DNA from: an uncultured Gammaproteobacteria bacterium | Lineage (GTDB): Bacteria > Patescibacteriota > Patescibacteriia > UBA1558 > GWA2-36-10 | Direction of reading: 5' to 3' | Assembly (NCBI GenBank): GCA_964633905.1 | Contig: CAZWIT010000002.1 | Location: 128,833-192,832 of the forward strand | Length of the DNA stretch: 64,000 nt | In this document: positions 1 to 64,000 of the stretch, piece by piece | Layout of the letters: each line of letters starts with the position of its first letter | Numbering within the stretch: the first letter of the stretch is position 1 | Program-made: the position numbers and the translations under genes | Notes under the pieces: generated by a model | The model's input: only the letters and a program-made list of their open reading frames with translations | Told to the model about the DNA's origin: nothing | Databases searched by the model: none

Positions 1-324
1 ATTAATAAAAAAACTAAGACCAAAGCTCTACAAATGGTTTTTAGCGACAAAGTAGCAAGTGATAGATTTATTTTAGTTGATAAATATGATGATGCTGCCA
101 AAACTAAAACATTAGCTAAATCTCTAGCCACTTTACCAATCAAAAAACAATCTGTATTAATTATTACTGAGAATGCTCAAGATAAAATAGTATTGGCTGC
201 TAAGAATTTAAAGAAGATTAATACTATTTATTACGGTAGTTTGAATATTAGAGATTTATTAAAACACGAATATTTATTGGTTAGCCAAAATTTATTGGCC
301 AAAATAGTTCAGCATTATTCCTAA
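1..324 (+). CDS. rplD: 50S ribosomal protein L4 (C-terminal portion; 5' end lies upstream of the window)
   Basis: Open frame from base 1 with no stop. The tail ...LAAKNLKKINTIYYGSLNIRDLL is typical of the uL4 C-terminus. It sits immediately upstream of L23, as in the S10 operon. Confidence 0.8.
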   Translation: MNKKTKTKALQMVFSDKVASDRFILVDKYDDAAKTKTLAKSLATLPIKKQSVLIITENAQDKIVLAAKNLKKINTIYYGSLNIRDLLKHEYLLVSQNLLAKIVQHYS

Positions 325-331
325 AGCAATT

Positions 332-733
332 ATGAGTATTTTTTCAAAAAAAGAAACTGCTGCCAAAACAGCAACTACTAAAGTAAAAAAAGTAGCTAAG
401 GTTAAAGCAGTCGCTAAAGTAAATAAGGAAACTAGACTAAAAGCTAGCGATCGTCCTTATCGTATTTTAATTAAACCTTTGATTTCCGAAAAGGCTACTA
501 TGGTTAATGCTTTAAATAAATATGTATTTGCAGTTAGTATTAAAGCTAATAAAGTAGAAATTAAAAAAGCCATCGAAGAATTATATAATGTTGTGCCTGT
601 TAGTGTTAATATTTTGCGTAGCACTGGCAAGTATGTTCGTTCTAATCGTGGCTACGGAAAGCGTTCTGATTCAAAAAAAGCTATCGTTACCTTAAGAAAA
701 GGCGATAGTATTAAATTATACGAAGGTATTTAA
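332..733 (+). CDS. rplW: 50S ribosomal protein L23, with a Lys/Ala-rich N-terminal extension
   Basis: Conserved uL23 core (RPYRILIKPLISEKAT...KKAIEELY). Positioned between L4 and L2. Confidence 0.9.
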   Translation: MSIFSKKETAAKTATTKVKKVAKVKAVAKVNKETRLKASDRPYRILIKPLISEKATMVNALNKYVFAVSIKANKVEIKKAIEELYNVVPVSVNILRSTGKYVRSNRGYGKRSDSKKAIVTLRKGDSIKLYEGI

Positions 734-742
734 AGATTTATT

Positions 743-1579
743 ATGCCAATTAAAGTATACAATCCAATTACTCCTGCTCGTCGTAAGACTAGTGCTTTGA
801 TTAATCGAGATTTAGATAAGGTTAAGCCCTTAAAATCTTTGATGTTGTCTGATAAGCGTAGAGCTGGCCGTAATAACACTGGTAAAATTACAGTGCGTCA
901 CCAAGGTGGTGGTAGTCGTAAATTAATTAGAGTAGTTGATTTTATCCAGAGTCGCTATGATATTCCAGCCAAAGTAGCAGCTATTGAATATGATCCAAAT
1001 CGTAGCACTAATATTGCTCGTTTAGTTTACGCTGATGGTGTAAAATCTTATATCATTGCTCCAGAATCTTTGCGTAATGGCGATAGTGTTTTGTCTTCTC
1101 AGAAAAATATCGCTATTAAAATTGCTAATCGTTTACCTTTAAAGCATATTCCAACTGGTACTATTATTTATAATGTTGAGTTGGTGCCTGGCAAAGGTGG
1201 CAGACTCGCACGTTCAGCTGGTAGTAGTTTGACCTTAATGTCTTTATCTGACGGTAAAGCCCAGCTTAAAATGCCTAGCGGTGAAATTAGATTAGTGTCT
1301 GAAGATTGCAGTGCCAGCATTGGTGTGCCAAGCAATATTGATTGGCGCAATGTGCGTTGGGGTAAAGCTGGTCGTATGCGTCACCGCGGTATTCGTCCTA
1401 CTGTTCGTGGTAAAGTAATGAATCCAGTAGACCATCCTCATGGTGGTGGTGAAGGACATAACCCAATCGGTTTGAAACATCCTAAGACTTATACTGGTAA
1501 ACCAGCCTTAGGTGTCAAGACTAGAAAAGGTAATAAATATTCAAACAAGTTTATTGTTCAACGTCGCAAAAAGAAATAA
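743..1579 (+). CDS. rplB: 50S ribosomal protein L2
   Basis: 278 aa. Highly conserved uL2 motifs (GGGSRKLIRVVDF, HPHGGGEG). Confidence 0.97.
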   Translation: MPIKVYNPITPARRKTSALINRDLDKVKPLKSLMLSDKRRAGRNNTGKITVRHQGGGSRKLIRVVDFIQSRYDIPAKVAAIEYDPNRSTNIARLVYADGVKSYIIAPESLRNGDSVLSSQKNIAIKIANRLPLKHIPTGTIIYNVELVPGKGGRLARSAGSSLTLMSLSDGKAQLKMPSGEIRLVSEDCSASIGVPSNIDWRNVRWGKAGRMRHRGIRPTVRGKVMNPVDHPHGGGEGHNPIGLKHPKTYTGKPALGVKTRKGNKYSNKFIVQRRKKK

Positions 1580-1612
1580 TAAGATCAAAGACCATAAAGA
1601 ATAAGTAAATAT

Positions 1613-1906
1613 ATGTCAAGAAGTTTAAAAAAAGGCCCATTCACTGATCCACGCCTATTGAAAAAAATTATCAATCGGCGTCCAACTGAAGGCAAAATTA
1701 TCAAAACCTGGTCACGAGTTTCTGTGATTACTCCTGAGATGGTTGGTTTTACCTTTGGTGTTCATAATGGTAAGGATCATTTACCAGTCCATGTTGTAGA
1801 AAATATGGTAGGTCATCACTTAGGTGAATTTGCTCCAACCCGTAAATTTGTGGTCCATGGTGGTAAGATGGCAAAATCTCAAGCCAAAGAAGAAACAGCT
1901 AAATAA
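1613..1906 (+). CDS. rpsS: 30S ribosomal protein S19
   Basis: Canonical uS19 sequence (SLKKGPF...TWSR...[17 protein letters not shown]). Confidence 0.95.
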
Positions 1907-1915
1907 TTTTAGGAT

Positions 1916-2455
1916 ATGATAGAAATACAAGCAAAATTAAACAATGCAAAACTTGCGCCCAAAAAAGTGCGCTTGGTTGCGAATGCTATTCGTGGTTTAG
2001 CTGTTGTAAAAGCGCAAGAGCGTTTGGCAGTGATTTTCAAAAAATCATCTCCAGTGCTTATCAAACTTTTACGTTCAGCTATTGCCAATGCTAAAGATCG
2101 CTATGAAGTAAAAGAAGAAGATCTAATAGTAAAAAGCATTCAGGTTAACAAAGGCCGTGATTTAAAACGTTGGCGTCCAGCTGCTTTTGGTCGGGCTCAT
2201 CCTTTTAGTACACATTATTGTCACGTTACTTTGGTTTTAGGTCTAAAGCCGGGTGCTAGTGCCAAAGCTTTAGCTAAAGAAAAAGTTGCCGTTGAAACCG
2301 TAGATTTGACTAAAGTAGAAAATAAAGCAGCTGCCAAAGAAGCAGGTGTTGCTGATAAAGCTAAAGGTCTAAAAGAAACAATTGGCAAATTAAAGAAAAC
2401 TAAAGCTCAAAACATTGATAATAAAGCCAAGGGCGTTAGAGTAAAAAAAGGTTAA
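1916..2455 (+). CDS. rplV: 50S ribosomal protein L22, with a long Lys/Ala-rich C-terminal tail
   Basis: uL22 core followed by a ~65-aa K/A-rich extension. Operon position S19-L22-S3. Confidence 0.9.
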   Translation: MIEIQAKLNNAKLAPKKVRLVANAIRGLAVVKAQERLAVIFKKSSPVLIKLLRSAIANAKDRYEVKEEDLIVKSIQVNKGRDLKRWRPAAFGRAHPFSTHYCHVTLVLGLKPGASAKALAKEKVAVETVDLTKVENKAAAKEAGVADKAKGLKETIGKLKKTKAQNIDNKAKGVRVKKG

Positions 2456-2459
2456 TTAT

Positions 2460-3239
2460 ATGGGAAAGAAAGTAAATCCAAGAGTATTTCGTCTCGGTTT
2501 AAGCGAACGTTGGCGTTCACGCTGGTTTGCTGGTAAAGATTATGCCAAATTTTTACAGCAAGACATGTTGATTCGTAAATTTTTACAAGTCGAATTAAAA
2601 GATGCTGGCGTTGATCGTGTTGAAATAGAAAGAAATCGTGGCGAAATTATAATTAATATTATTGCTGCTAAACCAGGCGTAATTATTGGTAGAGGCGGTG
2701 CTGGTATTGAAGAATTAAAAGCCAAGGTTGTTCGTAAAATTTTAGGGAAAGGCATTAAATTACAAATTAATGTTACCGAAGTTCAATCTGCTAATTTGTC
2801 AGCTAATGTCATTGTTCAAAATATCAAAGAAGATATTGAGAAGCGTATGCCTTATCGTCGTACCATGAAGCAGAATATTGAAAAAGTCATGAAAGCTGGC
2901 GCTAAAGGTGTTCGTATTAAAGTAGCTGGTCGTTTAAATGGCGCTGAAATTGCTCGTTCAGAAAAATTATCAGAAGGTTCTATTCCTTTGCAGACCTTGC
3001 GCGCTAATATTGATTATAGTCGTGGCGTTGCTAATACCATCTATGGTGTAATCGGTATTAAAGTTTGGATTTATAAAGGTGAGTATTTTGATAAAACAGT
3101 TAAACCAAAAGAAGAAATCAAAGTTTCACAAAAAACTGTTAAATTGTTTAATAAAGACAAAGCTGTTTCTTTAGCATCTTTGACTAAAAATACTGGTGAA
3201 GCTGCCCATAAACCAGTTAAGAAAACCACTAAAAAATAG
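2460..3239 (+). CDS. rpsC: 30S ribosomal protein S3, with a C-terminal extension
   Basis: KH domain and uS3 core (GVIIGRGG, LQINVTEV). Confidence 0.95.
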   Translation: MGKKVNPRVFRLGLSERWRSRWFAGKDYAKFLQQDMLIRKFLQVELKDAGVDRVEIERNRGEIIINIIAAKPGVIIGRGGAGIEELKAKVVRKILGKGIKLQINVTEVQSANLSANVIVQNIKEDIEKRMPYRRTMKQNIEKVMKAGAKGVRIKVAGRLNGAEIARSEKLSEGSIPLQTLRANIDYSRGVANTIYGVIGIKVWIYKGEYFDKTVKPKEEIKVSQKTVKLFNKDKAVSLASLTKNTGEAAHKPVKKTTKK

Positions 3240-3261
3240 GATAAATTGATTTATTAATAAT

Positions 3262-3678
3262 ATGTTAGCACCCAAGAAATTAAAACATAGAAAATGGCAT
3301 CGTGGTGACCAGATAAAAGGTAAAGCAACCCGCAATAATACTTTAGCTTATGGCCAATTTGGCTTAAAAAGTTTAGAAGCTGGTTGGGTTTCCGCCCGTC
3401 AGATCGAATCAGCCCGTCGCGCTATTGTTGGTTATATTCAACGTGGCGGTGATGTTTTTATTCGTATTTTTCCAGACAAGCCAATTACTTTTAAAGGTAA
3501 TGAAATGCCTATGGGTAAAGGTAAGGGTGCTGTTGATCATTATGTAGCAGTTGTAAAACCTGGCACCGTTATGTTTGAAATGCGCGGTGTTGATGAAGCT
3601 AGTGCTCGTAGAGCTATTGATTTAGCCAGACATAAATTGTCAGTTAAAAGTAAATTTGTTAGTAAAGAGTTAAAATAA
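3262..3678 (+). CDS. rplP: 50S ribosomal protein L16
   Basis: uL16 motifs ([25 protein letters not shown]). Confidence 0.95.
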
Positions 3679-3682
3679 TTTT

Positions 3683-3922
3683 ATGGATTTTCAAGAGATT
3701 AAAAAACTGAACTCAAGCGATTTGCATAAGAATTTAAGCGAACTAAGACAGAAAGTGCGTGAATTACGTTTTAGTATTGCTAATAATCAGTTAAAAAATA
3801 TGCATCAATTTCGCCAAACAAAACTTACTATTGCTAGAATTTTAACTGTTTTAAAACAACAAGAAACAACAACAGCTAAAGCAGTTGATACTAAAAGTAG
3901 TCAGGAAGATCATAAAGAATAA
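3683..3922 (+). CDS. rpmC: 50S ribosomal protein L29
   Basis: Small coiled-coil protein between L16 and S17. The LRFSIANNQL motif is characteristic. Confidence 0.8.
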   Translation: MDFQEIKKLNSSDLHKNLSELRQKVRELRFSIANNQLKNMHQFRQTKLTIARILTVLKQQETTTAKAVDTKSSQEDHKE

Positions 3923-3935
3923 ATAATTTTTTTAT

Positions 3936-4208
3936 ATGAAATCTGTAAAGAAAAATGAGCAAGCTAAAGTTATTCATCGCCGTCGTTTGATTGGTGTTGT
4001 GTTTAGCGACAAGATGATTAATACCGTGGTAGTAAAAGTGATTACGGTAAAAATGCATCCTAAGTATAAAAAGCAATATCAACAAAGCCGTAAGTATAAA
4101 GCTCACGTTATTGATAAAACTTATAAAGTTGGTGATGAGGTTATTATTGAGGCTTGTCGGCCAATGTCCGCCGATAAACGTTGGCGCGTTGTGAGTAAAG
4201 TTAAATAA
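3936..4208 (+). CDS. rpsQ: 30S ribosomal protein S17
   Basis: uS17 OB-fold sequence ([13 protein letters not shown]...ITVKM). Operon position. Confidence 0.85.
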
Positions 4209-4218
4209 ATTAAAATAT

Positions 4219-4590
4219 ATGATACAGCATCGTTCAATGTTACAAGTCGCGGATAATTCTGGAGCAAAATTGGTCCAGTGTATTCGAGTTTTAGGTGGTT
4301 ACCAAAAGCGTTATGCCCAAATCGGGGATATGATTAATGTTGTTGTAAAAGTAGCCCAACCTCATGCTCAAGTAAAAAAGAGTCAGGTATTACATGCCGT
4401 GATTGTTAGACAGCGTAAAGAAGTTCGTCGTAGCAGCGGTGTTTATATTCGTTTTGATGATAATGCGGTCGTAATTATTGATAAAAAATCCAAAGAGCCA
4501 GTCGGTAGTCGTATTTTTGGACCGGTGGCTAGAGAATTAAGAGCTAAAGGTTATAATAAGATTATATCCTTAGCCTCAGAAGTATTATAA
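4219..4590 (+). CDS. rplN: 50S ribosomal protein L14
   Basis: Conserved uL14 sequence ([17 protein letters not shown]...). Confidence 0.95.
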
Positions 4591-4591
4591 T

Positions 4592-4936
4592 ATGGCTACT
4601 AAAATTAAAGTTAACGATAAAGTTTTCATTATTGCCGGCAAAGAAAAAGGTAAAGTTGGCAAAGTGATTCAAGTTTTACCACAAGGTAACAAAATTGTGG
4701 TGGAGGGTGTTAATGTTATGTATAAACATTTACGCACTCAGAAAAAAGGCGATAAAGGCCAGAGAGTTCAATTTAATGGGCCATTAAATATTAGTAATGT
4801 GTTATTAAATTGTCCTAAATGTGGCAAAAATTCTAGAGTTGGTTTTCAAGTATCAAATTTGACTGGAGAAGATAAAAAGTCTGTTAAAAAAACCAAAGTT
4901 AGAATATGTAAAAAGTGCCAAGAAATTATTGATTAA
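4592..4936 (+). CDS. rplX: 50S ribosomal protein L24, with an unusual Cys4 (CPKC...CKKC) C-terminal module
   Basis: KOW motif (GKEKGKVGKV) and uL24 core. The C-terminal third carries CxxC-x24-CxxC where E. coli L24 has no cysteines. Confidence 0.85.
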   Translation: MATKIKVNDKVFIIAGKEKGKVGKVIQVLPQGNKIVVEGVNVMYKHLRTQKKGDKGQRVQFNGPLNISNVLLNCPKCGKNSRVGFQVSNLTGEDKKSVKKTKVRICKKCQEIID

Positions 4937-4972
4937 TATATTATTATAAAATAGTAAAATTGATTCACGGTT

Positions 4973-5524
4973 ATGAATAAATTACAAGAAAAATATCAAA
5001 CCAGTTTAAGACCAGAGCTCAAAAAAACTTTGGCTTTAGACAATATTATGTCCGTACCAAAAGTTTTAAAGGTAGTGGTCAATATTGGTATTGGTAAAGC
5101 TTCTCAAGACAAAAAGTATATTGATATCGGTGAAGCAATTTTGACTCGTATTACTGGTCAAAAACCAGTCTTAACTAAGGCCAAAAAGTCAATTTCTAAT
5201 TTTAAAATTAGAGAAGGCATGGTAATTGGTGCCAAAGTTACTTTGCGAGGCAAGATGATGTATGATTTTTTAGAAAAATTAATTAATAGTACTATTCCTC
5301 GTTTACGTGATTTTTATGGTTTAGAAACTAAAAAAGGTTTTGATGGCCAAGGAAATTATATTTTAGGCTTTAAAGAACATATTGTTTTTCCAGAAATTGG
5401 CATGGAGGATGTAGATCGTACCCATGGTCTAGAAATAGCGATTAACACTTCAGCTAAAAATAACGAAGAGGCATTAGCTTTGCTTACTGCCTTGGGATTT
5501 CCTTTTAAGAAAACTAAAAAATAA
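4973..5524 (+). CDS. rplE: 50S ribosomal protein L5
   Basis: Strong uL5 conservation (GMEDVDRTHGLEIAI, FPEIG). Confidence 0.95.
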   Translation: MNKLQEKYQTSLRPELKKTLALDNIMSVPKVLKVVVNIGIGKASQDKKYIDIGEAILTRITGQKPVLTKAKKSISNFKIREGMVIGAKVTLRGKMMYDFLEKLINSTIPRLRDFYGLETKKGFDGQGNYILGFKEHIVFPEIGMEDVDRTHGLEIAINTSAKNNEEALALLTALGFPFKKTKK

Positions 5525-5552
5525 GATCAAGTAAAAGATTAATTTAAATATT

Positions 5553-5738
5553 ATGGCAACTAAAGCAAGAATAGCAAAATCAAAGAAAAAGCCAAAATTC
5601 TCAACTAGAATTGTGAGACGTTGTTGGCGTTGTGGTCGTAACCGTTCCTATATTGGAGCTGTTAAGATGTGTCGTATTTGTTTTAGAGAATTAGCTGACA
5701 AAGGTGAATTACCTGGTGTTACTAAATCTAGCTGGTAA
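5553..5738 (+). CDS. rpsZ: 30S ribosomal protein S14 type Z (zinc-binding short form)
   Basis: 61 aa with CWRCGR...CRIC zinc-ribbon cysteines. Position between L5 and S8. Confidence 0.9.
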   Translation: MATKARIAKSKKKPKFSTRIVRRCWRCGRNRSYIGAVKMCRICFRELADKGELPGVTKSSW

Positions 5739-5784
5739 ATATAATTTAAATATAATTTTATATAAAAATAAGTAAAGTATAAAT

Positions 5785-6174
5785 ATGATAGATTCCATTG
5801 CCGACATGTTAACTAGAATTCGCAATGCTTCTGCGGTAAAAAAGGCAGAGGTAGTGATGCCTTGCTCAAAAATTAAGATGAGTATTGCTGAAATTTTAGT
5901 TAGAGAGAATTATATTGGGGGTGTCGAAAAAATAAAGGTGGGTAAATTTGATTTTATTCGCTTAAAGCTGAAATATACTGACCATGGTCCAGCAATTCGT
6001 CACATCAAAAATATTTCTACTCCTGGTCAGAGGATTTATGTGTCCACTAAAGATATACCACAAATCTTAAATGGTTATGGTACGGCTATTATCTCTACTT
6101 CTCGCGGCTTAATGACTGGCAAAGAAGCAGCTAAAAATAAAGCCGGTGGTGAATTAATGTTTGAAATTTGGTAA
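5785..6174 (+). CDS. rpsH: 30S ribosomal protein S8
   Basis: uS8 sequence (DSIADMLTRIRNA...). Confidence 0.95.
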   Translation: MIDSIADMLTRIRNASAVKKAEVVMPCSKIKMSIAEILVRENYIGGVEKIKVGKFDFIRLKLKYTDHGPAIRHIKNISTPGQRIYVSTKDIPQILNGYGTAIISTSRGLMTGKEAAKNKAGGELMFEIW

Positions 6175-6178
6175 TTAT

Positions 6179-6718
6179 ATGTCCAGAATAGGAAAAAAAA
6201 TAATTATAATTCCTGAAAAAGTTGAAGTTAAAATCAACGCTCAGGTAGTAGCAGTTAAAGGGCCAAAAGGTAACCTCGAGTTAACTTTGCCTAATGGTAT
6301 TAAGGTCGTTCAAGATGGTGGTAATTTACAATTGACTTTGGAATCCAAAGAAAAAGGAGCTGATGCTCTATGGGGTTTGTCCAGGGCGTTACTCCAAAAT
6401 GCTATTACTGGAGTTTCTCAGGGTTTTAGTAAAGTTTTAGAGATTAATGGTGTTGGTTTTAAAGCTGCTATGCAGGGTAAAAAATTAATGCTAAACGTAG
6501 GTTTTTCCCATCAGGTAGAGTATGAATCACCAGCAGGTATTACTATTAGTGTTGAAAAAAACCAAATAACTGTTAGTGGTATTGATCGTCAATTGGTTGG
6601 TCAAACAGCTGCAGAAATTAGAGCTATTAAAAAACCAGAACCTTACAAAGGTAAGGGCATTAAATATATAGATGAAACTATTCGTCGTAAAGCTGGTAAG
6701 GTAGTAAAATCGGCTTAA
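6179..6718 (+). CDS. rplF: 50S ribosomal protein L6
   Basis: uL6 sequence (SRIGKKII.IPEKVEV). The ORF-track start at 6161 overlaps the end of S8. The in-frame ATG at 6179 (MSRIGKK) is the likely start. Confidence 0.92.
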   Translation: MSRIGKKIIIIPEKVEVKINAQVVAVKGPKGNLELTLPNGIKVVQDGGNLQLTLESKEKGADALWGLSRALLQNAITGVSQGFSKVLEINGVGFKAAMQGKKLMLNVGFSHQVEYESPAGITISVEKNQITVSGIDRQLVGQTAAEIRAIKKPEPYKGKGIKYIDETIRRKAGKVVKSA

Positions 6719-6732
6719 AGATTTTAAAACAT

Positions 6733-7089
6733 ATGAAGGATTTAAATAAAGTAAAAGTACAAAAAATCGTCCGTCGACGCATTAGAACTAGGGCTAAAAT
6801 GCAAGGCACAGCACTCAAGCCTCGGGTTTCAGTTTTTCGTAGTTTAATGCATATTTATGCCCAAGCTATTAATGATGATGCTAAAACCACATTGGTAGCT
6901 GCTTCTGATAAAGAGCTTAAGGCATCAGCTAAAAAACAAGATTTAGCTGCTCAAGTCGGTGAGCTTTTGGGTAAAAAATTACAGGATAAAAAAATTAGCC
7001 AGGTAATCTTTGATCGTGGTGCTTATAAATATCACGGCAGAGTAAAAATGTTAGCCGAAGGCTTAAGAAAATCTGGTATTAAATTTTAA
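6733..7089 (+). CDS. rplR: 50S ribosomal protein L18
   Basis: uL18 core (PRVSVFRS...HIYAQ, FDRGAYKYHGRV). Confidence 0.9.
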   Translation: MKDLNKVKVQKIVRRRIRTRAKMQGTALKPRVSVFRSLMHIYAQAINDDAKTTLVAASDKELKASAKKQDLAAQVGELLGKKLQDKKISQVIFDRGAYKYHGRVKMLAEGLRKSGIKF

Positions 7090-7094
7090 ATATT

Positions 7095-7748
7095 ATGGAT
7101 AATATCAAGCAGCAAAATTTAAGCGTGGAAACTACTACTGATCAAAAGAGCGATCAGACAGCTAAACGTAAATATAGCGGTCGTCCTATGCCCAGCAGAG
7201 CTCGTCGTGAAAAAGTCAACGATGAATTTGAACAACGTATTATTGATTTGGCTAGAGTTACAAGGGTAATGGCTGGTGGTAAAAGAATGAAGTTCAGAGC
7301 CTGTTTAGTTTTGGGTGATAAAAATGGCCGCGTTGGTCTAGGTTTAGCCAAAGGCGCTGATGTTTCTCAAGCTATTTCCAAGTCAGCTACTATGGCTAGA
7401 AAACAAATTCAGATCGTTCCTATTTATAATGGTACTATTCCACACCAAGTGACAGTTAAGCTTAAATCAGCTAAAATAATGGTAAAGCCAGCCAAAAAAG
7501 GTAGTGGTATCAAAGCAGGTGGCGTGGTTCGTACCGTACTTGAACTAGCTGGTATCAAAGATGTTACTGCTAAAATTTTAGGAACCAATAATAAAGTAAA
7601 TAACGCTCGCGCTACTTTGCTTGCCTTGGCTTCCTTTATCCCAGCTTCAGTTGTAAAAACTACTGATAAAGATAAAAACAAGAATTCCGAAAGTAAAAAT
7701 AATTTTAATAGAGATTATAAACCAGCTCAAAATAAAGTAAGAAAATAA
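7095..7748 (+). CDS. rpsE: 30S ribosomal protein S5, with N- and C-terminal extensions
   Basis: uS5 dsRBD and C-domain (RVTRVMAGGKRMKFRA, GSGIKAGGVVR). L15 follows directly with no L30 gene in between. Confidence 0.93.
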   Translation: MDNIKQQNLSVETTTDQKSDQTAKRKYSGRPMPSRARREKVNDEFEQRIIDLARVTRVMAGGKRMKFRACLVLGDKNGRVGLGLAKGADVSQAISKSATMARKQIQIVPIYNGTIPHQVTVKLKSAKIMVKPAKKGSGIKAGGVVRTVLELAGIKDVTAKILGTNNKVNNARATLLALASFIPASVVKTTDKDKNKNSESKNNFNRDYKPAQNKVRK

Positions 7749-7752
7749 TTGT

Positions 7753-8238
7753 ATGCTAGCTTTACATAACTTAAAATCTTCTACTGGATCAACAAAACGT
7801 CGCAAGCGATTGGGACGTGGTAGCGGTAGTGGTCATGGTAATTATTCTACTCGTGGTATGAAGGGCCAACGAGCCAGATCTGGTGGTAAATCCGGTCTTG
7901 CTTTGCGTAGTGTCAGGAGCTATTTATTACGTATTCCAAAAAATCGTGGCTTTAGATCATTAGCTACTAAATTTGTTGTGGTTAATGTGGGTGTGTTAGA
8001 AGAAAATTTTAAAGCTGGCGAGACAGTTAATGTTAGAAGTTTACATAAATTAGGATTAGTAAATACTACTACTGCTGGTTTGAAAATTTTATCAAGTGGT
8101 GAGTTAAAAAAGAATTTATTAGTAGAAGCCAACGCCTTTTCTGAAGGGGCTAAGGCAAAAATAGAAGCAGCTGGTGGCAAAATTAAATTAGTCAAAAAGC
8201 AAAAAGCCGCCTCTGAAAAAATTGCTGATAAAAAATAA
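7753..8238 (+). CDS. rplO: 50S ribosomal protein L15
   Basis: Gly/Arg-rich N-terminus (KRLGRGSGSGHG..TRGMKGQ) typical of uL15. Confidence 0.9.
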   Translation: MLALHNLKSSTGSTKRRKRLGRGSGSGHGNYSTRGMKGQRARSGGKSGLALRSVRSYLLRIPKNRGFRSLATKFVVVNVGVLEENFKAGETVNVRSLHKLGLVNTTTAGLKILSSGELKKNLLVEANAFSEGAKAKIEAAGGKIKLVKKQKAASEKIADKK

Positions 8239-8240
8239 TT

Positions 8241-9518
8241 ATGCTTGCAAAATTAAAACAACTTCTTAAGGCTAAAGATGTTCGTAATAGTATCTTGTTT
8301 GTTTTAGGATTACTTGTTATTTATCGCATTGCCGCCCATGTGCCAATTCCTGGTATCGATGTCACTGCTCTTAAAGATTATTTACAAAATAATCAACTCT
8401 TAGGATTACTCAGTGTATTTTCTGGTGGTTCACTCCAGAATTTTTCAGTTATTATGTTAGGAGTCGGTCCTTATATTACTGCCTCCATTATCTTGCAGTT
8501 AATGGTAATGATAGTACCAAAGTTAGAAGCTTTGAGTAAAGAAGGTGAGTATGGTCAACAAAAAATTAGTCAATATACCAGAATATTGACAGTGCCTTTA
8601 TCTTTTATTCAGGCCTATTCTTATATTAAATTATTATCAAATCAATCGGGTGGTCAGCTACTTGCTGATATGACTATTTATCAATTACTAACCACTATTA
8701 TTATTATCACAGCTGGTACTATGTTTTTGGTATGGCTAGGTGAGCTTATTACTGAAAAACATGTTGGCAACGGTGTGTCTTTGATTATTTTTGCTGGCAT
8801 TGTGGCTGGTGTACCGGCTAGTATTCGTAATACTTTTGTATCTTTTGACAACACCATGGTTTTAAATTTATTAATTTTTATAGCCATTGGTTTGATTACC
8901 ATAGCAGCGGTTGTTTTAATGACCGAAGGTCAACGCAATATCCCAGTGTCTTATGCTCGTCATATGGCTGGCACACGTAGCGTCGGTGGTGTAAATACTC
9001 ATTTGCCATTGCGCGTAAATCAAGCTGGTGTTATTCCAATTATCTTTGCGGTGTCAGTTATTTTATTTCCTTCCATGGTAGCTCAATTTTTTGTTAATTC
9101 CCAAGTAGCTAGCCTTGCCAATTTTTCTCAGTGGATTTTAGACATTTTTAAGAATCAAACAATTTACGCTATTATTTATTTTATTTTAGTTTTCTTGTTT
9201 ACCTATTTTTATACTTCAGTTATTTTTAAACCTGTCCAGATCGCTGAAAATTTGCAAAAACAAGGTGGTTTTATTCCTGGCATTCGTCCTGGTAGACCAA
9301 CTTCTGATTATTTAAATTCAGTAATGAATAGGGTAATACTTGCTGGTGCAATATTTTTAGGCTTGATTGCCATTTTACCAATTGTAGTTAGTCCTTTGAC
9401 TGGCATTACTACCTTTGCTTTAGGTGGTACTAGTTTGCTCATCGTTGTTTCGGTGGTTATAGAAACCTTAAAACAAATAGATGCCCAGTTAGTAATGAGG
9501 GACTATGAAGGATTATAG
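8241..9518 (+). CDS. secY: Preprotein translocase subunit SecY
   Basis: 425-aa polytopic membrane protein with SecY signature regions. It follows L15 as in the spc operon. Confidence 0.97.
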   Translation: MLAKLKQLLKAKDVRNSILFVLGLLVIYRIAAHVPIPGIDVTALKDYLQNNQLLGLLSVFSGGSLQNFSVIMLGVGPYITASIILQLMVMIVPKLEALSKEGEYGQQKISQYTRILTVPLSFIQAYSYIKLLSNQSGGQLLADMTIYQLLTTIIIITAGTMFLVWLGELITEKHVGNGVSLIIFAGIVAGVPASIRNTFVSFDNTMVLNLLIFIAIGLITIAAVVLMTEGQRNIPVSYARHMAGTRSVGGVNTHLPLRVNQAGVIPIIFAVSVILFPSMVAQFFVNSQVASLANFSQWILDIFKNQTIYAIIYFILVFLFTYFYTSVIFKPVQIAENLQKQGGFIPGIRPGRPTSDYLNSVMNRVILAGAIFLGLIAILPIVVSPLTGITTFALGGTSLLIVVSVVIETLKQIDAQLVMRDYEGL

Positions 9519-9534
9519 ATTTTATAGTAAAAAT

Positions 9535-9572
9535 TAAGCCCATAACTCTAGGGCTTAATTTTTTGTTTTTGG
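9535..9572 (+). terminator. Rho-independent terminator after secY
   Basis: TTAAGCCC-ataactct-AGGGCTTAA stem-loop followed by TTTTTTGTTTTT. Confidence 0.8.
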
Positions 9573-9625
9573 CATTTCCGTAAATCACGAGTTTTTGTTA
9601 TAATTTTAAAGTAATTAATAAAAAC

Positions 9626-10279
9626 ATGGCTAATAAAAAAATAAGCAAAATTATTCTTTTAGGACCACAAGGTTCTGGCAAAAGTACCCAAGGTAAGGTG
9701 ATTAGTGAATTTTTAGACATAGATGTTTTACCGGCAGGGGATTTATTAAGAGCTAACATTAGGCAACATACTGAATTAGGCGCTAGAATTGGTGACTTTG
9801 TTAATAATGGAGAAATGATTCCTAATAGCTTAATGATCTCTTTAATGTTGGGAGAACTCAAAAAACCACAATATAAAAAAGGCTGGTTGCTTGATGGTTT
9901 TCCGCGTGATATTGAGCAAGCTTCCAGTTTGGATCAGCATTATTTAGTTGATAAAGTTTTTAATATTGAAATTAGCAATGAACTTGCTATTGCTCGTATT
10001 GCTGGTCGGCGCATTTGCCCTAATGGTCATGTTTTTCATATTGAGCATGCTCCCTCTACTAAGGCAGATTTTTGCGATATTTGCCATGAAGCTTTATATT
10101 ATCGAGAAGATGATCAAGTTCATGTTGTGGAAAAAAGGTTGGGTATTTATCGAAACGAAACAGTAAAATTATTGCGTTATTATGAACAGCAGGGTAAGCT
10201 AGTGGTTTTTGATGGTAGTCCTAGTATTGCCGAAGTTTCCAAAAATATTATAGATTATTTGAAACAAAATGTGGGATAA
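9626..10279 (+). CDS. adk: Adenylate kinase (with zinc-binding lid)
   Basis: P-loop GPQGSGKSTQ, LID domain with CPNGH...CDIC. Confidence 0.95.
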   Translation: MANKKISKIILLGPQGSGKSTQGKVISEFLDIDVLPAGDLLRANIRQHTELGARIGDFVNNGEMIPNSLMISLMLGELKKPQYKKGWLLDGFPRDIEQASSLDQHYLVDKVFNIEISNELAIARIAGRRICPNGHVFHIEHAPSTKADFCDICHEALYYREDDQVHVVEKRLGIYRNETVKLLRYYEQQGKLVVFDGSPSIAEVSKNIIDYLKQNVG

Positions 10280-11015
10280 AAAAACCCAGGCAGAAATAGA
10301 AATTTTAGCTGTTGGCGGTCAGATTTTAGCCAATATTTTAAATCATCTTGCCAGTCTAGTTAAGCCTGGAATTACTGGTTATGAATTAGATCGTATTGCT
10401 GAAGAAATGATTAAAAAAGCTGGCGGTCAAGCAGCCTTTAAAAATTATAATGGCTTTCCTAATGCCTTATGTTTTTCTGTTAATAAAACAGTAGTTCACG
10501 GCATACCTAATCAGACCCCGCTTAAAGAGGGTGATATAGTAGGACTAGATTTAGGTTTAAAATATAAAGGTTTGTATACTGACGCAGCTTTGACTGTAGC
10601 AGTGGGCAAGGTTAGTAAAGCTGCCCAAAAATTGATAAAAACAACTGTCCAGGCCCTAAACATTGCTTTACAGCAAGTTAAGCCTGGTAATGATGTAAAT
10701 GACATTGGTAAGGCCGTAGAAAGCTATATAAGGCCTTTTGGCTATGGTATTGTGAGAGATTTGGCTGGCCATGGGGTGGGTAGAGCTGTGCATGAAGATC
10801 CTTGGGTGCCTAATTTTGATTTTGGTAAAAATATTGGAAAATTATATCCAGGTCTAGTGATTGCCATTGAACCAATGATTATTTTGGGTGGAAATGATAG
10901 GGTAGTAACTGCAGCTGATAATTGGGGCATAGAAACTTTTGATCAAAGTTTAGCTGCTCATTTTGAGCACACAGTGGCTGTCACTGAATCTGGCTATCAA
11001 ATTTTGACTAAATAG
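10269..11015 (+). CDS. map: Methionine aminopeptidase type I
   Basis: MetAP fold motifs (VVHGIP, DIVGLDLG, AGHGVGRAVHE). Confidence 0.95.
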   Translation: MWDKKTQAEIEILAVGGQILANILNHLASLVKPGITGYELDRIAEEMIKKAGGQAAFKNYNGFPNALCFSVNKTVVHGIPNQTPLKEGDIVGLDLGLKYKGLYTDAALTVAVGKVSKAAQKLIKTTVQALNIALQQVKPGNDVNDIGKAVESYIRPFGYGIVRDLAGHGVGRAVHEDPWVPNFDFGKNIGKLYPGLVIAIEPMIILGGNDRVVTAADNWGIETFDQSLAAHFEHTVAVTESGYQILTK

Positions 11016-11017
11016 TT

Positions 11018-11404
11018 ATGAAAAAATATTTAGGCATTGATTATGGTGATAAACGGGTTGGCTTAGCCCTGGCTGCTGAAGCTAGTATTGCCTTGCCTTA
11101 TAAAGTGTTATTAAATAATAACTTGGAACAACTACTACTTGATTTACAGAAAATTGTTGAACAAGAAAATATTAGTTTAATAGTAGTTGGCTTGCCTCAT
11201 AGTTTATCCGGTAATTTAAATCAGCGCTTAGCTATCACGCAAAGATTTATTGATATTTTAAAAGTCAAAATAACGGTGCCAGTAGTAACAGTTGATGAGC
11301 AAATGAGCTCAAAATTATATGAACGTCAAGGTGTTAAAAAAGATATTGATAAATATGCGGCTAGCGCAATTTTAGATACTTATTTGACTCAGCATCATGT
11401 TTAA
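11018..11404 (+). CDS. ruvX: Putative pre-16S rRNA nuclease / Holliday-junction-resolvase-like YqgF
   Basis: N-terminal YLGIDYGDKRVGLALA motif of the YqgF/RuvX RNase H-like family. ~128 aa. Confidence 0.8.
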   Translation: MKKYLGIDYGDKRVGLALAAEASIALPYKVLLNNNLEQLLLDLQKIVEQENISLIVVGLPHSLSGNLNQRLAITQRFIDILKVKITVPVVTVDEQMSSKLYERQGVKKDIDKYAASAILDTYLTQHHV

Positions 11405-12449
11405 TTATTTACAAGTTATTTTAATTTTTTTGGCTAGTTTAACACTGAGCATTGTTTTAACTGGCTTTTTTATTTATGTAGCTAAAAAAATCAACTTAGT
11501 AGATAGAGCCGGTGTTTTGGAGCGTAAAATTCATAATAAAAATATAGCCTTAGGCGGTGGGCTTGGTATTTTTTTGGCTTGGATATTAATGATTATTATT
11601 TTATGGCAGTTCAAAATATTACCAGATCAACGTTTTAATGTTAATTTATTATTTTGGGTTTTTGTTAGCAGTCTAGTATTAATGATTAATGGTTTGTTGG
11701 ATGATAAATATGCTAGACCAGCTAAGCTTACTATTTTAGGGCCACTATTGGCTATTATTATTGTATTGTTAGCGGGTTTAAAAATAAGTTATATTACTAA
11801 TCCAGCTGGTGGTATTTTGTATTTAAATCAATGGGGTTTTGGTTTAAGCCTTATTTTGACATTTTTATGGCTTTTGGGCATGACTTATACCACTAAACTA
11901 TTAGATGGATTAGATGGCTTGGCTGCAAGTATTAGCATGATTGCGGCTTTAGCTATTTTTGTGGTTAGCTTATCGTGGGATGTTAGTAACTCTACTACTT
12001 CTTGGTTAAGTTTAGTTCTAGCAGGTGCAATTTTTGGTTTCCTAATATGGAATTGGCACCCAGCTAAAGTTTTTTTAGGAGAAGGTGGTAGCACCTGGCT
12101 CGGTTTTATTTTGGGTGTGCTGGCCATAATTTCGGGGAGCAAGATAGCTACTGCCTTGCTAGTTATGGGTTTGCCGGTTTTAGATATTTTGATTGTAATG
12201 CTTCGCAGGATTAAAAAAGGCAAAGCAATTTGGCAAGGCGATCAAGAACATTTGCATTTCAGGCTGCTGGCAGCCGGCATGTCGCAGCGCCAAACGGTAT
12301 TATTTTTCTGTTTAGTTAGTTTATTGTTTGGTATTTCTGCGATATTTTTTTATACAAAAGTAAAAATAATTGCTCTAAGCTGTTTGGTTATTTTTGTTTT
12401 GTATTTTAGTAATTATTTAGATAAAATTATAAAAAATAAAAATATATGA
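11397..12449 (+). CDS. Polyprenyl-phosphate N-acetylhexosamine-1-phosphate transferase (MraY/WecA family, GT4-like)
   Basis: Polytopic membrane protein with the diagnostic LLDGLDGLA motif of the MraY/WecA family. Confidence 0.8.
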   Translation: MFNYLQVILIFLASLTLSIVLTGFFIYVAKKINLVDRAGVLERKIHNKNIALGGGLGIFLAWILMIIILWQFKILPDQRFNVNLLFWVFVSSLVLMINGLLDDKYARPAKLTILGPLLAIIIVLLAGLKISYITNPAGGILYLNQWGFGLSLILTFLWLLGMTYTTKLLDGLDGLAASISMIAALAIFVVSLSWDVSNSTTSWLSLVLAGAIFGFLIWNWHPAKVFLGEGGSTWLGFILGVLAIISGSKIATALLVMGLPVLDILIVMLRRIKKGKAIWQGDQEHLHFRLLAAGMSQRQTVLFFCLVSLLFGISAIFFYTKVKIIALSCLVIFVLYFSNYLDKIIKNKNI

Positions 12450-13000
12450 TTAACAATGACTTTTCCAGTAGGATGAAATTAAATAAATATATTATTTTTA
12501 TTTTATTTATTATCATGCTGGCTATTTTTTGGGTAGTGGTGAGTAAACAAGTAAAACCACAGTCCTTGTCGCCGCTAGATCAAAATAATACTAGTCAGCA
12601 GACAGATCAAGCGCGAGCTATATTAAACGGCAAGGTTTTTGTTTTAGAAGTTATGGATACTCCTGATAAACAAAGAGAGGGCTTATCTGGTAGGGATAGT
12701 ATAGATAAAGATCAGGCAATGTTATTTGTATTTGATCAGGCTAAGATTATGGATTTTTGGATGAAGGATATGAAATTTAATATAGATTTATTGTGGATTA
12801 AGGGTGATGAGATAGTAGCCTGGGAAAAGAATATGTTAGCTCCAGACCCCAATTTACCAGATGATAAATTAAAGCACTATACTTCTCCTTTTCCAGTTGA
12901 TAAGGTTTTAGAGTTAAAAAGTGGCACAATTGATGATTTATCCTTAAAAATTAACGATAAAGTAGAATTATTAAATTTGCCTAATAACTTGAATAATTAA
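12446..13000 (+). CDS. DUF192-family (COG1430-like) membrane-anchored protein
   Basis: N-terminal TM segment, then an MLFVF...FWMKDM...DLLWI pattern resembling DUF192. Call is from recall only. Confidence 0.5.
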   Translation: MINNDFSSRMKLNKYIIFILFIIMLAIFWVVVSKQVKPQSLSPLDQNNTSQQTDQARAILNGKVFVLEVMDTPDKQREGLSGRDSIDKDQAMLFVFDQAKIMDFWMKDMKFNIDLLWIKGDEIVAWEKNMLAPDPNLPDDKLKHYTSPFPVDKVLELKSGTIDDLSLKINDKVELLNLPNNLNN

Positions 13001-13015
13001 TGATTATTTGTTAAG

Positions 13016-13423
13016 ATGTGGGGTCAGCATAAACATAAAATTATCAAAGTATTAATACTCGTTTTGGTGCTAGCAGGTGCTTGGTATTGGGCAAATAATT
13101 TTAGGCAAGATGCTATTGATAGTCAAGCGGATTATATAGATACGGTTAGGCCTTGGTTTAAAGAAGTTGATAAGAATTATAGTTTAGATCAAATTGCTAA
13201 TGTGCGTAATAAATTATTGTATTTAAATAGCAAAGAAAAGTCTATTGGCGATAGTCACTTGAATTTATTTTTAGCCTTTGATGCTTGGCAGCAGTATTTG
13301 GAAAGTAATAATCCAGAGTTACAACGTCAGGCAGATAAGTTTTTTGAACAAGCGGCAATTTCTTTACCACCACTGCACAATGAGATTAATAGATTACAAA
13401 CAATTTTATTAGGCGATGTTTAA
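13016..13423 (+). CDS. Hypothetical membrane-anchored protein
   Basis: 135 aa with a single N-terminal TM helix. No recognisable domain. Translationally coupled to the flanking genes. Confidence 0.4.
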   Translation: MWGQHKHKIIKVLILVLVLAGAWYWANNFRQDAIDSQADYIDTVRPWFKEVDKNYSLDQIANVRNKLLYLNSKEKSIGDSHLNLFLAFDAWQQYLESNNPELQRQADKFFEQAAISLPPLHNEINRLQTILLGDV

Positions 13424-14147
13424 AACTATTTTACCATGGTTAACAGCTTTTATTACACTCCTGGCTTGGTGGCTATTTTTTAGTCAAACCAAAAGTTTAT
13501 GGTGGGTTTTGATTGTTTCAATCTTATTGATACTTTGGACAGCTAGACGTATAGCTGGACCTTTGTTTTGGCAATATAAACTATCTTGGCTTAATATTAT
13601 TTTTATTTATTTATCCCAAAGTTTATTTTTACTTTTATTAAAATCAAATAATTTACGCTTTGGTTTATCTTTTTGGCTAGCGCTTTTATGGGCTTTTATT
13701 TGGTGGTTTTGGCAGCAATATTTTCGCAAAGTCCATATTGCCTTACTGCAAGCTGACTATCTATCTTTTAATAAATTTTGGTATTATCTAAATTTTTGGT
13801 TTTTAGCCAGCGGTATTTATGCCTTGTTAGCTTTTATTAATTTGCCTTTATTATTAGCTTTCTTTATTATATTATTAGTAGGATTTAGCTTTTCCTTGGA
13901 GTTATTATTAAGGGAAAGAGTTTTTGTTTGGCGTTTATTATTGTTATGGTCATGGTTATTTTTACAAATAACAGCGGCTATTTCTTTATTACCAATTAGC
14001 TTTTATTTAGCCGGCGCTTTGCTTACTTTATGGTATTTTTTTCTAGACGAGGCTTGGCTTGAGTTAGGCCAAAAGTGGCATTGGTATACTAGTTTATTAT
14101 TAGCAGCTAATTTACTTATATTAATAATTACATTTTTATATATATAA
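13416..14147 (+). CDS. Hypothetical Trp-rich polytopic membrane protein
   Basis: 243 aa, at least 6 predicted TM helices, unusually Trp/Leu/Phe-rich. Overlaps the upstream gene by 8 nt. Confidence 0.45.
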   Translation: MFKTILPWLTAFITLLAWWLFFSQTKSLWWVLIVSILLILWTARRIAGPLFWQYKLSWLNIIFIYLSQSLFLLLLKSNNLRFGLSFWLALLWAFIWWFWQQYFRKVHIALLQADYLSFNKFWYYLNFWFLASGIYALLAFINLPLLLAFFIILLVGFSFSLELLLRERVFVWRLLLLWSWLFLQITAAISLLPISFYLAGALLTLWYFFLDEAWLELGQKWHWYTSLLLAANLLILIITFLYI

Positions 14148-14171
14148 ATATTCATTATTAATCTTATAGTT

Positions 14172-15257
14172 ATGCAAGAAACAAATACAGCCAATGATAG
14201 CCAAGATCGAAACAAGCATTTTGTTAGACCAACTTTTGAAAGACCGCCTTCTTTGGTTAGCTTTAGTCTGTTAGCCATTGTTTTGGGCCTACTGGCTGGT
14301 TTAGGTGGTTATTTAATAGGTAAGACTTGGCTGCCTACTAATTTAAGCTTTTTGAATTCACAGCCAGAGATTAAAATAAGCTTAGAACAACCATTGGTTG
14401 ATATGGCTACTAAAAATTTGGAAAGTGTTGCTGGTATTTATCGCCCAGTTAAAGTTAATGCCTTATTAGGGCAGCCTTTATTTACTGCTAGTGATCTTTT
14501 GGGGCAAGCAGCTGTTGTTACTTCTGATGGTTGGTTGATGACCAGTGATCAAATTTTAGTGGATAAACAATCCTTAGTTGTTTTAGGTAGTGAAATTTAT
14601 AACATCAAAGATATTAAAACTGATAAATTTAGTGGTCTTATTTTTATTAAAGTAGCAGCCAGCGGCTTAGTGCCGGTTAATTTTCAATTTACTAATGAGT
14701 TTAAAAAAGGGGAGACAGCCTTTACTATCTTTGATACGCCAAATAATATTGATAACACTTTTGCTAGCAGCATATTGTCTCAAGCCCACTATGTTAGAGA
14801 TAATACTTTGAGTACAGATATAATGGATTATTATTTACTATTAGATAAAAACGAAATTGTTTTAGGGGCTCCATATTTTAATACTAAGGGTGATTTATTG
14901 GGCTTAGGACACAAGGTAGCTGATGAGCCAGTTTTAATACCAGTAGAATATTTGCGCCAAGCAGTAAGGCATTTGCTTGATAACACCCAAAGGGTTGTTT
15001 GGGGTATTAGCTATTTAGATTTAGAAAATAATAGCGGCATACTTAGCAGTGGTAATGTTGTTAATTTAGCTCCAGCTAAAAATAGCCTAGCAGCCAAAGC
15101 CGGCTTACTGGCAGGGGATAGAATTAAAGCTGTTAACAATGACACTGTTTCTAAAGATCGTAGTTTAACTTCAATTCTTCAAAATTATCGTTCGGGGGAC
15201 AAGGTTATCTTAAAGGTTTTAAGATCAGGTGTTGAAATGGATATAGAGATTAAATAA
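14172..15257 (+). CDS. HtrA/DegP-like membrane-anchored protein with C-terminal PDZ domain. The catalytic Ser appears to be substituted.
   Basis: N-terminal TM. The segment GAPYFNTKGDLLGLG aligns to the HtrA GNSGGPLVNxxGEVIGIN block with the Ser lost. A clear PDZ follows (LAGDRIKAVNNDTV...GDKVILKVLRSG). Confidence 0.55.
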   Translation: MQETNTANDSQDRNKHFVRPTFERPPSLVSFSLLAIVLGLLAGLGGYLIGKTWLPTNLSFLNSQPEIKISLEQPLVDMATKNLESVAGIYRPVKVNALLGQPLFTASDLLGQAAVVTSDGWLMTSDQILVDKQSLVVLGSEIYNIKDIKTDKFSGLIFIKVAASGLVPVNFQFTNEFKKGETAFTIFDTPNNIDNTFASSILSQAHYVRDNTLSTDIMDYYLLLDKNEIVLGAPYFNTKGDLLGLGHKVADEPVLIPVEYLRQAVRHLLDNTQRVVWGISYLDLENNSGILSSGNVVNLAPAKNSLAAKAGLLAGDRIKAVNNDTVSKDRSLTSILQNYRSGDKVILKVLRSGVEMDIEIK

Positions 15258-15355
15258 AAATACCCCCTCTGTCCTAAAGGACATCTTCTCCTGTTAAGCT
15301 AAAGTTCATAAGCAAGCTAAATTAGGAGCAGATTATAGAGGGGGTATTTTTTATT
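15257..15355. terminator. Bidirectional structured terminator between convergent genes
   Basis: A 14-bp perfect closing stem (AAAATACCCCCTCT...AGAGGGGGTATTTT) encloses about 66 nt with internal hairpins (GTCCtaaaGGAC; CTCCT/AGGAG). U-runs follow on both strands. Confidence 0.55.
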
Positions 15356-15635
15356 CTGACTCTTTTTTATTAATCAGTTCTGGACTGGGGCTATATTTGC
15401 GATTGCGTATTTTCCATTGATCAACATATTGTCCTAAGCCTTGGCTTTTCAATAAATTAAAACGGCGAGTAGATTGTTGCGACCATTCAACCAAAGAATT
15501 AAAATTTATTTTATAGCGTCCTTTTACTACAATGTATTTTAATTCTTGGTTTTTTAAAGCTTGTCTAATAGTCTTAGTAGAAACACCAAAAAGTTTAGCA
15601 GCTTCAGAAACCGATAGTCTAATAATATTTTCCAT
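15351..15635 (-). CDS. Small helix-turn-helix DNA-binding protein (excisionase/MerR-like HTH)
   Basis: An LSVSEAAKLFGVSTKTIRQAL helix-turn-helix near the N-terminus. 94 aa. It is the only minus-strand gene in this stretch. Confidence 0.5.
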   Translation of the reverse strand: MENIIRLSVSEAAKLFGVSTKTIRQALKNQELKYIVVKGRYKINFNSLVEWSQQSTRRFNLLKSQGLGQYVDQWKIRNRKYSPSPELINKKESE

Positions 15636-15786
15636 AAAATAGTATTTAAGTATAGATTATTCTACACCTAAATCATAAAAAAAACAATCAAAAATTTATT
15701 ATTCATCACTTTGGAGAGCAGGTGAAGTGAGTTGAAACAATTGAATTTTATTGTATAACAAATGGACTTTATTAGTTTTCTAGTTT

Positions 15787-15814
15787 CCGCCATCCGCCGA
15801 TAGGCGGATGGCGG
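15787..15814. repeat. Perfect 12-bp GC-rich palindrome with GATA loop (CCGCCATCCGCC-GATA-GGCGGATGGCGG)
   Basis: Read directly. It sits in a ~400-bp AT-rich noncoding region upstream of the ECF sigma gene and has no adjacent U-run. Confidence 0.7.
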
Positions 15815-15910
15815 AGGCCTCTTGAAATAACAATTAATTTGTATATTTTTTAGCTCTTATTTAATTGGATTTTTGCTAATTCTTATCAACAAATAGCTTA
15901 TTTTTAGGGG

Positions 15911-15939
15911 TTTACATATTCTTAATTTAATGTTATAAT
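15911..15939 (+). promoter_or_regulatory. Sigma-70-like promoter (TTTACA-17-TATAAT) upstream of the ECF sigma gene
   Basis: TTTACA at 15911-15916, a 17-nt spacer, TATAAT at 15934-15939. About 100 nt upstream of the 16038 start. Confidence 0.4.
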
Positions 15940-16037
15940 TTATAAAATATAATACACATATTTTGGAATAAGCTATTTTTCGTTTGTTTTTATAGTTATT
16001 TTAGTGTAATATTTAGCCTTATATTACGTCTCTATTT

Positions 16038-16592
16038 ATGAGCAACTGGAAGTACAATTTACAAGAGAAGATCGTTTTCTTAAAGCTCAAGTCTGGCGAT
16101 TCTGATGCTTTTTCTTTTTTCTACGACCAGTATGTTACTCGAATTTACCGTTTTGTTTTTATCAAAGTATCAAATAAGCAAGTTGCCGAGGACTTAACAC
16201 AAGAAATTTTCTTAAAAGTCTGGCAGCACTTAGTTGATAAAAAGGATATTCAAAATTTTCAAGCTTTTATCTTTAGAGTAGCTCGTAACTCTATTATAGA
16301 TTATTATCGTCGGGCTTATCGTCAAGAATTACCTCTGGACTATATAGACGAAACTAAACACGAAGCCTTGCTTGATGATAAAACAGAAAATTTAGATAAA
16401 TCTCTAGATTCAGAAAAATTGCTCAAGCAATTAAAATCCTTAAAAGCAGAATATCAAGAAGTTTTACTCTTGCGTTATGTAGAGGATATGTCTATAGAAG
16501 ATATTGCCAGTATTTTACAAAAAGATAAAAATAATGTGCGCGTCTTAATTCATCGCGCTCTAGCTAAGCTCAAAGACTTAGCCAACAAATAA
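16038..16592 (+). CDS. ECF-type RNA polymerase sigma-70 family factor
   Basis: Sigma region 2 (DLTQEIFLKVWQHL, ARNSIIDYYRR) and region 4 HTH (LLLRYVEDMSIEDIASIL...NVRVLIHRALAKL). Confidence 0.85.
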   Translation: MSNWKYNLQEKIVFLKLKSGDSDAFSFFYDQYVTRIYRFVFIKVSNKQVAEDLTQEIFLKVWQHLVDKKDIQNFQAFIFRVARNSIIDYYRRAYRQELPLDYIDETKHEALLDDKTENLDKSLDSEKLLKQLKSLKAEYQEVLLLRYVEDMSIEDIASILQKDKNNVRVLIHRALAKLKDLANK

Positions 16593-16598
16593 TATACT

Positions 16599-17951
16599 AT
16601 GATGATTAGCAAAAAATTAAACCAACTTAAAGACTTGCCTGATCTACAGCCGGATTATACCTGGGTGCAAGCTACTAAGTACAATTTACTGTTGGATATC
16701 AATGCCCAAAATCGTATGCGTCAAGCTCAAAAATTAGAATGGCGTGAACGTTTTGGTATTTTTGGTTTGACTTTTGGTGTAAAACTAATGCAATCAGCTA
16801 GCAAATTAATTGCTATGTTTTTGGTGATATCTTTGGGCTCTGGTATTAGTTTAGCTGCTCAGGCTTCAGTGCCAGGTGAAATGTTATGGCCAGTCAAGAG
16901 GTCTCTAGAAAAAGCCGAGGTCACTTTGACCATGAGTCCAGTCAAAGAAACAGAAATTCACATTAAGCATATCAATACTCGTCTTGATGAAATGGATCAA
17001 ATCTTAAATGAAGATAACACCAAAAATGATGCTCAAAAGGAAAAGGCTATTAAACAAGCTGCTAAATATCTAGAAAAAGATGTAGCGGCTGCTAATACCT
17101 CTTTGAAAGTTGCTAAAGAAGAAACTGATCCGATAGCTGTAGTGGTGCTGGCTGAAAAGCTTACTAACTCCGCTAAAGAAGTAGCCTCTAACCTAGAAAG
17201 CAAATCAAATAATTCTCCCGATCAAGTTATTAGCGAAGTCTTAGATAGCGCTAAGAAAGTCAATCAAGAAGCCAAAACTTCAGCGGTAAGTTTAGCTTTA
17301 GAGGTGCATGAACAAGTGGTAGCCGAAGCTGTTAAGCAAGATAATAATAAAGACTTGACCATCAATGCTACTAGCTCTAGCGCTCAATTAAGTACTGATA
17401 ACCCCAAGATTCAAGAATTGAAAAATGTTACCGAAGTAATTATCAAAATACTGGATTCAGAAATTAAAGATTTATCTTCGGAAGTGCAAAGCACTAAAGC
17501 CAAAGTAGAAAAAGTAGAAAGTGCTGATGCCAAAAGTGAGCTTAATATCAAAAATATTAAAGTTGACGGACAAATATTATCTGGCACTGATGCTTTGAAA
17601 AATAGCGGTCAACAGGCTGCTGAGGGTTTAAGCAAGGCCAAAGATCTTTTGGATCAAGGTGCTTTAAAAGATTCATTGGATAAGATTGCTGAAGTCAAAG
17701 TAGCTACTAAGACTACGGAAACAGTTTTAAAGCAAATTCAAGCTATTGCTGATGAAGCCAGTGTTAAGCCAGTAGTTATGCCTACTAGCACTAAACCAGT
17801 ACTGACTAGCACTACTACTAAAGCAACTACTACTAATAGCATTATCAAGTCAGATGGTGGTGAAGAAGTATTGCCAGACAGTAGTCTAGATATTAAAGCA
17901 GAGGATGGTATTCAAACAGAAGAAATAGATAATAGTAATTTAATAAATTAA
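16599..17951 (+). CDS. Putative membrane-anchored anti-sigma factor (DUF5667-like)
   Basis: Directly downstream of the ECF sigma gene. One TM helix followed by PGEMLWPVKRSLEKAEV (resembling the DUF5667 signature) and a long alpha-helical extracytoplasmic region. Confidence 0.5.
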   Translation: MMISKKLNQLKDLPDLQPDYTWVQATKYNLLLDINAQNRMRQAQKLEWRERFGIFGLTFGVKLMQSASKLIAMFLVISLGSGISLAAQASVPGEMLWPVKRSLEKAEVTLTMSPVKETEIHIKHINTRLDEMDQILNEDNTKNDAQKEKAIKQAAKYLEKDVAAANTSLKVAKEETDPIAVVVLAEKLTNSAKEVASNLESKSNNSPDQVISEVLDSAKKVNQEAKTSAVSLALEVHEQVVAEAVKQDNNKDLTINATSSSAQLSTDNPKIQELKNVTEVIIKILDSEIKDLSSEVQSTKAKVEKVESADAKSELNIKNIKVDGQILSGTDALKNSGQQAAEGLSKAKDLLDQGALKDSLDKIAEVKVATKTTETVLKQIQAIADEASVKPVVMPTSTKPVLTSTTTKATTTNSIIKSDGGEEVLPDSSLDIKAEDGIQTEEIDNSNLIN

Positions 17952-18034
17952 TTATTAATTAAAAAATTCCTAAAGTTGTGAAGCGTGTATGGTTTAGTCG
18001 GCCATAAGATAGGATAGGGGCAAATGATTCCGTC

Positions 18035-18054
18035 ATTCCCGCGTAGGCGGGAAT
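18035..18054. repeat. GC-rich hairpin repeat copy (ATTCCCGC-GTAG-GCGGGAAT), same family as the 24.3 kb copies
   Basis: The core GTCATTCCCGCGTAGGCGGGAATC recurs at 24309-24333 (direct, 2 substitutions) and 24359-24383 (inverted). Confidence 0.7.
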
Positions 18055-18378
18055 CCCATTGAATTGACATTAAGTTAAATGGAGATACTGAAATAAATTC
18101 AGGATGACTGCATCAACTGTCCCTAGCTTATCGCTAAATCGCGCGCGACTTAGGGAAGCTCTCAATGTCCGTACGGCAAAGAGAGTATCTAATTTGGTGT
18201 TCTTTTATAAATTTTTAAAGTGAAAAGACTAAGCCCAAGGCTTTTGATGACCAGAAAGGTCGGCTCTTAACAAAAGAGGGTGTCAAAAAATTTGGTTTAG
18301 CCTGGCTAGAGTTTAGCGAGGTGCTTGGGAACTTGCCTTTAAGAAAATGTAAAGAACATTTATTAATTAAAACTAAAC

Positions 18379-21300
18379 ATGAGTTTATTTAAGAAATTTT
18401 TCGTGTATTCAGTGGTAGTTACTACAACTCTTTGGTCACTTGGTTTACCAATGGCTAAAGCTGCTGGTAGCTATCCAGCTGGCTCTTTGCTAGCTTTACA
18501 AGGTCAATCTGGCGCTGCTGTTTACGTTGTCAATGCTGATGGTACAAAATCGGTTTTCCCCGATTCTAAGACCTATATGACTTGGTTTTCTAACTTCGAC
18601 AAAGTTGTTAGAGTTCCAGTCTCAGAATTAGACATGTATCCAGACAAAGGTGCGGTAACTTACCGTCCTGGTACCAAATTGGTCACCCATGCTAATACTG
18701 CTAAAGTTTTTGCAGTTGAACCAGGTGGCGTTTTACGCTGGGTTCCTTCAGAAGCTGTAGCTGTTAGCTTATATGGTGCAAACTGGGCAACTAGAGTCCA
18801 AGATGTTATCCCTGGATATTTTTCATCCAGCTATAGCAGCACTGGATCAGATCTTTCTACTATGTATCCAACTGGATCATTAGTAAAGATGGGTACTACC
18901 ACCTATTATATTGATGGTACTACCAAACGTCCATTTGCCAATGACGCTGCTTTGACTGCTAATAACTTCAGAACTGAATTTGTTATCAATGCTACCAGTT
19001 TATCTGGTTACAGTGATGGCAGTTCAATTACTGGTGCTGAATCAGCCTTGACTGCTATCACCGGTACTGGTTCTGTTGTTGTTATCCCATCAGGTGGTTT
19101 GTCAATTGCCTTAAATGCTGGTACTCCAGCTTATAATGGTGCTACTTTGTGTGGTGGCGATGGCTTCTTATTTTCTAAGTTTAACTTCTCAGCCACTTCT
19201 GGTGATGTAGTTGTAACTGGTATGAAAGTAAAAAGAAGTAGCGTTGGTTCATACAAAGATCTTGACAAAGTTTGGGTAGTAGTTGATGGTGCTCGTCGTG
19301 GTGCTGTTAAATCTGTTAACAGTGCTGATGAAGCCAGTTTACTATTCTCAGCCGATAGTCAAAAAATTACCGTTGCTAATGGTACAACTAAAACCGTAGA
19401 ATTATGGGCTTCTTTACCAGCAACCAATGGTACAGATACCTGTTTATCTGGTAACTATAATGCCCTAGGTATTACCGAAGTTACTACTGCCTCAACTGTA
19501 AATGGTTTACCAGTTACTGGTTATGCCCAAGCAGTTTTGACAGCCGCAGCTCCAGATATGACTATCTCTCAAGGTAGTATTGGTGATACTGCTGCTATTG
19601 GCGACACTGCCGTTGAAGTAGCTAAATTTAAACTATTAAACCAAGAATCCAATGAAACATTGGTTTTCAAGGGTATTAGTTTAAAGAGCGTTGCTCCTGC
19701 TTCCGGTACTAAAGTTGCCAATGACGACTTTATTAATTTCAAATTATTAGATAACAGTAATAACGTAGTAGCTGGTCCAGTTGCTATGAGTAATGATGGT
19801 TATGTTCGTTTTAATTTGAACACACCATTTAGTATTGCTGCTGGTACTAATAAATATGAATGGTTTACTGTAACTGCTGATGCAGTTGCTGGACCAGAAC
19901 ATAAGATCACTTTGGATTTAGAAGATCCTTCAGATCTAAATGTCTACGGTGGCACAAATATGTTCCACTCAGCTGTTTCTGATAGCTATACTGCTGAAGA
20001 AGTAGCTTTAGGCAATGCTGATTTAGTAGTTGCTGTTGACAGTGCTACTAATCCAATTGCCAGAGATGTTTCTGAAAATAGCACAGTTGTGTTATTAAAT
20101 GCTAAATTCACTGCTGCCAATGGCCCAGTTAGCGCTACTGGTATGGATGTCTTATTAGAAGGTGCTGACATGGATACTGATTCTCCACAAGAATTTGATA
20201 ATTTACGTGTTTACGTAAATAATGTCTTGGTATCAGAAGCTACTGGTACTGCCTTAGGTAACACCGATGGTGATACTACCCAGACCATTAGCTTTACTGA
20301 TGATTTCAGCGTAACTGGTGTTGTGCCAGTACGTGTTGAAATTGACACTAAAGACTTACAAGGTACAACCTTGACTACTATTAGAGCTACTATTAGCAAC
20401 TTGGCTGGTACCACTAGAGATTCTGATGGCGCTGCTATCACTGAATCTGGTACTGCAGTTGGTAATTATGCCACTTTAGTAACCCCTGGTTATACTATCT
20501 ATAGATCAGCTACTCCAGTTAGTATTTCTAAAGTATTAGGTTCACAAAATGTAGATTTCTTAGGTCTTGATATTAAATCAAACAACACCACTAACGTTGT
20601 TGTTAACAAATTGAAAGTACGTTTAGTTGGTAATGGCTTTACTGCTCATCAAAATGACGTTCAAAATGTCAAATTAGTTGACGTAAATGGCAATTTGATT
20701 TCCGGACCAAAGAGCTTAAATAGTTCCAAAGAAGCTGAATTCACTGGTTTGAATTTAACTGCAACTTCAAATGGTACTAAAGTAATTGTCAGAGGTGATA
20801 TGAATTCTACTATGAATGATAGTGGTAATGTCACTTATGACACTGATGATTTATATTTTGTCGTAGTTTCTTCTGAAGCTACTGCCAATAACAACACCTA
20901 TTCTGCTAAAGATTCAGGTGGTGATACTATTGACGGTACTGCTGGTAATGAAGTAAACGTTACTTCAGGCAGAATCGATATCACTGTATCACAAACTGGT
21001 ACTTTGACTGCTACTTTAAGCAGCGATACTGCTGTATCTGCTCAATTGCTTGCTGGTTCTACCAACAATGCCATTGCTCAATACAAATTGGTAGCTGACA
21101 AAGAAAATGTCCAAGTTAAGAAATTCCGCGTTGGCTTAACCACTGGTGCAGCCGGCGAAGATGAAATTTCTCGTATTGCTTTGTATGATGGCGCAACCTT
21201 ACTAGCTGAAACCAATAGTTTCTCTGGTGCTTATACTGAATTTGATATTACCAGCAAGAATTTCTGGGTAATGTCTGGTACTGGTAATGCCAAATATTTG

Positions 21301-22230
21301 ACTGTAAAAGTAGACTTAACCAGTACTACTAATACTGTCTTAGATTCAGGCGCCACTGTGGCCGCTGTCTTAATTGACATGGAAACTTGGGGATCTGTCA
21401 ATGAAGTTGCTCCAGCTTCTGGTGCTACTGCTGACGGATTTGCCTTTGCTGCTGCTGACGATTTAGATGAAGACTTGGATGCTAGCGAAACCGAAATTAC
21501 CTTGGTTGATACTACTGGTATTTTAGCCGGTGATATTATCAAGATTGGTAGTGAACAAATTTATGTTACTACCGTCGCTTCTGCTACAAGCTTAGATCCA
21601 GTTGTTCGTGGCTTTAATGGTACTACAGCTGCTGCTCATACTGATGCTGACTTAGCTGATGATACAACTGTTGCCAAATCTATTGAAGGTAATAACTTCA
21701 AAGCCTATGGTAACAAGTTGACCATTGCTAACGGTACTTTATCTGGTGGTACTTTATCTGAATGGGGCACCTATACTGATGCCTTTAAATTCAAATTAAC
21801 TCCATCAGCTTCAGCTACTGAAGAAGCAGTGTTGAATTCCGTTAAGGTTTCCTTAAATACTGCTACTGGTATTTCTGCTGCTAATAGTACTGGTTGGTAT
21901 ATCACTGCTGTTGCTTTATACAATGGTGCTGGTACCCAACTTGCTACCAGCGCAGTTGATATCGTAGCTGCTTCTGGTGATGTAACCTTCTCTTCTTTAG
22001 CAGAACCAATTGCTACAAGTGGTGAAGAATTTACTGTCAAAGTACAAGTCGCCTTAGGTAGTGGTGGTGGTGTAATTGAATCAGGAGATAAATTAGCCAT
22101 GGCTATTGAATCTCTAGGTTCTATTTCTGCCGCTGGTGATATTGATTGGGATGATTCAGTTTCAGCTGCAATCACCTGGATTGATATGGGTAATACCACT
22201 TCTTTGGTTGGCCCAACCTTCTCTTACTAA
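18379..22230 (+). CDS. Giant secreted Thr/Ser/Gly/Ala-rich surface protein (S-layer or adhesin candidate)
   Basis: 1283 aa with an N-terminal signal peptide (VVVTTTLWSLGLPMAKA|AG). Very low charged-residue content and repetitive beta-rich composition. A strong terminator follows. Confidence 0.6.
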   Translation: MSLFKKFFVYSVVVTTTLWSLGLPMAKAAGSYPAGSLLALQGQSGAAVYVVNADGTKSVFPDSKTYMTWFSNFDKVVRVPVSELDMYPDKGAVTYRPGTKLVTHANTAKVFAVEPGGVLRWVPSEAVAVSLYGANWATRVQDVIPGYFSSSYSSTGSDLSTMYPTGSLVKMGTTTYYIDGTTKRPFANDAALTANNFRTEFVINATSLSGYSDGSSITGAESALTAITGTGSVVVIPSGGLSIALNAGTPAYNGATLCGGDGFLFSKFNFSATSGDVVVTGMKVKRSSVGSYKDLDKVWVVVDGARRGAVKSVNSADEASLLFSADSQKITVANGTTKTVELWASLPATNGTDTCLSGNYNALGITEVTTASTVNGLPVTGYAQAVLTAAAPDMTISQGSIGDTAAIGDTAVEVAKFKLLNQESNETLVFKGISLKSVAPASGTKVANDDFINFKLLDNSNNVVAGPVAMSNDGYVRFNLNTPFSIAAGTNKYEWFTVTADAVAGPEHKITLDLEDPSDLNVYGGTNMFHSAVSDSYTAEEVALGNADLVVAVDSATNPIARDVSENSTVVLLNAKFTAANGPVSATGMDVLLEGADMDTDSPQEFDNLRVYVNNVLVSEATGTALGNTDGDTTQTISFTDDFSVTGVVPVRVEIDTKDLQGTTLTTIRATISNLAGTTRDSDGAAITESGTAVGNYATLVTPGYTIYRSATPVSISKVLGSQNVDFLGLDIKSNNTTNVVVNKLKVRLVGNGFTAHQNDVQNVKLVDVNGNLISGPKSLNSSKEAEFTGLNLTATSNGTKVIVRGDMNSTMNDSGNVTYDTDDLYFVVVSSEATANNNTYSAKDSGGDTIDGTAGNEVNVTSGRIDITVSQTGTLTATLSSDTAVSAQLLAGSTNNAIAQYKLVADKENVQVKKFRVGLTTGAAGEDEISRIALYDGATLLAETNSFSGAYTEFDITSKNFWVMSGTGNAKYLTVKVDLTSTTNTVLDSGATVAAVLIDMETWGSVNEVAPASGATADGFAFAAADDLDEDLDASETEITLVDTTGILAGDIIKIGSEQIYVTTVASATSLDPVVRGFNGTTAAAHTDADLADDTTVAKSIEGNNFKAYGNKLTIANGTLSGGTLSEWGTYTDAFKFKLTPSASATEEAVLNSVKVSLNTATGISAANSTGWYITAVALYNGAGTQLATSAVDIVAASGDVTFSSLAEPIATSGEEFTVKVQVALGSGGGVIESGDKLAMAIESLGSISAAGDIDWDDSVSAAITWIDMGNTTSLVGPTFSY

Positions 22231-22276
22231 TATTTTAAGAGATAAGAATAGTTTGCTAAGTTAGCAGACAAATTAG

Positions 22277-22316
22277 CCAGCCCTGCACCGTATGGTGCAG
22301 GGCTGGTTTTTTGTTT
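22277..22316 (+). terminator. Strong rho-independent terminator
   Basis: CCAGCCCTGCACC-gtat-GGTGCAGGGCTGG, a 13-bp perfect stem, followed by TTTTTTGTTT. Confidence 0.9.
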
Positions 22317-22375
22317 GAAAAATAAAAGGCTTTTTGTTATACTATAGCTACAAACTTATTAATTTAAAAAATCTT

Positions 22376-23701
22376 ATGTTTAAGAAATTATTCTTAATAA
22401 TTGGAGTTTTAGCTTTACTTGCTAATCCAAGTCTAGCTTTTACGCAGTCGCAGATTAGTAGTAATTTAGTTTATCAAGAACTAAGAGCTTATAATAAAGA
22501 TTTTGATATTTTGGCTTTGGATTTTACTTTAAATAATCTAAATGGTGATGCTATTAATGCTTTGACAGTTTATAATAGTAGAACAGCAAATAGTGATGAT
22601 ATTGCCGAAGTTAAATTATGGCTAGATGATGGCGATGGCGTGTGGCAAGGTTATTTAGTTGATCATTTGCTGGCTAGTGCTGAGCGCATTGATACTAGAC
22701 GTTGGTTATTTAATAATTTAAATACTACTATTTCTAGTAGTAAGCATTTTTATATTTCTATAGAAACTAAAAACACAGTTGTTAATCAGCATAAATTGCA
22801 ACTAGAAATAGATAGTCTCTATGATGCCAATGCTAACCAAGTTTATGATACAGGCGACACTGGTTTATTTGTGGCTTCTAAAAATAATGGCCCAGTTGGT
22901 CAAAGTTTTGTTAGTAATTATGTTTATACTTTTGAACAAAAAGGCGGGGACACAGTAGCTCCCAAAGTAGCTTTGACTAATTTAAAAAATAACGATATTT
23001 TAGCAGCTTCTAGTAGCACGAATTTTTTAAATATTAGTGGTGGTGCTAAAGACAGAATGGGCGGTACAGTAAAATTTGTAAAAATTTCAGTAGTGCCAGT
23101 CGGACAGTCTCCGCTTTGGCAAGATGTTAATGTTTTGACAGCAGACTTTGCTACTTGGGATTATACGGTAAATAATCTAGCAGCTGGTCAGTATAATGTA
23201 CAGACCTATGCTTCAGATGGGGATAGTAATAGTATTATTTCTGATATTTTGACTTTTACAGTAAATATTACCAGTGAAGATAATAATCCAGAACCACCAG
23301 CTGATAATAATCAAGATGATAATGGTCAGATTTGGTCAGGCGGTCGCTTGTTAAAAACACCAGCAACACCTGCTGTTTATTGGCTAGTTAATAATAAAGT
23401 TTATTCATTTTTAAATGATAAAATATTCTTTCAGTATTTTATAGATTTTTCCCAAGTAGAAAATATTAGCTTGGAGGAAATTGCTAACTATGAGTTAGGT
23501 AGTAGTGTACCAGTAAAACCAGGCACCTTAATCCAAAGTGTTGATTCTAATAAAGTTTATGAAGTGAATAATAAATGGCAGCGTCGTTGGTTAAAAACAG
23601 CTAGTGAAGCAGAAAGCTTGTATGGCGCTGCTTGGGAGAATAAAATTCAAGCTGTGTCTGGTGCTTATATCTTTTTATACGCAGAAGTAGAAAATCTATG
23701 A
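22376..23701 (+). CDS. Secreted hypothetical protein
   Basis: The signal peptide MFKKLFLIIGVLALLANPSLA starts at 22376. The ORF-track start at 22334 adds 14 residues with no supporting RBS. No recognisable domain. Confidence 0.45.
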   Translation: MFKKLFLIIGVLALLANPSLAFTQSQISSNLVYQELRAYNKDFDILALDFTLNNLNGDAINALTVYNSRTANSDDIAEVKLWLDDGDGVWQGYLVDHLLASAERIDTRRWLFNNLNTTISSSKHFYISIETKNTVVNQHKLQLEIDSLYDANANQVYDTGDTGLFVASKNNGPVGQSFVSNYVYTFEQKGGDTVAPKVALTNLKNNDILAASSSTNFLNISGGAKDRMGGTVKFVKISVVPVGQSPLWQDVNVLTADFATWDYTVNNLAAGQYNVQTYASDGDSNSIISDILTFTVNITSEDNNPEPPADNNQDDNGQIWSGGRLLKTPATPAVYWLVNNKVYSFLNDKIFFQYFIDFSQVENISLEEIANYELGSSVPVKPGTLIQSVDSNKVYEVNNKWQRRWLKTASEAESLYGAAWENKIQAVSGAYIFLYAEVENL

Positions 23702-24288
23702 AGTCTAAAAGAATTTTTTACATTGTTGGCGCTTTATTATTAGCGCTGATACTGGCAGGAGTTTGGTGGTTTTATCAAAAAGCAAGTAGTCCCTACCCTG
23801 AATTAAGTCCAGAAAAGATAGAGGAGTTAGGCGGACAAGCTGTGGTTGATGATTTATCTCAAAAATTAGAAAATGCTAAAAAAGAATTAGATTTAGCGAT
23901 TGATGATTATGAGTTAAATAATTTACCAGCAGATAAAAAACCAGCCGAAAAGCTTTTTATTAATGCCTCTAATCAAGCTTATTATTTGCATAAGTATGAT
24001 TTAGCCCTTTCTTATTTGCAGGATTTGTTTAAATATTATGATAAGTCGCAAGTAGCTTGGGCTAATATGGCTCATATTTATGAAGCCAAAGGAGAGTACC
24101 AGCAAGCGATTGATGCTTATCTAAAAGTTTATGAAGCTTATAGTATTAAATATATTTATGATCAGGAGATTATGCAAGACTACATTGCCTTGGGTAATCG
24201 GGATAAAGTAGCCGAAGTTTATGCTGCTTATAAGGCAGCGGGTTATAGTAGCGAGTCAGTAGAACAATATTTAAATAATAATAAATAA
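23698..24288 (+). CDS. Membrane-anchored TPR-like repeat protein
   Basis: N-terminal TM. The C-terminal half has a TPR-like periodicity (AWANMAHIYEAKGEYQQAIDAYLKVYEAY). Start overlaps the upstream stop (ATGA). Confidence 0.45.
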   Translation: MKSKRIFYIVGALLLALILAGVWWFYQKASSPYPELSPEKIEELGGQAVVDDLSQKLENAKKELDLAIDDYELNNLPADKKPAEKLFINASNQAYYLHKYDLALSYLQDLFKYYDKSQVAWANMAHIYEAKGEYQQAIDAYLKVYEAYSIKYIYDQEIMQDYIALGNRDKVAEVYAAYKAAGYSSESVEQYLNNNK

Positions 24289-24290
24289 AT

Positions 24291-24409
24291 TAAAAAAATC
24301 CGCTTCTCTGTCATCCTCGCGTAGGCGGGGATCTGTAATGATTTGACGAATAGTCTATCTAGATTCCCGCTTTCGCGGGAATGACATATAAAATATTAGC
24401 GGATTTTTT
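24291..24409. repeat. Composite ~120-bp palindromic element (MITE/REP-like) between convergent genes
   Basis: Outer arms AAAAAATCCGCT / AGCGGATTTTTT. Two internal copies of the GTCAT(T/C)CC(C/T)CGC-loop-GCGGG(G/A)AT hairpin sit in opposite orientations. Likely also a bidirectional terminator. Confidence 0.6.
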
Positions 24410-24424
24410 ATTTGTTTTTTTCTG

Positions 24425-25615
24425 TTAAAATAATTTTAAATACAATTCTTCAGTTTCTCTTAAAGTCTTATCCAAGCTAAAATTAGCTTGGATATTTTGA
24501 AAATTTTGCTCAGCTAATTTTTTAGCTAAGTTTTGATCTTGGCTTATTTTTTCCATAGCCTCAGAGAGAGCTAGGGGGTTCAAGTTAGCCTTTAAGAGCC
24601 CTGTTTTCTCGTCAGTAATGATTTCAGATACACCGCCGGTGTTAGTGGCAATAAGGGGTATTTGCGCAAGCCCAGCCTCTAGAATGGTGTAGGGCAGACC
24701 TTCTTTGACTGAGGGCAGTATAAAGTAGTCAAAAGCTTTTAAATACTGCCAGTCATTATCTTGGGCAGCTACGATTTTAAAATAAGCTTCCAAATGTTCA
24801 GTCTTAATTTCTTGCTCGATTTTTGTTTGCTCTGGACCAGAGCCAATCAAAATCCAAAGATGATCTGCAAGCAGAGGGGATTTTTTGGCTTTGAGCATTT
24901 TGACAGCTTCGATTAAATAGTGGTGTCCTTTAGTGGGGTAAAAGCTAGCAATAGTACCAAAATATTTTTTTTTCGGATCCAAATTTAATTTTGCTTGCGC
25001 TTGGTATTTTTCTAGAAAATTATATTTAACTGGATCAATGCCATTGTGAACTACAAAAATTTTATGAGGGGCAGTTATTTTATTAGCAATAGCACTAGTC
25101 TTATCATATTTTGAGACAGCGATAATCAAATGTTGCAAGCCAGTAGAAAAAGTTTCTGATACCTTATAAAGCTTTTTAACATGATTTTTTAAGGGCTCAT
25201 TAAAAACAAAGCCATGAGCAGTATAGACAACGCGCATTCTAGGATTAAGGGGATTAATATTGTAGGCTTGAGCAGCAATGCTGCCTAAAAGTCCAACTTT
25301 AGAACTATTTAAGTGGACTAGGTTATATGATTGTTTATTTAAAATTTTTAGTATTTCAGGAATAGCAAATAAGTCTTGGCTAATATCAATATTACGGACT
25401 AATTTGTGGATTGGTATTAAATGAATATTATTTTGTTTAGCTAAGTTTATAAATTTTTCATTAACATTTTTAGTTTCACCATAGGCAATATGAACTTCAT
25501 TATCTTTACTAAAATGCTGAGCTAATTCTAAAACATATTTTTGAGCACCACCCCATTTAGTTTGGGTGACAATATAGAGTATCTTTTTCCCGGATAATTT
25601 TTTATTGTTTTCCAT
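24425..25615 (-). CDS. Glycosyltransferase, GT4 family (GT-B fold)
   Basis: C-terminal EX7E-type motif region (LPSVKEGLPYTILEAGLAQIPLIATNTGGVSEII). Confidence 0.8.
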   Translation of the reverse strand: MENNKKLSGKKILYIVTQTKWGGAQKYVLELAQHFSKDNEVHIAYGETKNVNEKFINLAKQNNIHLIPIHKLVRNIDISQDLFAIPEILKILNKQSYNLVHLNSSKVGLLGSIAAQAYNINPLNPRMRVVYTAHGFVFNEPLKNHVKKLYKVSETFSTGLQHLIIAVSKYDKTSAIANKITAPHKIFVVHNGIDPVKYNFLEKYQAQAKLNLDPKKKYFGTIASFYPTKGHHYLIEAVKMLKAKKSPLLADHLWILIGSGPEQTKIEQEIKTEHLEAYFKIVAAQDNDWQYLKAFDYFILPSVKEGLPYTILEAGLAQIPLIATNTGGVSEIITDEKTGLLKANLNPLALSEAMEKISQDQNLAKKLAEQNFQNIQANFSLDKTLRETEELYLKLF

Positions 25616-25730
25616 AATATTTTTTAGCTAAAATTAGCTAAATTATTTATTGATTTTTTTATTCAAGCTTGGTATAATTTTATAGAATTTAAGTGATTTT
25701 AGCAAGAAATTAGCGTTCTAAATAGATAGT

Positions 25731-26855
25731 ATGAAGATATTGATAGCCAGTGGTATTTTTTTGCCGGAAATAGGTGGCCCGGCTACTTATGCGGATAGAA
25801 TTGCACGAGATTTTTTAGCCTTAGGCCAGCAAGTAGAAATTATTACTTATTCAGACTCAAATACTGCAAATTTACTTTTTGATAAACAACTGCCTTATTC
25901 TGTTTATAGAATAAAAAGAATTAATAAGATTTTAAATTATTGGCTTTATTTTTTGGCTGCAATCAAGCGAGCACGATCAGCAGATGTTATTTATATTTTT
26001 GATCATTCTAGCGCAGGCTTACCGACTATGCTGGCTAATTTTTTTCTTAGAAAAAATTGCTACATTAGAATCGGAGGGGATTATCTCTGGGAGAGTTATT
26101 TAGAAAAAAGTGGAGAATTAGTAACTTTGCCAGAATTTTATAAGCAGAACATTTATAAAAAATTTAATAATTTTAAATTTAAAATTAGTCGTTTTATTTT
26201 ACTTAAGGCCCAAGGACTTATTTTTACTACTCAATACCAAGCACAGATTTTTAGCAAATATTACCAGCTTGATGCTAAGAAAATATTTATTGTTTCTAAT
26301 CCAATCCTTACTGAAAATAAAGCAGAGCGTAAAAATATTAATAAAGATATTATTTTTGCGGGCCGTTTTGTGCATAAAAATAATATTTTTACTTTATTAC
26401 AAGCTTGGCAACAAATTAAGGATCAATCTTATAATTTGCATTTAATTGGCGCTGGGCCTTTATTGCCAAAATTATCAGCTTTAATAAAAAGTAAAAATAT
26501 AAATAATATCAGTATCGAAGATAGAATTAGCCCTGAAGCATTACGGCAAAAATTAGCTACTAGCTATTTGGCAATTTTTCCTAGTCTTAGTGATATTAGT
26601 CCGAATTTAATGCTTGATTGTTTGAGCCTTGGTTTGCCTTTTATTAGTTCACAAGAAATTGGTTTTACTTGGTTAAAAGATCAGATTATCACTTTTGATC
26701 CTAAGGATCCCCAAGCTATGCTAAGGCAAATAAATTTTTTGTTAGAGCCTGTAAATTATCAAGCCTATCAAATAAAAATAAAGCAAATAGATTATCACTA
26801 TACTTATATTGCTGCGGCTCAAGATACGCTAAATATTTTTAAAGCTAGTTTATGA
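25731..26855 (+). CDS. Glycosyltransferase-like protein (GT4-like N-terminal domain)
   Basis: N-terminus MKILIASGIFLPEIGGPATYA typical of GT4 enzymes. C-terminal motifs are divergent. Confidence 0.55.
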   Translation: MKILIASGIFLPEIGGPATYADRIARDFLALGQQVEIITYSDSNTANLLFDKQLPYSVYRIKRINKILNYWLYFLAAIKRARSADVIYIFDHSSAGLPTMLANFFLRKNCYIRIGGDYLWESYLEKSGELVTLPEFYKQNIYKKFNNFKFKISRFILLKAQGLIFTTQYQAQIFSKYYQLDAKKIFIVSNPILTENKAERKNINKDIIFAGRFVHKNNIFTLLQAWQQIKDQSYNLHLIGAGPLLPKLSALIKSKNINNISIEDRISPEALRQKLATSYLAIFPSLSDISPNLMLDCLSLGLPFISSQEIGFTWLKDQIITFDPKDPQAMLRQINFLLEPVNYQAYQIKIKQIDYHYTYIAAAQDTLNIFKASL

Positions 26856-27931
26856 AAGTTATTGGCTTAGGTTTAGATAAACAAATATTAAAAGCAGATT
26901 CAACTTTAGCTAAGCGAGCTATTTTTTATGCTGCCAATTTAGATGAATTTTTATTTATTTTTCCAGGCGCAGGTGCAAGATCATCTTTAACGGATAAAGT
27001 TAAGGTTTGGCCAAGTGGTTCAGACAAAAAATTGCTTAGTTTATGGTATATTTATAAAAATTTAATTAGTTTATTAAAAAGCAGGCAATATCAGCTACTA
27101 ACTATCCAAGATAACTATTTTTTGGCTGTTTTAGGCGTATATTTAGCTAAAAAATATAAAGTAAAAGTAGAGATTCAAAACCACGGCTTTGAAAAATTAA
27201 CTTGGTGGCGGCGCCTCTTGGTTAGTTGGGCTTTTAAGCGGGCTGACTTAATCAGGACAGTTAGTCAGAGCTTAGCTAATTTTTTAGAGTCAGAATTTAA
27301 AGTTAGGGCAGATAAAATTTATATTGTGCCAGTGCCACTAGATATCGAAGCTTTGCAAAAAGCGCCGCATCATTTTGATCTACATGACAAGTATTCAGCT
27401 AAATTTATTTTTTTAACAGTTGGCCGTTTAGTGGCAGTAAAAAATATTGCTTTGCAAATAAAGGCTTTAGCTGAACTTAAAGATGAACAAGTTGTGTTAT
27501 TAGTAGTTGGCGATGGTCCAGAAAAAAATAATTTAGAAAAATTAGTTCAAGATTTGAATCTAGAACAACAAGTTTTTTTCTTGGGTTGGCAAGAGCAACT
27601 AGCAGATTATTATCGGACTAGCGATTGTCTTTTACTCACTTCTTTTAGTGAAGGTTTTCCTTTGGTAATTAGTGAGGCTTTAGTTTACAATTTACCAATT
27701 GTAATGACCGATGTTGGTAGTGCCGGCGATTTGATTAAAGATAATTATAATGGTTTAGTGGTGCCGATTAATGACTTATTGGCTTTAGTGCGAGCAATGA
27801 AAAAAATTAAAAGCGATATTGAGTTAAGGCAAAAATTAAAAACCAACAGCTTGGCATCTGTAAAAAATATTTTAGAAGCAGAACAAACGCGAGCCTTGAT
27901 TCAGAGTCGTTGGCAGAGTTTATTTTTATAA
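26852..27931 (+). CDS. Glycosyltransferase, GT4 family
   Basis: GRLVAVKN...LLTSFSEGFPLVISEALVYNLPIVMTDVGSAGDLI. Confidence 0.8.
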   Translation: MKVIGLGLDKQILKADSTLAKRAIFYAANLDEFLFIFPGAGARSSLTDKVKVWPSGSDKKLLSLWYIYKNLISLLKSRQYQLLTIQDNYFLAVLGVYLAKKYKVKVEIQNHGFEKLTWWRRLLVSWAFKRADLIRTVSQSLANFLESEFKVRADKIYIVPVPLDIEALQKAPHHFDLHDKYSAKFIFLTVGRLVAVKNIALQIKALAELKDEQVVLLVVGDGPEKNNLEKLVQDLNLEQQVFFLGWQEQLADYYRTSDCLLLTSFSEGFPLVISEALVYNLPIVMTDVGSAGDLIKDNYNGLVVPINDLLALVRAMKKIKSDIELRQKLKTNSLASVKNILEAEQTRALIQSRWQSLFL

Positions 27932-27952
27932 TTAGTATAAGTATTTAAATTT

Positions 27953-28402
27953 ATGTTGCTACGAAAAATAATGTTTAAATTAAAATTGTGGAAAAGATTA
28001 TTTAAACGAATCGGTGAGCACACTATTATTGCTAATAGTATTATAGTTTATCATCCGGAAAATATTGAAATCGGCAATCATACTATTATTAACGAGTATG
28101 CTTTATTAAATGGCGGCGCAGTTATAAAGATTGGTGATTATGTGCACGTGTCTTCTTTTTGCGTGATTAACACTAGTGGTTTAGATTATCATAAGATTTT
28201 AGCAGACCGCACTCATATTTATCAGCCAGTTATTATTGAAGATGGAGTTTGGTTAGGTTCAAATGCTATTATTAATCCAGGTGTAACCATCGGTAAAAAT
28301 TCAGTAATTGGAGCTGGGGCAGTAGTTACTGCTGATATACCAGCAAATTCATTGGCAGTGGGCATACCAGCTAGAGTTATTAAACAGATCAATCAAAATT
28401 AG
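27953..28402 (+). CDS. Sugar O-acetyltransferase, left-handed beta-helix (hexapeptide-repeat) family
   Basis: Hexapeptide repeats (IGNHTIIN, IGDYVHVSS, GVWLGSNAIINPGVTIGKNSVIGAGAVV). Confidence 0.8.
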   Translation: MLLRKIMFKLKLWKRLFKRIGEHTIIANSIIVYHPENIEIGNHTIINEYALLNGGAVIKIGDYVHVSSFCVINTSGLDYHKILADRTHIYQPVIIEDGVWLGSNAIINPGVTIGKNSVIGAGAVVTADIPANSLAVGIPARVIKQINQN

Positions 28403-28411
28403 TTTTTAATT

Positions 28412-29452
28412 ATGAGATTGTTAATTTTAACACAAAAAGTAGATAAAAATGATGCTATTTTAGGCTTTTTTCAGGCTTGGATTTTAGAATTTGCTAAAAA
28501 TTGTGAGCAATTAATAATTATTTGTTTAGAAAAAGGCGAGTATGATTTACCGGCCAATGTTAAAGTTTTGTCTTTAGGTAAAGAAATAGCGCCGCAGCGT
28601 TTTAAATATATTTTTAATTTTTATAAATATATTTGGCAAGAACGTAAAAATTATGATAGCGTTTTTGTGCATATGAATGTTGAGTATGTAGTTTTGGGCG
28701 GACTATTATGGAAACTATTGGCTAAAAAAATAGCCTTATGGTATATGCATAAAAGTATAACTTTAAAATTAAAATTAGCCGTTAGTTTAAGCAATTATAT
28801 TTTTACTGGTACTAAAGAAAGTTTTCGTTTAGTTAGTAATAAATTAAAAATATTACATCATGGTATAGATAATAATCTCTTTATTTTTCAAGAAAAAGAA
28901 AAACATCTAGAATTAAGATTATTAACAGTTAGCAGAATTACAGCTATTAAGCAAATAGATTTGATACTTGAATCGCTAGCTGTGTTAAAACAAAAAATAA
29001 ATCGGCCAGTAGTTTTGAAAATAGTGGGTGAAGCAATTACAAAAAATGATAAAGTATATTTAGCAGATTTAAAATTAAAAGTTCATAAACTTGGTTTAGA
29101 TGATAGTATAGAATTTTTAGGTCCGCTGACTAATCAGCAAGTAGTTGATGTTTATCATTGGGCAGATATATTTTTAAATTTTTCTAAAACTGGCAGTCTT
29201 GATAAAGCAATTTTAGAAGCAATGAGTTGCGGGACATTGGTACTTAGTTCCAATGATGCTAGTCGTAGTTTTTTGCCAGCAGATTATTTTATTGATCAAT
29301 TAATGCCTGAGTTGATTGCGGAAAAAATTATAAATTTATCATTGTTAGCAGATGATGCTAGTAAAATTTTAGCAAGTCGATTGAGTAAGTATGTAAGTGA
29401 TAATCATAATTTAAATAAATTAATTTTTGAAATAGTATCCTTTTTAAAATAG
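28412..29452 (+). CDS. Glycosyltransferase, GT4-like
   Basis: C-terminal GT-B motifs (ADIFLNFSKTGSLDKAILEAMSCGTLVLSSND). Confidence 0.65.
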   Translation: MRLLILTQKVDKNDAILGFFQAWILEFAKNCEQLIIICLEKGEYDLPANVKVLSLGKEIAPQRFKYIFNFYKYIWQERKNYDSVFVHMNVEYVVLGGLLWKLLAKKIALWYMHKSITLKLKLAVSLSNYIFTGTKESFRLVSNKLKILHHGIDNNLFIFQEKEKHLELRLLTVSRITAIKQIDLILESLAVLKQKINRPVVLKIVGEAITKNDKVYLADLKLKVHKLGLDDSIEFLGPLTNQQVVDVYHWADIFLNFSKTGSLDKAILEAMSCGTLVLSSNDASRSFLPADYFIDQLMPELIAEKIINLSLLADDASKILASRLSKYVSDNHNLNKLIFEIVSFLK

Positions 29453-29461
29453 TTATATAAT

Positions 29462-30103
29462 ATGGATTTATTAGAATTTGAAAATAAATTTTGGCAGCAA
29501 AATACGCAAGCAGAAACAATTAGGCATAGAGTAGCTGCCAGTATGATTGATAGTGCTAAAGTTTTGGATATTGGTTGTGGTGATGGCTTGTTTTTAAAAA
29601 TTTTAAAGAACAAAGGAATAGCAGCTTGTGGTTTGGATATTTCTACTATTTCTGTCGATAAATGTATAGCAGCCGGCTTAGAGGCTAGTGTCAGTGATTT
29701 TAGTGCGAATAAATTGCCATATAATGATAAAGAATTTGCCTTTGCTGTAATGTTAGATATTTTAGAACATTTATATAATCCAGATGAATTGTTACAAGAG
29801 GCAGCTCGGGTGGCTGATAATATTATTATCAGCGTGCCAAATTTTAATTCTTTGGCAGCTAGAATCCAAGTTTTGTTAGGTTTAGTGCCAGAAAATAATA
29901 TGCCTAGACAAGGGCACATTTATTGGTTTAATTATAAGAATCTAAAACAGATGATCAATAAACATAATTTAGAAATACAAGAGATAAAATGTAATTATAT
30001 TTGGGAAAACAAATTTTTATTTGCGCCTCTGATGAAATTATTAGGAAGAAATTTTCCCTCACTTTTTGCTTTATCTTTTATTGTTAAATTAAAAAATAAA
30101 TAG
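29462..30103 (+). CDS. Class I SAM-dependent methyltransferase
   Basis: Motif I VLDIGCGDGLF and the downstream acidic residue (MLDILEH). Confidence 0.75.
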   Translation: MDLLEFENKFWQQNTQAETIRHRVAASMIDSAKVLDIGCGDGLFLKILKNKGIAACGLDISTISVDKCIAAGLEASVSDFSANKLPYNDKEFAFAVMLDILEHLYNPDELLQEAARVADNIIISVPNFNSLAARIQVLLGLVPENNMPRQGHIYWFNYKNLKQMINKHNLEIQEIKCNYIWENKFLFAPLMKLLGRNFPSLFALSFIVKLKNK

Positions 30104-30104
30104 T

Positions 30105-30845
30105 ATGAATAATTCAGAATTTCCTCAAAAATATTTTGGCCAAGTTGATAATGAGGTAGCCAAGCAGCAGGATATAAAAAATATTTCTCACCGCAAAAAA
30201 TTTGTAGAAATAATAAAGTCCTTGCCTCAGAATTGTACGGTTTTAGATGCTGGCTGTGGTTCGGGTAAATATTTAAAGTTTATTTTGGCCTATCGTCCAG
30301 ATATCAAAGTTTACGCTGTTGATATTAGCGATGTTAGTAATTATATGCCAGAACAGGTTAAATTCATCCAATGTTCAGTAGAGGATCTTGATCAGCATTT
30401 TGAGGAAAATACTTTTGATTTTATTGTCTCGGCCCATGTGATTGAACATCTGCTAACACCTATGAAGATGATGGCGGCTTGCAAAAAAGTCTTAAAGCCA
30501 GAAGGGCAATTATATATAGAGACACCTAATTGGGTAAGACTTTTTGTGCCTTGGTTGCCCCAATTTTTTTATAGTGACTATACCCATATTAGAGTTTTTT
30601 CTAAATATACTATGTTTTATTTATGTAAAGATTTTGACTTTGAAATTAAATTTTTAAAATCTTATAGTAGTACACCATTATGGATTAGTAGGGTAAATGT
30701 TTATGAAGCCATAGCACCAGTTCAAGAGACAAATAAAATAAAGACCAAGCCACTACCCATAAATTTGTTAAGTAAAATAATGACTCGTTTGTGGTCAATT
30801 GTTATTAAAGATATAATGATTTTAGTAGCAGTCAATAAAAAATAG
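30105..30845 (+). CDS. Class I SAM-dependent methyltransferase
   Basis: Motif I VLDAGCGSGKY. VSAHVIEHL. Confidence 0.75.
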   Translation: MNNSEFPQKYFGQVDNEVAKQQDIKNISHRKKFVEIIKSLPQNCTVLDAGCGSGKYLKFILAYRPDIKVYAVDISDVSNYMPEQVKFIQCSVEDLDQHFEENTFDFIVSAHVIEHLLTPMKMMAACKKVLKPEGQLYIETPNWVRLFVPWLPQFFYSDYTHIRVFSKYTMFYLCKDFDFEIKFLKSYSSTPLWISRVNVYEAIAPVQETNKIKTKPLPINLLSKIMTRLWSIVIKDIMILVAVNKK

Positions 30846-30846
30846 C

Positions 30847-31905
30847 ATGCAGAAAAAAAATTTTTATTTTATATCTTTCGGTTCCATTGGTGATTTTTTA
30901 ATGGATATTGTTTTAGCTGAAAATATCAGACAAGATGGTTTGCGACAAAAAGATGTTGATGTTAGATTATATATAATTATTCCTAAGCAAAATAATTTTT
31001 TGCAAGATATTATAAAATATTATGATTATATAGATTTGATAGTGCTTGATAATTTTAAAAAAAAGATATTGTTTTATTTTAAGAATTTTTATAAATTAAA
31101 TTTTATATTTACCGTGCCTACTTTCGGCAGTATGCCAATAGAGCTTAAAATATTTGGATTTTTAATAACCCGTAGCAAGGGCAGTAAATTTATTGGATTT
31201 AATGATAAAAGTGGTATTAATAAATATTTTTATGATAAGGAAATTATTTTTGATTATCATCAGCCTTATTATGAAAATTTATTAAAAATATTAGATTTTT
31301 TAAAAATTAATTATAGTAAGGAGCCTCCTTTTTTAGATATTGAAATTGATAGAAAATTAGTAGATAGTCAATTTACACAATATCTAGATAAGTCCTATGT
31401 TGTATTACATGTCTGTGGTAAAAATATTACTAGATCTTGGCCAGTTGATAATTGGGTAAAGTTTATTAATTATTTTCACCAAAATTATCCAGAACATAAT
31501 ATTATTATGACAGGCTCTAAACAAGATACTGATTTTATTAATCAAATAATTAATAATTTACCAGAAGCGGATTTTATAAAAGATTTTAGTGGGAAATTAA
31601 ATTTTAATGAGTTATTATTTTTATTAAAAAATTCCAAGTTATATATTGGCGTAGACACTGGCATTACCCATTTGGCTAGTCTCTTGCGTTTACCAAGTTT
31701 AGTGATTGGCAACCTATCAAATCCAACTTGGCTTTCATATTATAATCCACTGGTCACCATTTTATTTAATAAAGAGAATTGCACCTGTAAGGGTGATAAA
31801 AGTGGTAATTGTTATTATTTTATAGATGACAAAAAATATTATCGTTGTATGATGGATATAAAATTTGACGATGTAATAAATAGTTTAAAAAAATATTTAA
31901 ATTAA
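30847..31905 (+). CDS. Glycosyltransferase family 9 (heptosyltransferase-like)
   Basis: N-terminal FISFGSIGDFLM and a C-terminal VVLHVCGKNITRSWP...LYIGVDTGITHLASLLRLPSLVI block characteristic of GT9 (RfaF/WaaC-like). Confidence 0.65.
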   Translation: MQKKNFYFISFGSIGDFLMDIVLAENIRQDGLRQKDVDVRLYIIIPKQNNFLQDIIKYYDYIDLIVLDNFKKKILFYFKNFYKLNFIFTVPTFGSMPIELKIFGFLITRSKGSKFIGFNDKSGINKYFYDKEIIFDYHQPYYENLLKILDFLKINYSKEPPFLDIEIDRKLVDSQFTQYLDKSYVVLHVCGKNITRSWPVDNWVKFINYFHQNYPEHNIIMTGSKQDTDFINQIINNLPEADFIKDFSGKLNFNELLFLLKNSKLYIGVDTGITHLASLLRLPSLVIGNLSNPTWLSYYNPLVTILFNKENCTCKGDKSGNCYYFIDDKKYYRCMMDIKFDDVINSLKKYLN

Positions 31906-31919
31906 GTTATTAAAAATTT

Positions 31920-32519
31920 ATGAAAAAATATGCACCTTTAATCTATAATCCTGACAAAATAATATCTAAGAATGCTTTGGCTGAATTTGAGAAAATTTTA
32001 GATATTGGTTGTGGCCCCAACAAAGTAGAAGGCGCTACGGGTATTGATAGTATTAAAAGTCCAGGCGTAGATGTAGTTTGGGATTTGGATCAATATCCTT
32101 GGCCTTTTCCGGATAATCATTTTAATCTTATTATTTCTAACCATGCTTTTGAGCATTTGACAGACCTAGTGAAAGTTATCACTGAGTGTTATCGTATTTT
32201 AGGGCCAGAAGGTAGATTAATTGTTAATGTGCCTTATTTTAGAGATAGAGATGCCTTTGGTGATCTTACTCATAAACATTTTTTTACAGTCCGATCTTTT
32301 GATCATTTTGTTAAAGGTACAAAAGCTAGCCGTTATAAATACGCTAATGTAGATATGGAGCTAGTTGATATTTACTTAGGTTGGCCTAGTGTTAGCAAAA
32401 ATAAAATACGCAACATATTAAAAAAATTTATCAACGGGCATAAAGATTTTTATGAGAAAAAGTTATCTTATTTCTATCCGGTTAGAAATATAGTTTATGA
32501 GTTGCTTATAAAAAAATAA
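31920..32519 (+). CDS. SAM-dependent methyltransferase
   Basis: ILDIGCGPNKVEGATGIDS motif I. NHAFEHL. Confidence 0.65.
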   Translation: MKKYAPLIYNPDKIISKNALAEFEKILDIGCGPNKVEGATGIDSIKSPGVDVVWDLDQYPWPFPDNHFNLIISNHAFEHLTDLVKVITECYRILGPEGRLIVNVPYFRDRDAFGDLTHKHFFTVRSFDHFVKGTKASRYKYANVDMELVDIYLGWPSVSKNKIRNILKKFINGHKDFYEKKLSYFYPVRNIVYELLIKK

Positions 32520-32530
32520 ATTTTTTAGGA

Positions 32531-33772
32531 CTATATTTTTTTAAAATAATATCTCAACAGAAAACCATTGAGTAGTAATTGGATAATAGTAGCTAAAATG
32601 GCTCCTTTGATTTGAAAAAGGGGAACAAAAATTAACATTAAAACTATTTGTAGAATTGGTCCAATAGTATTGATAATGTATAAAAATTTTGTTTTATATT
32701 GAGTTTGAATTGCCAGTAGCAATAAATTTTGGGGATAAAAAAGTAAAATTAAAGAATATAATTGTGAGTAAAAAACAGAGTCTAAATAAGCGGGAAAAAA
32801 TATTTTATAGATTGTAGGTGCAGCTAGCCAGTATATTATTATAATAAAAAATAAAACAAAATATAATCGAGATATTTTTTTTGGTAAATTTTCTTGTATT
32901 TCTAAATTATTTTGTTGGCTTATTTTTGGTAGAGCTAAGGTGCCTAAATTTTGTAAGTAGCCTTTAATATGAATAATTGGTGATATTGATAAAGCATAAA
33001 TGGCTAACTGCACTGGTCCTAAAAAATGCCATAAGATTAATTTATCGGCATTGCTAGCAAGAGCTCCCAGGACACCCATAAAGCTTAAATGTTTGCCGTA
33101 TTTTATGGTTTCTGAATCTTTTAGTTTATTTGCTTTATATTTTTTGACTGTTAAAATGAAAAATAAAATAGACAGTAAAGTATTAATAAAAAGATGGGCA
33201 ATGATAATACTAATTAAACTATGAAATTTTGTTATTATTAAGGTAATAAAAAGCAGATAAACAGTCACACGAATCATTTTGTAGATACTGGATGTTTTAA
33301 AAAGTTTTTTAGCATTTAGGATAGCCGCATAGACATCAAAACTTTCTAGCAGCGGAAAAAATAGAGCACAGATTAAAAATATTTTAGCAAAATCAGTATT
33401 ATTTTTATATTGATAATAGCCAGCAATAAAAATAAAAATTAAACTTGCCAACAGACTCCACTTAAGTTTAGTTTTTATAATATCATATATAGAGCCTTCT
33501 TGATTTTTGGCAATTGCCTGGATTAAGGCAGTATTTAGACCGGGTAGATTAAAGATAGTTAAAATAGCAATAATAGAAGCTACATATTGATAGCTACCAT
33601 AGGTTGTTTTACTTAAAAAATTAGCAAAAATAATAGTAATAAGGAATGCTACTATAACTCCGATGGTTTGGCTAAAAATTAACCAAAATCCGCCTTGAGC
33701 TAAATACACCATATCAGTTTTGGTGTATTTTTCACTCCAGCGCAAGAGATTGTATAATTTATTTTTAAGCAT
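32531..33772 (-). CDS. Wzx-like oligosaccharide flippase (MOP/polysaccharide biosynthesis protein family)
   Basis: 413 aa with about 12 TM helices. The N-terminal region resembles Wzx/RfbX flippases. Confidence 0.65.
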   Translation of the reverse strand: MLKNKLYNLLRWSEKYTKTDMVYLAQGGFWLIFSQTIGVIVAFLITIIFANFLSKTTYGSYQYVASIIAILTIFNLPGLNTALIQAIAKNQEGSIYDIIKTKLKWSLLASLIFIFIAGYYQYKNNTDFAKIFLICALFFPLLESFDVYAAILNAKKLFKTSSIYKMIRVTVYLLFITLIITKFHSLISIIIAHLFINTLLSILFFILTVKKYKANKLKDSETIKYGKHLSFMGVLGALASNADKLILWHFLGPVQLAIYALSISPIIHIKGYLQNLGTLALPKISQQNNLEIQENLPKKISRLYFVLFFIIIIYWLAAPTIYKIFFPAYLDSVFYSQLYSLILLFYPQNLLLLAIQTQYKTKFLYIINTIGPILQIVLMLIFVPLFQIKGAILATIIQLLLNGFLLRYYFKKI

Positions 33773-35136
33773 TAGCGTCCTAAAGCCATGTTAAAGACGG
33801 CGTTGATAGTTTTTAAAATAATAGAAATATCTAAGATAATTGATTGATTTTTAATATAAAATAGATCATATTGCAACTTTTCTTTAGCATCAACCACCGA
33901 AGAGCTGTAAGGATAATTAATTTGTGCCCAACCAGTTAAGCCCGGTTTAATAATGTGTCTTTCGTTGTAAAATGGCACTGCTTGGCTTAATTGTTCAACA
34001 AATTCGGGACGTTCAGGGCGTGGTCCTACAAAACTCATGTGGCCAATTAAAATATTTAGAAATTGAGGTATTTCATCAAGACGTAAGCGTCGCATAAATT
34101 TACCAACTTTAGTAATGCGAGTATCATTTGGTTGTGACCAGACAGCTCCATTTTTCTCAGCATCTACTATCATAGAGCGAAATTTATAAACTTTAAATTT
34201 TTTACCTAAATAGCCAACGCGTATTTGTTTGTAGATAATCGGGCCAGGGGATTCGATTTTAAGAGCAATGATTATCAGAGGAATTATTAGTAAGGATAAT
34301 ATTCCAAACACTAGAGCAAAGATAATATCGATTACTCTTTTGGCTATTGGAAAAGTGCGGTTGTTTTTTTGAGTGATATTTTCTAAAAACCAAATTTTTT
34401 CTAAAGCAAGCAAAGGAATTTTTCCGGTAATTTTTTCGTAAAAATTAGTTAGGTTATAATATTGGATTTTAAGATCCAGGCTATCAAATAAGGCGCGGGC
34501 AATTTCAGGACTGTAACTTGGGTTATTAAGATTTACTACGGTATTTATTTTGTGCTGACGTAGTTTATTTTTTAACTCAGTAATATCTTTAATACTAGGT
34601 ATAATTTGAAATTTTTCTGGTAAGGGGGAATGGTCAGGGTTAACTATTAGTCTTATTTTGTAGCCTAATTGTGGTTTACTGATAATTTCCTCAATTAATG
34701 ATAATGATTCTGGGCTAACTCCAATTAAGGCCAGATTATTACCCAGGGTAGTACTAGAATTTATTTGGTAGAAAAATTTTCGCCATAAAAAAAATAAAAT
34801 TGCAAAAACAGCAATTAATATCAATAATATAGTTTGTGGTTTTAGATCACTAAAGCGTCCAAAGATTAAATAAAAAAATAAAACAGCCAGTAAGGCGTTA
34901 ATAGCTATATTTTTGGCTATTTGCCCATAAAATTTAAAGTCATTACGAGCTTTATCAAAGTCATAAAGACCGTTAATAAAAAATACCAAGATCCAAACCA
35001 GAAAAATAATACTAAAAGGTATTAAGTGTTTTTGCCAAATAGCATTAGACCAATGACCATAGCGCATCCATAGAGTTAGACCTAAACTAATATATAATAT
35101 AACAATGTCTCCCAAACAGAGGCTAAGTTTTTTCAT
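33772..35136 (-). CDS. Polyprenyl-phosphate glycosyl-1-phosphate transferase (bacterial sugar transferase, WbaP/CpsE-like priming enzyme)
   Basis: C-terminal catalytic domain IESPGPIIYKQIRVGYLGKKFKVYKFRSM...DEIPQFLNILIGHMSFVGPRPERPEF. N-terminal TM bundle. Confidence 0.85.
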   Translation of the reverse strand: MKKLSLCLGDIVILYISLGLTLWMRYGHWSNAIWQKHLIPFSIIFLVWILVFFINGLYDFDKARNDFKFYGQIAKNIAINALLAVLFFYLIFGRFSDLKPQTILLILIAVFAILFFLWRKFFYQINSSTTLGNNLALIGVSPESLSLIEEIISKPQLGYKIRLIVNPDHSPLPEKFQIIPSIKDITELKNKLRQHKINTVVNLNNPSYSPEIARALFDSLDLKIQYYNLTNFYEKITGKIPLLALEKIWFLENITQKNNRTFPIAKRVIDIIFALVFGILSLLIIPLIIIALKIESPGPIIYKQIRVGYLGKKFKVYKFRSMIVDAEKNGAVWSQPNDTRITKVGKFMRRLRLDEIPQFLNILIGHMSFVGPRPERPEFVEQLSQAVPFYNERHIIKPGLTGWAQINYPYSSSVVDAKEKLQYDLFYIKNQSIILDISIILKTINAVFNMALGR

Positions 35137-35313
35137 GGGTTTATTTTAAAAATATATTTGATATTATACTATAAATAAGCCATTTTTGTCAATAAAAACG
35201 GCTTTATTTTTTTAAATTAGACTTGTTTATTTATCAAAATAAAGTATAATTTAGGAAATGCATAAGATTAACTTTTGTTTATACAAATATTTTAAAAAAT
35301 AAAATAAATATTT

Positions 35314-37503
35314 ATGAAAATCAATTGGCCACGTTTAAGAAATATTGATGACTTTCTTAATTTAATTATTAAAATTTGTTTAGTTTTAGTATTTATTACT
35401 CCTTTGGTTGCCCCAATTTTTTCTAGGCAACTTGAGAGTTTTAATTATTATTTCCCTTTTATTGTCCCGCGTAATATATACTGGCGTTTTTTGGTAGAAC
35501 TTGCTTTGACTTCTTATTTATTTTTAGCCTTGCATCATAAAATAGCTAAACCACAATTAAATAAGGCTTATACTTTTTTTATTTTATTTGTAATATCTTT
35601 ATTTATTTCTAGTTTGTTAGCTCAAAATTTTGTTTTTAGTTTCTGGAGTAATTATGAGCGTATGGATGGTCTAGTAAATTGGCTACACTTGCTGGCTTAT
35701 GTTTTTGTTTTAGCCGCCTATTTAGGCAAGCATAAAAAGTCATGGCAGTTGTTAATGAAGGTTTCTATTTTGATTGCTGTATTGGTCGCTTTGCATGCTT
35801 TAGGGCAAAGATTAGGTCTAACTTGGTTAATTGCTTCTTCGGGCGGCGCTAGATTAGCTGCTACTTTAGGCAATGCTGCTTATGTTGGCTCTTATTTATT
35901 TTTACATTTAGTAATTTTAAGCTATTTATTTATTTTAAATATTAGATCAGGCAAATTATGGTCCTTAAGTAGCTGGGCTTATTTTTTTAGTGCGATATTA
36001 TTTATTTACGTTTTAGTGGCTACTAATACCAGAGGACCATTTTTGGCTTTAATGTTTTTTGTGTTTTTTATGGCCCTGGCTTATTTGTGGTTTCAGCGTA
36101 AATCACGCCATCGTTTTTATTATGTGGTAGCAGGGCTATTGTGTTTAATGATATTTTTTGTAGCTTTATTATTTATTCAAAAACAGAGTACTTGGGTAAA
36201 AGCAGTGCCTTTGTTTGAAAAGATATCTAGCATATCTTTGAGCGATACTAGCACTCAGTCACGTTTATTGATTTGGGGCGAGAGCTTAAAAGCTTTTAAA
36301 GAAAAACCAATTTTTGGTTGGGGCGAAGAAAATTTTATTTATGCTTTTAATAAATATTTCCCAACTAAGATTTATCATGGCGCTGGTTCAGAAACCTGGT
36401 TTGATCGGCCACATAATATCTTGGTGCAGCATTTAATCCACGGCGGTCTACTGGCAGTTTCTCTTTATTTGGCAATATTTATTTATTTGATTATTCTTTT
36501 ATACAAAGAATATAAAAAAGATCATGATTGGCTAATTAATTTTTTGTGGATTGGCTTTTTGCTTAGTTTCTTGCTACAAGATTTATTTATTTTTGATAAT
36601 TTGAGCGTCAGCGTAGTTTTTTATCTATTATTAGCCTTTTTAATAGCAACTTTGGGTAATGAAGCAGGCGGTTTTTGGTCTAGAACTAGCGCATTATTTA
36701 GCAAAATAAAAATTAGGAGAACTCATTATAAAATTTTGCCTTTTATTTTATTATTTTTATTTCTCTGGTCTTTGCAGGAAATGATCTATAAACCGTTGTT
36801 AAGTAATAAAATTTTAGTTAATACTTTACGTGACTCCTATTTAGCGAGTAGTGCCGATGATTTTACTAAATTACAAGCAGATTGGGAGCGCTCAGTTAAT
36901 TTGACTAGCTTAGGGGACAAGGAAAAAGTCGAAGTTTTATTACAGATGTTTCAAAGTGTTTTAAATAATAAACAGGCCACTGATCAAGATAAGAGAAACT
37001 TTTTTGCCTTATTGGGTAATAATTTTGAAGAAGTAGCTGCAAAATATCCAGATGATATTAGGTTTAATATGATTTTGTCTTCTTTTTATGCTAACTTGAT
37101 GCAAGTAGAGCCAGTTTTTGCTCAAAAAAATGTTGCCCTTTTAGAGCGTTTAGAAGCTTATGCTCCTAAGCGACCAGATATCAAGATGTCTTTAACGGGC
37201 GCTTATTTACAACTTGGTAATTTAGAAGGAGCTAAAAAAGTAGCAATTGCTGCTAAAGATTTGGTGCCAGATGTGAGAGAAGTATATTGGAATTTAGTTT
37301 ATGTTTATGTTCAAGAAAAGAATCTTAGTGAATTAGATATATCTTTAAAGAAGATTATAGTTTTAAATATGCAGATTGAGGGTATTGCTCTGAGCCAAGA
37401 AGATGTGATGAGGTTGAATTATATTTTATCTAGAGTTGATCAGAAAAAAGATCCAGAATTATATAAAGTTTTGAATAATTTTTTACCAGCTAGTCAGGAA
37501 TAA
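35314..37503 (+). CDS. Wzy_C (O-antigen ligase / O-oligosaccharyltransferase PglL-like) polytopic membrane protein with C-terminal TPR-like domain
   Basis: 729 aa with about 12 TM helices. The loop LVATNTRGPFLALM is characteristic of the Wzy_C family. The C-terminal ~220 aa are soluble, helical and TPR-like. Confidence 0.65.
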   Translation: MKINWPRLRNIDDFLNLIIKICLVLVFITPLVAPIFSRQLESFNYYFPFIVPRNIYWRFLVELALTSYLFLALHHKIAKPQLNKAYTFFILFVISLFISSLLAQNFVFSFWSNYERMDGLVNWLHLLAYVFVLAAYLGKHKKSWQLLMKVSILIAVLVALHALGQRLGLTWLIASSGGARLAATLGNAAYVGSYLFLHLVILSYLFILNIRSGKLWSLSSWAYFFSAILFIYVLVATNTRGPFLALMFFVFFMALAYLWFQRKSRHRFYYVVAGLLCLMIFFVALLFIQKQSTWVKAVPLFEKISSISLSDTSTQSRLLIWGESLKAFKEKPIFGWGEENFIYAFNKYFPTKIYHGAGSETWFDRPHNILVQHLIHGGLLAVSLYLAIFIYLIILLYKEYKKDHDWLINFLWIGFLLSFLLQDLFIFDNLSVSVVFYLLLAFLIATLGNEAGGFWSRTSALFSKIKIRRTHYKILPFILLFLFLWSLQEMIYKPLLSNKILVNTLRDSYLASSADDFTKLQADWERSVNLTSLGDKEKVEVLLQMFQSVLNNKQATDQDKRNFFALLGNNFEEVAAKYPDDIRFNMILSSFYANLMQVEPVFAQKNVALLERLEAYAPKRPDIKMSLTGAYLQLGNLEGAKKVAIAAKDLVPDVREVYWNLVYVYVQEKNLSELDISLKKIIVLNMQIEGIALSQEDVMRLNYILSRVDQKKDPELYKVLNNFLPASQE

Positions 37504-37528
37504 TGGTTTAATTTTTTATCATCTTATT

Positions 37529-37562
37529 AGAGCAGCCTTGTGCATAGGCTGCTCTTTGTTTT
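37529..37562 (+). terminator. Rho-independent terminator
   Basis: AGAGCAGCCT-tgtgcat-AGGCTGCTCT followed by TTGTTTT. Confidence 0.8.
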
Positions 37563-37587
37563 AGGTAGCAAAATATGTTATAATAAA

Positions 37588-37642
37588 CCCTGTTAAATGC
37601 CACGCAGTGGCAGTCCCGTTAAGGCGGGACTATTTAACAGGG
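37588..37642 (+). ncRNA. Candidate cis-regulatory structured RNA (three-way junction) in the 5' leader of the chemosensory/pilus operon
   Basis: An 11-bp closing helix (CCCTGTTAAAT/ATTTAACAGGG) encloses two hairpins (GCCACgcaGTGGC and GTCCCGttaaggCGGGAC). It lies between a terminator and the gene start at 37678. A TATAAT sits at 37579-37584. Confidence 0.35.
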
Positions 37643-37677
37643 TAAAAGGGTTATAAAAAGCAAAAACAAAAATTAAA

Positions 37678-38820
37678 GTGAAGTTAGTAGAAACTAAAAT
37701 TTATTTAAAATTTATTGTTTGGTTTATTGGTGTGGCTTTGCTGCCCATGGTGCTATTATTGCTATCTTTTTATTTAGCGGGCCAAGATGGGGTTAGCCCA
37801 TTTTTATCTAATTTACCGACTATTATTTGGATTGGAATTTTCTCTTCTTTGGCTTTAGTTTTATTATTGTCACTACTAGCGACTCGTTATTTATCTAGGA
37901 TAATAACTTCACCAGTACAACGTTCGGTTAATGAGCTTTCTCAAGTGGTAGATTTGCTCTTAAAATCTATTCAAAATTTATCTACTATTAGCCAAAGTAA
38001 TAATCAGATTTCTCAAGTTTTAACTATCACCAGCCAACAACAGCAGTTAGGCTTAAAAAATGGTGGCAAGGCTCTAGCTAGTATGGTTTCAGCTTTGAAT
38101 AAGATTAGCCAAAAAACAGAATTAGTTACTAGCGATGCTATTAAGACTGATAAGCTTGCCAAAGAAGGAGCGACTAAATCAAATAAAGCCATAGCTAGTC
38201 TTTCGGCAGTTAGAAATTTATTAACTGAACATCAAAAATTAAGTCAAGCTTTGCAGGCCTATACTAATAAAGTTGTAGATATAGCTAAAAGAGTGGCTGT
38301 GGTAGCAGATACGGCTAGATTTTTTAGCTTAAACATGTCGATTGAGGCTAATAAAACAGCTTTAAGTGAGGATTTTGTTGATTTAGTGGCACAATTACGC
38401 GATTTGAATATGGCTAGCGAAACCGCAGCTAGTAGTATTCAAAATTTATCTGAAGAAATGCGTCGTCATATTGAACAGTCTAAACAGTCGACTATTTTTG
38501 AGTGGCAAGAAACTAATAAAAGTATTGATACTGTAGTACAAACTCTTAATTTTTTTGACAAAATTATCAAAAATGTTGCCCAAATTACGGATAACATCCA
38601 AGTAATTAATCAAGAAAGTTCAAGTACCTATCAAAAGGCTGGCGATATTAATACTATGATCAAAGATTTGACTAAACAATCACAATTACTAGTTAAGCAG
38701 ACAGATGATATTACTAAAGTAATTCAAAATCAATTGGTGGTAACCAGGTCTTTAAATAAATCATCTTTGTCTTTAAATGAAGTTACAGATTCCCTAGATA
38801 ATTTAGTAGGTAGTAAATAA
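37678..38820 (+). CDS. Methyl-accepting chemotaxis protein-like transducer (PilJ-like), GTG start
   Basis: Two N-terminal TM helices with a very short loop, then a coiled-coil signalling region. VAVVADTARFFSLNMSIEANKTA aligns with the conserved MCP signalling-domain core. Confidence 0.6.
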   Translation: MKLVETKIYLKFIVWFIGVALLPMVLLLLSFYLAGQDGVSPFLSNLPTIIWIGIFSSLALVLLLSLLATRYLSRIITSPVQRSVNELSQVVDLLLKSIQNLSTISQSNNQISQVLTITSQQQQLGLKNGGKALASMVSALNKISQKTELVTSDAIKTDKLAKEGATKSNKAIASLSAVRNLLTEHQKLSQALQAYTNKVVDIAKRVAVVADTARFFSLNMSIEANKTALSEDFVDLVAQLRDLNMASETAASSIQNLSEEMRRHIEQSKQSTIFEWQETNKSIDTVVQTLNFFDKIIKNVAQITDNIQVINQESSSTYQKAGDINTMIKDLTKQSQLLVKQTDDITKVIQNQLVVTRSLNKSSLSLNEVTDSLDNLVGSK

Positions 38821-38821
38821 G

Positions 38822-39238
38822 ATGGCAAGTATTGGTAAAAAATACATTTTAATAAAGATTAACGAAGAGCAATGGGCTTGGCCGCTTGAGTCTAGTAGTC
38901 AATTTTTTAACATCGATTATATCTTACCTTTGCCTAAGACAGATAAATATATAGCTGGCCTTGCTTATCAGCATGGGCGTATTTTGACTGTGCTTAGGGC
39001 TGATAAATTAATTGGTCATGCCAAAAGTAATTTAAATATGAAGCAGGCTTTGTGGTTTGACTATCGACAAGATGCTTATGCAATATTAGTTGATGCTGGT
39101 GGCGAAATCATAACTGTTAAAAATTTTTCTAATGATCCACAAAAGAAAATCTTCAAAAAATATTTTAAACATCAAGCCAGTAGAATATATTGTTTAGAGC
39201 CAGAATTAATCATGTCAATATTAAAGATTTATGATTAG
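38822..39238 (+). CDS. CheW-like coupling protein
   Basis: 138 aa. YILIKINEEQWAWPL...YIAGLAYQHGRILTVL matches the CheW-domain pattern. Confidence 0.7.
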   Translation: MASIGKKYILIKINEEQWAWPLESSSQFFNIDYILPLPKTDKYIAGLAYQHGRILTVLRADKLIGHAKSNLNMKQALWFDYRQDAYAILVDAGGEIITVKNFSNDPQKKIFKKYFKHQASRIYCLEPELIMSILKIYD

Positions 39239-40790
39239 TAATAAATATCGAGAATTGTATATTACTAGTACTCAAGAACAGCTCAAAGAGCTAGCTGATT
39301 TATTTTTGTCTTTAGACAAGAATATGCAGAATAAAAATATTTTGGCTGATATTTTCAGATCTTTGCATTCTATGAAGGGCGCGGCCGCTACTATGGCTTA
39401 CAATAAAACGGTTGATTTTATTCATAATTTTGAGAGCATTATTCAGGCAGCGGCTACGGGTAAATTAAGTTTAAATAAAGATTTGTTAGATTTATTTATC
39501 ACTCTAGTTGATCATTTGCAAGATAATTTACATAGTATTAGCAGTCAGGATAAAGAGCGAGATTTTAGACAGGACAATGGCGATTTACAAAAAATTCTAA
39601 AACAACCTAGTGCTAAAATTATTAAGTTAAATAATTTGTCTGTTAAAAAAGAAGAAAATTCTGATCTAGTATCATCCCGACAAATTAGTGATTTGAGTTT
39701 AGCGGTCAGTAGCCTGGATCAGGTTCAAGATACTATGGATGATTTATTAGTTAGTATCATGTCGATTAAGGCACAAGCTTTAAAAAATGGTCAAGTTGAT
39801 CTTTTAGCCAGCGTCTTATCAGCTGATACTTTGGCTAATAATTTAAGAAGGCAGTTAGAACGTTTACGCGTTATTCCTTTAGCTACAGCTTTATCGACTT
39901 TGCCTTATTTAGTGCGATCGGTGGCTAAAGATGAAAATAAAAAAGTAAAGCTAGTTATTGAAGATAATAATTTATCTTTGGATAAATCAATGGTAGACGA
40001 TCTACTGGAAATTATAATTCAACTAGTCAAAAATTCAGTTGTTCATGGTATTAAAACTAAGCAAGCAAACGGTCAGATTAATGTTGTGGTCAATTTAATG
40101 TCAGATCATGTAGTGGTTAAAGTTAGCGATAATGGTCAAGGTATTGATTGGCATAAAGTAAAAATTTTGGCTATCAAAAAAAAGATAGTAAGTAGTAGTC
40201 AAGCAGCAAAACTCTCCGCCTCTCAGATTTTGAATTTATTGTTTCATGTAAATATGTCTAGTCAAAAACATCTAGACATTAATGCGGGCAGGGGAGTTGG
40301 TTTGAGTTTAGTAAAAAGTAAAGTTTTTGATTTAAATGGCACGATTCAGGTGCAGAGCGTAGTGCACAAGGGTACTACTTTTACTATGAAATTTCCTTTG
40401 CCCTTATCAATTTTTAAGAGTTTATCTTTTCAAATTGGTGATTGGGTGCTGGCGATTCCTTTATCACAAGTTGATAAAGTCGTACGTTTGCCAGAATTAA
40501 AAGATCTTTCTAAGGATAAGTTTTTTACTTATCATAAGCAAAGATTAAAATTGGTATCAATTTTAAAAATTTTGCCTTTAGAAAAATTTTCTAGTTTAGC
40601 AAAATATATCTTATATTTAAAAACGGAAGATGTTTTAAAAGCTTTGCCGATTTTCGGTAATTTAAAAGAAAGCGAGTTAGTTATGAAGTCAAGTCCTGCA
40701 ATTTTTCGTCAATTGCCGTATTTACGTGGTGTGGCAGTTTCTTCGGCGGGCAGGCCAGTGTTAATAATAGATGTTAATAAATTGAACTAA
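39231..40790 (+). CDS. CheA-like histidine kinase (ChpA-like)
   Basis: N-terminal HPt (LHSMKGAAATM), HATPase_c (DNGQGID, GRGVGLSLV) and a C-terminal CheW-like domain. Confidence 0.85.
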   Translation: MISNKYRELYITSTQEQLKELADLFLSLDKNMQNKNILADIFRSLHSMKGAAATMAYNKTVDFIHNFESIIQAAATGKLSLNKDLLDLFITLVDHLQDNLHSISSQDKERDFRQDNGDLQKILKQPSAKIIKLNNLSVKKEENSDLVSSRQISDLSLAVSSLDQVQDTMDDLLVSIMSIKAQALKNGQVDLLASVLSADTLANNLRRQLERLRVIPLATALSTLPYLVRSVAKDENKKVKLVIEDNNLSLDKSMVDDLLEIIIQLVKNSVVHGIKTKQANGQINVVVNLMSDHVVVKVSDNGQGIDWHKVKILAIKKKIVSSSQAAKLSASQILNLLFHVNMSSQKHLDINAGRGVGLSLVKSKVFDLNGTIQVQSVVHKGTTFTMKFPLPLSIFKSLSFQIGDWVLAIPLSQVDKVVRLPELKDLSKDKFFTYHKQRLKLVSILKILPLEKFSSLAKYILYLKTEDVLKALPIFGNLKESELVMKSSPAIFRQLPYLRGVAVSSAGRPVLIIDVNKLN

Positions 40791-40791
40791 T

Positions 40792-41211
40792 ATGGAAAAT
40801 AAGTTAGGGAAAATTTTGTTTGTTGATGATGATAATTTTTTACGCAAAGTTTATCAGTCAGAATTAAGTGAGCGTAATTATGAGGTAGTGTTAGCGGCTG
40901 ATGGTTTAGAGGGTTTAGAAAAGGCACAACTCGAAGATCCAGATTTGATTATTTTAGATATGATTATGCCTAAGAAAAATGGTTTCGAAGTCTTGACTGA
41001 ATTACAACGTAACCCCAAGACCCGTAGCATACCAGTGATTATTTTATCTAACTTGGGTCAGGAAGATGATAAAAAGAAAGGCATTGATTTGGGAGCAGTG
41101 GATTATTTAAAAAAGGATAATATGACTTTAGATTTATTGGTGGAAAAAATTAGTCAATATTTGAATTCTAAAACACATAGTAAACAAGCTAAAAATAATC
41201 AAGTAGTTTAA
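40792..41211 (+). CDS. CheY-like single-domain response regulator (PilG/PilH-like)
   Basis: ILFVDDD...DLIILDMIMPKKNG receiver-domain motifs. 139 aa, no output domain. Confidence 0.85.
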   Translation: MENKLGKILFVDDDNFLRKVYQSELSERNYEVVLAADGLEGLEKAQLEDPDLIILDMIMPKKNGFEVLTELQRNPKTRSIPVIILSNLGQEDDKKKGIDLGAVDYLKKDNMTLDLLVEKISQYLNSKTHSKQAKNNQVV

Positions 41212-41222
41212 TAATAAATAAG

Positions 41223-42908
41223 ATGGCGGCTTTATCGGAAGAAAAAATTTATCAAATTATTAGTAAAATCGGTTTAGTAAAACAGGATGTTTTGGACATG
41301 TCCGTCAAGACTGCCCAAGAGAAAAAAATTGATTTAGCAACTTTTTTGATTGAACAGGATTTACTTAAGCCGCAAGAGATTGGTCAGTTGGTTGCTAATA
41401 ATTTACATATTAAATATGCAAATCTGGCTAAAGAAAATATCAAGCCAGAAGTCCTGACACTATTGCCAGAGATTGTGGCGCGTAAGCAAAAAGTAGTTAT
41501 TTTTTCTCGTGATGTTGAGGGTACAAAAGTAGCCATGAGCGATCCTTTTGATTATCCGATGATCAAGGCCTTAGAAAAAAAATTAGGTGATAAAGTAATA
41601 CCATATTATTCTACAGATTATGAAATTACTAATGCTTTTCGACTTTATCGTCAAACTATTCAAAAAGAATATGTTAGTAATATTCAAAAAAATGCTATCA
41701 AAGCCCAGGGTGCTACCAAAGAGGATGTTTCTATTATTCGCTTAGTTGATGATTTATTAAGTTACGGTTTTATTAATCACGCTTCTGATGTTCATATCGA
41801 ACCAACGGAAAAAGAAGTAATAGTACGTTTTAGAATAGATGGCATTTTGTATGATGTTTTGAATTTTCCAAAAAGTATTTTGGAAATGATTGTCACTAGG
41901 ATTAAAATTTTAGCAAAACTTAGGACTGATGAAAGTCGTTCAGCTCAAGATGGTAAAATAATGACAGAAGTCGAAGGGGCACGCGTTGATATTAGGGTTT
42001 CAATTGTGCCTATTGTTAATGGTGAAAAAATAGTAATGCGTCTTTTGTCTTCACAGGGTAAGCAATTTAGTCTTGAAGATTTGGGCATGAGTGAACATGA
42101 TTTAACAATAGTTAATGAAGCAGCAGGTCGTCCTTATGGCATGATACTTTCTACTGGTCCTACTGGTTCTGGTAAAACAACTTCTCTATATGCCTTGATT
42201 AAAATTTTAAATCATAGAGATGTAAATATTTGTACGATTGAAGATCCAGTAGAATATAGTTTAGATGGCGTTAATCAGATCCAAGTCAATCCACAAACCA
42301 ATCTAACTTTTGCGGCTGGCTTACGTTCACTACTGCGTCAAGATCCTGATATTATTATGGTTGGAGAAATTCGTGATAATGAAACAGCTGGTATTGCTAT
42401 TAATGCCGCTATGACTGGGCATTTGGTTTTATCTACTTTGCATACCAATGATGCAGCTACTTCTTTACCACGTTTGATTGATATGCATATCGAGCCTTTT
42501 TTGGTAGCCTCAACTGTAAATATTATTATTGGTCAACGTTTGGTGCGTAAGATTTGTATGAAATGTATTTTTAGTTATACCTTGACGCCCAAAGAGTTAG
42601 AAGATTTGAAAAAAGAAATTAATATTGATAAATATTTGAATACCCAAGCTATACCAGAAGTTAGATTATATAAAGGTAAGGGCTGTGAGCATTGTAATCA
42701 TACTGGTTATGCAGGGCGTATTGGTATTTTTGAAGTTTTGCAAATGCAAGATAATATCAAAGAATTAATTGTGAGTAGATCTGATTCTGATCAAATTGCC
42801 AAACAAGCGCGAGCTAACGGTATGATCACCATGCTTGAAGATGGTTTTATTAAGTCAGTAGCAGGTAAAACTACTATTGAAGAAGTATTTAGAGTAACCA
42901 AACAATAA
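41223..42908 (+). CDS. pilB: Type IV pilus assembly ATPase PilB/GspE family
   Basis: N-terminal T2SE_N domain, Walker A GPTGSGKTT, Asp/His boxes, and a tetracysteine motif (CMKC...CEHC). Confidence 0.9.
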   Translation: MAALSEEKIYQIISKIGLVKQDVLDMSVKTAQEKKIDLATFLIEQDLLKPQEIGQLVANNLHIKYANLAKENIKPEVLTLLPEIVARKQKVVIFSRDVEGTKVAMSDPFDYPMIKALEKKLGDKVIPYYSTDYEITNAFRLYRQTIQKEYVSNIQKNAIKAQGATKEDVSIIRLVDDLLSYGFINHASDVHIEPTEKEVIVRFRIDGILYDVLNFPKSILEMIVTRIKILAKLRTDESRSAQDGKIMTEVEGARVDIRVSIVPIVNGEKIVMRLLSSQGKQFSLEDLGMSEHDLTIVNEAAGRPYGMILSTGPTGSGKTTSLYALIKILNHRDVNICTIEDPVEYSLDGVNQIQVNPQTNLTFAAGLRSLLRQDPDIIMVGEIRDNETAGIAINAAMTGHLVLSTLHTNDAATSLPRLIDMHIEPFLVASTVNIIIGQRLVRKICMKCIFSYTLTPKELEDLKKEINIDKYLNTQAIPEVRLYKGKGCEHCNHTGYAGRIGIFEVLQMQDNIKELIVSRSDSDQIAKQARANGMITMLEDGFIKSVAGKTTIEEVFRVTKQ

Positions 42909-42909
42909 T

Positions 42910-44124
42910 ATGATTTTTGTTTATCAGCTCACTGATAATAAAGGTAAAATTACCAAAGGGCGTCTAGAGGCAGCTAATATTGCCGAAGCTCGTAATCGTT
43001 TAGCCTTGCAAGACGGAACGATTGTTTCTTTAGAGCAATTTGTGGCCAAAAAAAGCTCATTAGCCCTATCCAAACAAATGGCCATTGGCAACATGCGCTT
43101 ATTAGATCGGATTATGTTTGCTAAACATTTGGCAGTCATGATTCGTTCTGGTATGTCTATAGATGCAGCTTTTGAAGTGCTAGCTGATAATCCTTCCGCT
43201 TTAGTTGCTAGCAGGATGAAAGGTATTCTAGAAGAAATTAGACGGGGGCACTCTTTAGCTGATGCCTTAAAAAAATATCCCAAAGATTTTGATAATTTAT
43301 TTATCAATATGGTAGCAGTGGGCGAGTCGAGTGGCACTTTATCCAAAAATTTAGAGCTGCTGGCTATGCAACAGCACAAGACTTATGATTTGCGTAATAA
43401 AATTAAAGCAGCTTCTATTTACCCAAGCGTAATTATAGTTGGTGTTATTTTTTTGATAGCTATTGTCTCTAAATTTGTGTTGCCAAGATTAACGGGATTT
43501 TTTACTGCCCTTGGTACTGATTTGCCTTTGTCGACTAAGATTATGATGGCGGTGGCTGGTTTTTTTGTAAATAGTTGGGGAATAGTAGTTGGAATTATTG
43601 CTTTAATTTTTGTGGGCATTATTATTATGTCTCGTTATTATGTAACCCGCCTTTGGTTGCATTATACTTTACTTAAAATACCATTGGTCGGTAAAATCAA
43701 TAGCCACGTTAATTTAGCTTTGTTTTGCCGGACTACGGCTTCACTTTTGACTAGCGGTATACCGATTGATCAGGCTCTTAATATAGTTAGTAATACTTTG
43801 ACCAACACTGTTTATAGGGAGCAGGTGGTTATTGTTTATCATAGTGTCTTAAAAGGAAATTCTTTAGCTGATGCTATGGCTAATAAAAAATATTTTCCAA
43901 CTATGTTACACCGTATGACTAAGGTAGGAGAAAATTCAGGAAACTTGAGTGAAGTTCTAAATTATTTAGCAGAGTTTTATGAGGAAGATGTTGATAATGC
44001 AACTAAGAACTTTTCCAATGTTTTAGAGCCGGCCCTATTGGTGGCCATTGGTTTAACAGTTGGTTTTGCGGCTATTTCTATTATTCAACCAATATTCAAA
44101 TTAATCAGCGTTACTGGAGCTTAA
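42910..44124 (+). CDS. pilC: Type IV pilus inner-membrane platform protein PilC/GspF family
   Basis: Two T2SSF repeats and 3 TM segments. Directly follows pilB. Confidence 0.85.
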   Translation: MIFVYQLTDNKGKITKGRLEAANIAEARNRLALQDGTIVSLEQFVAKKSSLALSKQMAIGNMRLLDRIMFAKHLAVMIRSGMSIDAAFEVLADNPSALVASRMKGILEEIRRGHSLADALKKYPKDFDNLFINMVAVGESSGTLSKNLELLAMQQHKTYDLRNKIKAASIYPSVIIVGVIFLIAIVSKFVLPRLTGFFTALGTDLPLSTKIMMAVAGFFVNSWGIVVGIIALIFVGIIIMSRYYVTRLWLHYTLLKIPLVGKINSHVNLALFCRTTASLLTSGIPIDQALNIVSNTLTNTVYREQVVIVYHSVLKGNSLADAMANKKYFPTMLHRMTKVGENSGNLSEVLNYLAEFYEEDVDNATKNFSNVLEPALLVAIGLTVGFAAISIIQPIFKLISVTGA

Positions 44125-44156
44125 GGAATAAGTTAATTTTTAAAATAAAATTTACA

Positions 44157-45272
44157 GTGAGCAGTATTTTAAAAACAATAAAAAATTTAAAACATAATAA
44201 TTTTAATATTTCTCTAAAGGGTTTTACTTTGGTAGAAATTTTAATAGTAGTTTCAGTATTAATTGTGATTTCTGCTTCGGGCGTGGCGATTTTTTCTAGC
44301 CGTACTACCCAAGTTAGTCTAGATGCTAGCTCTAAAGAAGTGATAGAGATAATTTCCCAAGCACGTAATTATGCTGTTACTGGTTATTTTGGCGATGCTT
44401 GGGGTATTAGAATTTTAGACGATAGTAGTGCTTGCGTTGATAGTGGTGATTGCGTGGTGATGTTTAAGGGTGAGTCATACTTGAGCCGTGACATTGCCTA
44501 TGATCGTAGCGTTCAGCTTGATAAGGGGGTTTATATTGATGCTAGTTCTGCCAATGAGTTTTATTTTAAACCAGTAGCTGGCTGGCTAAGTACTACTACT
44601 GGCGCTTTGGCTCAGCAGCAACTTACTTTAAAAAGTAATGATGGTGATAGTGAAACCATTGCTATTGCCGCTAGTGGTATTTCTTATTATTTTTATTGTG
44701 GCATTGATGAAGTTTTTGATATAGATGGTAAATCTTATGAAACTATTCAGATCGGTGATCAATGTTGGATGAAAGAAAATTTAAATACAGGAGTCATGTT
44801 AGCTAGCGCTGCTACTAATCCTAGTGATAATGATATAGTTGAAAAATGGTGTAATGCTGATTCGGAGGCAAATTGTGCTAGTACAGGTGGTCTCTACAGT
44901 TGGGATGAATTAATGGGTTATATGATGTTGGGTTCATCTTGGCAAAATAGGGGGATTTGTCCTTATGGTTGGCATGTACCAACAGAAGCTGAGCTTGATA
45001 TTTTGACTTCAGCTTATCCGCCAGCTTCCAATGGTACAGCTTTAAAAATCGGTGGTATTTCTGGATTTGATTTGTTGCCAGCTAATGAAATGAACACTGA
45101 TACCAATACTTATGATGATGCAGATTTGAGCGTTTTGTGGACTTCTAGTGAAAATATTGCTTTTACTAGCGAGGCTTATATTCAATACGTAGATACGCCA
45201 AGTGCCAGCATGAATAAAACTACCAATGATAAGGATTGGGGATTTTCAGTAAGGTGTTTACAGAATGATTAA
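44157..45272 (+). CDS. Prepilin-type (class III signal peptide) protein fused to a Fibrobacter-succinogenes-major-paralogous (FISUMP, TIGR02145-like) domain
   Basis: Leader ...SLKG|FTLVEILIVV (Glu at +5). The C-terminal ~170 aa match the FISUMP pattern (DIDGKSYETIQIGDQCWMKENL...GICPYGWHVPTEAELDIL...GFSVRCLQND). Confidence 0.7.
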   Translation: MSSILKTIKNLKHNNFNISLKGFTLVEILIVVSVLIVISASGVAIFSSRTTQVSLDASSKEVIEIISQARNYAVTGYFGDAWGIRILDDSSACVDSGDCVVMFKGESYLSRDIAYDRSVQLDKGVYIDASSANEFYFKPVAGWLSTTTGALAQQQLTLKSNDGDSETIAIAASGISYYFYCGIDEVFDIDGKSYETIQIGDQCWMKENLNTGVMLASAATNPSDNDIVEKWCNADSEANCASTGGLYSWDELMGYMMLGSSWQNRGICPYGWHVPTEAELDILTSAYPPASNGTALKIGGISGFDLLPANEMNTDTNTYDDADLSVLWTSSENIAFTSEAYIQYVDTPSASMNKTTNDKDWGFSVRCLQND

Positions 45273-45293
45273 TTTTATTTTTTAAAAATAGAT

Positions 45294-48200
45294 TTGATTT
45301 TAGGGTATATGTTTAATAAAAAATCACATTATAAAATTAAAAAAAGAGGCAATGGTTTTTCTTTGGTGGAATTAGTAGTGGCTCTTGGGATTTTTGCTAT
45401 TGTATCTAGTGGTGTGATTTTTGTGGTGATTAATTCTTATCGTACTTATTATGGATCAGGTGACAGGCAGGTAGTAGTCCAATTTGCTCAAGAAGGCTTA
45501 GAAGCTGTCAAAAGTATCCGTGATAATAGTTGGCAGGGTATAGTAGCAGTCGCTGATGATAATGATCATGGAGTAATTAAAGTTAATGGCTTATGGCAGT
45601 TTAGTGGCACTAATAATACTTTAGGTGCTTTAACTAGGACCATTGTGATTAGTAATGTTAGTCGTGATGCTAGTGGTAATATCGATGCTGGTGTTACTTA
45701 TGATCCTAATACTAAAAAAGTAATAGTGACAGTTTCGGGATCTGGTATTTCTAATTATGTTTTAGTTAGCTTTATTACGAATTGGTCTCATCGTTATTGG
45801 GAGCAGACTGATTGGTCAGGAGTTGGTACTAGTGAATTTTGGAACAGTGCACTTAAAGCTTCCTCATCCTATTCTAATATTAGTACTGCTACACCCGGTG
45901 CTTTGACTTTGGCCTTATCGGCTGGTGGTACGCCTGGTAGCTATGGCGATTGGGGCGATGTTTATCCTTTGGCCACTACCACTTATTTTACTAATCAAAT
46001 TCACGGCATGGCTTTATCACCTGATCAAAGAACTTTGTATACCACTGGCAATGATACGGCTCAAAGTTTTAGGGCTTATGATGTTTCTCAAGCAAGAGCT
46101 GGTATTATCAAAGAATTATGGAGTATAAAATATAATACTGACGTGCTTTTGGTTAACGCAGCTACAGTAACAGTGCATCCTAATGGACGCTATGTTTATG
46201 TTGGTTGTTATGCTGCTACCGGTGTTACTGGTAGGTTAATTTTAATTATAGATACAGTGACTAGGCAGTATACGTTTTCTACTGGTGGTACGGCCGGCAG
46301 TTCAACTATGTATATAAATGATATTGTGGTTGATGCGGACTCCAATTATTTATATGCCTTGGGTCGTAATTTTAGAATTTTTCCTTTTCAAATTACTAAT
46401 GATGGAGCTACGCTAACTTTAGTGGGGAATAGTGCTGGCCAAATTATGGCAGGTGGCGCTCTTAATCGAGGTGTGATAGCAAATGGTTGGTTATATATAG
46501 TAACTTCAGATGGTCCTAAATCATTTCAAAAAATAAATATTTCTAATCCAGCTGCTTTGACTACCACAACTGGTGGCGGCTATGTTTTTGCTAACCCCAA
46601 TGGAGCTAGGCCTAGATATAATCTTAAATATATAGAAACAGTGGCTGATCAGCCTCGTTTTCTGGTGACTAATTATTCTGGTTCGTATGAGGTAGAAATT
46701 ATAGAAGATGATGGGACGTCAGCTACTACTATTGGTAATTTAGGTTTAACTAATAGTCTTTATTTTGATATAGCTGATGGTGGTTTAGATGCTAGAACTT
46801 ATTGGCTGTATAATTATTATGGTGATTTACAAGAAATATATATCAATACGAGTGGCGTGCCGACTATTACTGGATCAGTTTGCAATGGCCGAGCTTGTAA
46901 GTATGGAAATTATTATCAGGATGTAGTTAGTAGTAGTAGTTTTTGGGCTGATAATATGGTTTACAGTAGCGTTTTAGGTGGTTTGATATTATTAGAATAT
47001 CAAGGTGCGACACCAGCTACTTATAATATGTACTTTGTTCCTAAAACTGAAACCAGGGCTAACGGCGCTACTTATTCTTATCGGCGGGCAATTACAATTG
47101 ATCATACTAAAGTATCTACTGAAGATCAAAGTTCTTTTCCAGTGCTCATTTCTGGAACCTATAGTTATTTAAAAACAACTGCTAATGGTGGTAATACCCA
47201 GAGTGATTATGGTTATGATATTATTTTTACCTCAGATATTGACGGCAATACGATACTTGATCATGAGATCGAAAGCTATTCTTCTAGTACGGGGGCTTTA
47301 ACTGCTTGGGTCAGAATTCCGACGCTATCATATACTGCGGACACTACTATTTATATGTTTTATGGGAATAACACCATTAGCACTTCACAAGAGAGAGCAA
47401 ATAGTGTTTGGGATGGTAATTTTAAGTTTGTTAGTCACATGGCTGGCAATGGTACGGACTCGGTGCGTAATGATTCTACTTCCGATAATAATTCTTTTTA
47501 TAAGTATTCAGGTGACCCTAGTACTTTTGATGTAGCGGTTTCAGCGAGTTCTGATGATGCCCAAGAGTTAGTTTCTAATGGCACTGTTACTACCAATGCA
47601 GATCCTTTGCATATGTCTTATAACGGTGGCACTTATTATACTGGTTTACGTTTTCAAAATGTGCAAGTGCCACAGGGATCTACAATTATTAATGCTTATT
47701 TAGAATTTCAAGCAGGTACACAATCAGGGGTTAATGGTGATGCTATTAATAATGTTATAGCCGCTGAAGCTACAGATGACGCAGCTACTTTTGCCGCTAC
47801 TAACTATAATATTTCCTCAAGATCAACCACTACTAGTTTTGTGACTTGGAGTTGGGCAGCAGCTTGGACAGCTGGCACTCTTTATCGTACTAATGATATT
47901 AGTCCAGTTATTAGAGAAGTTATTAACCGGCCTGGTTGGGTTAGCGGCAATGACATGGCTTTTAGGATAGCGCCTGATCCAACACAAACTTCTAAAAAGG
48001 TTGCAAAATCATATGACAATGCTACTTGGACCAGTACCACTAGTCCGCGTTTATATATTAATTATGCTTCTAGTACTAGTGGTCAAATAAATAGTGGTGA
48101 TTATTTTGATAACTATGGAGATAAACTATATGCTTTTGCTAATTATAAATCATTATGGCAAAACACTTCTGATTTTACTGCTGAATTTTGGGTTAAATAT

Positions 48201-48992
48201 GCTGGTGGCATGTCAGCATCTAATTACGCTTGCATTTTATATAAAGGCAACGGTGATGCTGGTGTGCAAGAAGGTTGGTATATCCGTTTTTTGGGTAGCA
48301 CCTCTAAATTAACTTTTCATGCTGGTAACAGCGGAAAAAATTTACAAGGCGTAACCATGACCAATGCCTTAAGCGCTGGTACTTGGACTCATATTGCCAT
48401 GGTAGTAGATCGAGATGTTGGTTATCAGTGGTATCGTAATGGTGTTGCAGAAGCAAGCTATGCTACCGACACTAGCGCTTATACGCTGGGAACTTCCACG
48501 TCCTTAGGTATTAGTTGGGATTGGTCGCCTAGTGATCCTAGTATGTCTTTTCTTGGTAATATAGATGAGATTAGAATCTCTCATACCAAGAGATCAACGT
48601 CTTGGTTAGTAACTTCTTATAATTCCCAAAATGATCCTAGTAGTTTTTATAGTATTAGTGATGCAACTACGGTAGCTGGTTATGCGAGTCCGGGTGTTTT
48701 ATATTCTTCTATTATTGATTTGGGAGCAAGCGATCAAACTCTTGCCAGCATTAGTGTTGAACAGGACGTACCAAGTGGTTGTAGTATTGTTGTTACCTTA
48801 GAAGCTTCTGATCTTAGTAGTTTTTCCTCTCTTACTAGCGCTGATTTTAGCGATAGTGCCAATTTTTTTACTAGCAGTACGCCTAGTAGTTTAGATAATA
48901 AGCGCTATTTACGTTATAAAACAACTTTAACTAATTGTAATAGTGGTTCTTCTGCTCCAAGCTTATATTCATTACGTTTAAATTATCGATAA
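45294..48992 (+). CDS. Giant prepilin-type protein (1232 aa) with a C-terminal concanavalin-A-like/LamG lectin domain
   Basis: N-terminus ...KKRGNG|FSLVELVVALGIFAIV. A LamG_3-like domain lies near the C-terminus (FTAEFWVKY...WTHIAMVVDRD...LGNIDEIRISHTKRSTSW). The true start may be the downstream Met (MFNKK...). Confidence 0.7.
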   Translation: MILGYMFNKKSHYKIKKRGNGFSLVELVVALGIFAIVSSGVIFVVINSYRTYYGSGDRQVVVQFAQEGLEAVKSIRDNSWQGIVAVADDNDHGVIKVNGLWQFSGTNNTLGALTRTIVISNVSRDASGNIDAGVTYDPNTKKVIVTVSGSGISNYVLVSFITNWSHRYWEQTDWSGVGTSEFWNSALKASSSYSNISTATPGALTLALSAGGTPGSYGDWGDVYPLATTTYFTNQIHGMALSPDQRTLYTTGNDTAQSFRAYDVSQARAGIIKELWSIKYNTDVLLVNAATVTVHPNGRYVYVGCYAATGVTGRLILIIDTVTRQYTFSTGGTAGSSTMYINDIVVDADSNYLYALGRNFRIFPFQITNDGATLTLVGNSAGQIMAGGALNRGVIANGWLYIVTSDGPKSFQKINISNPAALTTTTGGGYVFANPNGARPRYNLKYIETVADQPRFLVTNYSGSYEVEIIEDDGTSATTIGNLGLTNSLYFDIADGGLDARTYWLYNYYGDLQEIYINTSGVPTITGSVCNGRACKYGNYYQDVVSSSSFWADNMVYSSVLGGLILLEYQGATPATYNMYFVPKTETRANGATYSYRRAITIDHTKVSTEDQSSFPVLISGTYSYLKTTANGGNTQSDYGYDIIFTSDIDGNTILDHEIESYSSSTGALTAWVRIPTLSYTADTTIYMFYGNNTISTSQERANSVWDGNFKFVSHMAGNGTDSVRNDSTSDNNSFYKYSGDPSTFDVAVSASSDDAQELVSNGTVTTNADPLHMSYNGGTYYTGLRFQNVQVPQGSTIINAYLEFQAGTQSGVNGDAINNVIAAEATDDAATFAATNYNISSRSTTTSFVTWSWAAAWTAGTLYRTNDISPVIREVINRPGWVSGNDMAFRIAPDPTQTSKKVAKSYDNATWTSTTSPRLYINYASSTSGQINSGDYFDNYGDKLYAFANYKSLWQNTSDFTAEFWVKYAGGMSASNYACILYKGNGDAGVQEGWYIRFLGSTSKLTFHAGNSGKNLQGVTMTNALSAGTWTHIAMVVDRDVGYQWYRNGVAEASYATDTSAYTLGTSTSLGISWDWSPSDPSMSFLGNIDEIRISHTKRSTSWLVTSYNSQNDPSSFYSISDATTVAGYASPGVLYSSIIDLGASDQTLASISVEQDVPSGCSIVVTLEASDLSSFSSLTSADFSDSANFFTSSTPSSLDNKRYLRYKTTLTNCNSGSSAPSLYSLRLNYR

Positions 48993-50269
48993 TGACAAAA
49001 AAAATAAAACAAAAATCAGGTTTTACCTTACTTGAAACTATTATTTATTTAGCGATTGTTGGCATTTTACTTTCTGCTATTATTGATTTTAGTATTACTT
49101 TGGGAAATTCTTCTAGTAAAATGTCAGCCAACATTGATGCTTCTCGTAATCGCCGAGCGGCTTTAAGTAGTATTAATTATTTAGTGCGCAATGCTGATGG
49201 TCTATGGAAAGATGTTTATAATGATTGTTCAAATTTTAGCTCTAGTCCCCAAATTTTAGCTTTATATTTTAATAATGATGATTATCTGCCTGGTCCTTGC
49301 GTTGAAGATGGTGGGGGAGTAAAAATTAGTATTGATGAAGGTCGCCTAAAAATGACTTGTTACCCTAACGCTGGCTATAATAGTTCTTATAATACTTGTG
49401 CTAGTAGTGCTGGTAATTTTTATTGGTTAAGCGGGCAAGAAGTTTCTATTGCCAATAGTGCTTTAACTTTTTCTACTTCAACCGCTACTTCAACAGCCAA
49501 TGGTTTTACTAGCGTTACTACTTATCTCAATGTTTCTACTATTAGTAATCAGCAAACAAGCCTAAAGGCAAATTCAGCAGCGACCAGTACAGTGGCTATC
49601 CGTAATGAACAGCCGAATGGTTTAATTGCTTTTTATAAATTTGACGATGGTTCTAGCAATGCGGCTGTTGATAGTGTGGATGGCACAAGTTTGAGCTGCG
49701 CTTTAAACCCACCCAGCTCAGTGAGTAATTTAGTAGCAGGTAGTGCTAAGGCTTTTGATTTTAATAGCTCAGAATCAGATTATTGTTCGATCGATAATCC
49801 AGAAAAATTTAATTTAGGGCAGTCTTTTACTATTTCTACTTGGATAAAAATGGATAGCCCAACTGTAGCCGAACATGCTATTATTAATAAGCATGACTGG
49901 TCGGCAAGTCAGGGTTATTATTTGATGGTTTATCAAAATACTGGTCGGGTAATATTTAGAATTTGTGATGGCACAGCTTGTTCTAATATTTTAGATGTTG
50001 ATAGTATTTTAAGTAATGCAACTGTCTATAATATCACGGTGGTATATGATCAACCCAATAGTTTAGGTAAAATGTATATTTATCAGGCTGGGGTTGGCGG
50101 AGTGAGTACTACTACAGCTGCTTCTTGGCCTATTTTAGTTAACTCCAATCAAACTAATTATCCTCGGATCGGTAATAATTTAGATGGTACTTTGGATGAT
50201 TTGCGCATCTATAATAGAGCCTTAACAGAAACAGAAGTTTGGGCTTTGCAAAGTCAGGGTGCTAATTAA
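48992..50269 (+). CDS. Prepilin-type protein with LamG/concanavalin-A-like lectin domain
   Basis: N-terminus MTKKIKQKSG|FTLLETIIYLAIV. LamG_3-like domain (FTISTWIKM...GTLDDLRIYNRALTETEVWAL). Confidence 0.75.
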   Translation: MTKKIKQKSGFTLLETIIYLAIVGILLSAIIDFSITLGNSSSKMSANIDASRNRRAALSSINYLVRNADGLWKDVYNDCSNFSSSPQILALYFNNDDYLPGPCVEDGGGVKISIDEGRLKMTCYPNAGYNSSYNTCASSAGNFYWLSGQEVSIANSALTFSTSTATSTANGFTSVTTYLNVSTISNQQTSLKANSAATSTVAIRNEQPNGLIAFYKFDDGSSNAAVDSVDGTSLSCALNPPSSVSNLVAGSAKAFDFNSSESDYCSIDNPEKFNLGQSFTISTWIKMDSPTVAEHAIINKHDWSASQGYYLMVYQNTGRVIFRICDGTACSNILDVDSILSNATVYNITVVYDQPNSLGKMYIYQAGVGGVSTTTAASWPILVNSNQTNYPRIGNNLDGTLDDLRIYNRALTETEVWALQSQGAN

Positions 50270-50277
50270 TTTTATTT

Positions 50278-51225
50278 ATGCAATATATTAGAAGTTATAA
50301 AAATTTATCACAACCACAAGGTTTTATTGCTTTGATTTTAGTGATTATGGTTACAGCCATAATTTTAGTATCCAATGTGATCATTAGCATGGTTAATACT
50401 TCTAATAATTTAGCTAATTATCACATGGCTGAGTCAGAGGAAGTGTCTTATAATATCGAGGCTTGTTTAGATGATGCTTATTGGCGTATCACTTCTAGCA
50501 CTAGTGTTAGCGGTTCTTTTGGTATTACTAGTGGTGATGTAGATTGTGATTATGAAATTAGTGCCACTGATAGTGGACTTAAAATTGTCACTTCTACAGC
50601 TACTACTACCTCAGCTTTGGGTAATTGGCACCGGCAAGTAATAGCACAAATCAATGTTTCTACTACCCCTATTACTATTAGTTATTATAAAGACGGTATT
50701 AATATTATGCATGTTAATACCTCAGAAGGTCCAAATTCGCCAACTGTAGCTAGTGATTCTGGTACAGGTGGTCAAACGTGGAGCGGTGGCACTTTAAATA
50801 ATATTTTTTCTGATAATAGTACTGAAGCAGAAAATACTGCTACCTGCGGCGAAACACTTTGCAGTGATTATGAAATAAAATTAATTAAAGCAGATAATAG
50901 TCTATCCTCGCAAAATAAAGCCTTAGTAGTAGCTCTTGGTACAACAGCTGATCCGGGCTACACGAGCTACGGTGGTAGTGGCCAACTTTGGGGAGAATCT
51001 TGGACGGCTAGCGATATTAATAATGCTAATTTTGGCTTAGCTATCAAATATAATGGCGATAGTCAAAGCTCTTATTTAAAAGCTAGCGGGTTTAATTTTA
51101 ATATACCAAATGGAGCAGTAATTACTGGTATTGAAGCTAACGTTGAGCATTGGCTTGAATATTTTTTTGATCATTATGAAATTCATGTTGATCATGTTAC
51201 AATAACAATTTATTATCGCATATAA
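50278..51225 (+). CDS. Pilin-like/minor pseudopilin candidate (noncanonical prepilin motif)
   Basis: N-terminus ...SQPQG|FIALILVIMVTAIIL has the hydrophobic helix but no Glu at +5. It sits among the pilin genes. Confidence 0.4.
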   Translation: MQYIRSYKNLSQPQGFIALILVIMVTAIILVSNVIISMVNTSNNLANYHMAESEEVSYNIEACLDDAYWRITSSTSVSGSFGITSGDVDCDYEISATDSGLKIVTSTATTTSALGNWHRQVIAQINVSTTPITISYYKDGINIMHVNTSEGPNSPTVASDSGTGGQTWSGGTLNNIFSDNSTEAENTATCGETLCSDYEIKLIKADNSLSSQNKALVVALGTTADPGYTSYGGSGQLWGESWTASDINNANFGLAIKYNGDSQSSYLKASGFNFNIPNGAVITGIEANVEHWLEYFFDHYEIHVDHVTITIYYRI

Positions 51226-51239
51226 TTTTAGATTAATTT

Positions 51240-53006
51240 ATGGCTAAAGACATTATTGGGATTGATATTTCCGATGCCTCAATTGAGGCAATAGTATTAA
51301 ATAAAAAGGGTGGTAATTTTATAGTAGATACTTACTCGCGTTTTCGCTTGTCTCCGGAAATCATAGTAGATGGTAAAATTATTAAACCAGACAAGTTAAA
51401 AGAAGCCTTACAGCTAGTTTTTAAAAGCGCTCAACCGCGCCTTATGGATCCAGGTAGAGTATATTTATCAGTTTCAGAAAGCCGAGCTTTTACTAAAGTT
51501 TTTAATTTTCCTAAAAATTTAAATGATAAGGAATTAAAAGAAGCTGCTATTCATAAGGCAGAGGAGATGATACCAGAGGACATGGCACAATTGTTTAGTG
51601 CTAGTCAGTTACTGCCAAATAAAAATGAACACAAAGAAGTTTTGTATGTAACCGCTGAAAAAGAGGCGGTTTTAGCTTTGACTAAAATATTTCAAGAACA
51701 AAATATAGAAGTTCTCGGTGTTACCACCGAGTCATTTAGTGCTTACTGGGGCTTAAATGAAAAATTTAAAAAAAATCAAACTTTATTATTAGATATTGGT
51801 AGTCATACCACGATTGCAGCTATTTATGATAGTTATAGTGTGCGTGATAGTATTAATATTAATATTGCCGGTTTTAATATTATTGAGGCTATGATCAAAA
51901 GATTTAATATTGACTATTTAAAGGCTGAAGAATTGATTAGGGATGTGGGTTTAACGGCGGAGCCTGGTGATGGTGAAGTAATGCTTTTGATACAGGGACA
52001 ACTACAGCCATTACTTGATGAAGTTAATCGTTTTGTAAATTATTTTCAAGAATCAAATCAGGGACATTTAGAGCAAGTAGTTTTAATTGGTGGCTTGGCG
52101 CAAATGCGCGGTATTGTAAATTATTTTGGCTCTAATCTAAATTTACCTACTTTTATCGGGGAAACTTTTTTATCTAATAGTAATTCAGAGGCAGTTGCTT
52201 TTACTAAATATATTAATGCCCTAGGTCTGGCTAGGCTTTGTTTTGAGAAAAATAATATTAATTTTTTTGATAGTATTGATAAAAAAACTTTAAAACAAGA
52301 ATTAATTAAAGATGAAAAATTAATAGCGCCTAATCCAGATGCAGAAGCAATCGAAACACCGATCGCACCACTTGGTTTAGCAAAATACAAATTATTATTC
52401 AAGAAGATTTTTGGCAGTTTATTTTTTGCATTATTTTTAATGTTGATAGGCTTAGGTGGTTCATTTATTTTTTTGCGAAAACCTTTGCAAAATTTATTTG
52501 TTAGAGAAACTAGCTTTAGTATTAATTCAGAAAAAATTAGTGTTGGTCTAAAATCTCCAGGAGGAGCGAATCAGCGCTTTGTCTATGGTCAAAATGCCTC
52601 TTTTGTTTTAAATCAAGAAAAAGACTATCCGGCCCTTTCCTATGAAGAGGTAAAAGATAAGCTGGTGGCGAATTTATCAGAAGAAGTGATAAATGAATTA
52701 AATAAAAAATATCAACAGAGCGGCTACTACATTATTCCTCAGATTATTGGTAAACAAATTATCGATATTAGTCCTAAGCAAGTAGATTTTAAAATTGGTC
52801 AGCCTGTCAAAGTGCAAGTGAGTTTTTCTTTTATAGCAATCTCCAATAATGATGTTAAACAAGTTTTAGGGCGTATTGCCAAAGCTGAAGAGCAGGCTAA
52901 AATTTTAAGTAGTGAGGTAGAACAGGCAGAATACAAACTTATTTCTTGGGATAGTGCTAATCAATCGTTTGTCTTAGAGGTTAATTTTAAGTTTAAAACT
53001 AAATAA
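51240..53006 (+). CDS. pilM: PilM-like actin-fold ATPase fused to a PilN-like bitopic domain
   Basis: N-terminus IIGIDISDASIEAIVL plus the LLDIGSHTT phosphate-binding motif (FtsA/PilM family). A TM helix (about residues 390-412) is followed by an extracytoplasmic domain. Confidence 0.65.
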   Translation: MAKDIIGIDISDASIEAIVLNKKGGNFIVDTYSRFRLSPEIIVDGKIIKPDKLKEALQLVFKSAQPRLMDPGRVYLSVSESRAFTKVFNFPKNLNDKELKEAAIHKAEEMIPEDMAQLFSASQLLPNKNEHKEVLYVTAEKEAVLALTKIFQEQNIEVLGVTTESFSAYWGLNEKFKKNQTLLLDIGSHTTIAAIYDSYSVRDSININIAGFNIIEAMIKRFNIDYLKAEELIRDVGLTAEPGDGEVMLLIQGQLQPLLDEVNRFVNYFQESNQGHLEQVVLIGGLAQMRGIVNYFGSNLNLPTFIGETFLSNSNSEAVAFTKYINALGLARLCFEKNNINFFDSIDKKTLKQELIKDEKLIAPNPDAEAIETPIAPLGLAKYKLLFKKIFGSLFFALFLMLIGLGGSFIFLRKPLQNLFVRETSFSINSEKISVGLKSPGGANQRFVYGQNASFVLNQEKDYPALSYEEVKDKLVANLSEEVINELNKKYQQSGYYIIPQIIGKQIIDISPKQVDFKIGQPVKVQVSFSFIAISNNDVKQVLGRIAKAEEQAKILSSEVEQAEYKLISWDSANQSFVLEVNFKFKTK

Positions 53007-53121
53007 TTTTTCCCTGTGGATAAGTTTAAAATTATCAATTTGTCCAAAAAATGGTATAATTAGTCTATTAAAATAAAGCAGTATTTAATAAATTTTATTT
53101 GTATAGAATAAAAATAAAAAA

Positions 53122-53625
53122 ATGAATCAAATCTTAAAGAATTCGGGATTTACTTTAATTGAATTGATTATCGTAGTGGCTATTATCGCTCTTCTTGCTT
53201 CAGCTGGTTTTGTGGCTATTAATCCAGGTAAGCGTTCGGGTGATGCTAATAATGCCAAACGTTGGGCAGATGTAACTGCTATTGCTGATGCTTATTCTGC
53301 CTATCTGGTAGATAATGGTGGCACTCATCCAACTACTACACCAACGCCAACGGCAGGTGTTACCTATTCTATTACCACTACCACTGATGCTTCTGGTAAT
53401 CTTACAGTTTGTGAAGGGGGTGCTAACGCTACGACTACTTCTCAGTATATTGATTTGGAAGCCTTAGTAAGTAATGGTTATATTGGTAAAATTCCGCTTG
53501 ATCCAGCTTATGGCGCTGGTGATGCTAGAAATACTGGTTATTATTTTTATCGTGAATCTAGTGGCACCTTGGTTATTGGTTCTTGTGATAGTTATAACAA
53601 TGAAGACATTGAATTAGTTAGATAG
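53122..53625 (+). CDS. Type IV major pilin (paralog 1)
   Basis: MNQILKNSG|FTLIELIIVVAIIALLA, canonical class III signal with Glu+5. 167 aa, Thr-rich central region, two Cys flanking a C-terminal D-region. Confidence 0.85.
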   Translation: MNQILKNSGFTLIELIIVVAIIALLASAGFVAINPGKRSGDANNAKRWADVTAIADAYSAYLVDNGGTHPTTTPTPTAGVTYSITTTTDASGNLTVCEGGANATTTSQYIDLEALVSNGYIGKIPLDPAYGAGDARNTGYYFYRESSGTLVIGSCDSYNNEDIELVR

Positions 53626-53655
53626 TATTTTATTAATAATAATTAAATATAAAAT

Positions 53656-54159
53656 ATGAAAAAAATCTTAAAAAATTCAGGCTTTACTTTAATCGAATTG
53701 ATTATCGTAGTAGCCATCATCGCTTTGCTAGCAGCTGCTAGTTTTGTGGCTATCAATCCTGGCAAACGTGTGGGTGATGCTAATAATGCCAAACGTTGGT
53801 CAGACATTACTGCTATTGCTGATGCTTATTCAGCTTATTTAGTGGATAATGGTGGTACCCATCCAACTACCACGGCTTATACAACTGGTGTTACTTATTC
53901 AATTACTAGTTCAACTCAAGGTCATGCCGAGAGGTGTGCTGCTGATACGACAAATGGTAATGCAACTACTACCTCTGCTAATGTTAACTTAGCAGCCTTG
54001 GTTACATCTGGTTATATTGGTGCCATACCATCTGATCCTGGTTATGTAGTGGCTGATACTTTTAATACTGGTTATTATCTCTATAGAGAGAGTTCTGGTA
54101 AATTAGTAATTGGTTCTTGTGATGCTTACAATTCAGTTAATATAGAAGTAGTTAGGTAG
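53656..54159 (+). CDS. Type IV major pilin (paralog 2)
   Basis: MKKILKNSG|FTLIELIIVVAIIALLA. About 95% identical to paralog 1 over the first ~75 residues. The central region is divergent and the C-terminus conserved. Confidence 0.85.
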   Translation: MKKILKNSGFTLIELIIVVAIIALLAAASFVAINPGKRVGDANNAKRWSDITAIADAYSAYLVDNGGTHPTTTAYTTGVTYSITSSTQGHAERCAADTTNGNATTTSANVNLAALVTSGYIGAIPSDPGYVVADTFNTGYYLYRESSGKLVIGSCDAYNSVNIEVVR

Positions 54160-54189
54160 TTTATCTAGAATATTGTTTAATTTATTTGA

Positions 54190-54218
54190 TTGACAAAAGT
54201 TTATTAGCACTCTATAAT
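54190..54218 (+). promoter_or_regulatory. Consensus sigma-70 promoter (TTGACA-17-TATAAT) of the exporter operon
   Basis: TTGACA at 54190-54195, a 17-nt spacer, TATAAT at 54213-54218. Confidence 0.7.
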
Positions 54219-54230
54219 ATAGAGTGCTAA
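54204..54230. promoter_or_regulatory. Perfect CIRCE operator (TTAGCACTC-N9-GAGTGCTAA) overlapping the -10 box
   Basis: Exact match to the HrcA-binding CIRCE consensus. The spacer tataatata contains the -10 hexamer. Confidence 0.8.
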
Positions 54231-54277
54231 TGTGTTATTTAGCTTATTTTTTTAATGTATTAAATTTAATAATTTTT

Positions 54278-55948
54278 ATGAAGAAAATTTTGAAAAAATG
54301 GTGGTTTTGGTTAATTATTGTGATTGTTTTGGTTGTAATTCTAAATATTTTTTTGTCTAGTAGTAAAGAATCCGTAGTTTATACTACCGAAGCAGCTAAT
54401 ATTCAGGATTTAAAACAAACAGTTGAAGTAACTGGTAAAGTTGAGTCAGCAGATGATATTGATTTAAATTTTTTAGGTAGTGGTACTTTGCGTGATATTA
54501 ATGTTAAAGTTGGCGATCAGGTAAAGACGGGTCAGATTTTAGCTAGCCTTTCGGCTGGCGATGTTGCTGCTCAAGTTAATAATGCTCGGGCCGCTTTAGA
54601 TGTAGCTAAAAGCGATTTAGCTTCTATTTTAGCTGGTGCTTCAGCAGCAGATTTAAATGTTACTGAACAAGAAGTAAATAATGCTTTAACTGCTTACCAA
54701 GCAGCGTTAGATAATTTAGCTAGCTTAGAAAAGACCAGAGACGATGATATGGCAAGTTTGAGGACAGCTGGTTTAAATACTTTAAATGATAAATTATTTG
54801 TTGCTAGGTATTCTTTAGATTTAGTTTATGATGCTATTTTAGATAGCGATGCTGATTATTCTTTATACGTTAATGATACTAATTTATTAACAACGGCCAA
54901 ATATCAATATGAAGCTGCTCAAGCTAAATATACCGAGGTGGCTGTTTTAGTTGCTAAAGCTCAAAGTAGTAATCAGCAGGCTGATATTTTATCAGGCCTA
55001 GATCAATTGCGCCAACTTTTGCAAGCTACTTCCGAGACGCTTAACAATACTTTTAATGTAATGAATACAGTGGTTATAAACTCTGTCTATACACAAACTG
55101 TAGTTGACACCTTTAAGACTTCTTTAAGCAGTAATAATACTAGCGTTAATACAGCGATGAGCGCGGTAGCAAGCTCTGCTTCTAACTTGAGAGCTAAAGA
55201 TTTATATTATCAAAATGCTATATTACAGCAGACTAATGCAGTAAAAGTAGCTCAGGACACCTTGGATTTGGCTAAAGCGAGACTTGATTTAAAAAAAGCA
55301 CCAGCCCGTGATTTTCAAATTGAGGCGGCTAGAGCCCGAGTGCGTCAAGCGGAGGCTAATTTAAGCAGGGCCTTGAGCGATTTATCTGATAAGTCTATCA
55401 AAGCACCAGTTGATGGTTTAATTACTAAAGTTAATTATGCCAAAGGAGAACAAACTTCAGCTGCTAAAGCGGTGATTTCAATGATTGGTTTAAGTACTCT
55501 GCAAATAGAAGTTGATGTGCCGGAATCAGATATTACCAAATTAAAAATCAATGATGAGGTTGATATTGATATTAATGCTTTTACCGATGGTAGTAAGTTT
55601 AAGGGTACGGTTACTTTTATTGATCCAGCCGCTACTGTTATTAATGAAGTTATTTATTATAAAGTTAATATTTCTTTTAAAGAAAAGGATGATAGAATTA
55701 AATCTGGTATGACAGCAGATTTGACAGTGCTTACTGCTAGTAAGCCACAAGTTTTAGTAGTGCCATCAAGAGCAGTTATTAATCGCGATGATCAGCATTA
55801 CGTTCAAGTTTTAGTTGATAAGCAGCCAGTTGATAAAGAAGTAGAAGTTGGTTTAAAAGGCGATAATAGTTTGATAGAAATTGTCAGTGGTTTATCTGCT
55901 GGCGAAGAAGTTATAGTATCTGCTAAAACCAACGGTAAAAAGAAATAA
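54278..55948 (+). CDS. HlyD/MacA-family periplasmic adaptor (membrane fusion protein)
   Basis: Start set at MKKILKKWWFW (54278, in frame with the ORF-track start at 54224). N-terminal TM, long coiled-coil, C-terminal beta-barrel region. Confidence 0.75.
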   Translation: MKKILKKWWFWLIIVIVLVVILNIFLSSSKESVVYTTEAANIQDLKQTVEVTGKVESADDIDLNFLGSGTLRDINVKVGDQVKTGQILASLSAGDVAAQVNNARAALDVAKSDLASILAGASAADLNVTEQEVNNALTAYQAALDNLASLEKTRDDDMASLRTAGLNTLNDKLFVARYSLDLVYDAILDSDADYSLYVNDTNLLTTAKYQYEAAQAKYTEVAVLVAKAQSSNQQADILSGLDQLRQLLQATSETLNNTFNVMNTVVINSVYTQTVVDTFKTSLSSNNTSVNTAMSAVASSASNLRAKDLYYQNAILQQTNAVKVAQDTLDLAKARLDLKKAPARDFQIEAARARVRQAEANLSRALSDLSDKSIKAPVDGLITKVNYAKGEQTSAAKAVISMIGLSTLQIEVDVPESDITKLKINDEVDIDINAFTDGSKFKGTVTFIDPAATVINEVIYYKVNISFKEKDDRIKSGMTADLTVLTASKPQVLVVPSRAVINRDDQHYVQVLVDKQPVDKEVEVGLKGDNSLIEIVSGLSAGEEVIVSAKTNGKKK

Positions 55949-55950
55949 AA

Positions 55951-56658
55951 ATGATTGATATTAAAAATCTTCATAAAGAATATGTTAATGAAGAAGTGGC
56001 TACCAAGATTTTGCATGGTATCAATTTAAGTATTAATAAAGGTGAATTTGTAGCTATTATGGGACCATCTGGTTCTGGTAAATCTACCTTAATGCATATT
56101 TTGGGTTTTTTGGACACTTTGACTACTGGTCAGTATATTTTTCAAGATAAGGATGTTAGTCAATTAGACGATGATACTCTAGCAGAATATCGTAATAAAA
56201 AAGTAGGTTTTGTTTTTCAGAGTTTTAATCTTTTACCCAAAACTAGTGTTTGGGAGAATGTTCGTTTACCTCTCCTGTATACTACTGGTAAGACAGATGA
56301 CTCTTTAGTGGATCAAGCTATCAAAGCTGTTGGTTTAGAGCATCGTCGTGATTTTTTGTCTAATCAGTTATCAGGCGGTGAAAAACAAAGAGTAGCTATT
56401 GCTCGAGCCCTGGTAAACACGCCTGAAATTATTTTTGCTGATGAACCAACTGGTAATTTGGATTCTAAATCTGGCATTCAGATTATGTCGATTTTACAAA
56501 AATTAAATGAAGAAGGCAAAACTATTATTTTAGTTACCCATGAAACTATTACGGCCAAGCATGCTAAAAGAATTATTAGTATTAAAGATGGTATGATTTT
56601 TGATGATACTTCAGATTTTGAAAGGGTGATTGCCAAAGATAGCGAAATACTAAAATAA
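55951..56658 (+). CDS. ABC transporter ATP-binding protein (MacB/LolD-like)
   Basis: Walker [10 protein letters not shown], signature [15 protein letters not shown], Walker [13 protein letters not shown]. Confidence 0.92.
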
Positions 56659-56660
56659 AT

Positions 56661-57905
56661 ATGCATTTTCATATTAAAAATTCGATTGCTATTTTGCAGA
56701 TGTTTAGACGCAATAAGCTGCGTTCTTTTTTGACTTCTTTAGGTATTATTATTGGTATTTCTTCGGTTATTATCATCATGTCAGTTGGCGCTGGAGCACA
56801 GAGCTTGATAGTAAATCAGGTGAGTAGTATTGGCACTGATTTATTAGGTATTTTGCCAGGTGCTAGCGAAGATGATGGTCCGCCAGCTGCAGTTTTTGGT
56901 ATTAATATCACCACTTTAACTTATGAAGATGGTAAAGCAATCGCAAGTAGGGTGCCACAAATTATTGGTGTAGCTTCTTATGCCAGAGGATCAGCTGATA
57001 TTACTTGGCAAAATAAAACAGTGAGTACTAGTTTTTTAGGTGTTACTGGAAATTATTTATCTATTGAAGCTTCAGCGGGGATTGAGTCTGGGCATTTTTT
57101 TTCTGATGATCAAACAGAGCAAGTGGTGAGAGAGGTAGTTTTGGGTAGTCAAACAGCCGAGGATTTATTTGCTGGCATTAATCCCATTGATCAAAAAGTA
57201 AAGATTAATAAAGAGACTTTTAGGGTAATTGGCGTGATGAAAGAGCGGGGTAGTTCTGGTTTTCAAAATCAAGATAGCCAAGTTTTTATTACCCTAGCTA
57301 CTGCTCAAAAATTAATGTTGGGTATAAACCATGTTAGTTTTATGCGGGCTAAAATGTCTCCTGATGTAGTAGATATTGATTATACTATTTCAGAAGTTGA
57401 AAGAGTGTTGCGCGAAAGGCATAATATTCAAGACCCGGCTGATGATGATTTTTCGGTTCGTTCTTCGCAACAAGGTCTTGATACTTTGAAATCTTTGACT
57501 GACGCTTTAAATTATTTTTTGGCTATGGTAGCTGGCATCTCTCTGTTAGTTGGTGGGATTGGTATTATGAACATCATGTTAGTGTCAGTCACAGAAAGTA
57601 CTAGAGAGATTGGCTTGCGTAAAGCAGTCGGTGCTACCAAAAGAGATATTAGCATTCAATATTTAACACAAACAGTATTACTGAGTGCTTTGGGCGGAGT
57701 AATTGGCATTATCTGGGGGGTTATTATTTCTGGCTTAGTTAGCTTGGTAGCTAAAGGTTTAGGTTATCAGTGGGACTTTGTAGTTTCTTTTAGCTCCATT
57801 TTTTTAGCAGTTTCTTTTACAGTTTTAGTTGGTGTCTTTTTTGGTTGGTATCCAGCCCAAAAGGCAGCTAATTTAAGCCCAATTGAAGCTTTGCGTTACG
57901 AATAA
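56661..57905 (+). CDS. ABC transporter permease, FtsX/MacB-type
   Basis: MacB_PCD-like periplasmic domain and a C-terminal FtsX 4-TM domain (GISLLVGGIGIMNIMLVSVTESTREIGLRKAVGA). Confidence 0.85.
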   Translation: MHFHIKNSIAILQMFRRNKLRSFLTSLGIIIGISSVIIIMSVGAGAQSLIVNQVSSIGTDLLGILPGASEDDGPPAAVFGINITTLTYEDGKAIASRVPQIIGVASYARGSADITWQNKTVSTSFLGVTGNYLSIEASAGIESGHFFSDDQTEQVVREVVLGSQTAEDLFAGINPIDQKVKINKETFRVIGVMKERGSSGFQNQDSQVFITLATAQKLMLGINHVSFMRAKMSPDVVDIDYTISEVERVLRERHNIQDPADDDFSVRSSQQGLDTLKSLTDALNYFLAMVAGISLLVGGIGIMNIMLVSVTESTREIGLRKAVGATKRDISIQYLTQTVLLSALGGVIGIIWGVIISGLVSLVAKGLGYQWDFVVSFSSIFLAVSFTVLVGVFFGWYPAQKAANLSPIEALRYE

Positions 57906-57909
57906 TTTT

Positions 57910-59142
57910 ATGAAATACAGTCACAGTTTTGATATTGCTCTTAAGGCTTTGCGGACCAACAAGGTTCGAACAGCTTTAACTGTTTTAGGTATGGTAATTG
58001 GTATTATGTCAGTGTCAGTTATTATTTCCGCTGGCGATAGTATTCAAAAATTAGTTTATAATCAAGTTTCCAGTTTTGGCTCTAATTTTATTCAGATTGA
58101 ATCACGCGCCCCCAAGGCTAGCGGCGGCTCTTTTGCTCAGGTGCAGGGAGTAGTAGTGACTAGCATGAAGCTTTCCGATAAAGAAGCGGTTGATAAAATT
58201 AAAGGTATTAAAACTAGTTATGCTTCTAGTTTTAGTCAAGAAATTATGGCATCAGAAGGCAACATTAAAAAAGTAACTGTTTTTGCAACTGGTCCTGAGT
58301 TTACTGATATTGACGAAGCAGAAATTTCAGCTGGTAGATTTTATACTAAAGAAGAGGACGATAGTTTAGCACGAGTAATAGTATTAGGTGCTAATGTTAA
58401 GGATAAGTTATTTGGTAATAATTCGGCTATCGGCCATAGTGTAAAGATTCGTAACATTAGTTTTAAAGTTATTGGTGAGATGGAGCCTCGCGGTACGGTC
58501 TTTTTCTTTAATTATGATGATATTGCTTATATTCCAATTCAGACCACACAAAAATTATTATTGGGAGTTGATTATATTTCTAGCATTACCGCCCAGATGG
58601 AAGAGGGGGCAGATGATCAAGATTTAGCCGAACAAATAAGAGTTTTATTACGTGATCGGCACGAAATAGATGATCCTGACAAAGATGATTTTGAAGTAAA
58701 TACTTCCGCAGACGCTCAAAATATTTTGGGTACAATTTTAGGTGGCGTGACTTTACTTTTGATCGCTTTAGCGGGTATTTCTTTAGTAGTTGGCGGTGTC
58801 GGTATTATGAATATTATGTATGCTACTGTTTCTGAGCGGACTTTTGAAATTGGTTTACGTAAAAGTATTGGTGCTAGCAAGCATGATATTATGCAGCAAT
58901 TTTTAGCAGAAGCAGTAACAATTACCTTGCTAGGTGGCCTTGGTGGTATTATTTTGGGTGTATTTTTAACTTATATTATTTATATTTTAGCTAACTATTA
59001 TAATTTAGATTGGTCTTTTACAGTATCTCCTTTGGGCGTGGTTTTGTCTTTGGGTTTTTCAATTGCCATTGGTTTAATCTTTGGTCTTTATCCAGCTAAA
59101 AAAGCAGCGGCTCTAAATCCAATTGAAGCTCTAAGGAAATAG
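57910..59142 (+). CDS. ABC transporter permease, FtsX/MacB-type (second copy)
   Basis: Paralog of the previous gene (GISLVVGGVGIMNIMYATVSERTFEIGLRKSIGA). Start set at ATG 57910 (MKYSHSF) to avoid overlapping the upstream gene. Confidence 0.85.
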   Translation: MKYSHSFDIALKALRTNKVRTALTVLGMVIGIMSVSVIISAGDSIQKLVYNQVSSFGSNFIQIESRAPKASGGSFAQVQGVVVTSMKLSDKEAVDKIKGIKTSYASSFSQEIMASEGNIKKVTVFATGPEFTDIDEAEISAGRFYTKEEDDSLARVIVLGANVKDKLFGNNSAIGHSVKIRNISFKVIGEMEPRGTVFFFNYDDIAYIPIQTTQKLLLGVDYISSITAQMEEGADDQDLAEQIRVLLRDRHEIDDPDKDDFEVNTSADAQNILGTILGGVTLLLIALAGISLVVGGVGIMNIMYATVSERTFEIGLRKSIGASKHDIMQQFLAEAVTITLLGGLGGIILGVFLTYIIYILANYYNLDWSFTVSPLGVVLSLGFSIAIGLIFGLYPAKKAAALNPIEALRK

Positions 59143-59184
59143 TCTTGAATATTTTGGCTAATATTAGATAAAATAATTTATTAT

Positions 59185-59211
59185 TTAGCACTCCTTGACG
59201 AAGAGTGCTAA
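59185..59211. promoter_or_regulatory. Perfect CIRCE operator (TTAGCACTC-N9-GAGTGCTAA) overlapping the -35 of the hrcA promoter
   Basis: Exact consensus. The spacer cttgacgaa contains TTGACG (-35). A 17-nt spacer leads to TATAAT at 59218-59223. Confidence 0.85.
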
Positions 59212-59223
59212 TTGCTTTATAAT
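59195..59223 (+). promoter_or_regulatory. Sigma-70 promoter (TTGACG-17-TATAAT) of the hrcA-grpE-dnaK-dnaJ operon
   Basis: Hexamers and spacing read directly. The MEDRNQK start follows at 59230. Confidence 0.7.
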
Positions 59224-59229
59224 ACTTTT

Positions 59230-59886
59230 ATGGAAGATAGAAATCAAAAATTGTTAAAATCAATTATTGAATTACATATTAATACTGCTAAGCCGATTAG
59301 CTCTAAAGTTCTGGCTGAAGACGAAAATTTTGGCTTGTCTTCGGCTACTATTCGCAATGATATGTTGGACTTGGAAAATGCGGGTTATATCTGGCAACCA
59401 CATACTTCAGCTGGTCGTTTGCCTACAGTTTTTGGCTATCGTTATTATTTAGATAATTTATTATCAGTGCCAGTATTATCTGAAGCAGAAGAAAAAGAGT
59501 TAATTAATTTAGCTCAACAAGATATTAGATTGCTAGCCAAATATTTAGTAGAAAAAATTAATTTAGCTGTTATCGTCGGTTTTAGTCCAACAGATTTATA
59601 TTTTACCGGTTTATTTAATTTATTTTCACAGCCTGAATTTGAAGATTATAAAATGGTTTTATCCATGAGCCAAGTGGTTGATTCTTTAGAAAAAGCTACA
59701 GCTCAAATTTTTTATCAAATTGATAAACCACAGGTTTTATTAGGTAAGGATAATCCTTTTAATCCGCATTGTGCTACTGCTATTGCTCCTTTGTCTGAAG
59801 ATCGTATTTTGGCAATTTTAGGGCCGATGCGCATGGATTATAATCGGGTTTTAAGTTTACTTGCTAGTGTAGTAAAAATTGCTTAA
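59230..59886 (+). CDS. hrcA: Heat-inducible transcriptional repressor HrcA (compact form)
   Basis: N-terminal winged helix (LSSATIRNDMLDLENAGYI) and C-terminal GPMRMDYNRVLSL motif. Start placed at 59230 downstream of the promoter. 218 aa against about 340 in typical HrcA. Confidence 0.8.
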   Translation: MEDRNQKLLKSIIELHINTAKPISSKVLAEDENFGLSSATIRNDMLDLENAGYIWQPHTSAGRLPTVFGYRYYLDNLLSVPVLSEAEEKELINLAQQDIRLLAKYLVEKINLAVIVGFSPTDLYFTGLFNLFSQPEFEDYKMVLSMSQVVDSLEKATAQIFYQIDKPQVLLGKDNPFNPHCATAIAPLSEDRILAILGPMRMDYNRVLSLLASVVKIA

Positions 59887-59888
59887 AT

Positions 59889-60413
59889 ATGTTAGATGTA
59901 CAAAAAAATTTAAAGAAAAATAGTAAAATTTCTGATCAAAATAACGACCAAGATTTTCAAGAGCAAATTAGCTCTTTAGAAGAACAAGTAGCTGCCAATC
60001 TGCATGGTTGGAAAAAAGCCTTGGCTGATTATCAAAATTTGCAGAAAGATTCAGATAAAAAACTATCAAATCTTAGTGATTATTTAATCTCAGCTACTAT
60101 TTTGGAGTTATTGCCAATTTTTGATAATTATCGATTAGCCATTGAACATATTCCAGCTGAGCAAAGAAAGGCCGCATGGGCAGTGGGATTGGAACATATC
60201 TTGAAAATGTGGGAACAGTTTTTAGCAGATCATCAAGTTAAAAAAATTGACACTAGTAAAAAAGTTTTTGACCCTTTGTGGCACGAAGCAGTTGATAAAG
60301 TTCATGATAAACAAATACCAGATCAGCAAATAGTCAAAGAATTATTGCCGGGCTACTTGCTCAAAGAATCGTTAATTCGTCCGGCTCAAGTTGTAGTTAA
60401 TAATTTAGAATAA
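59889..60413 (+). CDS. grpE: Nucleotide exchange factor GrpE
   Basis: Coiled-coil N-terminus and the conserved ELLPIFDNYRLAIEH region. Confidence 0.85.
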   Translation: MLDVQKNLKKNSKISDQNNDQDFQEQISSLEEQVAANLHGWKKALADYQNLQKDSDKKLSNLSDYLISATILELLPIFDNYRLAIEHIPAEQRKAAWAVGLEHILKMWEQFLADHQVKKIDTSKKVFDPLWHEAVDKVHDKQIPDQQIVKELLPGYLLKESLIRPAQVVVNNLE

Positions 60414-60464
60414 AAATAAATTAAGTCGGCCACTTTAAATGGCCATAAAGAAAGGAAAAAAAAT

Positions 60465-60872
60465 ATGTCAATTATACCTTGGACACCATTTTTAGACACT
60501 TTTGACAGTTTAGAAAAAAGTTTAAGCAATTTCATGCCGGCAGTAGATATTTATGAAGACAAAGATAATGTCTACGTGGAGGCAACTTTAGCTGGTATCA
60601 AGCCAGGCGATGTTAATCTTAATGTTCATGATGATGTATTAACAATCGAAGGTAGTCGTGCTAGTACTAGTGAAATTGATGAAAATAATTATTATCGCAA
60701 AGAAGTTCGTACTGGTTCTTTTCATCGCGCTTTAGTCTTGCCGGTATCAGTGCAATCAGATAAAGCGCAGGCTAGTTTTGAAAACGGATTACTTAAAGTG
60801 ACCTTGCCTAAAGAAGAAAGATCCAAATCTAAAAATATTAAAATTAATATTCAATCAAATAAAAATAATTAA
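60465..60872 (+). CDS. Hsp20/alpha-crystallin family small heat shock protein
   Basis: Alpha-crystallin domain (PAVDIYEDKDNVYVEATLAGIKPGDVNLNV...LTIEG...FHRALVLP...ASFENGLLKVTLPK). Confidence 0.85.
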   Translation: MSIIPWTPFLDTFDSLEKSLSNFMPAVDIYEDKDNVYVEATLAGIKPGDVNLNVHDDVLTIEGSRASTSEIDENNYYRKEVRTGSFHRALVLPVSVQSDKAQASFENGLLKVTLPKEERSKSKNIKINIQSNKNN

Positions 60873-61202
60873 ATGGGAGATAATTTAAATTCACCTCTAA
60901 ATTTACGGTTAATTCGTAATTGTCCAATTTGTCAGCATGAATTCAAATTTAATGCTATTCAGGTTTTAAATGAAAATGATTTTGGCGTTTTGACTTATAT
61001 GATTTGTTCTTTTTGTGGCGCGCGTTTATTAACAAAATTAGCTACCATGCCTCAGGGTGTGGTTGGTAATGCGATTTTGACAGACTTGAAGGCAGAAGAA
61101 GTAATGGATTTTGCTGGTGGAGTAGATAGCATCCAAGCGGACGATGTTTTAGCAGTTCATAAACTTATTAATAATCAAGAATTTTTTAAAGCAATTAAAT
61201 AA
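60873..61202 (+). CDS. Small hypothetical zinc-ribbon protein embedded in the heat-shock operon
   Basis: CPICQHEF...CSFCG pair of CxxC motifs. 109 aa, no recognised family. Confidence 0.4.
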
Positions 61203-61210
61203 TAAATAAT

Positions 61211-63103
61211 ATGGGAAAAATTATCGGTATTGATTTAGGTACTACCAACTCGGCGGTAGCAGTAATGGAAGGTGGTCAACCTAAAATTTTAGAAAACAAA
61301 GAAGGTAATCGTACCACTCCATCAATTGTGGCGATTTCTAAAAATAACGAACGCTTAGTTGGTATTACTGCCAAACGTCAAGCAGTTACTAATGCTGCTA
61401 GTACTGTCTTTTCGGTTAAGCGTTTGATTGGTCGAAGATTTTCTGACTCGGAAGTACAACGTGATCTAAAAATCATGCCTTATCAGATTAAGCAAGCAGG
61501 CGAAGGTGTTAAAGTTACTTTAGGAGATAAAGAATATTCGCCACAGGAAGTTTCAGCTATGATTTTACAAAAATTAAAAGCTGACGCCGAAGAACGTTTA
61601 GGTGGTCCAGTAACTGAAGCAGTAATTACCGTGCCAGCTTATTTTGATGATGCTCAACGTCAAGCTACCAAAGACGCTGGCAAGATCGCTGGTCTTGAGG
61701 TAAAGCGTATTATTAATGAACCAACAGCTGCAGCGCTGGCTTATGGTTTTGATAAAAAGAAAGATCAAAAAATTGCTGTCTATGATTTGGGTGGTGGTAC
61801 TTTTGATATTTCTATTTTAGAAGTTTCACAAGATACAGTAGAAGTAAAGTCTACTAATGGTGACACTCATTTAGGCGGTGATGATTTTGATCAAAAAATT
61901 ATTAATTGGATTATTACTGAATTCAAAAAACAAGAAGGCATTGATTTAAGTAATGATAAATTAGCTTTACAGCGCTTAAAAGAAGCTGCTGAAAAAGCCA
62001 AAATTGAGCTTTCTTCTTCTTTGGAAACTGAAATTAATCAACCATTTATTACCACTGATGCTTCTGGTCCTAAACATTTGGTAATGAAATTTTCTCGAGC
62101 CCAACTCGAAAGTTTAGTGGGCGATTTAGTCAAAGCTACTTTAGAGCCAGTTAAAAAAGCTTTAGCTGATTCTGGTATTGATGTTAAAAATATTGAAGAA
62201 GTTGTCATGGTTGGTGGTATGACTCGTATGCCATTAGTTTTAAAAACAGTTGAAGAATTTTTCGGCAAGAAACCAAATATTTCTGTAAACCCAGATGAAG
62301 TTGTTGCTTTGGGCGCAGCTGTGCAAGCAGGCGTTTTGCAAGGTGACGTCAAAGATGTGTTGCTTTTAGATGTGACGCCTTTAACTCTAGGTTTAGAAAC
62401 TTTAGGTGGCATTCGTACACCTTTGATAAATCGTAATACTACTATTCCTACTTCTAAGACGCAGATATTTTCAACAGCTGCTGATAGTCAAGACAGTGTA
62501 GAAATAAATATTTTACAAGGCGAGCGTGAGATGGCTGCTGATAATAAAACCTTAGGTCGTTTTACCTTATCTGGTATTCCACCAGCACCAAGAGGCGTGC
62601 CTCAAATTGAAGTTACTTTTGATATTGATGCTAATGGTATTTTAAATGTTAAGGCAGTTGATAAAGCAACTGGCAAACAACAAGCTATTACCATTAAATC
62701 ATCCTCTGGTTTATCTGAAGCGGAAATTCAAAAGATGACTAAAGAGGCTGAAGTTCACGCGGCTGAAGATAAACAAAAAAAAGAAGCTGTAGAGTTAGCT
62801 AATAATGCTGATCATATGGTTTTCCAAACAGAAAAGTTTATTAAAGAGAATCAAGATAAAATTAAGGAAGAAGATAAGAAGCAATTAGAATCTAAATTAG
62901 AAACTCTAAAGAAAGCAAAAGATAGCAAAGATGTCGAGGCTATCAAAGGCGCAGTTAGTGATTTAGAGACTACTGTACAAAATGTTGGCGCTAGTCTTTA
63001 TCAAGCCCAGGCCGCTCAGTCAGAGACTAAAACAGCAGAGGCCACTAAAGATCAGCCTGTAGAAGCAGAATATAGTGAAGTAAAATCAGACAAAACTAAC
63101 TAA
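61211..63103 (+). CDS. dnaK: Molecular chaperone DnaK (Hsp70)
   Basis: [26 protein letters not shown], and the C-terminal substrate-binding and lid domains. Confidence 0.98.
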
Positions 63104-64000
63104 TGGGAAAAGATTACTATAAAATTTTAGGAGTAGAGCGCAACGCAACTGAAGCTGATATTAAAAAAGCTTTTCGAAAATTAGCTCACGAACATCACCC
63201 TGATAAAAGCAATGGTAATGCTGAAAAATTTAAAGAAATTAATGAAGCATATCAGGTTTTGAGCCACAAGGAAAAACGCGCTCAATATGACCAATTTGGT
63301 AGCGGTTTTGAACAGGCTGGTGGTGGTGCCTGGGGGCAGGGCAATCCTTTTGCTGGCGGCTTTTCAGGGGCCAATCCTTTTGGTGGTGCTCAAGGCGCAG
63401 ATTTTGATTTTGATTTAGGGGATATTTTTAGTAGTTTTTTTGGTGGTCAAGCATCTAATCGCAGTCGTTCTAGGCGCGGTGGCGATATTCAAATCGATAT
63501 TGAACTTGATTTAAAAGACATTGTTTTTGGTACTAATAAAAAAATTAGTATTCGTAGGCAAAATGTCTGTAATGTTTGTCAGGGTAGTGGCGCCAAGGAC
63601 AGTTCTAGTTTAAAAACTTGTTCCACTTGCCAGGGCAAGGGGCAGGTGATCACTACTATTTTAGGTCAATTTAGAACGCAGACTACTTGTCCAGATTGTG
63701 CTGGCCGTGGACAGGTAGTAAAAGATCACTGTTTAGAATGTTCTGGTAGCGGTATTATTGCTAAGACAACAGAATTATCTATTGAGATTCCTGGTGGCAT
63801 TGAAGATGGTCAGTCGATTCGTTTGTCAGGGCAGGGTAATAGTGGTCCTCATGGCCAAGCGGCTGGTGATTTGTATGCTACTATTCATATTAAGGCTGAT
63901 AAACGTTTTGAGAGGTTAGGTGATGATTTAATTCGTAAGATTGAAATTCCATTTACCCTGGCTGCTTTGGGCGGGGAGATTGAAGTAGAGACTATTGATA
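63104..64000 (+). CDS. dnaJ: Molecular chaperone DnaJ (3' end beyond window)
   Basis: J-domain (DYYKILGVERNATEADIKKAFRKLAHEHHPDK), Gly-rich linker, four CxxCxGxG zinc-finger repeats. The open frame runs to the window edge. Confidence 0.95.

Follow-up and report, generated by a model that had tools for sequence, protein, structure and literature searches.

A Patescibacterial glycan island with a ligase-type Wzy_C-TPR enzyme: a candidate pathway for protein O-glycosylation

Gene content of the island

We assigned the gene calls at positions 24425-37503 of the window (the whole 64,000-nucleotide stretch of DNA analysed) using Pfam and NCBIfam. The left edge of the island is a minus-strand GT4 glycosyltransferase gene (24425-25615; Glycos_transf_1, 5.3e-31, and Glyco_transf_4), with a homologous minus-strand GT4 gene at the matching position in three relatives (L006, L087 and L089). 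On the plus strand follow a pair of GT4 genes (25731-26855 and 26852-27931; Glyco_trans_1_4, Glycos_transf_1 and Glyco_transf_4); a hexapeptide (left-handed beta-helix) acyltransferase (27953-28402; Hexapep, 7.5e-16), presumed to be a sugar O- or N-acetyltransferase; a GT4-like GT-B glycosyltransferase of which the C-terminal domain alone is recognised (28412-29452; Glycos_transf_1, 2.3e-17); a pair of SAM methyltransferases (29462-30103 and 30105-30845; MetW, Methyltransf_23 and Methyltransf_11); a heptosyltransferase-like GT9 enzyme (30847-31905; Glyco_transf_9, 3.6e-19), which NCBIfam heptosyltransferase models match with scores far under their cutoffs; and a third SAM methyltransferase (31920-32519; Methyltransf_11, 9e-11).

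The minus strand then carries a Wzx-type (MOP family) lipid-linked oligosaccharide flippase (32531-33772; Polysacc_synt, 5.3e-21) and a priming polyprenyl-phosphate hexose-1-phosphate transferase (33772-35136; Bac_transf, 1.7e-66), a large monotopic PGT of the WbaP/WcaJ class. This PGT scores 379.8 bits against NCBIfam TIGR03025 (cutoff 295.55) and stays under the cutoffs of the WcaJ and WbaP equivalog models. A sigma-70 promoter, TTGACA-18-TATAAT (35163-35192, minus strand), is predicted ahead of the PGT-Wzx pair from the consensus match alone (12/12 positions), divergent from the last gene of the island (35314-37503, plus strand). That gene encodes a 729-aa protein joining a Wzy_C domain (residues 226-386; 82.5 bits, cutoff 31.7) to a TPR tail (TPR_19).

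The gene content given in the original prediction is thereby borne out: a PGT, a Wzx flippase, four GT4-type enzymes, one GT9, three methyltransferases, an acyltransferase and the Wzy_C-TPR protein. With all its families present within 24425-37503, a complete, chromosomally encoded Wzx-dependent lipid-linked oligosaccharide pathway is supported. The lack of an LPS context, also predicted, holds for the genes scanned in the window, the GT9 gene itself excepted.

From these families we propose a route in which the Bac_transf PGT would prime polyprenyl phosphate with hexose-1-phosphate, and the four GT4-type enzymes and the GT9 enzyme would lengthen the glycan to about six sugars while it faces the cytoplasm. 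The three methyltransferases and the acyltransferase may decorate it, in an order and with a chemistry that are conjectural, before the Wzx-type flippase would bring the completed oligosaccharide to the outside. There, the 729-aa enzyme would pass it as one block to a hydroxyl group of the acceptor. Against protein O-glycosylation as the role of this enzyme family, about half of the sampled family loci (41 of 78) lack any recognisable glycan gene within 10 kb.

Fold, residues and class of the Wzy_C-TPR protein

Topology prediction gives the 729-aa protein 13 TM helices and a catalytic outer loop at residues 289-377; because of the 13th helix, the TPR domain (residues ~493-729) is predicted to be extracytoplasmic, on the same side as that loop. 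In Foldseek comparisons of AF2 models (pLDDT 91.5 and 88.1) with the PDB, the sole significant match was WaaL, 7TPG (full model, E = 1.2e-4; TM-only model, E = 7e-5; TM-scores 0.52-0.60). Profile searches point the same way: 7TPG was the only meaningful sequence match in the PDB for two TM-only family profiles (34-35 bits), and hhalign aligned the family with E. coli WaaL over 246 columns (E = 9e-4). R191, R265 and H313 of 7TPG, whose roles have been described (PMC10920833), align in the family profiles with R240, R317 and H367, and the same Arg/Arg/His residues align with E. coli WaaL. All three are invariant among 51 family members, 45 GTDB loci and 13 locus paralogs, and are candidate catalytic residues. 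If the enzyme works as WaaL does, the pyrophosphate would be held by R240 and R317, with H367 activating the acceptor.

The protein resembles WaaL (Cupriavidus metallidurans 7TPG and E. coli WaaL; CAZy GT121) in its GT-C(B) fold, its Wzy_C domain, the aligned and invariant counterparts of WaaL's two pyrophosphate-binding Arg and acceptor-activating His (PMC10920833) and a presumptive donor that is a flipped polyprenyl-PP-linked glycan. It differs in sharing only ~16% identity, in carrying an extracytoplasmic TPR domain of ~240 residues behind a 13th TM helix, and in being encoded outside an LPS locus. The host phylum is established to be without lipid A, so the acceptor must differ from WaaL's; in a Patescibacterium, lipid A-core is an unlikely acceptor. 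The Wzy_C-TPR family has a very large membership, and all members sampled come from Patescibacteria; we found no paper on it in the literature.

A PGT, a Wzx flippase and a single Wzy_C-family protein also make up the classic Wzy-dependent layout. The best PGT model is that of an 'exopolysaccharide biosynthesis' subfamily, and the 729-aa protein shares its superfamily with Wzy polymerases (CAZy GT-C1 clan BP-Pol families), many of which match Pfam Wzy_C as well. The protein might on these grounds polymerise a capsule, exopolysaccharide or secondary cell-wall polymer, which the conserved N-terminal domain of the surface protein described below might bind. We consider this improbable. The position held by His in ligases is reported to be Asp or Glu in inverting Wzy polymerases (PMC10920833), whereas H367 is invariant here, tandem paralogs included, with neither acidic residue at that position in any of the 13 locus paralogs. 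The family showed no hhalign match to the E. coli O16 polymerase WbbH; Pfam scans of the window found no Wzz/PCP co-polymerase, tyrosine kinase or LCP ligase domain; and several paralogous polymerases per locus would be unusual. Together with WaaL as sole PDB fold match, these observations support a ligase-type protein (WaaL/O-OTase) rather than a Wzy polymerase, as had been proposed for the terminal enzyme.

The narrower label 'PglL-like' fared differently. HMM searches confirmed Wzy_C, but neither PglL_A (PF15864) nor Wzy_C_2 (PF11846) matched the 729-aa protein even at E<=10 (Wzy_C_2 weakly matched 2 of 51 family members), and the protein reached no NCBIfam model. With the marker domains and pilin features of those classes missing, membership of PglL, PglS, TfpO or TfpM is not supported. 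To our knowledge, characterised PglL/PglS members all come from Gram-negative bacteria. The solved 'Oligosaccharyltransferase' 9rmk was matched by the full-length profile alone (34.9 bits) and by neither TM-only profile, and so indicates no specific affinity to known O-OTases. What the protein does share with PglL/PglS (Neisseria, Burkholderia and Acinetobacter; general and ComP-specific) is the Wzy_C core, a C-terminal region that is TPR-like in PglL (PMC2943079) and the R/R/H residues, which are common to WaaL and PglL (PMC3643930). En bloc transfer from an Und-PP-linked donor, with Wzx-like flipping and without polymerisation, would be a further likeness.

The downstream pilus cluster

The Wzy_C gene had been described as lying directly upstream of a pilus operon. 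In fact it is followed by an MCP/CheW/CheA/CheY module of four genes; the distance downstream is 3.7 kb to the start of PilB and 15.6 kb to the major pilins, and transcription signals intervene. A strong intrinsic terminator hairpin (37529-37555, plus strand; 10-bp stem with 6 GC pairs, then TTTGTTTT) stands 26 nt past the Wzy_C stop codon, and a hairpin-plus-TTTTGTTTT arrangement with differing stem sequences occurs at a comparable position in most orthologous loci. It is followed by a predicted extended -10 element, TATGTTATAAT (37574-37584, plus strand), whose 11 nt are invariant in all seven aligned orthologous intergenic regions and which is the predicted promoter element of the downstream Chp/pilus cluster. 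The Wzy_C gene is its own transcription unit in 7/7 orthologous loci compared.

These signals bear on whether the enzyme could be a pilin-dedicated O-OTase that, like TfpO, TfpM or PglS, is functionally coupled to pilus genes, here those of the adjacent type IV pilus operon. The order Wzy_C, MCP-CheW-CheA-CheY, PilB, PilC is kept in 10 of 11 orthologous loci (~42-46% full-length identity), which would favour such coupling. TfpO/PilO and TfpM are likewise built on a Wzy_C core, lack PglL_A and Wzy_C_2, and are associated in genomes with type IV pilus genes. Yet pilus genes, counted as PilB, PilC, CheA or a prepilin-motif ORF within 10 kb, flank none of 78 more distant family loci, and the terminator and promoter part the gene from the pilus cluster in orthologs. 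The adjacency is inherited gene order only, and its use as evidence for a pilin target falls away.

The pilins themselves, two major type IV pilins of 167 aa each (53122-54159, plus strand; N_methyl, TIGR02532), are at most secondary candidate acceptors. Their Thr-rich tracts (HPTTTPTPTAG...TTTT), at about residues 69-95, speak for modification and lie roughly at the position of the glycosylation site in Neisseria PilE. However, TfpO/PilO and TfpM stand immediately beside their pilin gene and modify a C-terminal Ser/Thr (PMC12645811), whereas the pilin genes here are in other transcription units and both pilins lack that residue, ending in Arg (...ELVR and ...EVVR). The PglL_A/Wzy_C_2 domain of PglS is missing too, and we judge a pilin-dedicated enzyme very improbable.

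The surface protein and the acceptor

Upstream of the island lies a gene for a secreted, S-layer-like surface protein of 1283 aa (18379-22230, plus strand), with a signal peptide, a composition rich in Thr, Ser, Ala and Gly and no Pfam match. The predicted Ser/Thr richness of this protein and the pilins was confirmed: Ser plus Thr make up 21.5% of the former and 18.6 and 19.8% of the latter, against a window median of 10.4%, and the top eight window proteins by this measure are pilus and surface proteins plus an MCP-like protein. Ser/Thr richness is normal in extracellular proteins, which weighs against reading it as a mark of acceptors.

Gene order in relatives is more telling. An ortholog of the 1283-aa protein in L089 is ~38% identical over 621 residues, with the N-terminal ~230 residues far better conserved than the remainder. 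In five relatives (L006, L013, L045, L087 and L089), Wzy_C-TPR genes directly follow such a surface protein; one to three ligase-type paralogs stand immediately 3' of the ortholog and a small TPR protein in relatives. Runs of up to three paralogs would fit several acceptors or donors. Between the surface-protein gene and the island, the window has a gene for a 196-aa membrane-anchored TPR protein (23698-24288, plus strand; N-terminal TM segment, weak TPR matches), and ~230-aa TPR proteins of marginal sequence similarity occupy the equivalent position in L006, L087 and L089. Against a surface-protein target, 13 kb separate the Wzy_C gene of the window from that of the surface protein, and the paralogs that adjoin the latter in relatives are missing here. 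Even so, a link to the large surface protein is better supported than the pilin idea.

Patescibacteria are monoderm and without LPS, and TPRs are protein-binding modules. Because of this cell envelope, the ligase-type character of all locus paralogs and the extracytoplasmic TPR, surface proteins, through their Ser/Thr (or Tyr) residues, are the most likely acceptor. We therefore tentatively favour protein O-glycosylation, in which a lipid-linked oligosaccharide built by the Wzx-dependent route would be moved whole onto surface proteins, at a probability of about 45%. The system would be a general O-oligosaccharyltransferase, with the 1283-aa protein as prime candidate target and Thr-rich pilins and pseudopilins as possible further ones.

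The same pathway and ligase chemistry could instead serve a non-protein acceptor, namely a membrane glycolipid anchor (lipoglycan), a cell-wall polymer or peptidoglycan, making the enzyme a monoderm counterpart of WaaL with the TPR domain as a scaffold. The nearest characterised relative by sequence and fold is a true lipid A-core ligase, which counts against an O-OTase, as do the missing PglL-class markers; TPR domains are found in polysaccharide-export scaffolds as well, and a TPR tail therefore need not point to a protein acceptor; and many family members are encoded away from any surface-protein gene. CAZy GT121 (O-antigen ligases) is also reported from Gram-positive bacteria, with acceptors not known (PMC10920833). 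Conversely, the island has no recognisable genes for making an anchor lipid or a cell-wall polymer, and tandem TPR-bearing paralogs directly after a surface-protein gene in relatives would be hard to explain by a single conserved non-protein acceptor. In monoderms, moreover, polymers are normally joined to peptidoglycan by LCP enzymes, not by Wzy_C proteins. We regard a non-protein acceptor as rather unlikely.

The placement of paralogs behind the surface-protein ortholog in relatives resembles the arrangement of the Bacillales slg clusters, represented by WsaB of Geobacillus stearothermophilus and WsfB of Paenibacillus alvei, predicted S-layer O-OTases that carry Wzy_C (PMC2943079). Their hosts are monoderm; alongside a WbaP-type PGT and several glycosyltransferases, the clusters provide O-methylation and a Wzy_C enzyme. 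The TPR module takes the form of a fused C-terminal motif in WsfB and of a small separate protein in the case of WsaB, whose gene is preceded by the adjacent wsaA; the likeness is drawn from published description and the Wzy_C domain (PMC2943079). The clusters lie beside a surface-layer protein gene; here the corresponding gene, for the putative S-layer protein and putative glycoprotein of 1283 aa, stands at a distance of 2.2 kb from the edge of the island, and relatives have the genes directly side by side. Geobacillus differs in using an ABC transporter where this island has a Wzx flippase. By analogy, the mode of action would be like that of these S-layer glycosylation clusters or of the Neisseria pgl system.

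A Wzx-dependent glycan locus between surface-protein and pilus genes

An ORF listing combined with Pfam and NCBIfam scans of the glycan island (24425-37503) bore out the gene inventory of the original prediction. Pfam identified three full GT4 glycosyltransferases (24425-25615, minus strand; 25731-26855 and 26852-27931, plus strand), a hexapeptide acyltransferase (27953-28402, plus), a fourth, GT4-like glycosyltransferase (28412-29452, plus), three SAM methyltransferases (29462-30103, 30105-30845 and 31920-32519, all plus) with a GT9 glycosyltransferase between the second and third (30847-31905, plus), and a Wzx-type flippase of the Polysacc_synt family (32531-33772, minus). These are followed by a Bac_transf priming phosphoglycosyltransferase (PGT; 33772-35136, minus; TIGR03025, 379.8 bits against a curated cutoff of 295.55) and by a 729-amino-acid protein with a Wzy_C domain and a TPR tail (35314-37503, plus; Pfam Wzy_C, 82.5 bits against a cutoff of 31.7). 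A PGT, four GT4-type glycosyltransferases and one GT9, and a MOP-family flippase in a single locus make up a Wzx-dependent lipid-linked oligosaccharide pathway; taken alone, the island is an ordinary Wzx-dependent glycan locus.

The island lies between two distinct gene sets. To its left are housekeeping genes (ribosomal protein L2, SecY, Adk, Map and RuvX) and then, in order, genes for PDZ, HTH, ECF sigma factor and DUF5667 proteins and for proteins of 1,283 amino acids (secreted, without a Pfam match), 455 amino acids (secreted) and 196 amino acids (a membrane-anchored TPR protein). To its right, an MCP/CheW/CheA/CheY module precedes PilB, PilC, large pseudopilins with lectin-like domains, PilM and two 167-amino-acid pilins.

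The middle of the island (28000-36000) has the lowest G+C content of the window, 0.27-0.30 against 0.32-0.40 in the flanks. Its gene content varies among orthologous loci of relatives (L001, L003, L004 and L005), which carry, depending on the locus, radical SAM enzymes, epimerases, carbamoyltransferases or a FemAB-like gene. Both ends of the island are kept across these loci, with GT4 genes on the left and Wzx, PGT and Wzy_C genes on the right. Such variable gene content is typical of surface-glycan loci under diversifying selection, and cassette-like variability of this sort is known from O-antigen and capsule loci.

Outside the island, between the RuvX and DUF192 genes, we noted a second, polytopic priming enzyme (11397-12449; 350 amino acids; Pfam Glycos_transf_4, MraY/WecA family). 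Candidate identities are MraY and a WecA/TagO-like enzyme that initiates a different glycopolymer.

Fold and class of the Wzy_C-TPR enzyme

The Wzy_C match (PF04932), which assigns the 729-amino-acid protein to the GT121-like O-antigen-ligase superfamily, spans its residues 226-386, and all 51 of the 51 family members compared, its Wzy_C-TPR relatives, match as well. A single-sequence PDB search returned weak TPR matches only. The full-length profile was swamped by TPR proteins, so we built profiles and a model restricted to the transmembrane part. AlphaFold models from the 51-sequence alignment reached a pLDDT of 91.5 (whole protein) and 88.1 (membrane domain by itself). In Foldseek searches of the PDB, the top match of the full-length model was the O-antigen ligase WaaL (7TPG, E = 1.2e-4), the other matches being TPR proteins; WaaL was the sole significant match of the membrane-domain model (7tpg_B, E = 7e-5), the rest being transporter noise. 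TM-scores to 7TPG were 0.52-0.60, and the models predict the 12-TM GT-C(B) fold with a long outer loop seen in that structure. Two independent membrane-domain profiles likewise matched 7TPG alone in the PDB sequence set (34.0 and 34.9 bits). The full-length family profile also matched 9rmk chain A (610 amino acids, ‘Oligosaccharyltransferase’) at 34.9 bits, aligning profile positions 128-406 with chain positions 126-400; neither membrane-only profile matched this chain, nor did it rank among the first 50 Foldseek hits of either model.

Residues R240 (TNTRG), R317 (SRLLIW) and H367 (DRPHN) align with R191, R265 and H313 of 7TPG, of which the arginines serve Und-PP binding and the histidine acceptor activation (PMC10920833). 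All three are invariant in 51 database homologs (set A1), 45 GTDB loci (A3) and 13 orthologs plus tandem paralogs (A5). Profile comparison found Escherichia coli WaaL with the same three residues aligned (E = 9e-4, 246 columns); against WbbH, the polymerase of E. coli O16, it found nothing. In related families of inverting Wzy polymerases, Asp or Glu takes the place of the ligase His (PMC10920833); here His367 does not vary, and all tandem paralogs keep it. No Wzz/PCP or LCP domain came up when the window ORFs (8.2-63.1 kb and the L2 gene) were scanned with Pfam. Given the fold match, the alignment and invariance of the Arg/Arg/His set, the profile match to WaaL and not WbbH, and the lack of a Wzz/PCP or LCP domain in these scans, we read the enzyme as a probable ligase/oligosaccharyltransferase-type member of the superfamily rather than a polymerase, the latter being improbable.

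Hydropathy, positive-inside analysis and the model helices together predict 13 transmembrane helices, with Lys/Arg-rich loops 138-145, 209-217, 261-269, 397-407 and 449-473 facing the cytoplasm. The conserved loops, including the predicted catalytic loop (289-377), would face outward, and the extra 13th helix would place the TPR domain (~residues 493-729) on the outer side with the catalytic loop.

Neither a lipid A-core acceptor nor an LPS core gene context, the marks of WaaL proper, is apparent among the window genes scanned (8.2-63.1 kb and the L2 gene), in which, one GT9 gene aside, we found no lpx or waa genes. The organism is a member of the Patescibacteria, which to our knowledge are a phylum without LPS. 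At the level of the nearest solved structure, the enzyme does formally group with WaaL rather than with O-oligosaccharyltransferases (O-OTases), an outcome that the original prediction had named as refuting it. Because the acceptor of WaaL itself should not exist in the phylum, this result lowers the likelihood that the enzyme is a PglL, not the likelihood that it glycosylates proteins.

The enzyme had been described as PglL-like, a label that the domain searches do not bear out. PglL_A (PF15864) and Wzy_C_2 (PF11846) are published markers that tell the PglL and PglS classes from WaaL (PMC3643930, PMC12645811), and neither (IPR031726 and IPR021797, respectively) matched the 729-amino-acid protein even at E ≤ 10. 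PglL_A was not among the 25 most frequently matched families of the 51 family members, and Wzy_C_2 gave weak matches in 2 of 51 (best E = 2.9e-4). Genes of the TfpO and TfpM classes adjoin their own pilin gene, and the C-terminal Ser/Thr of that pilin is modified (PMC12645811); here the major pilin genes (53122 and 53656) lie 15.6 kb downstream with a terminator and a promoter between, and the pilins end in ...DIELVR and ...NIEVVR. The enzyme belongs to none of the four characterised O-OTase classes (PglL, PglS, TfpO and TfpM). This does not exclude O-OTase function, since PilO likewise lacks the PglL motifs (PMC3643930) and the core common to WaaL and all known O-OTases (PMC12645811) is the core found here.

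The protein finds its best homologs in metagenome bins of Patescibacteria (CPR), under the labels Nomurabacteria, Komeilibacteria, Parcubacteria or Paceibacterota; nearly all of these homologs share its Wzy_C + TPR architecture, at 700-830 amino acids. When GTDB species representatives were searched with the motif [FM]WS[NS][YF]ERM alone, at least 589 loci were confirmed; the best 80 of these carry Patescibacteria lineages or taxonomically uninformative labels, with no other phylum named. The family is very large and, as far as sampled, confined to Patescibacteria. Two to three tandem Wzy_C-TPR paralogs of ~2.2 kb each occur in three relatives (L087, 3018-10463; L001, 10001-13961; L003, 7825-12181), all keeping the Arg/Arg/His set, which is a large investment for small CPR genomes. 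The 729-amino-acid protein reached no NCBIfam model. Literature searches on CPR with O-antigen ligase or glycosylation found no earlier treatment of the Wzy_C-TPR family, and a PNAS perspective on Patescibacteria does not mention glycans. In the literature searched, O-glycosylation of CPR pilins has so far been a software prediction only (PMC12206443), and we found no candidate transferase for it named there.

Transcription units and the pilus neighbourhood

A terminator consisting of a 10-bp GC-rich hairpin and then TTTGTTTT (37529-37555, plus) lies 26 nt past the Wzy_C stop codon, and an extended -10 element, TATGTTATAAT (37574-37584, plus), lies 3' of the hairpin. The 11 nt of this element are invariant when the intergenic regions of seven orthologous loci are aligned; a hairpin and T-tract stand at the matching place in most of the seven, with differing stem sequences. 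The hairpin and the invariant extended -10 element indicate that the Wzy_C gene and the Chp/pilus cluster are separate transcription units. The Wzy_C gene is also divergent from the PGT-Wzx pair, ahead of which stands a perfect match to the sigma-70 promoter consensus.

We then compared neighbourhoods across 89 family loci (11 close orthologs and 78 others) using tblastn and phmmer with the window's proteins. MCP, CheA, PilB and PilC genes were present at 10 of the 11 close orthologs, the 11th locus being truncated, and a PGT gene at all 11. Among the 78 other loci, none had a PilB, PilC, CheA or prepilin-motif ORF within 10 kb, and 37 had at least one PGT, Wzx or glycosyltransferase gene. This split (10/11 versus 0/78) identifies pilus adjacency as conserved gene order of one lineage, not a property of the family. 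Together with the separate transcription unit, it leaves the adjacency to the pilus locus, offered earlier in support of protein O-glycosylation, without force as evidence for a pilin target. An enzyme dedicated to pilins, which the gene order of the close orthologs might suggest and the other 78 loci speak against, is the least probable of the alternatives that we considered.

The compact MCP-like/CheW/CheA/CheY module (37678-41211), directly upstream of PilB and PilC, is kept with them in 10 of 10 orthologous loci having enough flank, which suggests that the type IV pili of this CPR lineage are under chemosensory control of the Pil-Chp type. The pilus cluster (44157-51225) encodes very large pseudopilins (1,232 and 425 amino acids) with Laminin_G_3 and DUF2341 domains and a 371-amino-acid protein with a Fib_succ_major domain. 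All three are probably minor pilins or adhesive pilins of the tip, and at 18-22% their Ser/Thr content is among the highest in the window. We set Ser/Thr richness aside as evidence of glycosylation: it is real, but generic for extracellular proteins. The 5' leader of the MCP-like gene contains a highly structured 55-nt insert (37588-37643) with two hairpins inside a CCCTGTTAAAT/ATTTAACAGGG stem. This insert is single copy in the window and missing from the matching intergenic region of six orthologous loci, and the whole intergenic region holding it has a folding z-score of -7.5. Rfam returned nothing at gathering thresholds across the window and nothing meaningful for the insert.

Surface-protein neighbours and the candidate acceptor

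Four loci of relatives (L006, L013, L045 and L089) were inspected either one gene at a time or with proteins of the window as queries. In all four, a DUF5667 gene is followed by a gene for a secreted, Ser/Thr-rich protein of ~1,150-1,270 amino acids and, after this surface-protein region, by one or more Wzy_C-TPR genes and then glycosyltransferase genes. L006 and L089 also have the upstream PDZ, HTH and ECF sigma genes, and a gene for a ~230-amino-acid protein between the surface-protein and Wzy_C genes. The same arrangement recurs in L087, there with three consecutive Wzy_C paralogs; this locus ends inside the large protein, its left side lying beyond the data. The large protein of L089 is a clear ortholog of the window's 1,283-amino-acid protein (18379-22230, plus), the N-terminal ~230 residues of which (18379-19100) are far better kept than the remainder, a pattern that would fit a conserved anchor with a variable outer part.

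The closest documented functional analogue appears to be the S-layer glycosylation (slg) cluster of Bacillales, which combines a WbaP-type PGT, several glycosyltransferases and an O-methyltransferase near the S-layer gene. WsaB and WsfB are predicted S-layer O-OTases with a Wzy_C domain, a TPR motif lies at the C-terminus of WsfB and of PglL, and a small TPR protein gene, wsaA, precedes wsaB (PMC2943079). The likeness extends to a surface-protein gene, a small TPR protein, one or more Wzy_C-TPR enzymes, glycosyltransferases, methyltransferases, a PGT and a flippase, with WsaB and WsfB compared by description only. Judged by the published description (PMC2943079), slg-type architecture and neighbourhood are found in the window and in L006, L045, L087 and L089.

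In the pathway that we propose, a glycan would be primed, extended and decorated, and then flipped, steps that rest on solid family assignments. The Wzy_C-TPR enzyme would then transfer it en bloc by a WaaL-type mechanism, as its fold, invariant catalytic residues and predicted topology suggest. As to the acceptor, we infer protein O-glycosylation with a probability of roughly 0.45, with the S-layer-like 1,283-amino-acid protein as first candidate and pilins possibly included. A non-protein acceptor, with which the structural match to WaaL would be compatible and against which the recurrent surface-protein neighbours argue, is unlikely but still a serious alternative; if the acceptor were lipid or cell wall, this monoderm phylum would make an unknown glycoconjugate, defined by the family.

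A broader and more tentative proposal is that the Wzy_C-TPR family comprises the O-OTases of a previously unrecognised general system of CPR protein O-glycosylation, its paralogs specialised by surface protein (S-layer-like proteins, pilins and adhesin pseudopilins) and the variable mid-island producing a lineage-specific methylated and acylated glycan coat. Attached as they are to other microbes, Patescibacteria make contact mainly through the surface layer and type IV pili; such a coat would shape host attachment and phage evasion of these epibionts. The object of interest is a large, uncharacterised family of TPR-fused ligases in Patescibacteria, recurrent beside surface-protein genes. The analysis supplies a conserved candidate enzyme family, three predicted catalytic residues, a TPR domain predicted to face outward, and a syntenic block in which the glycan island connects the surface-protein gene to the pilus genes, making the glycosylation question directly testable if a genetically tractable Patescibacterium carries a family member.

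The left neighbours of the island yielded further observations. In the window (16038-17951), L006 and L089, the ECF sigma gene stands just before the DUF5667 gene with PDZ and HTH genes further upstream, which suggests dedicated regulation of the surface protein. The left-end Wzy_C paralogs are missing from the window, leaving the right-end gene alone; in some relatives the right-end gene is duplicated (699 + 622 and 727 + 726 amino acids). The 455-amino-acid ORF (22334-23701) was checked as a degenerate second Wzy_C because paralogs hold that position in relatives, and was rejected: its product is secreted, has no TM segments and has no homologs in related loci. Its C-terminus (23350-23701) contains a stretch, ‘...VY.V..G.K..F....’, that by eye resembles the N-terminal region of the 1,283-amino-acid protein, and the two may represent a candidate cell-envelope anchoring domain. 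The 196-amino-acid TPR protein was likewise rejected as an ortholog of the relatives' ~230-amino-acid TPR proteins, with which only a TM segment and one weak TPR stretch align; it is at most their positional analogue.

Follow-up and report, generated by a model that had tools for sequence, protein, structure and literature searches.

A chemosensory gene module at the head of a type IV pilus cluster in Patescibacteria: a candidate signal-controlled pilus

Are the chemosensory genes that directly precede the type IV pilus genes at this locus the input of the pilus machine, or are the two sets neighbours by accident? The locus lies in a stretch of 64,000 nucleotides that was analysed as a whole (the window), where 13 co-directional genes occupy the + strand from 37678 to 54159. 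MCP, CheW, CheA and CheY, together a complete if minimal signalling set of the chemotaxis type, are the first four genes of the type IV pilus operon and are followed by the pilus machinery and then by the pilins, with spacings of -8 to +32 nt between genes except for 115 nt 5′ of pilA1. An earlier note had read the cluster as one signal-controlled adhesive-pilus unit of a CPR organism. Every gene that it named was found at its place on the + strand, and domain searches recovered the MCP, CheW, CheA, CheY, PilB, PilC, PilM and pilin signatures. The close homologues were all from Patescibacteria MAGs. The operon itself is of a Parcubacteria/Komeilibacteria-like lineage and not of Saccharibacteria. 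The unitary reading is supported by domains, synteny and promoter, while the adhesive role is inferred.

The chemosensory module

The first gene (37678-38820, + strand) encodes an MCP-type transducer of 380 aa, assigned from MCPsignal (Pfam) and a family profile. As a single sequence it scored 29.6 bits against MCPsignal, under the Pfam gathering score of 34.6. All 19 members of its family match MCPsignal (best E 5e-15), and the family profile matched the T. maritima receptor 2CH7 (E 5e-15) over nearly the whole cytoplasmic domain. Because the loop joining its two hydrophobic segments (residues ~10-34 and ~48-73) has at most 12 residues, the receptor lacks an ectodomain, as the earlier note had anticipated in describing a transducer without a sizeable periplasmic sensor. 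A domain search detected no HAMP domain. The N-terminal ETKIY motif is invariant and forms, together with TM1, the most conserved stretch of the protein; the loop of the TM hairpin is short and variable, and the long cytoplasmic bundle has a divergent hairpin tip. Receptors of this family are few and occur in the che-pil operon only: a set of 1.84 billion proteins yielded 11 representatives at E<=1e-30. Since the receptor has no sensor domain, the signal remains unknown.

CheW (38822-39238, + strand) scored 28.3 bits with Pfam CheW, above the GA of 23.5. The 519-aa CheA (39231-40790, + strand) carries Pfam Hpt, HATPase_c and CheW domains, in agreement with its previous description as HPt, kinase and CheW domain; its architecture is P1-P3-P4-P5, without P2 and without a receiver domain, and P3-P4-P5 could be aligned to 1B3Q and 6S1K. 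Invariant residues include His46, which lies in an HSMKG motif of P1, and those of the N, G1 and G2 boxes of P4 (N268/H272/G273; D300-N-G-x-G; G353-R-G-x-G). The stand-alone CheY-like receiver (40792-41211, + strand) matches Pfam Response_reg only and keeps DDD12-14, D56 and K108 invariant, and in some relatives it carries an additional C-terminal zinc ribbon. Without an output domain, this CheY must exert its effect by binding other proteins.

CheR and CheB were not found by Pfam among 39 window ORFs, which comprise all larger ORFs outside the cluster but exclude ~13 small ORFs of the ribosomal-operon region (1-16 kb), nor were they present within 10 kb of the locus in relatives. Temporal gradient sensing with memory is therefore doubtful. 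It is possible, though in our view unlikely, that the receptor serves feedback or mechanosensing and not chemosensing of the environment. Its conserved N-terminus and TM hairpin would then monitor the state of the pilus machine or of the pilins stored in the membrane, and the Che relay would tune extension in a surface- or contact-sensing loop as proposed for PilJ/ChpA. A receptor without ectodomain or HAMP, its conserved ETKIY-TM1 stretch, its operon-confined family and the lack of adaptation enzymes among the ORFs scanned would all suit such a loop. However, there is no evidence for MCP-pilin contact, and the receptor of the operons called type B below has 617-629 aa, with a large N-terminal region that shows a weak dCache-like match; at least some of these systems can therefore be argued to sense external ligands.

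The Pil-Chp system of Pseudomonas aeruginosa ('Tfp' class) comprises PilJ-PilI-ChpA-PilG/PilH-PilK-ChpB. As is proposed for the che-pil operon, an MCP/CheW/CheA/CheY relay serves type IV pili and not flagella, and pilus extension is the target of CheY-like regulators that consist of a single domain (summarised in PMC11181946). The proposal of a Pil-Chp-type pathway holds only by analogy, and by its architecture the system does not belong to the Pil-Chp/Tfp class: ChpA has multiple HPt-type domains and a receiver whereas the CheA described here has a single HPt and lacks a C-terminal receiver, a single CheY replaces the antagonistic PilG/PilH pair, and neither PilK/ChpB nor a CheR/CheB pair was seen among the ORFs scanned. 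In addition, the receptor is without a periplasmic part, the pilus operon itself begins with the che genes, and the pilus is of the monoderm type (no secretin in the window) in a Patescibacterium host. Tax1 of Synechocystis (PixJ-PixI-PixL-PixG/PixH) acts on PilB1/PilC. Its PixG is a PATAN-REC protein with PATAN as the main contact, whereas the receiver of the window is bare; its kinase PixL is a hybrid that includes a receiver, unlike the CheA of the operon; and its genes are not embedded in a pilus assembly operon.

The pilus machinery and its modular pilins

The receiver gene is followed on the + strand by those of a PilB-type extension ATPase (41223-42908; Pfam T2SSE and MshEN, the latter an MshEN-like N-terminal domain) and a PilC platform protein (42910-44124; two Pfam T2SSF domains). 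Four prepilin-type proteins come next, three of which were expected to carry large C-terminal modules, and these modules were recovered. The first (44157-45272, + strand; Pfam N_methyl and Fib_succ_major, class III signal G|FTLVE) has a GspH/ComGD-like pilin part and a C-terminal FISUMP module (TIGR02145, E 3e-28). The second (45294-48992, + strand; Pfam N_methyl, DUF2341 and Laminin_G_3) is a giant of 1232 aa in which a class III signal is followed by a ~450-aa region without assigned family, DUF2341 and Laminin_G_3. The third (48992-50269, + strand) combines N_methyl with a C-terminal, ConA-like Laminin_G_3. The fourth (50278-51225, + strand) has a class-III-like N-terminus (G|FIALI) and no Pfam or other family match; it lacks Glu5, in which it is GspK/PilX-like, and is kept at the same position in relatives. 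'Lectin-like', as applied to these modules, only names their domain families (LamG, FISUMP); they are not demonstrated lectins and no binding activity has been shown. That they bind host or substrate surface glycans is probable but inferred.

The next gene (51240-53006, + strand) encodes PilM (Pfam PilM_2, residues 1-320, actin-like ATPase fold) extended by a linker, one TM segment (384-414) and an extracytoplasmic domain of ~175 aa. This domain consists of two beta-alpha-beta-beta units and is well modelled (pLDDT 93), and it matched no PilN or PilO by sequence or by fold. Of the PilM-PilN fusion suggested earlier, PilM stands, whereas the PilN part is unproven and rests on topology only. The cluster ends with two tandem major pilins of 167 aa (53122-53625 and 53656-54159, + strand; Pfam N_methyl), as foreseen; the first has the signal G|FTLIE and a Thr/Ser-rich globular part, and the second is 71% identical to it. 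Like CheR and CheB, PilT, PilD and a secretin were not found in the same Pfam scan of 39 window ORFs without the ~13 small ones, in line with the absences previously noted for CheR/CheB, secretin and PilT. Such statements are limited to the window and do not cover the remaining genome. With neither PilT nor PilD seen in the window, there is no basis for claiming retraction or twitching.

Could this be mainly a competence pilus, with the Che module gating DNA or nucleotide scavenging and not adhesion or motility? In its favour, the PilB core is similar to ComGA (E 2e-73) and the first minor pilin, weakly, to ComGD; comEC/dprA are common in CPR genomes and DNA uptake by their T4P has been proposed (PMC7143001, PMC9938205). 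Nevertheless, full-length PilB and GspE models fit the ATPase far better than ComGA does, the major pilins (167 aa) differ from ComGC in size, the cluster includes PilM, large adhesin-type modules are borne by three minor pilins, and ComEA/ComEC were not found among the window ORFs scanned. We regard a mainly competence role as rather improbable, although it and adhesive or motility roles are not mutually exclusive; a role in host attachment or in DNA uptake is in either case an inference. Still less support was obtained for a type II secretion-like pseudopilus, a machine for protein export and not a surface pilus. The best NCBIfam score of the ATPase was to GspE (538.8 bits), slightly higher than to PilB (518.7), both below their cut-offs. 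Secretin and GspL/M/C were not seen in the window, however, PilM and two PilA-like pilins of 167 aa are present together with giant adhesin-type minor pilins, and pili have been reported on CPR cells (PMC9938205, PMC9894109), so that this explanation is hardly tenable.

The monoderm Streptococcus-type comparison is provided by S. sanguinis, whose T4P has two similar major pilins and whose modular minor pilins (the PilA/PilB/PilC tip complex), including one with a ConA-like lectin module, carry grafted adhesive modules and were modelled at the pilus tip (PMC9934059, PMC8179133). In the window, by contrast, the modules are FISUMP, DUF2341+LamG (in the 1232-aa pilin) and LamG, PilM is fused to a TM segment and ectodomain, and PilT was not seen; chemosensory genes are not mentioned in the descriptions of the S. 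sanguinis pili (PMC9934059, PMC8179133). Saccharibacteria (TM7x/TM7i, Southlakia) offer T4P of Patescibacteria, which have been shown to be essential and to power the movement that brings progeny to new host cells (PMC11665869, PMC9894109). Their descriptions list pilin, PilB, PilT, PilC and PilM without mentioning chemotaxis genes or a receiver (PMC9894109), whereas the operon studied here adds MCP-CheW-CheA-CheY. We found no paper describing the present operon.

Conservation and a proposed control of the pilus

Some 32 species-representative Patescibacteria genomes share the order Wzx/Bac_transf/[Wzy_C]/MCP/CheW/CheA/CheY/PilB/PilC/four minor pilins/PilM/PilA, which is retained down to 37% CheA identity. 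In the related genomes examined, che and pil genes were always adjacent and in the same order, as expected if they form a unit; because this order recurs in ~32 species-level genomes, fortuitous adjacency was rejected. In type A loci, identity to the window is 65-87% for CheY and 66-81% for PilB, against 37-57% for CheA, 30-44% for CheW and 32-67% for MCP. Type B operons are more distant, with strongly diverged MCP, CheW and CheA (CheA 26-28%, MCP 23-25%, CheY 60-65%, PilB 57-60%), and type C operons have no MCP, CheW or CheA but an orthologous single-domain receiver (51-56% identical) immediately upstream of PilB. CheY and PilB are exceptionally well conserved, more so than any other protein of the cluster, and their adjacency is invariant across the three types.

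We consider it fairly probable that, in this conserved Patescibacteria operon, a minimal chemosensory phosphorelay without adaptation provides the promoter-proximal input to a type IV pilus machine of the monoderm type. The gene content, catalytic residues, operon-like packing, strict synteny and CheY-PilB conservation are observed; that phosphate is transferred, what CheY acts on, what kind of signal is read, and that the pilus is glycosylated and adhesive are inferred, without experimental or transcript data for these organisms. The membrane-anchored receptor, CheW and the P2-less CheA would assemble, and the receptor state would set the level of CheA autophosphorylation on His46. The phosphoryl group would pass to Asp56 of CheY, and CheY~P may then switch filament extension on or off by direct action on the motor (PilB, or PilC/PilM). 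That the N-terminal region of PilB is conserved is only suggestive of such contact and identifies no target; a precedent comes from Synechocystis, where PixG binds PilB1 and PilC when phosphorylated (PMC11181946). The two major pilins, probably O-glycosylated, would make up the filament, and a complex of four minor pilins would prime and cap it. Three of these four carry grafted FISUMP or LamG/DUF2341 modules, which would probably attach to glycans on the surface of a host or substrate. In monoderm S. sanguinis, minor pilins with lectin modules constitute an adhesive tip complex (PMC9934059), and Saccharibacteria need T4P motility for host finding (PMC11665869). On this reading, supposedly "non-chemotactic" ultra-small CPR bacteria probably toggle an adhesive pilus by signal, in an arrangement found in ~30 related species.

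Glycan genes and the limits of the transcription unit

The conserved upstream neighbours are a Wzx flippase (32531-33772, - strand), a Bac_transf initiating transferase (33772-35136, - strand) and a Wzy_C+TPR membrane protein (35314-37503, + strand), which end a glycan cluster of 24.4-37.5 kb. In nearly all type A loci, Wzx/Bac_transf are found next to the MCP gene. The group is possibly a pilin or surface glycosylation arm, a functional link that is inferred. The link to pilin glycosylation rests on neighbourhood and the Thr/Ser-rich pilins only. With glycan biosynthesis always beside the che-pil cluster, and CPR genomes being compact with long co-directional gene runs, che and pil genes might be co-transcribed yet functionally separate, with CheY~P in control of another process, e.g. 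cell division or the making of envelope glycans, and genome compaction alone behind the linkage. We find this highly improbable: the flanking glycan genes are variable (0-2 copies of Wzy_C) and missing from types B and C, whereas the CheY-PilB pair is constant in position and the best conserved.

A terminator-like hairpin (37529-37555, + strand; 10 bp stem with 6 GC pairs, then a T-rich tract) would end the Wzy_C gene and set the 5′ boundary of the che-pil unit, and several relatives have an analogous hairpin and T-tract. The predicted promoter (37556-37584, + strand) has a -35-like TTGTTT (37556-37561), a 17-nt spacer and an extended -10 TGTTATAAT (37576-37584), with a predicted start at ~37591; the conserved -10 fits the transcript start proposed near 37590. 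The motif TTTGTT..N..ATATGTTATAAT is kept 5′ of the MCP gene in the type A loci with upstream sequence among those listed (one-base variants in L021, L031 and L032), and exact TATGTTATAAT occurs once in the window, at this promoter. A separate CIRCE-controlled promoter (54190-54230) marks the 3′ boundary. That the genes from 37678 to 54159 share a single transcript is an inference, as there are no transcript data. A promoter-like site in the gap before pilA1 (53032-53060, + strand; TTATCA-17-TATAAT with TG) may serve the major pilins as an additional promoter, by consensus match only. The predicted 5′ UTR could fold into a three-way junction (37587-37643, + strand; dG -34.7 kcal/mol, z -6.2), which matched no Rfam family and, among the loci listed, occurs only in the window and in the 96% relative L004.

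Gene order and conservation of the operon

The chemosensory and pilus genes form a string of 13 ORFs spanning 37678-54159, all co-directional on the + strand. They encode an MCP, CheW, CheA, CheY, PilB, PilC, four minor pilins, PilM and two major pilins. The intergenic gaps range from -8 to +32 nt, except for 115 nt 5' of the first major pilin gene. That the string is a single operon is inferred from this packing and from its conservation, without transcript data. A terminator-like hairpin (37529-37555) marks the end of the upstream Wzy_C gene and is directly followed by a promoter (TTGTTT-17 nt-TGTTATAAT; 37556-37584), from which a transcription start at about 37591 is predicted, in agreement with the start near 37590 proposed in an earlier note on this DNA. 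The promoter motif recurs 5' of the MCP gene in the relatives examined, regardless of the upstream gene. We considered whether TATGTTATAAT might be an operator specific to these genes and rejected this. Sites related to it (TGTTATAAT) also occur at 9594 and 15929, in front of other operons, and TATGTTATAAT is therefore probably just the strong extended -10 promoter of this organism. Another promoter-like site (53032-53060) may add expression of the major pilins. Downstream of the operon, a separate HlyD/MacB-hrcA-grpE-hsp20-dnaK unit begins at a perfect TTGACA-17-TATAAT promoter, with which a CIRCE operator is interlaced (54190-54230).

The predicted 5' UTR contains a perfect three-way-junction RNA fold (37587-37643; dG -34.7 kcal/mol, z -6.2 against shuffled sequences). 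This fold was found only in the window and in its 96% relative (locus L004), and is missing from more distant relatives. Rfam has no family for it: the 5' UTR gave chance-level matches only, and no match reached the gathering thresholds across the whole window. The hairpin arm CCCTGTTAAAT of the 5' UTR has no dispersed-repeat copies within the window.

For a synteny survey, one genome per GTDB species was scanned by CheA alignment and the ORFs of each locus were labelled by BLASTP with the window proteins. An identical order, namely Wzx (-), Bac_transf (-), Wzy_C (zero to two copies), MCP, CheW, CheA, CheY, PilB, PilC, four minor pilins, PilM and PilA, was found in about 32 species-level genomes (hereafter type A), and three gene-context look-ups with precomputed Pfam labels agreed with it. 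A fortuitous adjacency of che and pil genes, which would be expected to leave them apart in related genomes and which the earlier note had named as a possible refutation, is decisively ruled out by this synteny. Amino acid identities of type A proteins to those of the window were 65-87% for CheY, 66-81% for PilB, 32-67% for MCP, 37-57% for CheA and 30-44% for CheW. The CheA homologues formed about 74 clusters (511-525 aa, 37-96% identity), all with the same architecture, and every cluster with an informative source name was of patescibacterial origin. They stand far apart from canonical CheAs, the nearest CheAs outside Patescibacteria being P2-containing Firmicutes-type and hybrid proteins with about 25-35% identity. 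Several MAGs with third-party annotation are titled "uncultured Gammaproteobacteria bacterium", among them CAYRIU010000007.1 and the 96% relative, CAZHLU010000013.1. As the operon that they carry is clearly one of Patescibacteria, this naming is probably an error.

A minimal chemosensory pathway

The gene and domain assignments previously made for the operon from the sequence alone were confirmed by Pfam and NCBIfam searches, the PilN part of the "PilM-PilN fusion" aside. The weakest of them was the MCP, whose MCPsignal match (29.6 bits) fell under the Pfam gathering score (34.6). A signalling domain of the MCP type is expected to form a long antiparallel coiled coil whose hairpin tip is conserved. 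MCPsignal was matched by all of the 19 family members or orthologues tested (best E 5e-15), and the family profile could be aligned over 281 positions with TM1143, a T. maritima receptor (2CH7), in its cytoplasmic domain (E 5e-15); together these secure the identity of the window protein. The tip motif SLN.sIEA..K....F..LV.QIR.LN is conserved in the family. The receptor has two hydrophobic segments separated by a short variable loop, without an ectodomain, and none of the 19 family members gave a HAMP match. Window-type MCPs form a tiny family: of 1.84 billion representatives searched, 234 matched at E<=1e-3, and 11 matched at E<=1e-30.

CheW scored 28.3 bits against a gathering score of 23.5, and the Hpt, HATPase_c and CheW domains of CheA all exceeded their Pfam gathering scores. 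CheA (519 aa) has one Hpt domain and no Response_reg domain, and P2 is absent. Across 16 sequences, its phospho-site His46 and its N, G1 and G2 boxes do not vary. Positions 152-515 of the CheA profile align with the P3-P4-P5 domains of the T. maritima protein (1B3Q), and the CheA of E. coli (6S1K) was matched with an E of 5e-75. The dimerisation domain is thus present, though missed by Pfam's own model. CheY is a receiver-only protein (Response_reg, 89 bits), in which D12-D14 of the acidic pocket, the phospho-site D56 and K108 are invariant across nine orthologues. MCP, CheW, CheA and CheY constitute a core chemosensory pathway. The phosphorelay is complete, with intact catalytic residues, and is encoded in one conserved gene string with the pilus machine.

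Adaptation by CheR/CheB methylation is usual in chemosensory pathways, while not universal. A Pfam scan of 39 window ORFs detected neither CheR nor CheB (about 13 small ribosomal-operon ORFs were not scanned, and the scan covers the window only), and none was called within 10 kb of the locus in relatives. With no CheR/CheB in view, we favour a switch or a feedback loop over adaptation-based gradient sensing. Instead of binding a ligand, the receptor may sense an intramembrane or cytoplasmic state, such as the pilin pool or the state of the machine. This is a serious alternative, since the receptor has no ectodomain and its best conserved part is the N-terminal ETKIY motif together with TM1.

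That type IV pili can be under chemosensory control is textbook knowledge for diderm bacteria, and the concept is therefore known. The CheA of the Tfp class (Pil-Chp/Tax) is of the ChpA/PilL type, with several HPt-like domains and a C-terminal receiver, and the class has two antagonistic CheY-like regulators (PilG/PilH or PixG/PixH). In contrast, the window CheA has one HPt and no receiver, only one receiver gene lies in the cluster in the window and in all relatives, no PilK/ChpB was found among the window ORFs scanned, and the receptor has no periplasmic domain. The description of the system as "Pil-Chp-type" in the earlier note fits by analogy alone, in how the system would work; by its architecture, membership of the Tfp class is unsupported.

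Pilus machinery and modular minor pilins

PilB matched T2SSE (427 bits) and also carries MshEN, and PilC contains two T2SSF repeats (197 bits). PilM matched PilM_2 (97.7 bits) and has a long C-terminal extension. N_methyl was found in five proteins of the operon, with the class III signal G|F...E5. With an extension ATPase, a platform protein, PilM and class III pilins, the machinery is that of a monoderm-type type IV pilus. PilT, PilD and secretin were not detected among the 39 Pfam-scanned window ORFs (about 13 small ribosomal-operon ORFs unscanned), so that the absence of CheR/CheB, secretin and PilT from the window, as stated previously, holds within this scope. PilT and PilD may be encoded elsewhere in the genome, outside the window. 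As PilT was not seen, twitching cannot be claimed. The operon does not fit a Com (competence) pseudopilus, which would have ComGA/ComGB, short ComGC-type pilins and, close by, ComEA/ComEC: the ComGA model matches the ATPase core alone (residues 178-442), whereas the PilB and GspE models match the full length, and the pilins are 167 aa rather than of the short ComGC type. No ComEA or ComEC was found among the window ORFs scanned.

Four pilin-like proteins are encoded 5' of PilM, an arrangement known from the complexes that prime or tip other type IV filaments. The first minor pilin combines N_methyl with a Fib_succ_major (FISUMP) module, the second (1232 aa) combines N_methyl with DUF2341 and Laminin_G_3, and the third combines N_methyl with Laminin_G_3. 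The fourth, p315 (315 aa; 50278-51225), has a pilin-like N-terminus (G|FIALI) without Glu5 and no family match. NCBIfam likewise has no specific family for p315, the MCP, CheW or the Wzy_C protein. The first three are modular minor pilins, with a pilin N-terminus and a grafted C-terminal module; there are no data on glycan binding. A precedent for minor pilins with FISUMP or LamG/DUF2341 modules comes from Streptococcus sanguinis, where one minor pilin carries a ConA-like lectin module that binds glycans of the host at the tip of the pilus (PMC9934059). The two major pilins (167 aa each) are 71% identical to each other, and Ser and Thr make up 33% of their residues 61-115. Thr-rich stretches occur in the pilins.

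A glycan-biosynthesis cluster (24425-37503) lies directly upstream of the operon. It encodes four GT4s, a hexapeptide acyltransferase, three methyltransferases, a GT9, Wzx, Bac_transf and a Wzy_C protein with TPR, and its operon-proximal genes are kept beside the operon in relatives. The organism presumably lacks an outer membrane, and its Wzy_C protein could act either as a polymerase or as a protein O-oligosaccharyltransferase. O-glycosylation of the pilins is a reasonable guess, and is untested.

The receiver-PilB pair and an inferred route of pilus control

Two further variants in Patescibacteria were found via PilB homologues with less than 61% identity. Type B loci encode an MCP of 617-629 aa with a large N-terminal region (weak dCache-like match), CheW, CheA and a CheY that ends in a zinc ribbon; their CheA and MCP are very divergent (26-28% and 23-25% identical to the window proteins, respectively). 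Type C loci have no MCP, CheW or CheA, and a receiver of 126-130 aa is encoded directly 5' of PilB. Such orthologous stand-alone receivers are found at 9574-9966 of locus L082 and at 9570-9950 of locus L084, and their kinase is unknown. The receivers of types A, B and C are orthologous (51-78% identical) with invariant catalytic residues, while MCP, CheW and CheA are divergent or absent. Therefore, the receiver and PilB are the invariant core, and the MCP-CheW-CheA input is exchangeable. The persistence of this pair while its input is swapped or lost offers a natural experiment in plugging sensory modules into a motor. Types B and C also share a conserved upstream trio, whose members are EamA-like (about 300-340 aa), a second protein close to 340 aa in length and a pilin-like one of some 150 aa. 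An OLD-family TOPRIM ATPase is likewise upstream. A CheY of 199-224 aa with a low-complexity linker and a C-terminal CxxC...CxxC zinc ribbon is encoded beside PilB in several lineages, at loci L001/L027, L029-L031, L039, L081, L083 and L085. The ribbon, absent from the window CheY, is a possible extra docking or output element.

From these proteins a control route can be inferred. The state of the receptor would set the activity of CheA, and CheA phosphorylated on His46 would pass the phosphoryl group to Asp56 of CheY. Phosphorylated CheY, which has no output domain, would then bind the motor through PilB or through PilC/PilM and gate filament extension. The closest experimental precedent for such a contact comes from Synechocystis: PixG has to be phosphorylated to interact with PilB1 and PilC (PMC11181946). 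The operon offers a very compact model of coupling between Che proteins and a pilus: the proteins are four and small, adaptation enzymes are lacking, and CheY, a receiver and nothing more, is encoded beside its probable target.

In the few cultivated Patescibacteria, host finding requires type IV pili (PMC11665869). What directs or triggers them is unknown, and the conserved operon leading from MCP-CheW-CheA-CheY to PilB provides a concrete, testable signalling route for host seeking or attachment in this large, mostly uncultivated radiation. CPR genome papers commonly report chemotaxis genes as absent (PMC11809585, PMC7143001), and the key paper on Saccharibacteria pili does not mention them (PMC9894109). 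A groundwater study of ultra-small MAGs counted CheY-like genes and listed "pilL", without describing an operon (PMC9938205). No prior description of the operon was found in a full-text literature search, whose coverage is incomplete, and an earlier mention elsewhere is not excluded. What is new is the setting, namely Patescibacteria and a monoderm-type pilus, together with the placing of the che genes at the head of the pilus operon itself, the minimal architecture, and the modular evolution around a fixed receiver-PilB pair. We put forward only as a doubtful, speculative reading that a lineage of Patescibacteria uses signal-directed or contact-gated pilus behaviour to find or seize hosts, with the ancient receiver-PilB pair as a direct motor switch and an ectodomain-less MCP that senses an intracellular cue or the state of the membrane or of the pilins, with no methylation adaptation. 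If true, no chemosensory behaviour would have been assigned to CPR before this one, and Che proteins would have been independently recruited to a monoderm-type pilus.

Several other features of the window were recorded. The genes at 54224-63103 (HlyD, MacB ATPase, two MacB permeases, hrcA, grpE, hsp20 and dnaK) are headed by a canonical CIRCE operator, TTAGCACTC-N9-GAGTGCTAA (54204-54230), whose spacer holds the -10 box of the TTGACA-17-TATAAT promoter. A MacAB-like exporter thus appears to lie inside the HrcA heat-shock regulon. Since the listed GTG start (54224) is inside the operator, the in-frame ATG at 54230 is the likelier start, giving a near-leaderless mRNA. In type C relatives, hrcA directly follows pilA. 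The regions 16038-17951 and 11397-13000 contain an ECF-type sigma factor followed by a DUF5667 protein, its likely anti-sigma partner, and Glycos_transf_4 (MraY/WecA-like) and DUF192 genes directly downstream of the ribosomal-protein/SecY/Adk/Map operon. Two large ORFs without Pfam match (1283 and 455 aa) lie at 18379-23701, in a stretch where the G+C content is raised (0.39-0.40, against about 0.30-0.35 around it) as nowhere else in the window.

Follow-up and report, generated by a model that had tools for sequence, protein, structure and literature searches.

Patescibacteria presumably live in attachment to other microbes, and of the few organelles that could serve for this, type IV pili are encoded by nearly all of them; host-recognition molecules are known for only one cultivated Saccharibacterium. 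The locus described here raises the question of what kind of protein results, and what it could serve for, when a FISUMP domain is joined to a pilin. The gene lies in a 64-kb stretch of DNA, which was analysed as a whole and is called the window below. Its open reading frame extends from 44157 to 45272 on the + strand, exactly as first noted, has a GTG start and a TAA stop, and encodes 371 amino acids. The list of open reading frames, 15 full-length orthologues and an AlphaFold2 model all describe the whole gene (44157..45272, +) as that of a modular minor pilin.

Prepilin signal and pilin module

The leader peptide (aa 1-22; 44157..44222, + strand) is rich in lysine and ends with Gly22; its removal by a prepilin peptidase is predicted from the GFTLVE motif at aa 22-27. 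No canonical start codon other than GTG precedes the putative cleavage site, and the closest homologue (P0001, 89% identical) shares the N-terminal start MSSILKTIKNLK with the target. The string KG/FTLVEILIVV, which had been taken for a class III signal, was located at aa 21-32. It contains the prepilin site K21-G22/F23-T-L-V-E27, which is followed by ILIVVSVLIVISASGVAIF, a stretch of about 20 hydrophobic residues, and is preceded by a 22-aa leader with four Lys, so that all elements of the class III pattern are present (basic leader, Gly at -1, Phe at +1, Glu at +5 and a hydrophobic stretch). The interpretation as a class III signal was upheld by the orthologues: G(-1)/F(+1)/E(+5) is kept in 15 of 15, counting an A for G in one and a D for E in one. 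The leader itself is the least conserved part of the protein among orthologues, with an entropy of 1.78.

The family models for prepilin N-termini gave a mixed result. With the Pfam N_methyl model (PF07963), which the initial annotation had named as a check, the target scored 17.5 bits, under the gathering score of 21.2, and TIGR02532 gave no match to the target at E<=0.01. Precomputed PF07963 matches are present on several orthologues, and a profile made from 23 pilin-FISUMP fusions aligned with alpha1N of solved filament-derived pilins (Geobacter PilA-N with E 6e-10, PAK pilin, Thermus PilA4, GspG and others). The check thus succeeded for the motif, which is conserved and aligns with solved pilins, and failed for the Pfam threshold. 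Position 15 of the fusion profile pairs with the first mature residue of full-length pilins of solved structure, which places the cut directly after the Gly, and from these sequence comparisons we infer that prepilin peptidase cleaves after Gly22. Though sub-threshold by HMM, the prepilin signal is supported by motif conservation, by the alignment of the fusion profile and by the predicted fold.

The initial annotation had described the carrier as a pilin N-terminus. The prepilin signal proved to be real, but the carrier is more than a helix: it is a complete module of FimU/GspH type (aa 23-180; 44223..44696, + strand), which includes Cys93 and Cys99. In the AlphaFold2 model, based on an alignment of 120 sequences (pLDDT 90.5, pTM 0.77), a 50-residue alpha1 helix (aa 25-75) is followed by a beta-sheet domain (aa 82-179) and by a second, mixed alpha/beta domain (aa 185-370). 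The modelled long alpha1 packs on the antiparallel beta-sheet in the lollipop manner, the globular domain is predicted to have the GspH/FimU/FimT fold, and the predicted fold of the pilin module matches FimU/GspH. The sequence models of the family did not reach their thresholds: TIGR01708, the model of the GspH family, gave 21.7 bits as against a cut-off of 80 (E 1.6e-4) and covered only aa 21-89, and PF12019 did not match the target at E<=0.01. The assignment to the FimU/GspH type therefore rests on the modelled fold and on gene order. Pseudomonas aeruginosa FimU and the GspH/EpsH proteins of type II secretion systems (T2SS) are single-module proteins of ~140-170 aa and carry no head, whereas the target has one; their true equivalents are the head-less homologues P0121-P0128 described below.

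Position in a type IV pilus operon

All genes of the surrounding pilus operon are on the + strand. A chemosensory module, recognised by Pfam matches and consisting of MCP-like, CheW, CheA-like and CheY-like proteins (37678..41211), lies upstream of the gene for a pilB-like assembly ATPase (41223..42908; T2SSE 427 bits, MshEN), which is followed by that of a pilC-like platform protein (42910..44124; T2SSF 197.5 bits); the pilB and pilC pair gave TIGR02538 / TIGR02120 matches. Downstream of the target are genes for a 1232-aa prepilin-like protein with DUF2341 and LamG domains (45294..48992; N_methyl, DUF2341, Laminin_G_3; motif GFSLVE), a 425-aa prepilin-like protein with LamG (48992..50269; Pfam N_methyl / Laminin_G_3; motif GFTLLE) and a 315-aa GspK/PilX-like protein (50278..51225), which has a prepilin-like site, QG/FIALIL, without Glu5. 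A pilM-like gene for 588 aa (51240..53006; PilM_2 97.7 bits) and two tandem major pilin genes for 167 aa each (53122..53625 and 53656..54159; N_methyl 31-32 bits for both) complete the series, the major-pilin copies being 83% identical in nucleotides. Pfam scans found no prepilin peptidase (A24), secretin or retraction ATPase PilT in the 64-kb window. The window, whose G+C content is 33.9%, also holds a ribosomal-protein operon, secY, adk and map.

The target is the first of four minor-pilin genes that stand in an H-I-J-K-like order, and the last of the four lacks Glu5. In the gene orders fimU-pilVWX and gspHIJK, FimU/GspH comes first, and a prepilin-like site without Glu5 is the hallmark of cap subunits of the GspK/PilX type. 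The first place among the four genes therefore matches the FimU/GspH position, in agreement with the fold; the remaining three are tentatively placed in slots I, J and K by their order.

The minor-pilin gene order of the window was found also in the loci L001, L002, L004 and L006, and the chemosensory module is syntenic in L001, L002 and L004. The operon slot was checked for one orthologue locus, that of P0004 (51% identical), and is the same as in the window: MCP-CheW-CheA-CheY-PilB-PilC, the FISUMP pilin, a 1033-aa DUF2341 pilin, a 444-aa LamG pilin, a protein of 289 aa, PilM and pilins. The expectation that the same fusion would be found in other Patescibacteria was borne out, examples being P0004 and P0015. 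Since the former is labelled Candidatus Parcubacteria and the latter Patescibacteria group, the owner of the pilus is, as judged from these homologues, most likely a bacterium of the Patescibacteria (Parcubacteria-type).

The operon also bears on whether a long pilus is made at all. The protein could be a membrane-anchored surface lectin, or a subunit of a short T2SS-like pseudopilus, for which alpha1N would be just a tether. We regard this as rather improbable: PilM, two major pilins of the abundant type and a Pil-Chp-like module are typical of true pili, no secretin was found in the 64-kb window, and similar loci of cultivated Patescibacteria give rise to genuine type IV pili (PMC11623550).

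The FISUMP head and its variability

The head (aa 181-371; 44697..45269, + strand) matched TIGR02145 with E 3e-28 and 99.7 bits, well over the cut-off of 41.65 (aa 190-370, model positions 7-176 of 176), and PF09603 (Fib_succ_major) with E 5.6e-20 and 72.8 bits (gathering score 33.9; aa 197-368, model positions 1-186 of 187). A weak second match in the head was to Lcl_C/DUF1566. The elements by which a FISUMP/TIGR02145 pattern had originally been recognised were all located, DIDGKSYETIQIGDQCWMKENL at aa 188-209, CPYGWHVPTEAELDIL at aa 268-283 and GFSVRCLQND at the C-terminus. By these family matches the C-terminal half is beyond doubt a FISUMP domain. The description of FISUMP as a domain of unknown function is correct insofar as the domain is not wholly characterised, but FISUMP/Fib_succ_major has already been grouped with DUF1566/Lcl_C as a ligand-binding, C-type-lectin-fold scaffold that is targeted by diversity-generating retroelements (DGRs) (Wu et al. 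2017, PMC5758913).

The AlphaFold2 model also answered whether the head is a discrete unit: it is predicted to form a separate domain of C-type-lectin fold after the pilin module, and it starts behind the last pilin beta-strand with essentially no linker (boundary aa 180/181). A Foldseek comparison of the model with the PDB gave nothing significant, and no solved FISUMP structure was detectable in the PDB by sequence searches. Of the eight Cys residues of the protein, the pilin module contains two and the head the remaining six (181, 203, 232, 240, 268 and 367). In 23 pilin-FISUMP fusions C181, C203, C232, C268 and C367 are invariant and C240 is nearly so, a conservation suggesting extracellular disulfides. 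The Ca2+/sugar-binding motifs of C-type lectins, EPN/QPD and WND, do not occur in the target sequence. A canonical Ca2+-dependent C-type lectin was therefore rejected, and glycan binding is not readable from the sequence. The lipoprotein signal that is usual, though not defining, in the FISUMP family is replaced in the target by the prepilin signal; among 120 listed FISUMP relatives a crude lipobox pattern was present in only 12 and a prepilin motif in 23.

In a search of 5.8 billion proteins the 15 full-length orthologues (352-374 aa) were 43-89% identical to the target. At least eight further pilin-FISUMP fusions have major-pilin-like modules (GFTLIELLVVIAIIGILA...), whose globular part is not homologous to that of the target; one of this class, P0029, is encoded by a stand-alone gene with no pilus operon around it. 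The NCBI/JGI labels on relatives are prepilin-type or FISUMP (TIGR02145), and some distant JGI fusions carry both. Among the matches listed in a contig scan, FISUMP relatives were mostly from Bacteroidota and Ignavibacteria, with few from CPR, and there was no full-length orthologue; a pilin fusion was present in one (L066) of ten contig-scan loci examined, five of them CPR-labelled and five others. Other CPR genomes have FISUMP heads on very large non-pilin carriers, and the domain was found also on two phage proteins. When a representative library of 1.84 billion was searched with a profile of the fusion alignment, 169,393 representatives matched at E<=1e-3 and 13,722 at E<=1e-30. The best 150 matches were all giant proteins of up to 7786 aa with 3-12 FISUMP copies; this search gave the size of the FISUMP superfamily. 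FISUMP evidently serves promiscuously as a surface head.

Head-less forms were sought with aa 1-182 of the target alone. The pilins obtained (159-177 aa) are 47-70% identical to the pilin module of the target and stop exactly at its last beta-strand, where they end with GLVYYG[DNEQ]-stop, as against GISYYFYCG- in the target. In L004 and L006 the head-less gene has pilC on one side and the DUF2341/LamG pilin gene on the other, exactly the slot of the target. The head is therefore an optional accessory, apparently dispensable for assembly. When a neighbour-joining tree was built from the pilin module (200 bootstraps), the clade of the target was joined with one head-less clade in 98.5%, and all head-less forms were monophyletic in 1.5%, which means that the head was lost at least twice, or was lost and then regained.

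Where the head is present, its distal part varies most. A patch at aa 301-360 (45057..45236, + strand), followed by the conserved GFSVRCL, was delimited by entropy and by comparison with the orthologue P0002 as a putative specificity surface. Among 16 orthologues no other part of the mature protein varies as much, its mean entropy being 1.67 versus 1.02 for the head core. P0002 is 96% identical to the target over aa 23-100, 82% over aa 101-180 and 80% over aa 181-250, then drops to 45% over aa 251-300 and 40% over aa 301-360, where the far more distant P0003 and P0004 are 55-62% identical. This pattern, which comes from one 5.4-kb metagenomic contig that could be chimeric, indicates that the distal half of the head was either exchanged like a cassette or has diverged very fast. 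Variability and mosaicism fit a specificity surface, as expected.

A region of such variability could also be the product of a DGR, the C-terminal part of the head being a variable repeat that a reverse transcriptase rewrites from a template repeat. Domains of the FISUMP/DUF1566 type form a recognised class among DGR targets (CLec2, category d; PMC5758913), a later survey contains 43 FISUMP targets (PMC11661182), and the most variable region of the head is C-terminal; aa 301-360 would correspond to the site of the variable repeats in CLec2 proteins (PMC5758913). No second copy of the 3' region of the gene is present in the 64-kb window, however, and the sole repeat that touches the gene (40 nt, 73%) is at chance level. 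Pfam detected no reverse-transcriptase domain in the larger ORFs from ~11.4 kb onward, and the ORFs between 1 and 11.4 kb, read as translations, look ribosomal or housekeeping. Moreover, the divergence among orthologues extends over many residue types and is seen between genomes rather than within one population. A DGR is thus very unlikely here and was rejected, neither a template repeat nor a reverse transcriptase being found in the window.

The head-less homologues bear on another reading, in which the pilin module serves a competence pilus as DNA receptor, like FimT/ComGD, with the head as an incidental addition. FimT has a C-terminal DNA-binding motif of the GRxR type. The dipeptide GR occurs nowhere in the translation of the target, the head-less homologues end with GLVYYG[DNEQ], and the match to FimU/GspH is much stronger than that to FimT. 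We give this reading very little credence, and a FimT-like receptor was rejected for want of the GRxR-type C-terminal motif.

Proposed function and known systems

We consider it probable that the target is a type IV minor pilin of two modules, which is processed, takes its place in the tip complex and attaches by its FISUMP head to a ligand of a partner cell. A carrier of the FimU/GspH type would place the head in the tip-proximal priming complex. In T2SS and type IVa pili, the minor pilin GspH/FimU lies below the GspK/I/J cap and forms the bridge to the major pilin. The precursor would enter the membrane via its hydrophobic alpha1N, and, judging from the motif, a peptidase encoded elsewhere would cut after Gly22 and methylate Phe23. 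The FimU/GspH-type module (aa 23-180) would form a priming complex with the other three minor pilins encoded in the operon, on the PilC/PilM platform, and PilB-driven polymerisation of the two major pilins would push this complex outward to become the tip of the pilus. By analogy with GspH/FimU, the subunit would be located just below a GspK/I/J-like cap and would join it to the major pilin; since the very end of the pilus is not where a subunit of the GspH kind would be expected, the location of the head may be sub-apical. The head (aa 181-371), stabilised by disulfides and free of calcium motifs, would project from the tip region and bind its ligand, be it on a surface or on the cell of a partner or host, its specificity being set by the variable C-terminal half (aa ~251-360). 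The LamG modules of the two adjacent minor pilins would work beside it.

The nature of the ligand can be approached through relatives of the same fold. The C-terminal domain of Legionella Lcl binds glycosaminoglycans (PMC11162425), and Bd2740 of Bdellovibrio is the C-type-lectin-fold tip, without a calcium site, of a MAT fibre for prey recognition (PMC10769870). The fold relatives include a protein binder (Mtd) and a glycan binder (Lcl), so that either class of ligand is possible for the head, and by this analogy glycan binding is plausible. Heads of C-type-lectin fold such as those of Lcl (8q4e), Bd2740 (8oks) and the DGR variable proteins TvpA, TaqVP and Mtd differ from the target in their carriers, which are a collagen-like stalk, a trimeric fibre, a lipoprotein and a phage tail fibre. 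Several heads of the Lcl, Bd2740 and DGR types are trimeric, whereas the pilin-borne head is presumably monomeric and no DGR was found in its window. That the head is an FGE-like or sulfoxide-synthase-like enzyme borne on the pilus is hardly credible: it has ~190 aa versus ~270-290 aa in FGE domains, aligned identities are 8-16%, its sequence family is FISUMP/Lcl_C and not FGE-sulfatase (no PF03781 match at E<=0.01), and binding is the role of the nearest small proteins of this fold with a characterised function (Lcl, Bd2740, Mtd and TvpA). The FGE paralogue 1y4j is presumably itself catalytically inactive.

A more far-reaching version of the pilus-tip reading makes the head the host-range determinant of a Parcubacteria-type epibiont. 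Partners would be switched by loss and regain of the head and by cassette recombination of its C-terminal part, not by a DGR, and the tip would bear three lectins, the GspH/FimU adaptor having been turned into an adhesin. We put this forward tentatively and regard it as more doubtful than probable; it is mildly favoured by the presence/absence pattern of the head and by the mosaic structure of P0002.

The combination of a prepilin motif with FISUMP is already documented, and the target is not a new kind of system. The InterPro entry IPR011871 is, as we take it, that of FISUMP (TIGR02145/PF09603), although the survey that contains it does not name it as such. In that survey of modular pilins, the architecture IPR012902-IPR011871, with 40 proteins, is the fifth commonest of 264 (Raynaud et al. 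2021, PMC8179133, Dataset S1); it has a representative from Candidatus Wolfebacteria, there is one more multi-domain example, and the extra domain is said to be "of no clear function" (PMC8179133). The survey has the same prepilin motif and FISUMP as the target and gives their count only, without carrier type, operon position, fold or presence/absence. In the literature searched no paper on the function of a pilin-FISUMP fusion was found, and the term "FISUMP" had no match there. The FimU/GspH carrier, the conserved operon slot, the zero-linker boundary, the head-less alleles and the mosaic variable half are refinements added here.

Two experimentally studied systems are comparable. The modular pilins of Streptococcus sanguinis are tip adhesins (PMC8179133): PilB, with a vWA module, and PilC, with a concanavalin-A-like lectin module, likewise carry a C-terminal binding module on a small pilin for adhesion, and the PilC module belongs to the same LamG-type superfamily as the modules of the two minor pilins next to the target. 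They differ in that the head is vWA or LamG, the carrier is not of the FimU/GspH type and the organism is unrelated. In cultivated Saccharibacteria, lectin-like minor pilins mediate host binding (PMC11623550). PilX1 and PilX2 of TM7x are, like the target, minor pilins of Patescibacteria with lectin-like C-terminal domains, for which host binding has been proposed or shown (PMC11623550), but their heads are an L-type-lectin-like beta-jelly-roll and a beta-propeller, they carry the PilX name and are not of FimU type, and they come from another class of Patescibacteria.

For an uncultivated lineage the gene thus offers a high-confidence candidate for a recognition module carried on the pilus, and it indicates that the GspH/FimU position of a minor-pilin complex is able to carry a putative functional head. 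Its practical features are the boundary at aa 180/181, the natural head-less controls in sister lineages and the defined variable patch.

Minor pilins downstream of the pilin-FISUMP gene

The two genes that follow the pilin-FISUMP fusion on the + strand both encode modular minor pilins. The product of the first (45294..48992, 1232 aa) carries DUF2341 and LamG, and that of the second (48992..50269, 425 aa) has LamG together with a weak TafC-family match (E 5e-8). Since both neighbours are modular, the domain matches suggest that the tip complex may hold three lectin-like modules. The next gene (50278..51225, + strand) encodes a 315-aa protein, which had no Pfam match and begins with a prepilin-like N-terminus, QG|FIALILVIMV. 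Glu5 is missing from this site, as it is from the prepilin sites of the GspK/PilX cap subunits. In three related loci (L001, L004 and L006), the same slot is taken by homologues of 289-310 aa, which had no Pfam match either.

Chemosensory, assembly and major-pilin genes

Directly 5' of pilB, MCP-like, CheW, CheA-like and CheY-like genes (37678..41211, + strand) form a Pil-Chp-like chemosensory module within a reduced genome, and the arrangement is kept in the related loci L001, L002 and L004. In the PilM-like protein (51240..53006, + strand, 588 aa), a segment near aa 440-465 is hydrophobic and the C-terminus carries a long extension, features that suggest a PilM-PilN(-PilO)-like fusion. Its gene is followed by two tandem major-pilin genes (53122..53625 and 53656..54159, + strand, 167 aa each), whose 5' parts share 83% nucleotide identity (repeat D1); related loci contain two or three copies of such genes.

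On its upstream side, the chemosensory and pilus operon adjoins a gene (35314..37503, + strand) for a 729-aa protein, which by domain content combines Wzy_C (O-antigen-ligase / PglL-PilO-type) with TPR. In the syntenic locus L004, too, a Wzy_C protein is encoded upstream. Given the Thr-rich stretch HPTTTPTPT in the major pilins, the 729-aa protein may be a pilin O-glycosyltransferase.

Transport genes and large ORFs

On the downstream side, the pilin genes adjoin genes for an HlyD-type membrane-fusion protein, an ABC ATPase and two MacB/FtsX permeases (54224..59142, + strand). Both L004 and the JGI contig bearing P0004, an orthologue of the pilin-FISUMP protein, likewise have a membrane-fusion protein gene 3' of their pilins. 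The 1283-aa ORF at 18379..22230 (+ strand) begins with what resembles a signal peptide, and no Pfam family matched it at E<=0.1; the 455-aa protein encoded next gave only faint Ig-like matches.

Head-less homologues and FISUMP carriers elsewhere

In alignment A3, two homologues that lack the FISUMP head, P0017 and P0018, each have an in-frame N-terminal extension. Ahead of the real prepilin motif, this extension contains another, degenerate prepilin-like one (GFTQLEKLI / GFTRLEKLI), which could stem from a wrongly called start or from a small duplication. In other CPR genomes, giant non-pilin ORFs have FISUMP at their start or end: one of at least 2451 aa in Peribacteria (L007, 5821..13173) and one of 1791 aa in Magasanikiibacteriota (L014, 1255..6627). 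At the N-terminus of the latter protein is a hydrophobic segment, perhaps a pseudopilin-like anchor without the Glu. MAG GCA_964570655.1 has two pilin-FISUMP genes of the second class, in which the carrier resembles a major pilin, and both stand alone (L003, contig CAZMYU010000020.1; L066, contig CAZMYU010000015.1). This MAG is labelled 'uncultured Gammaproteobacteria', a label that seems doubtful because the gene content is CPR-like.
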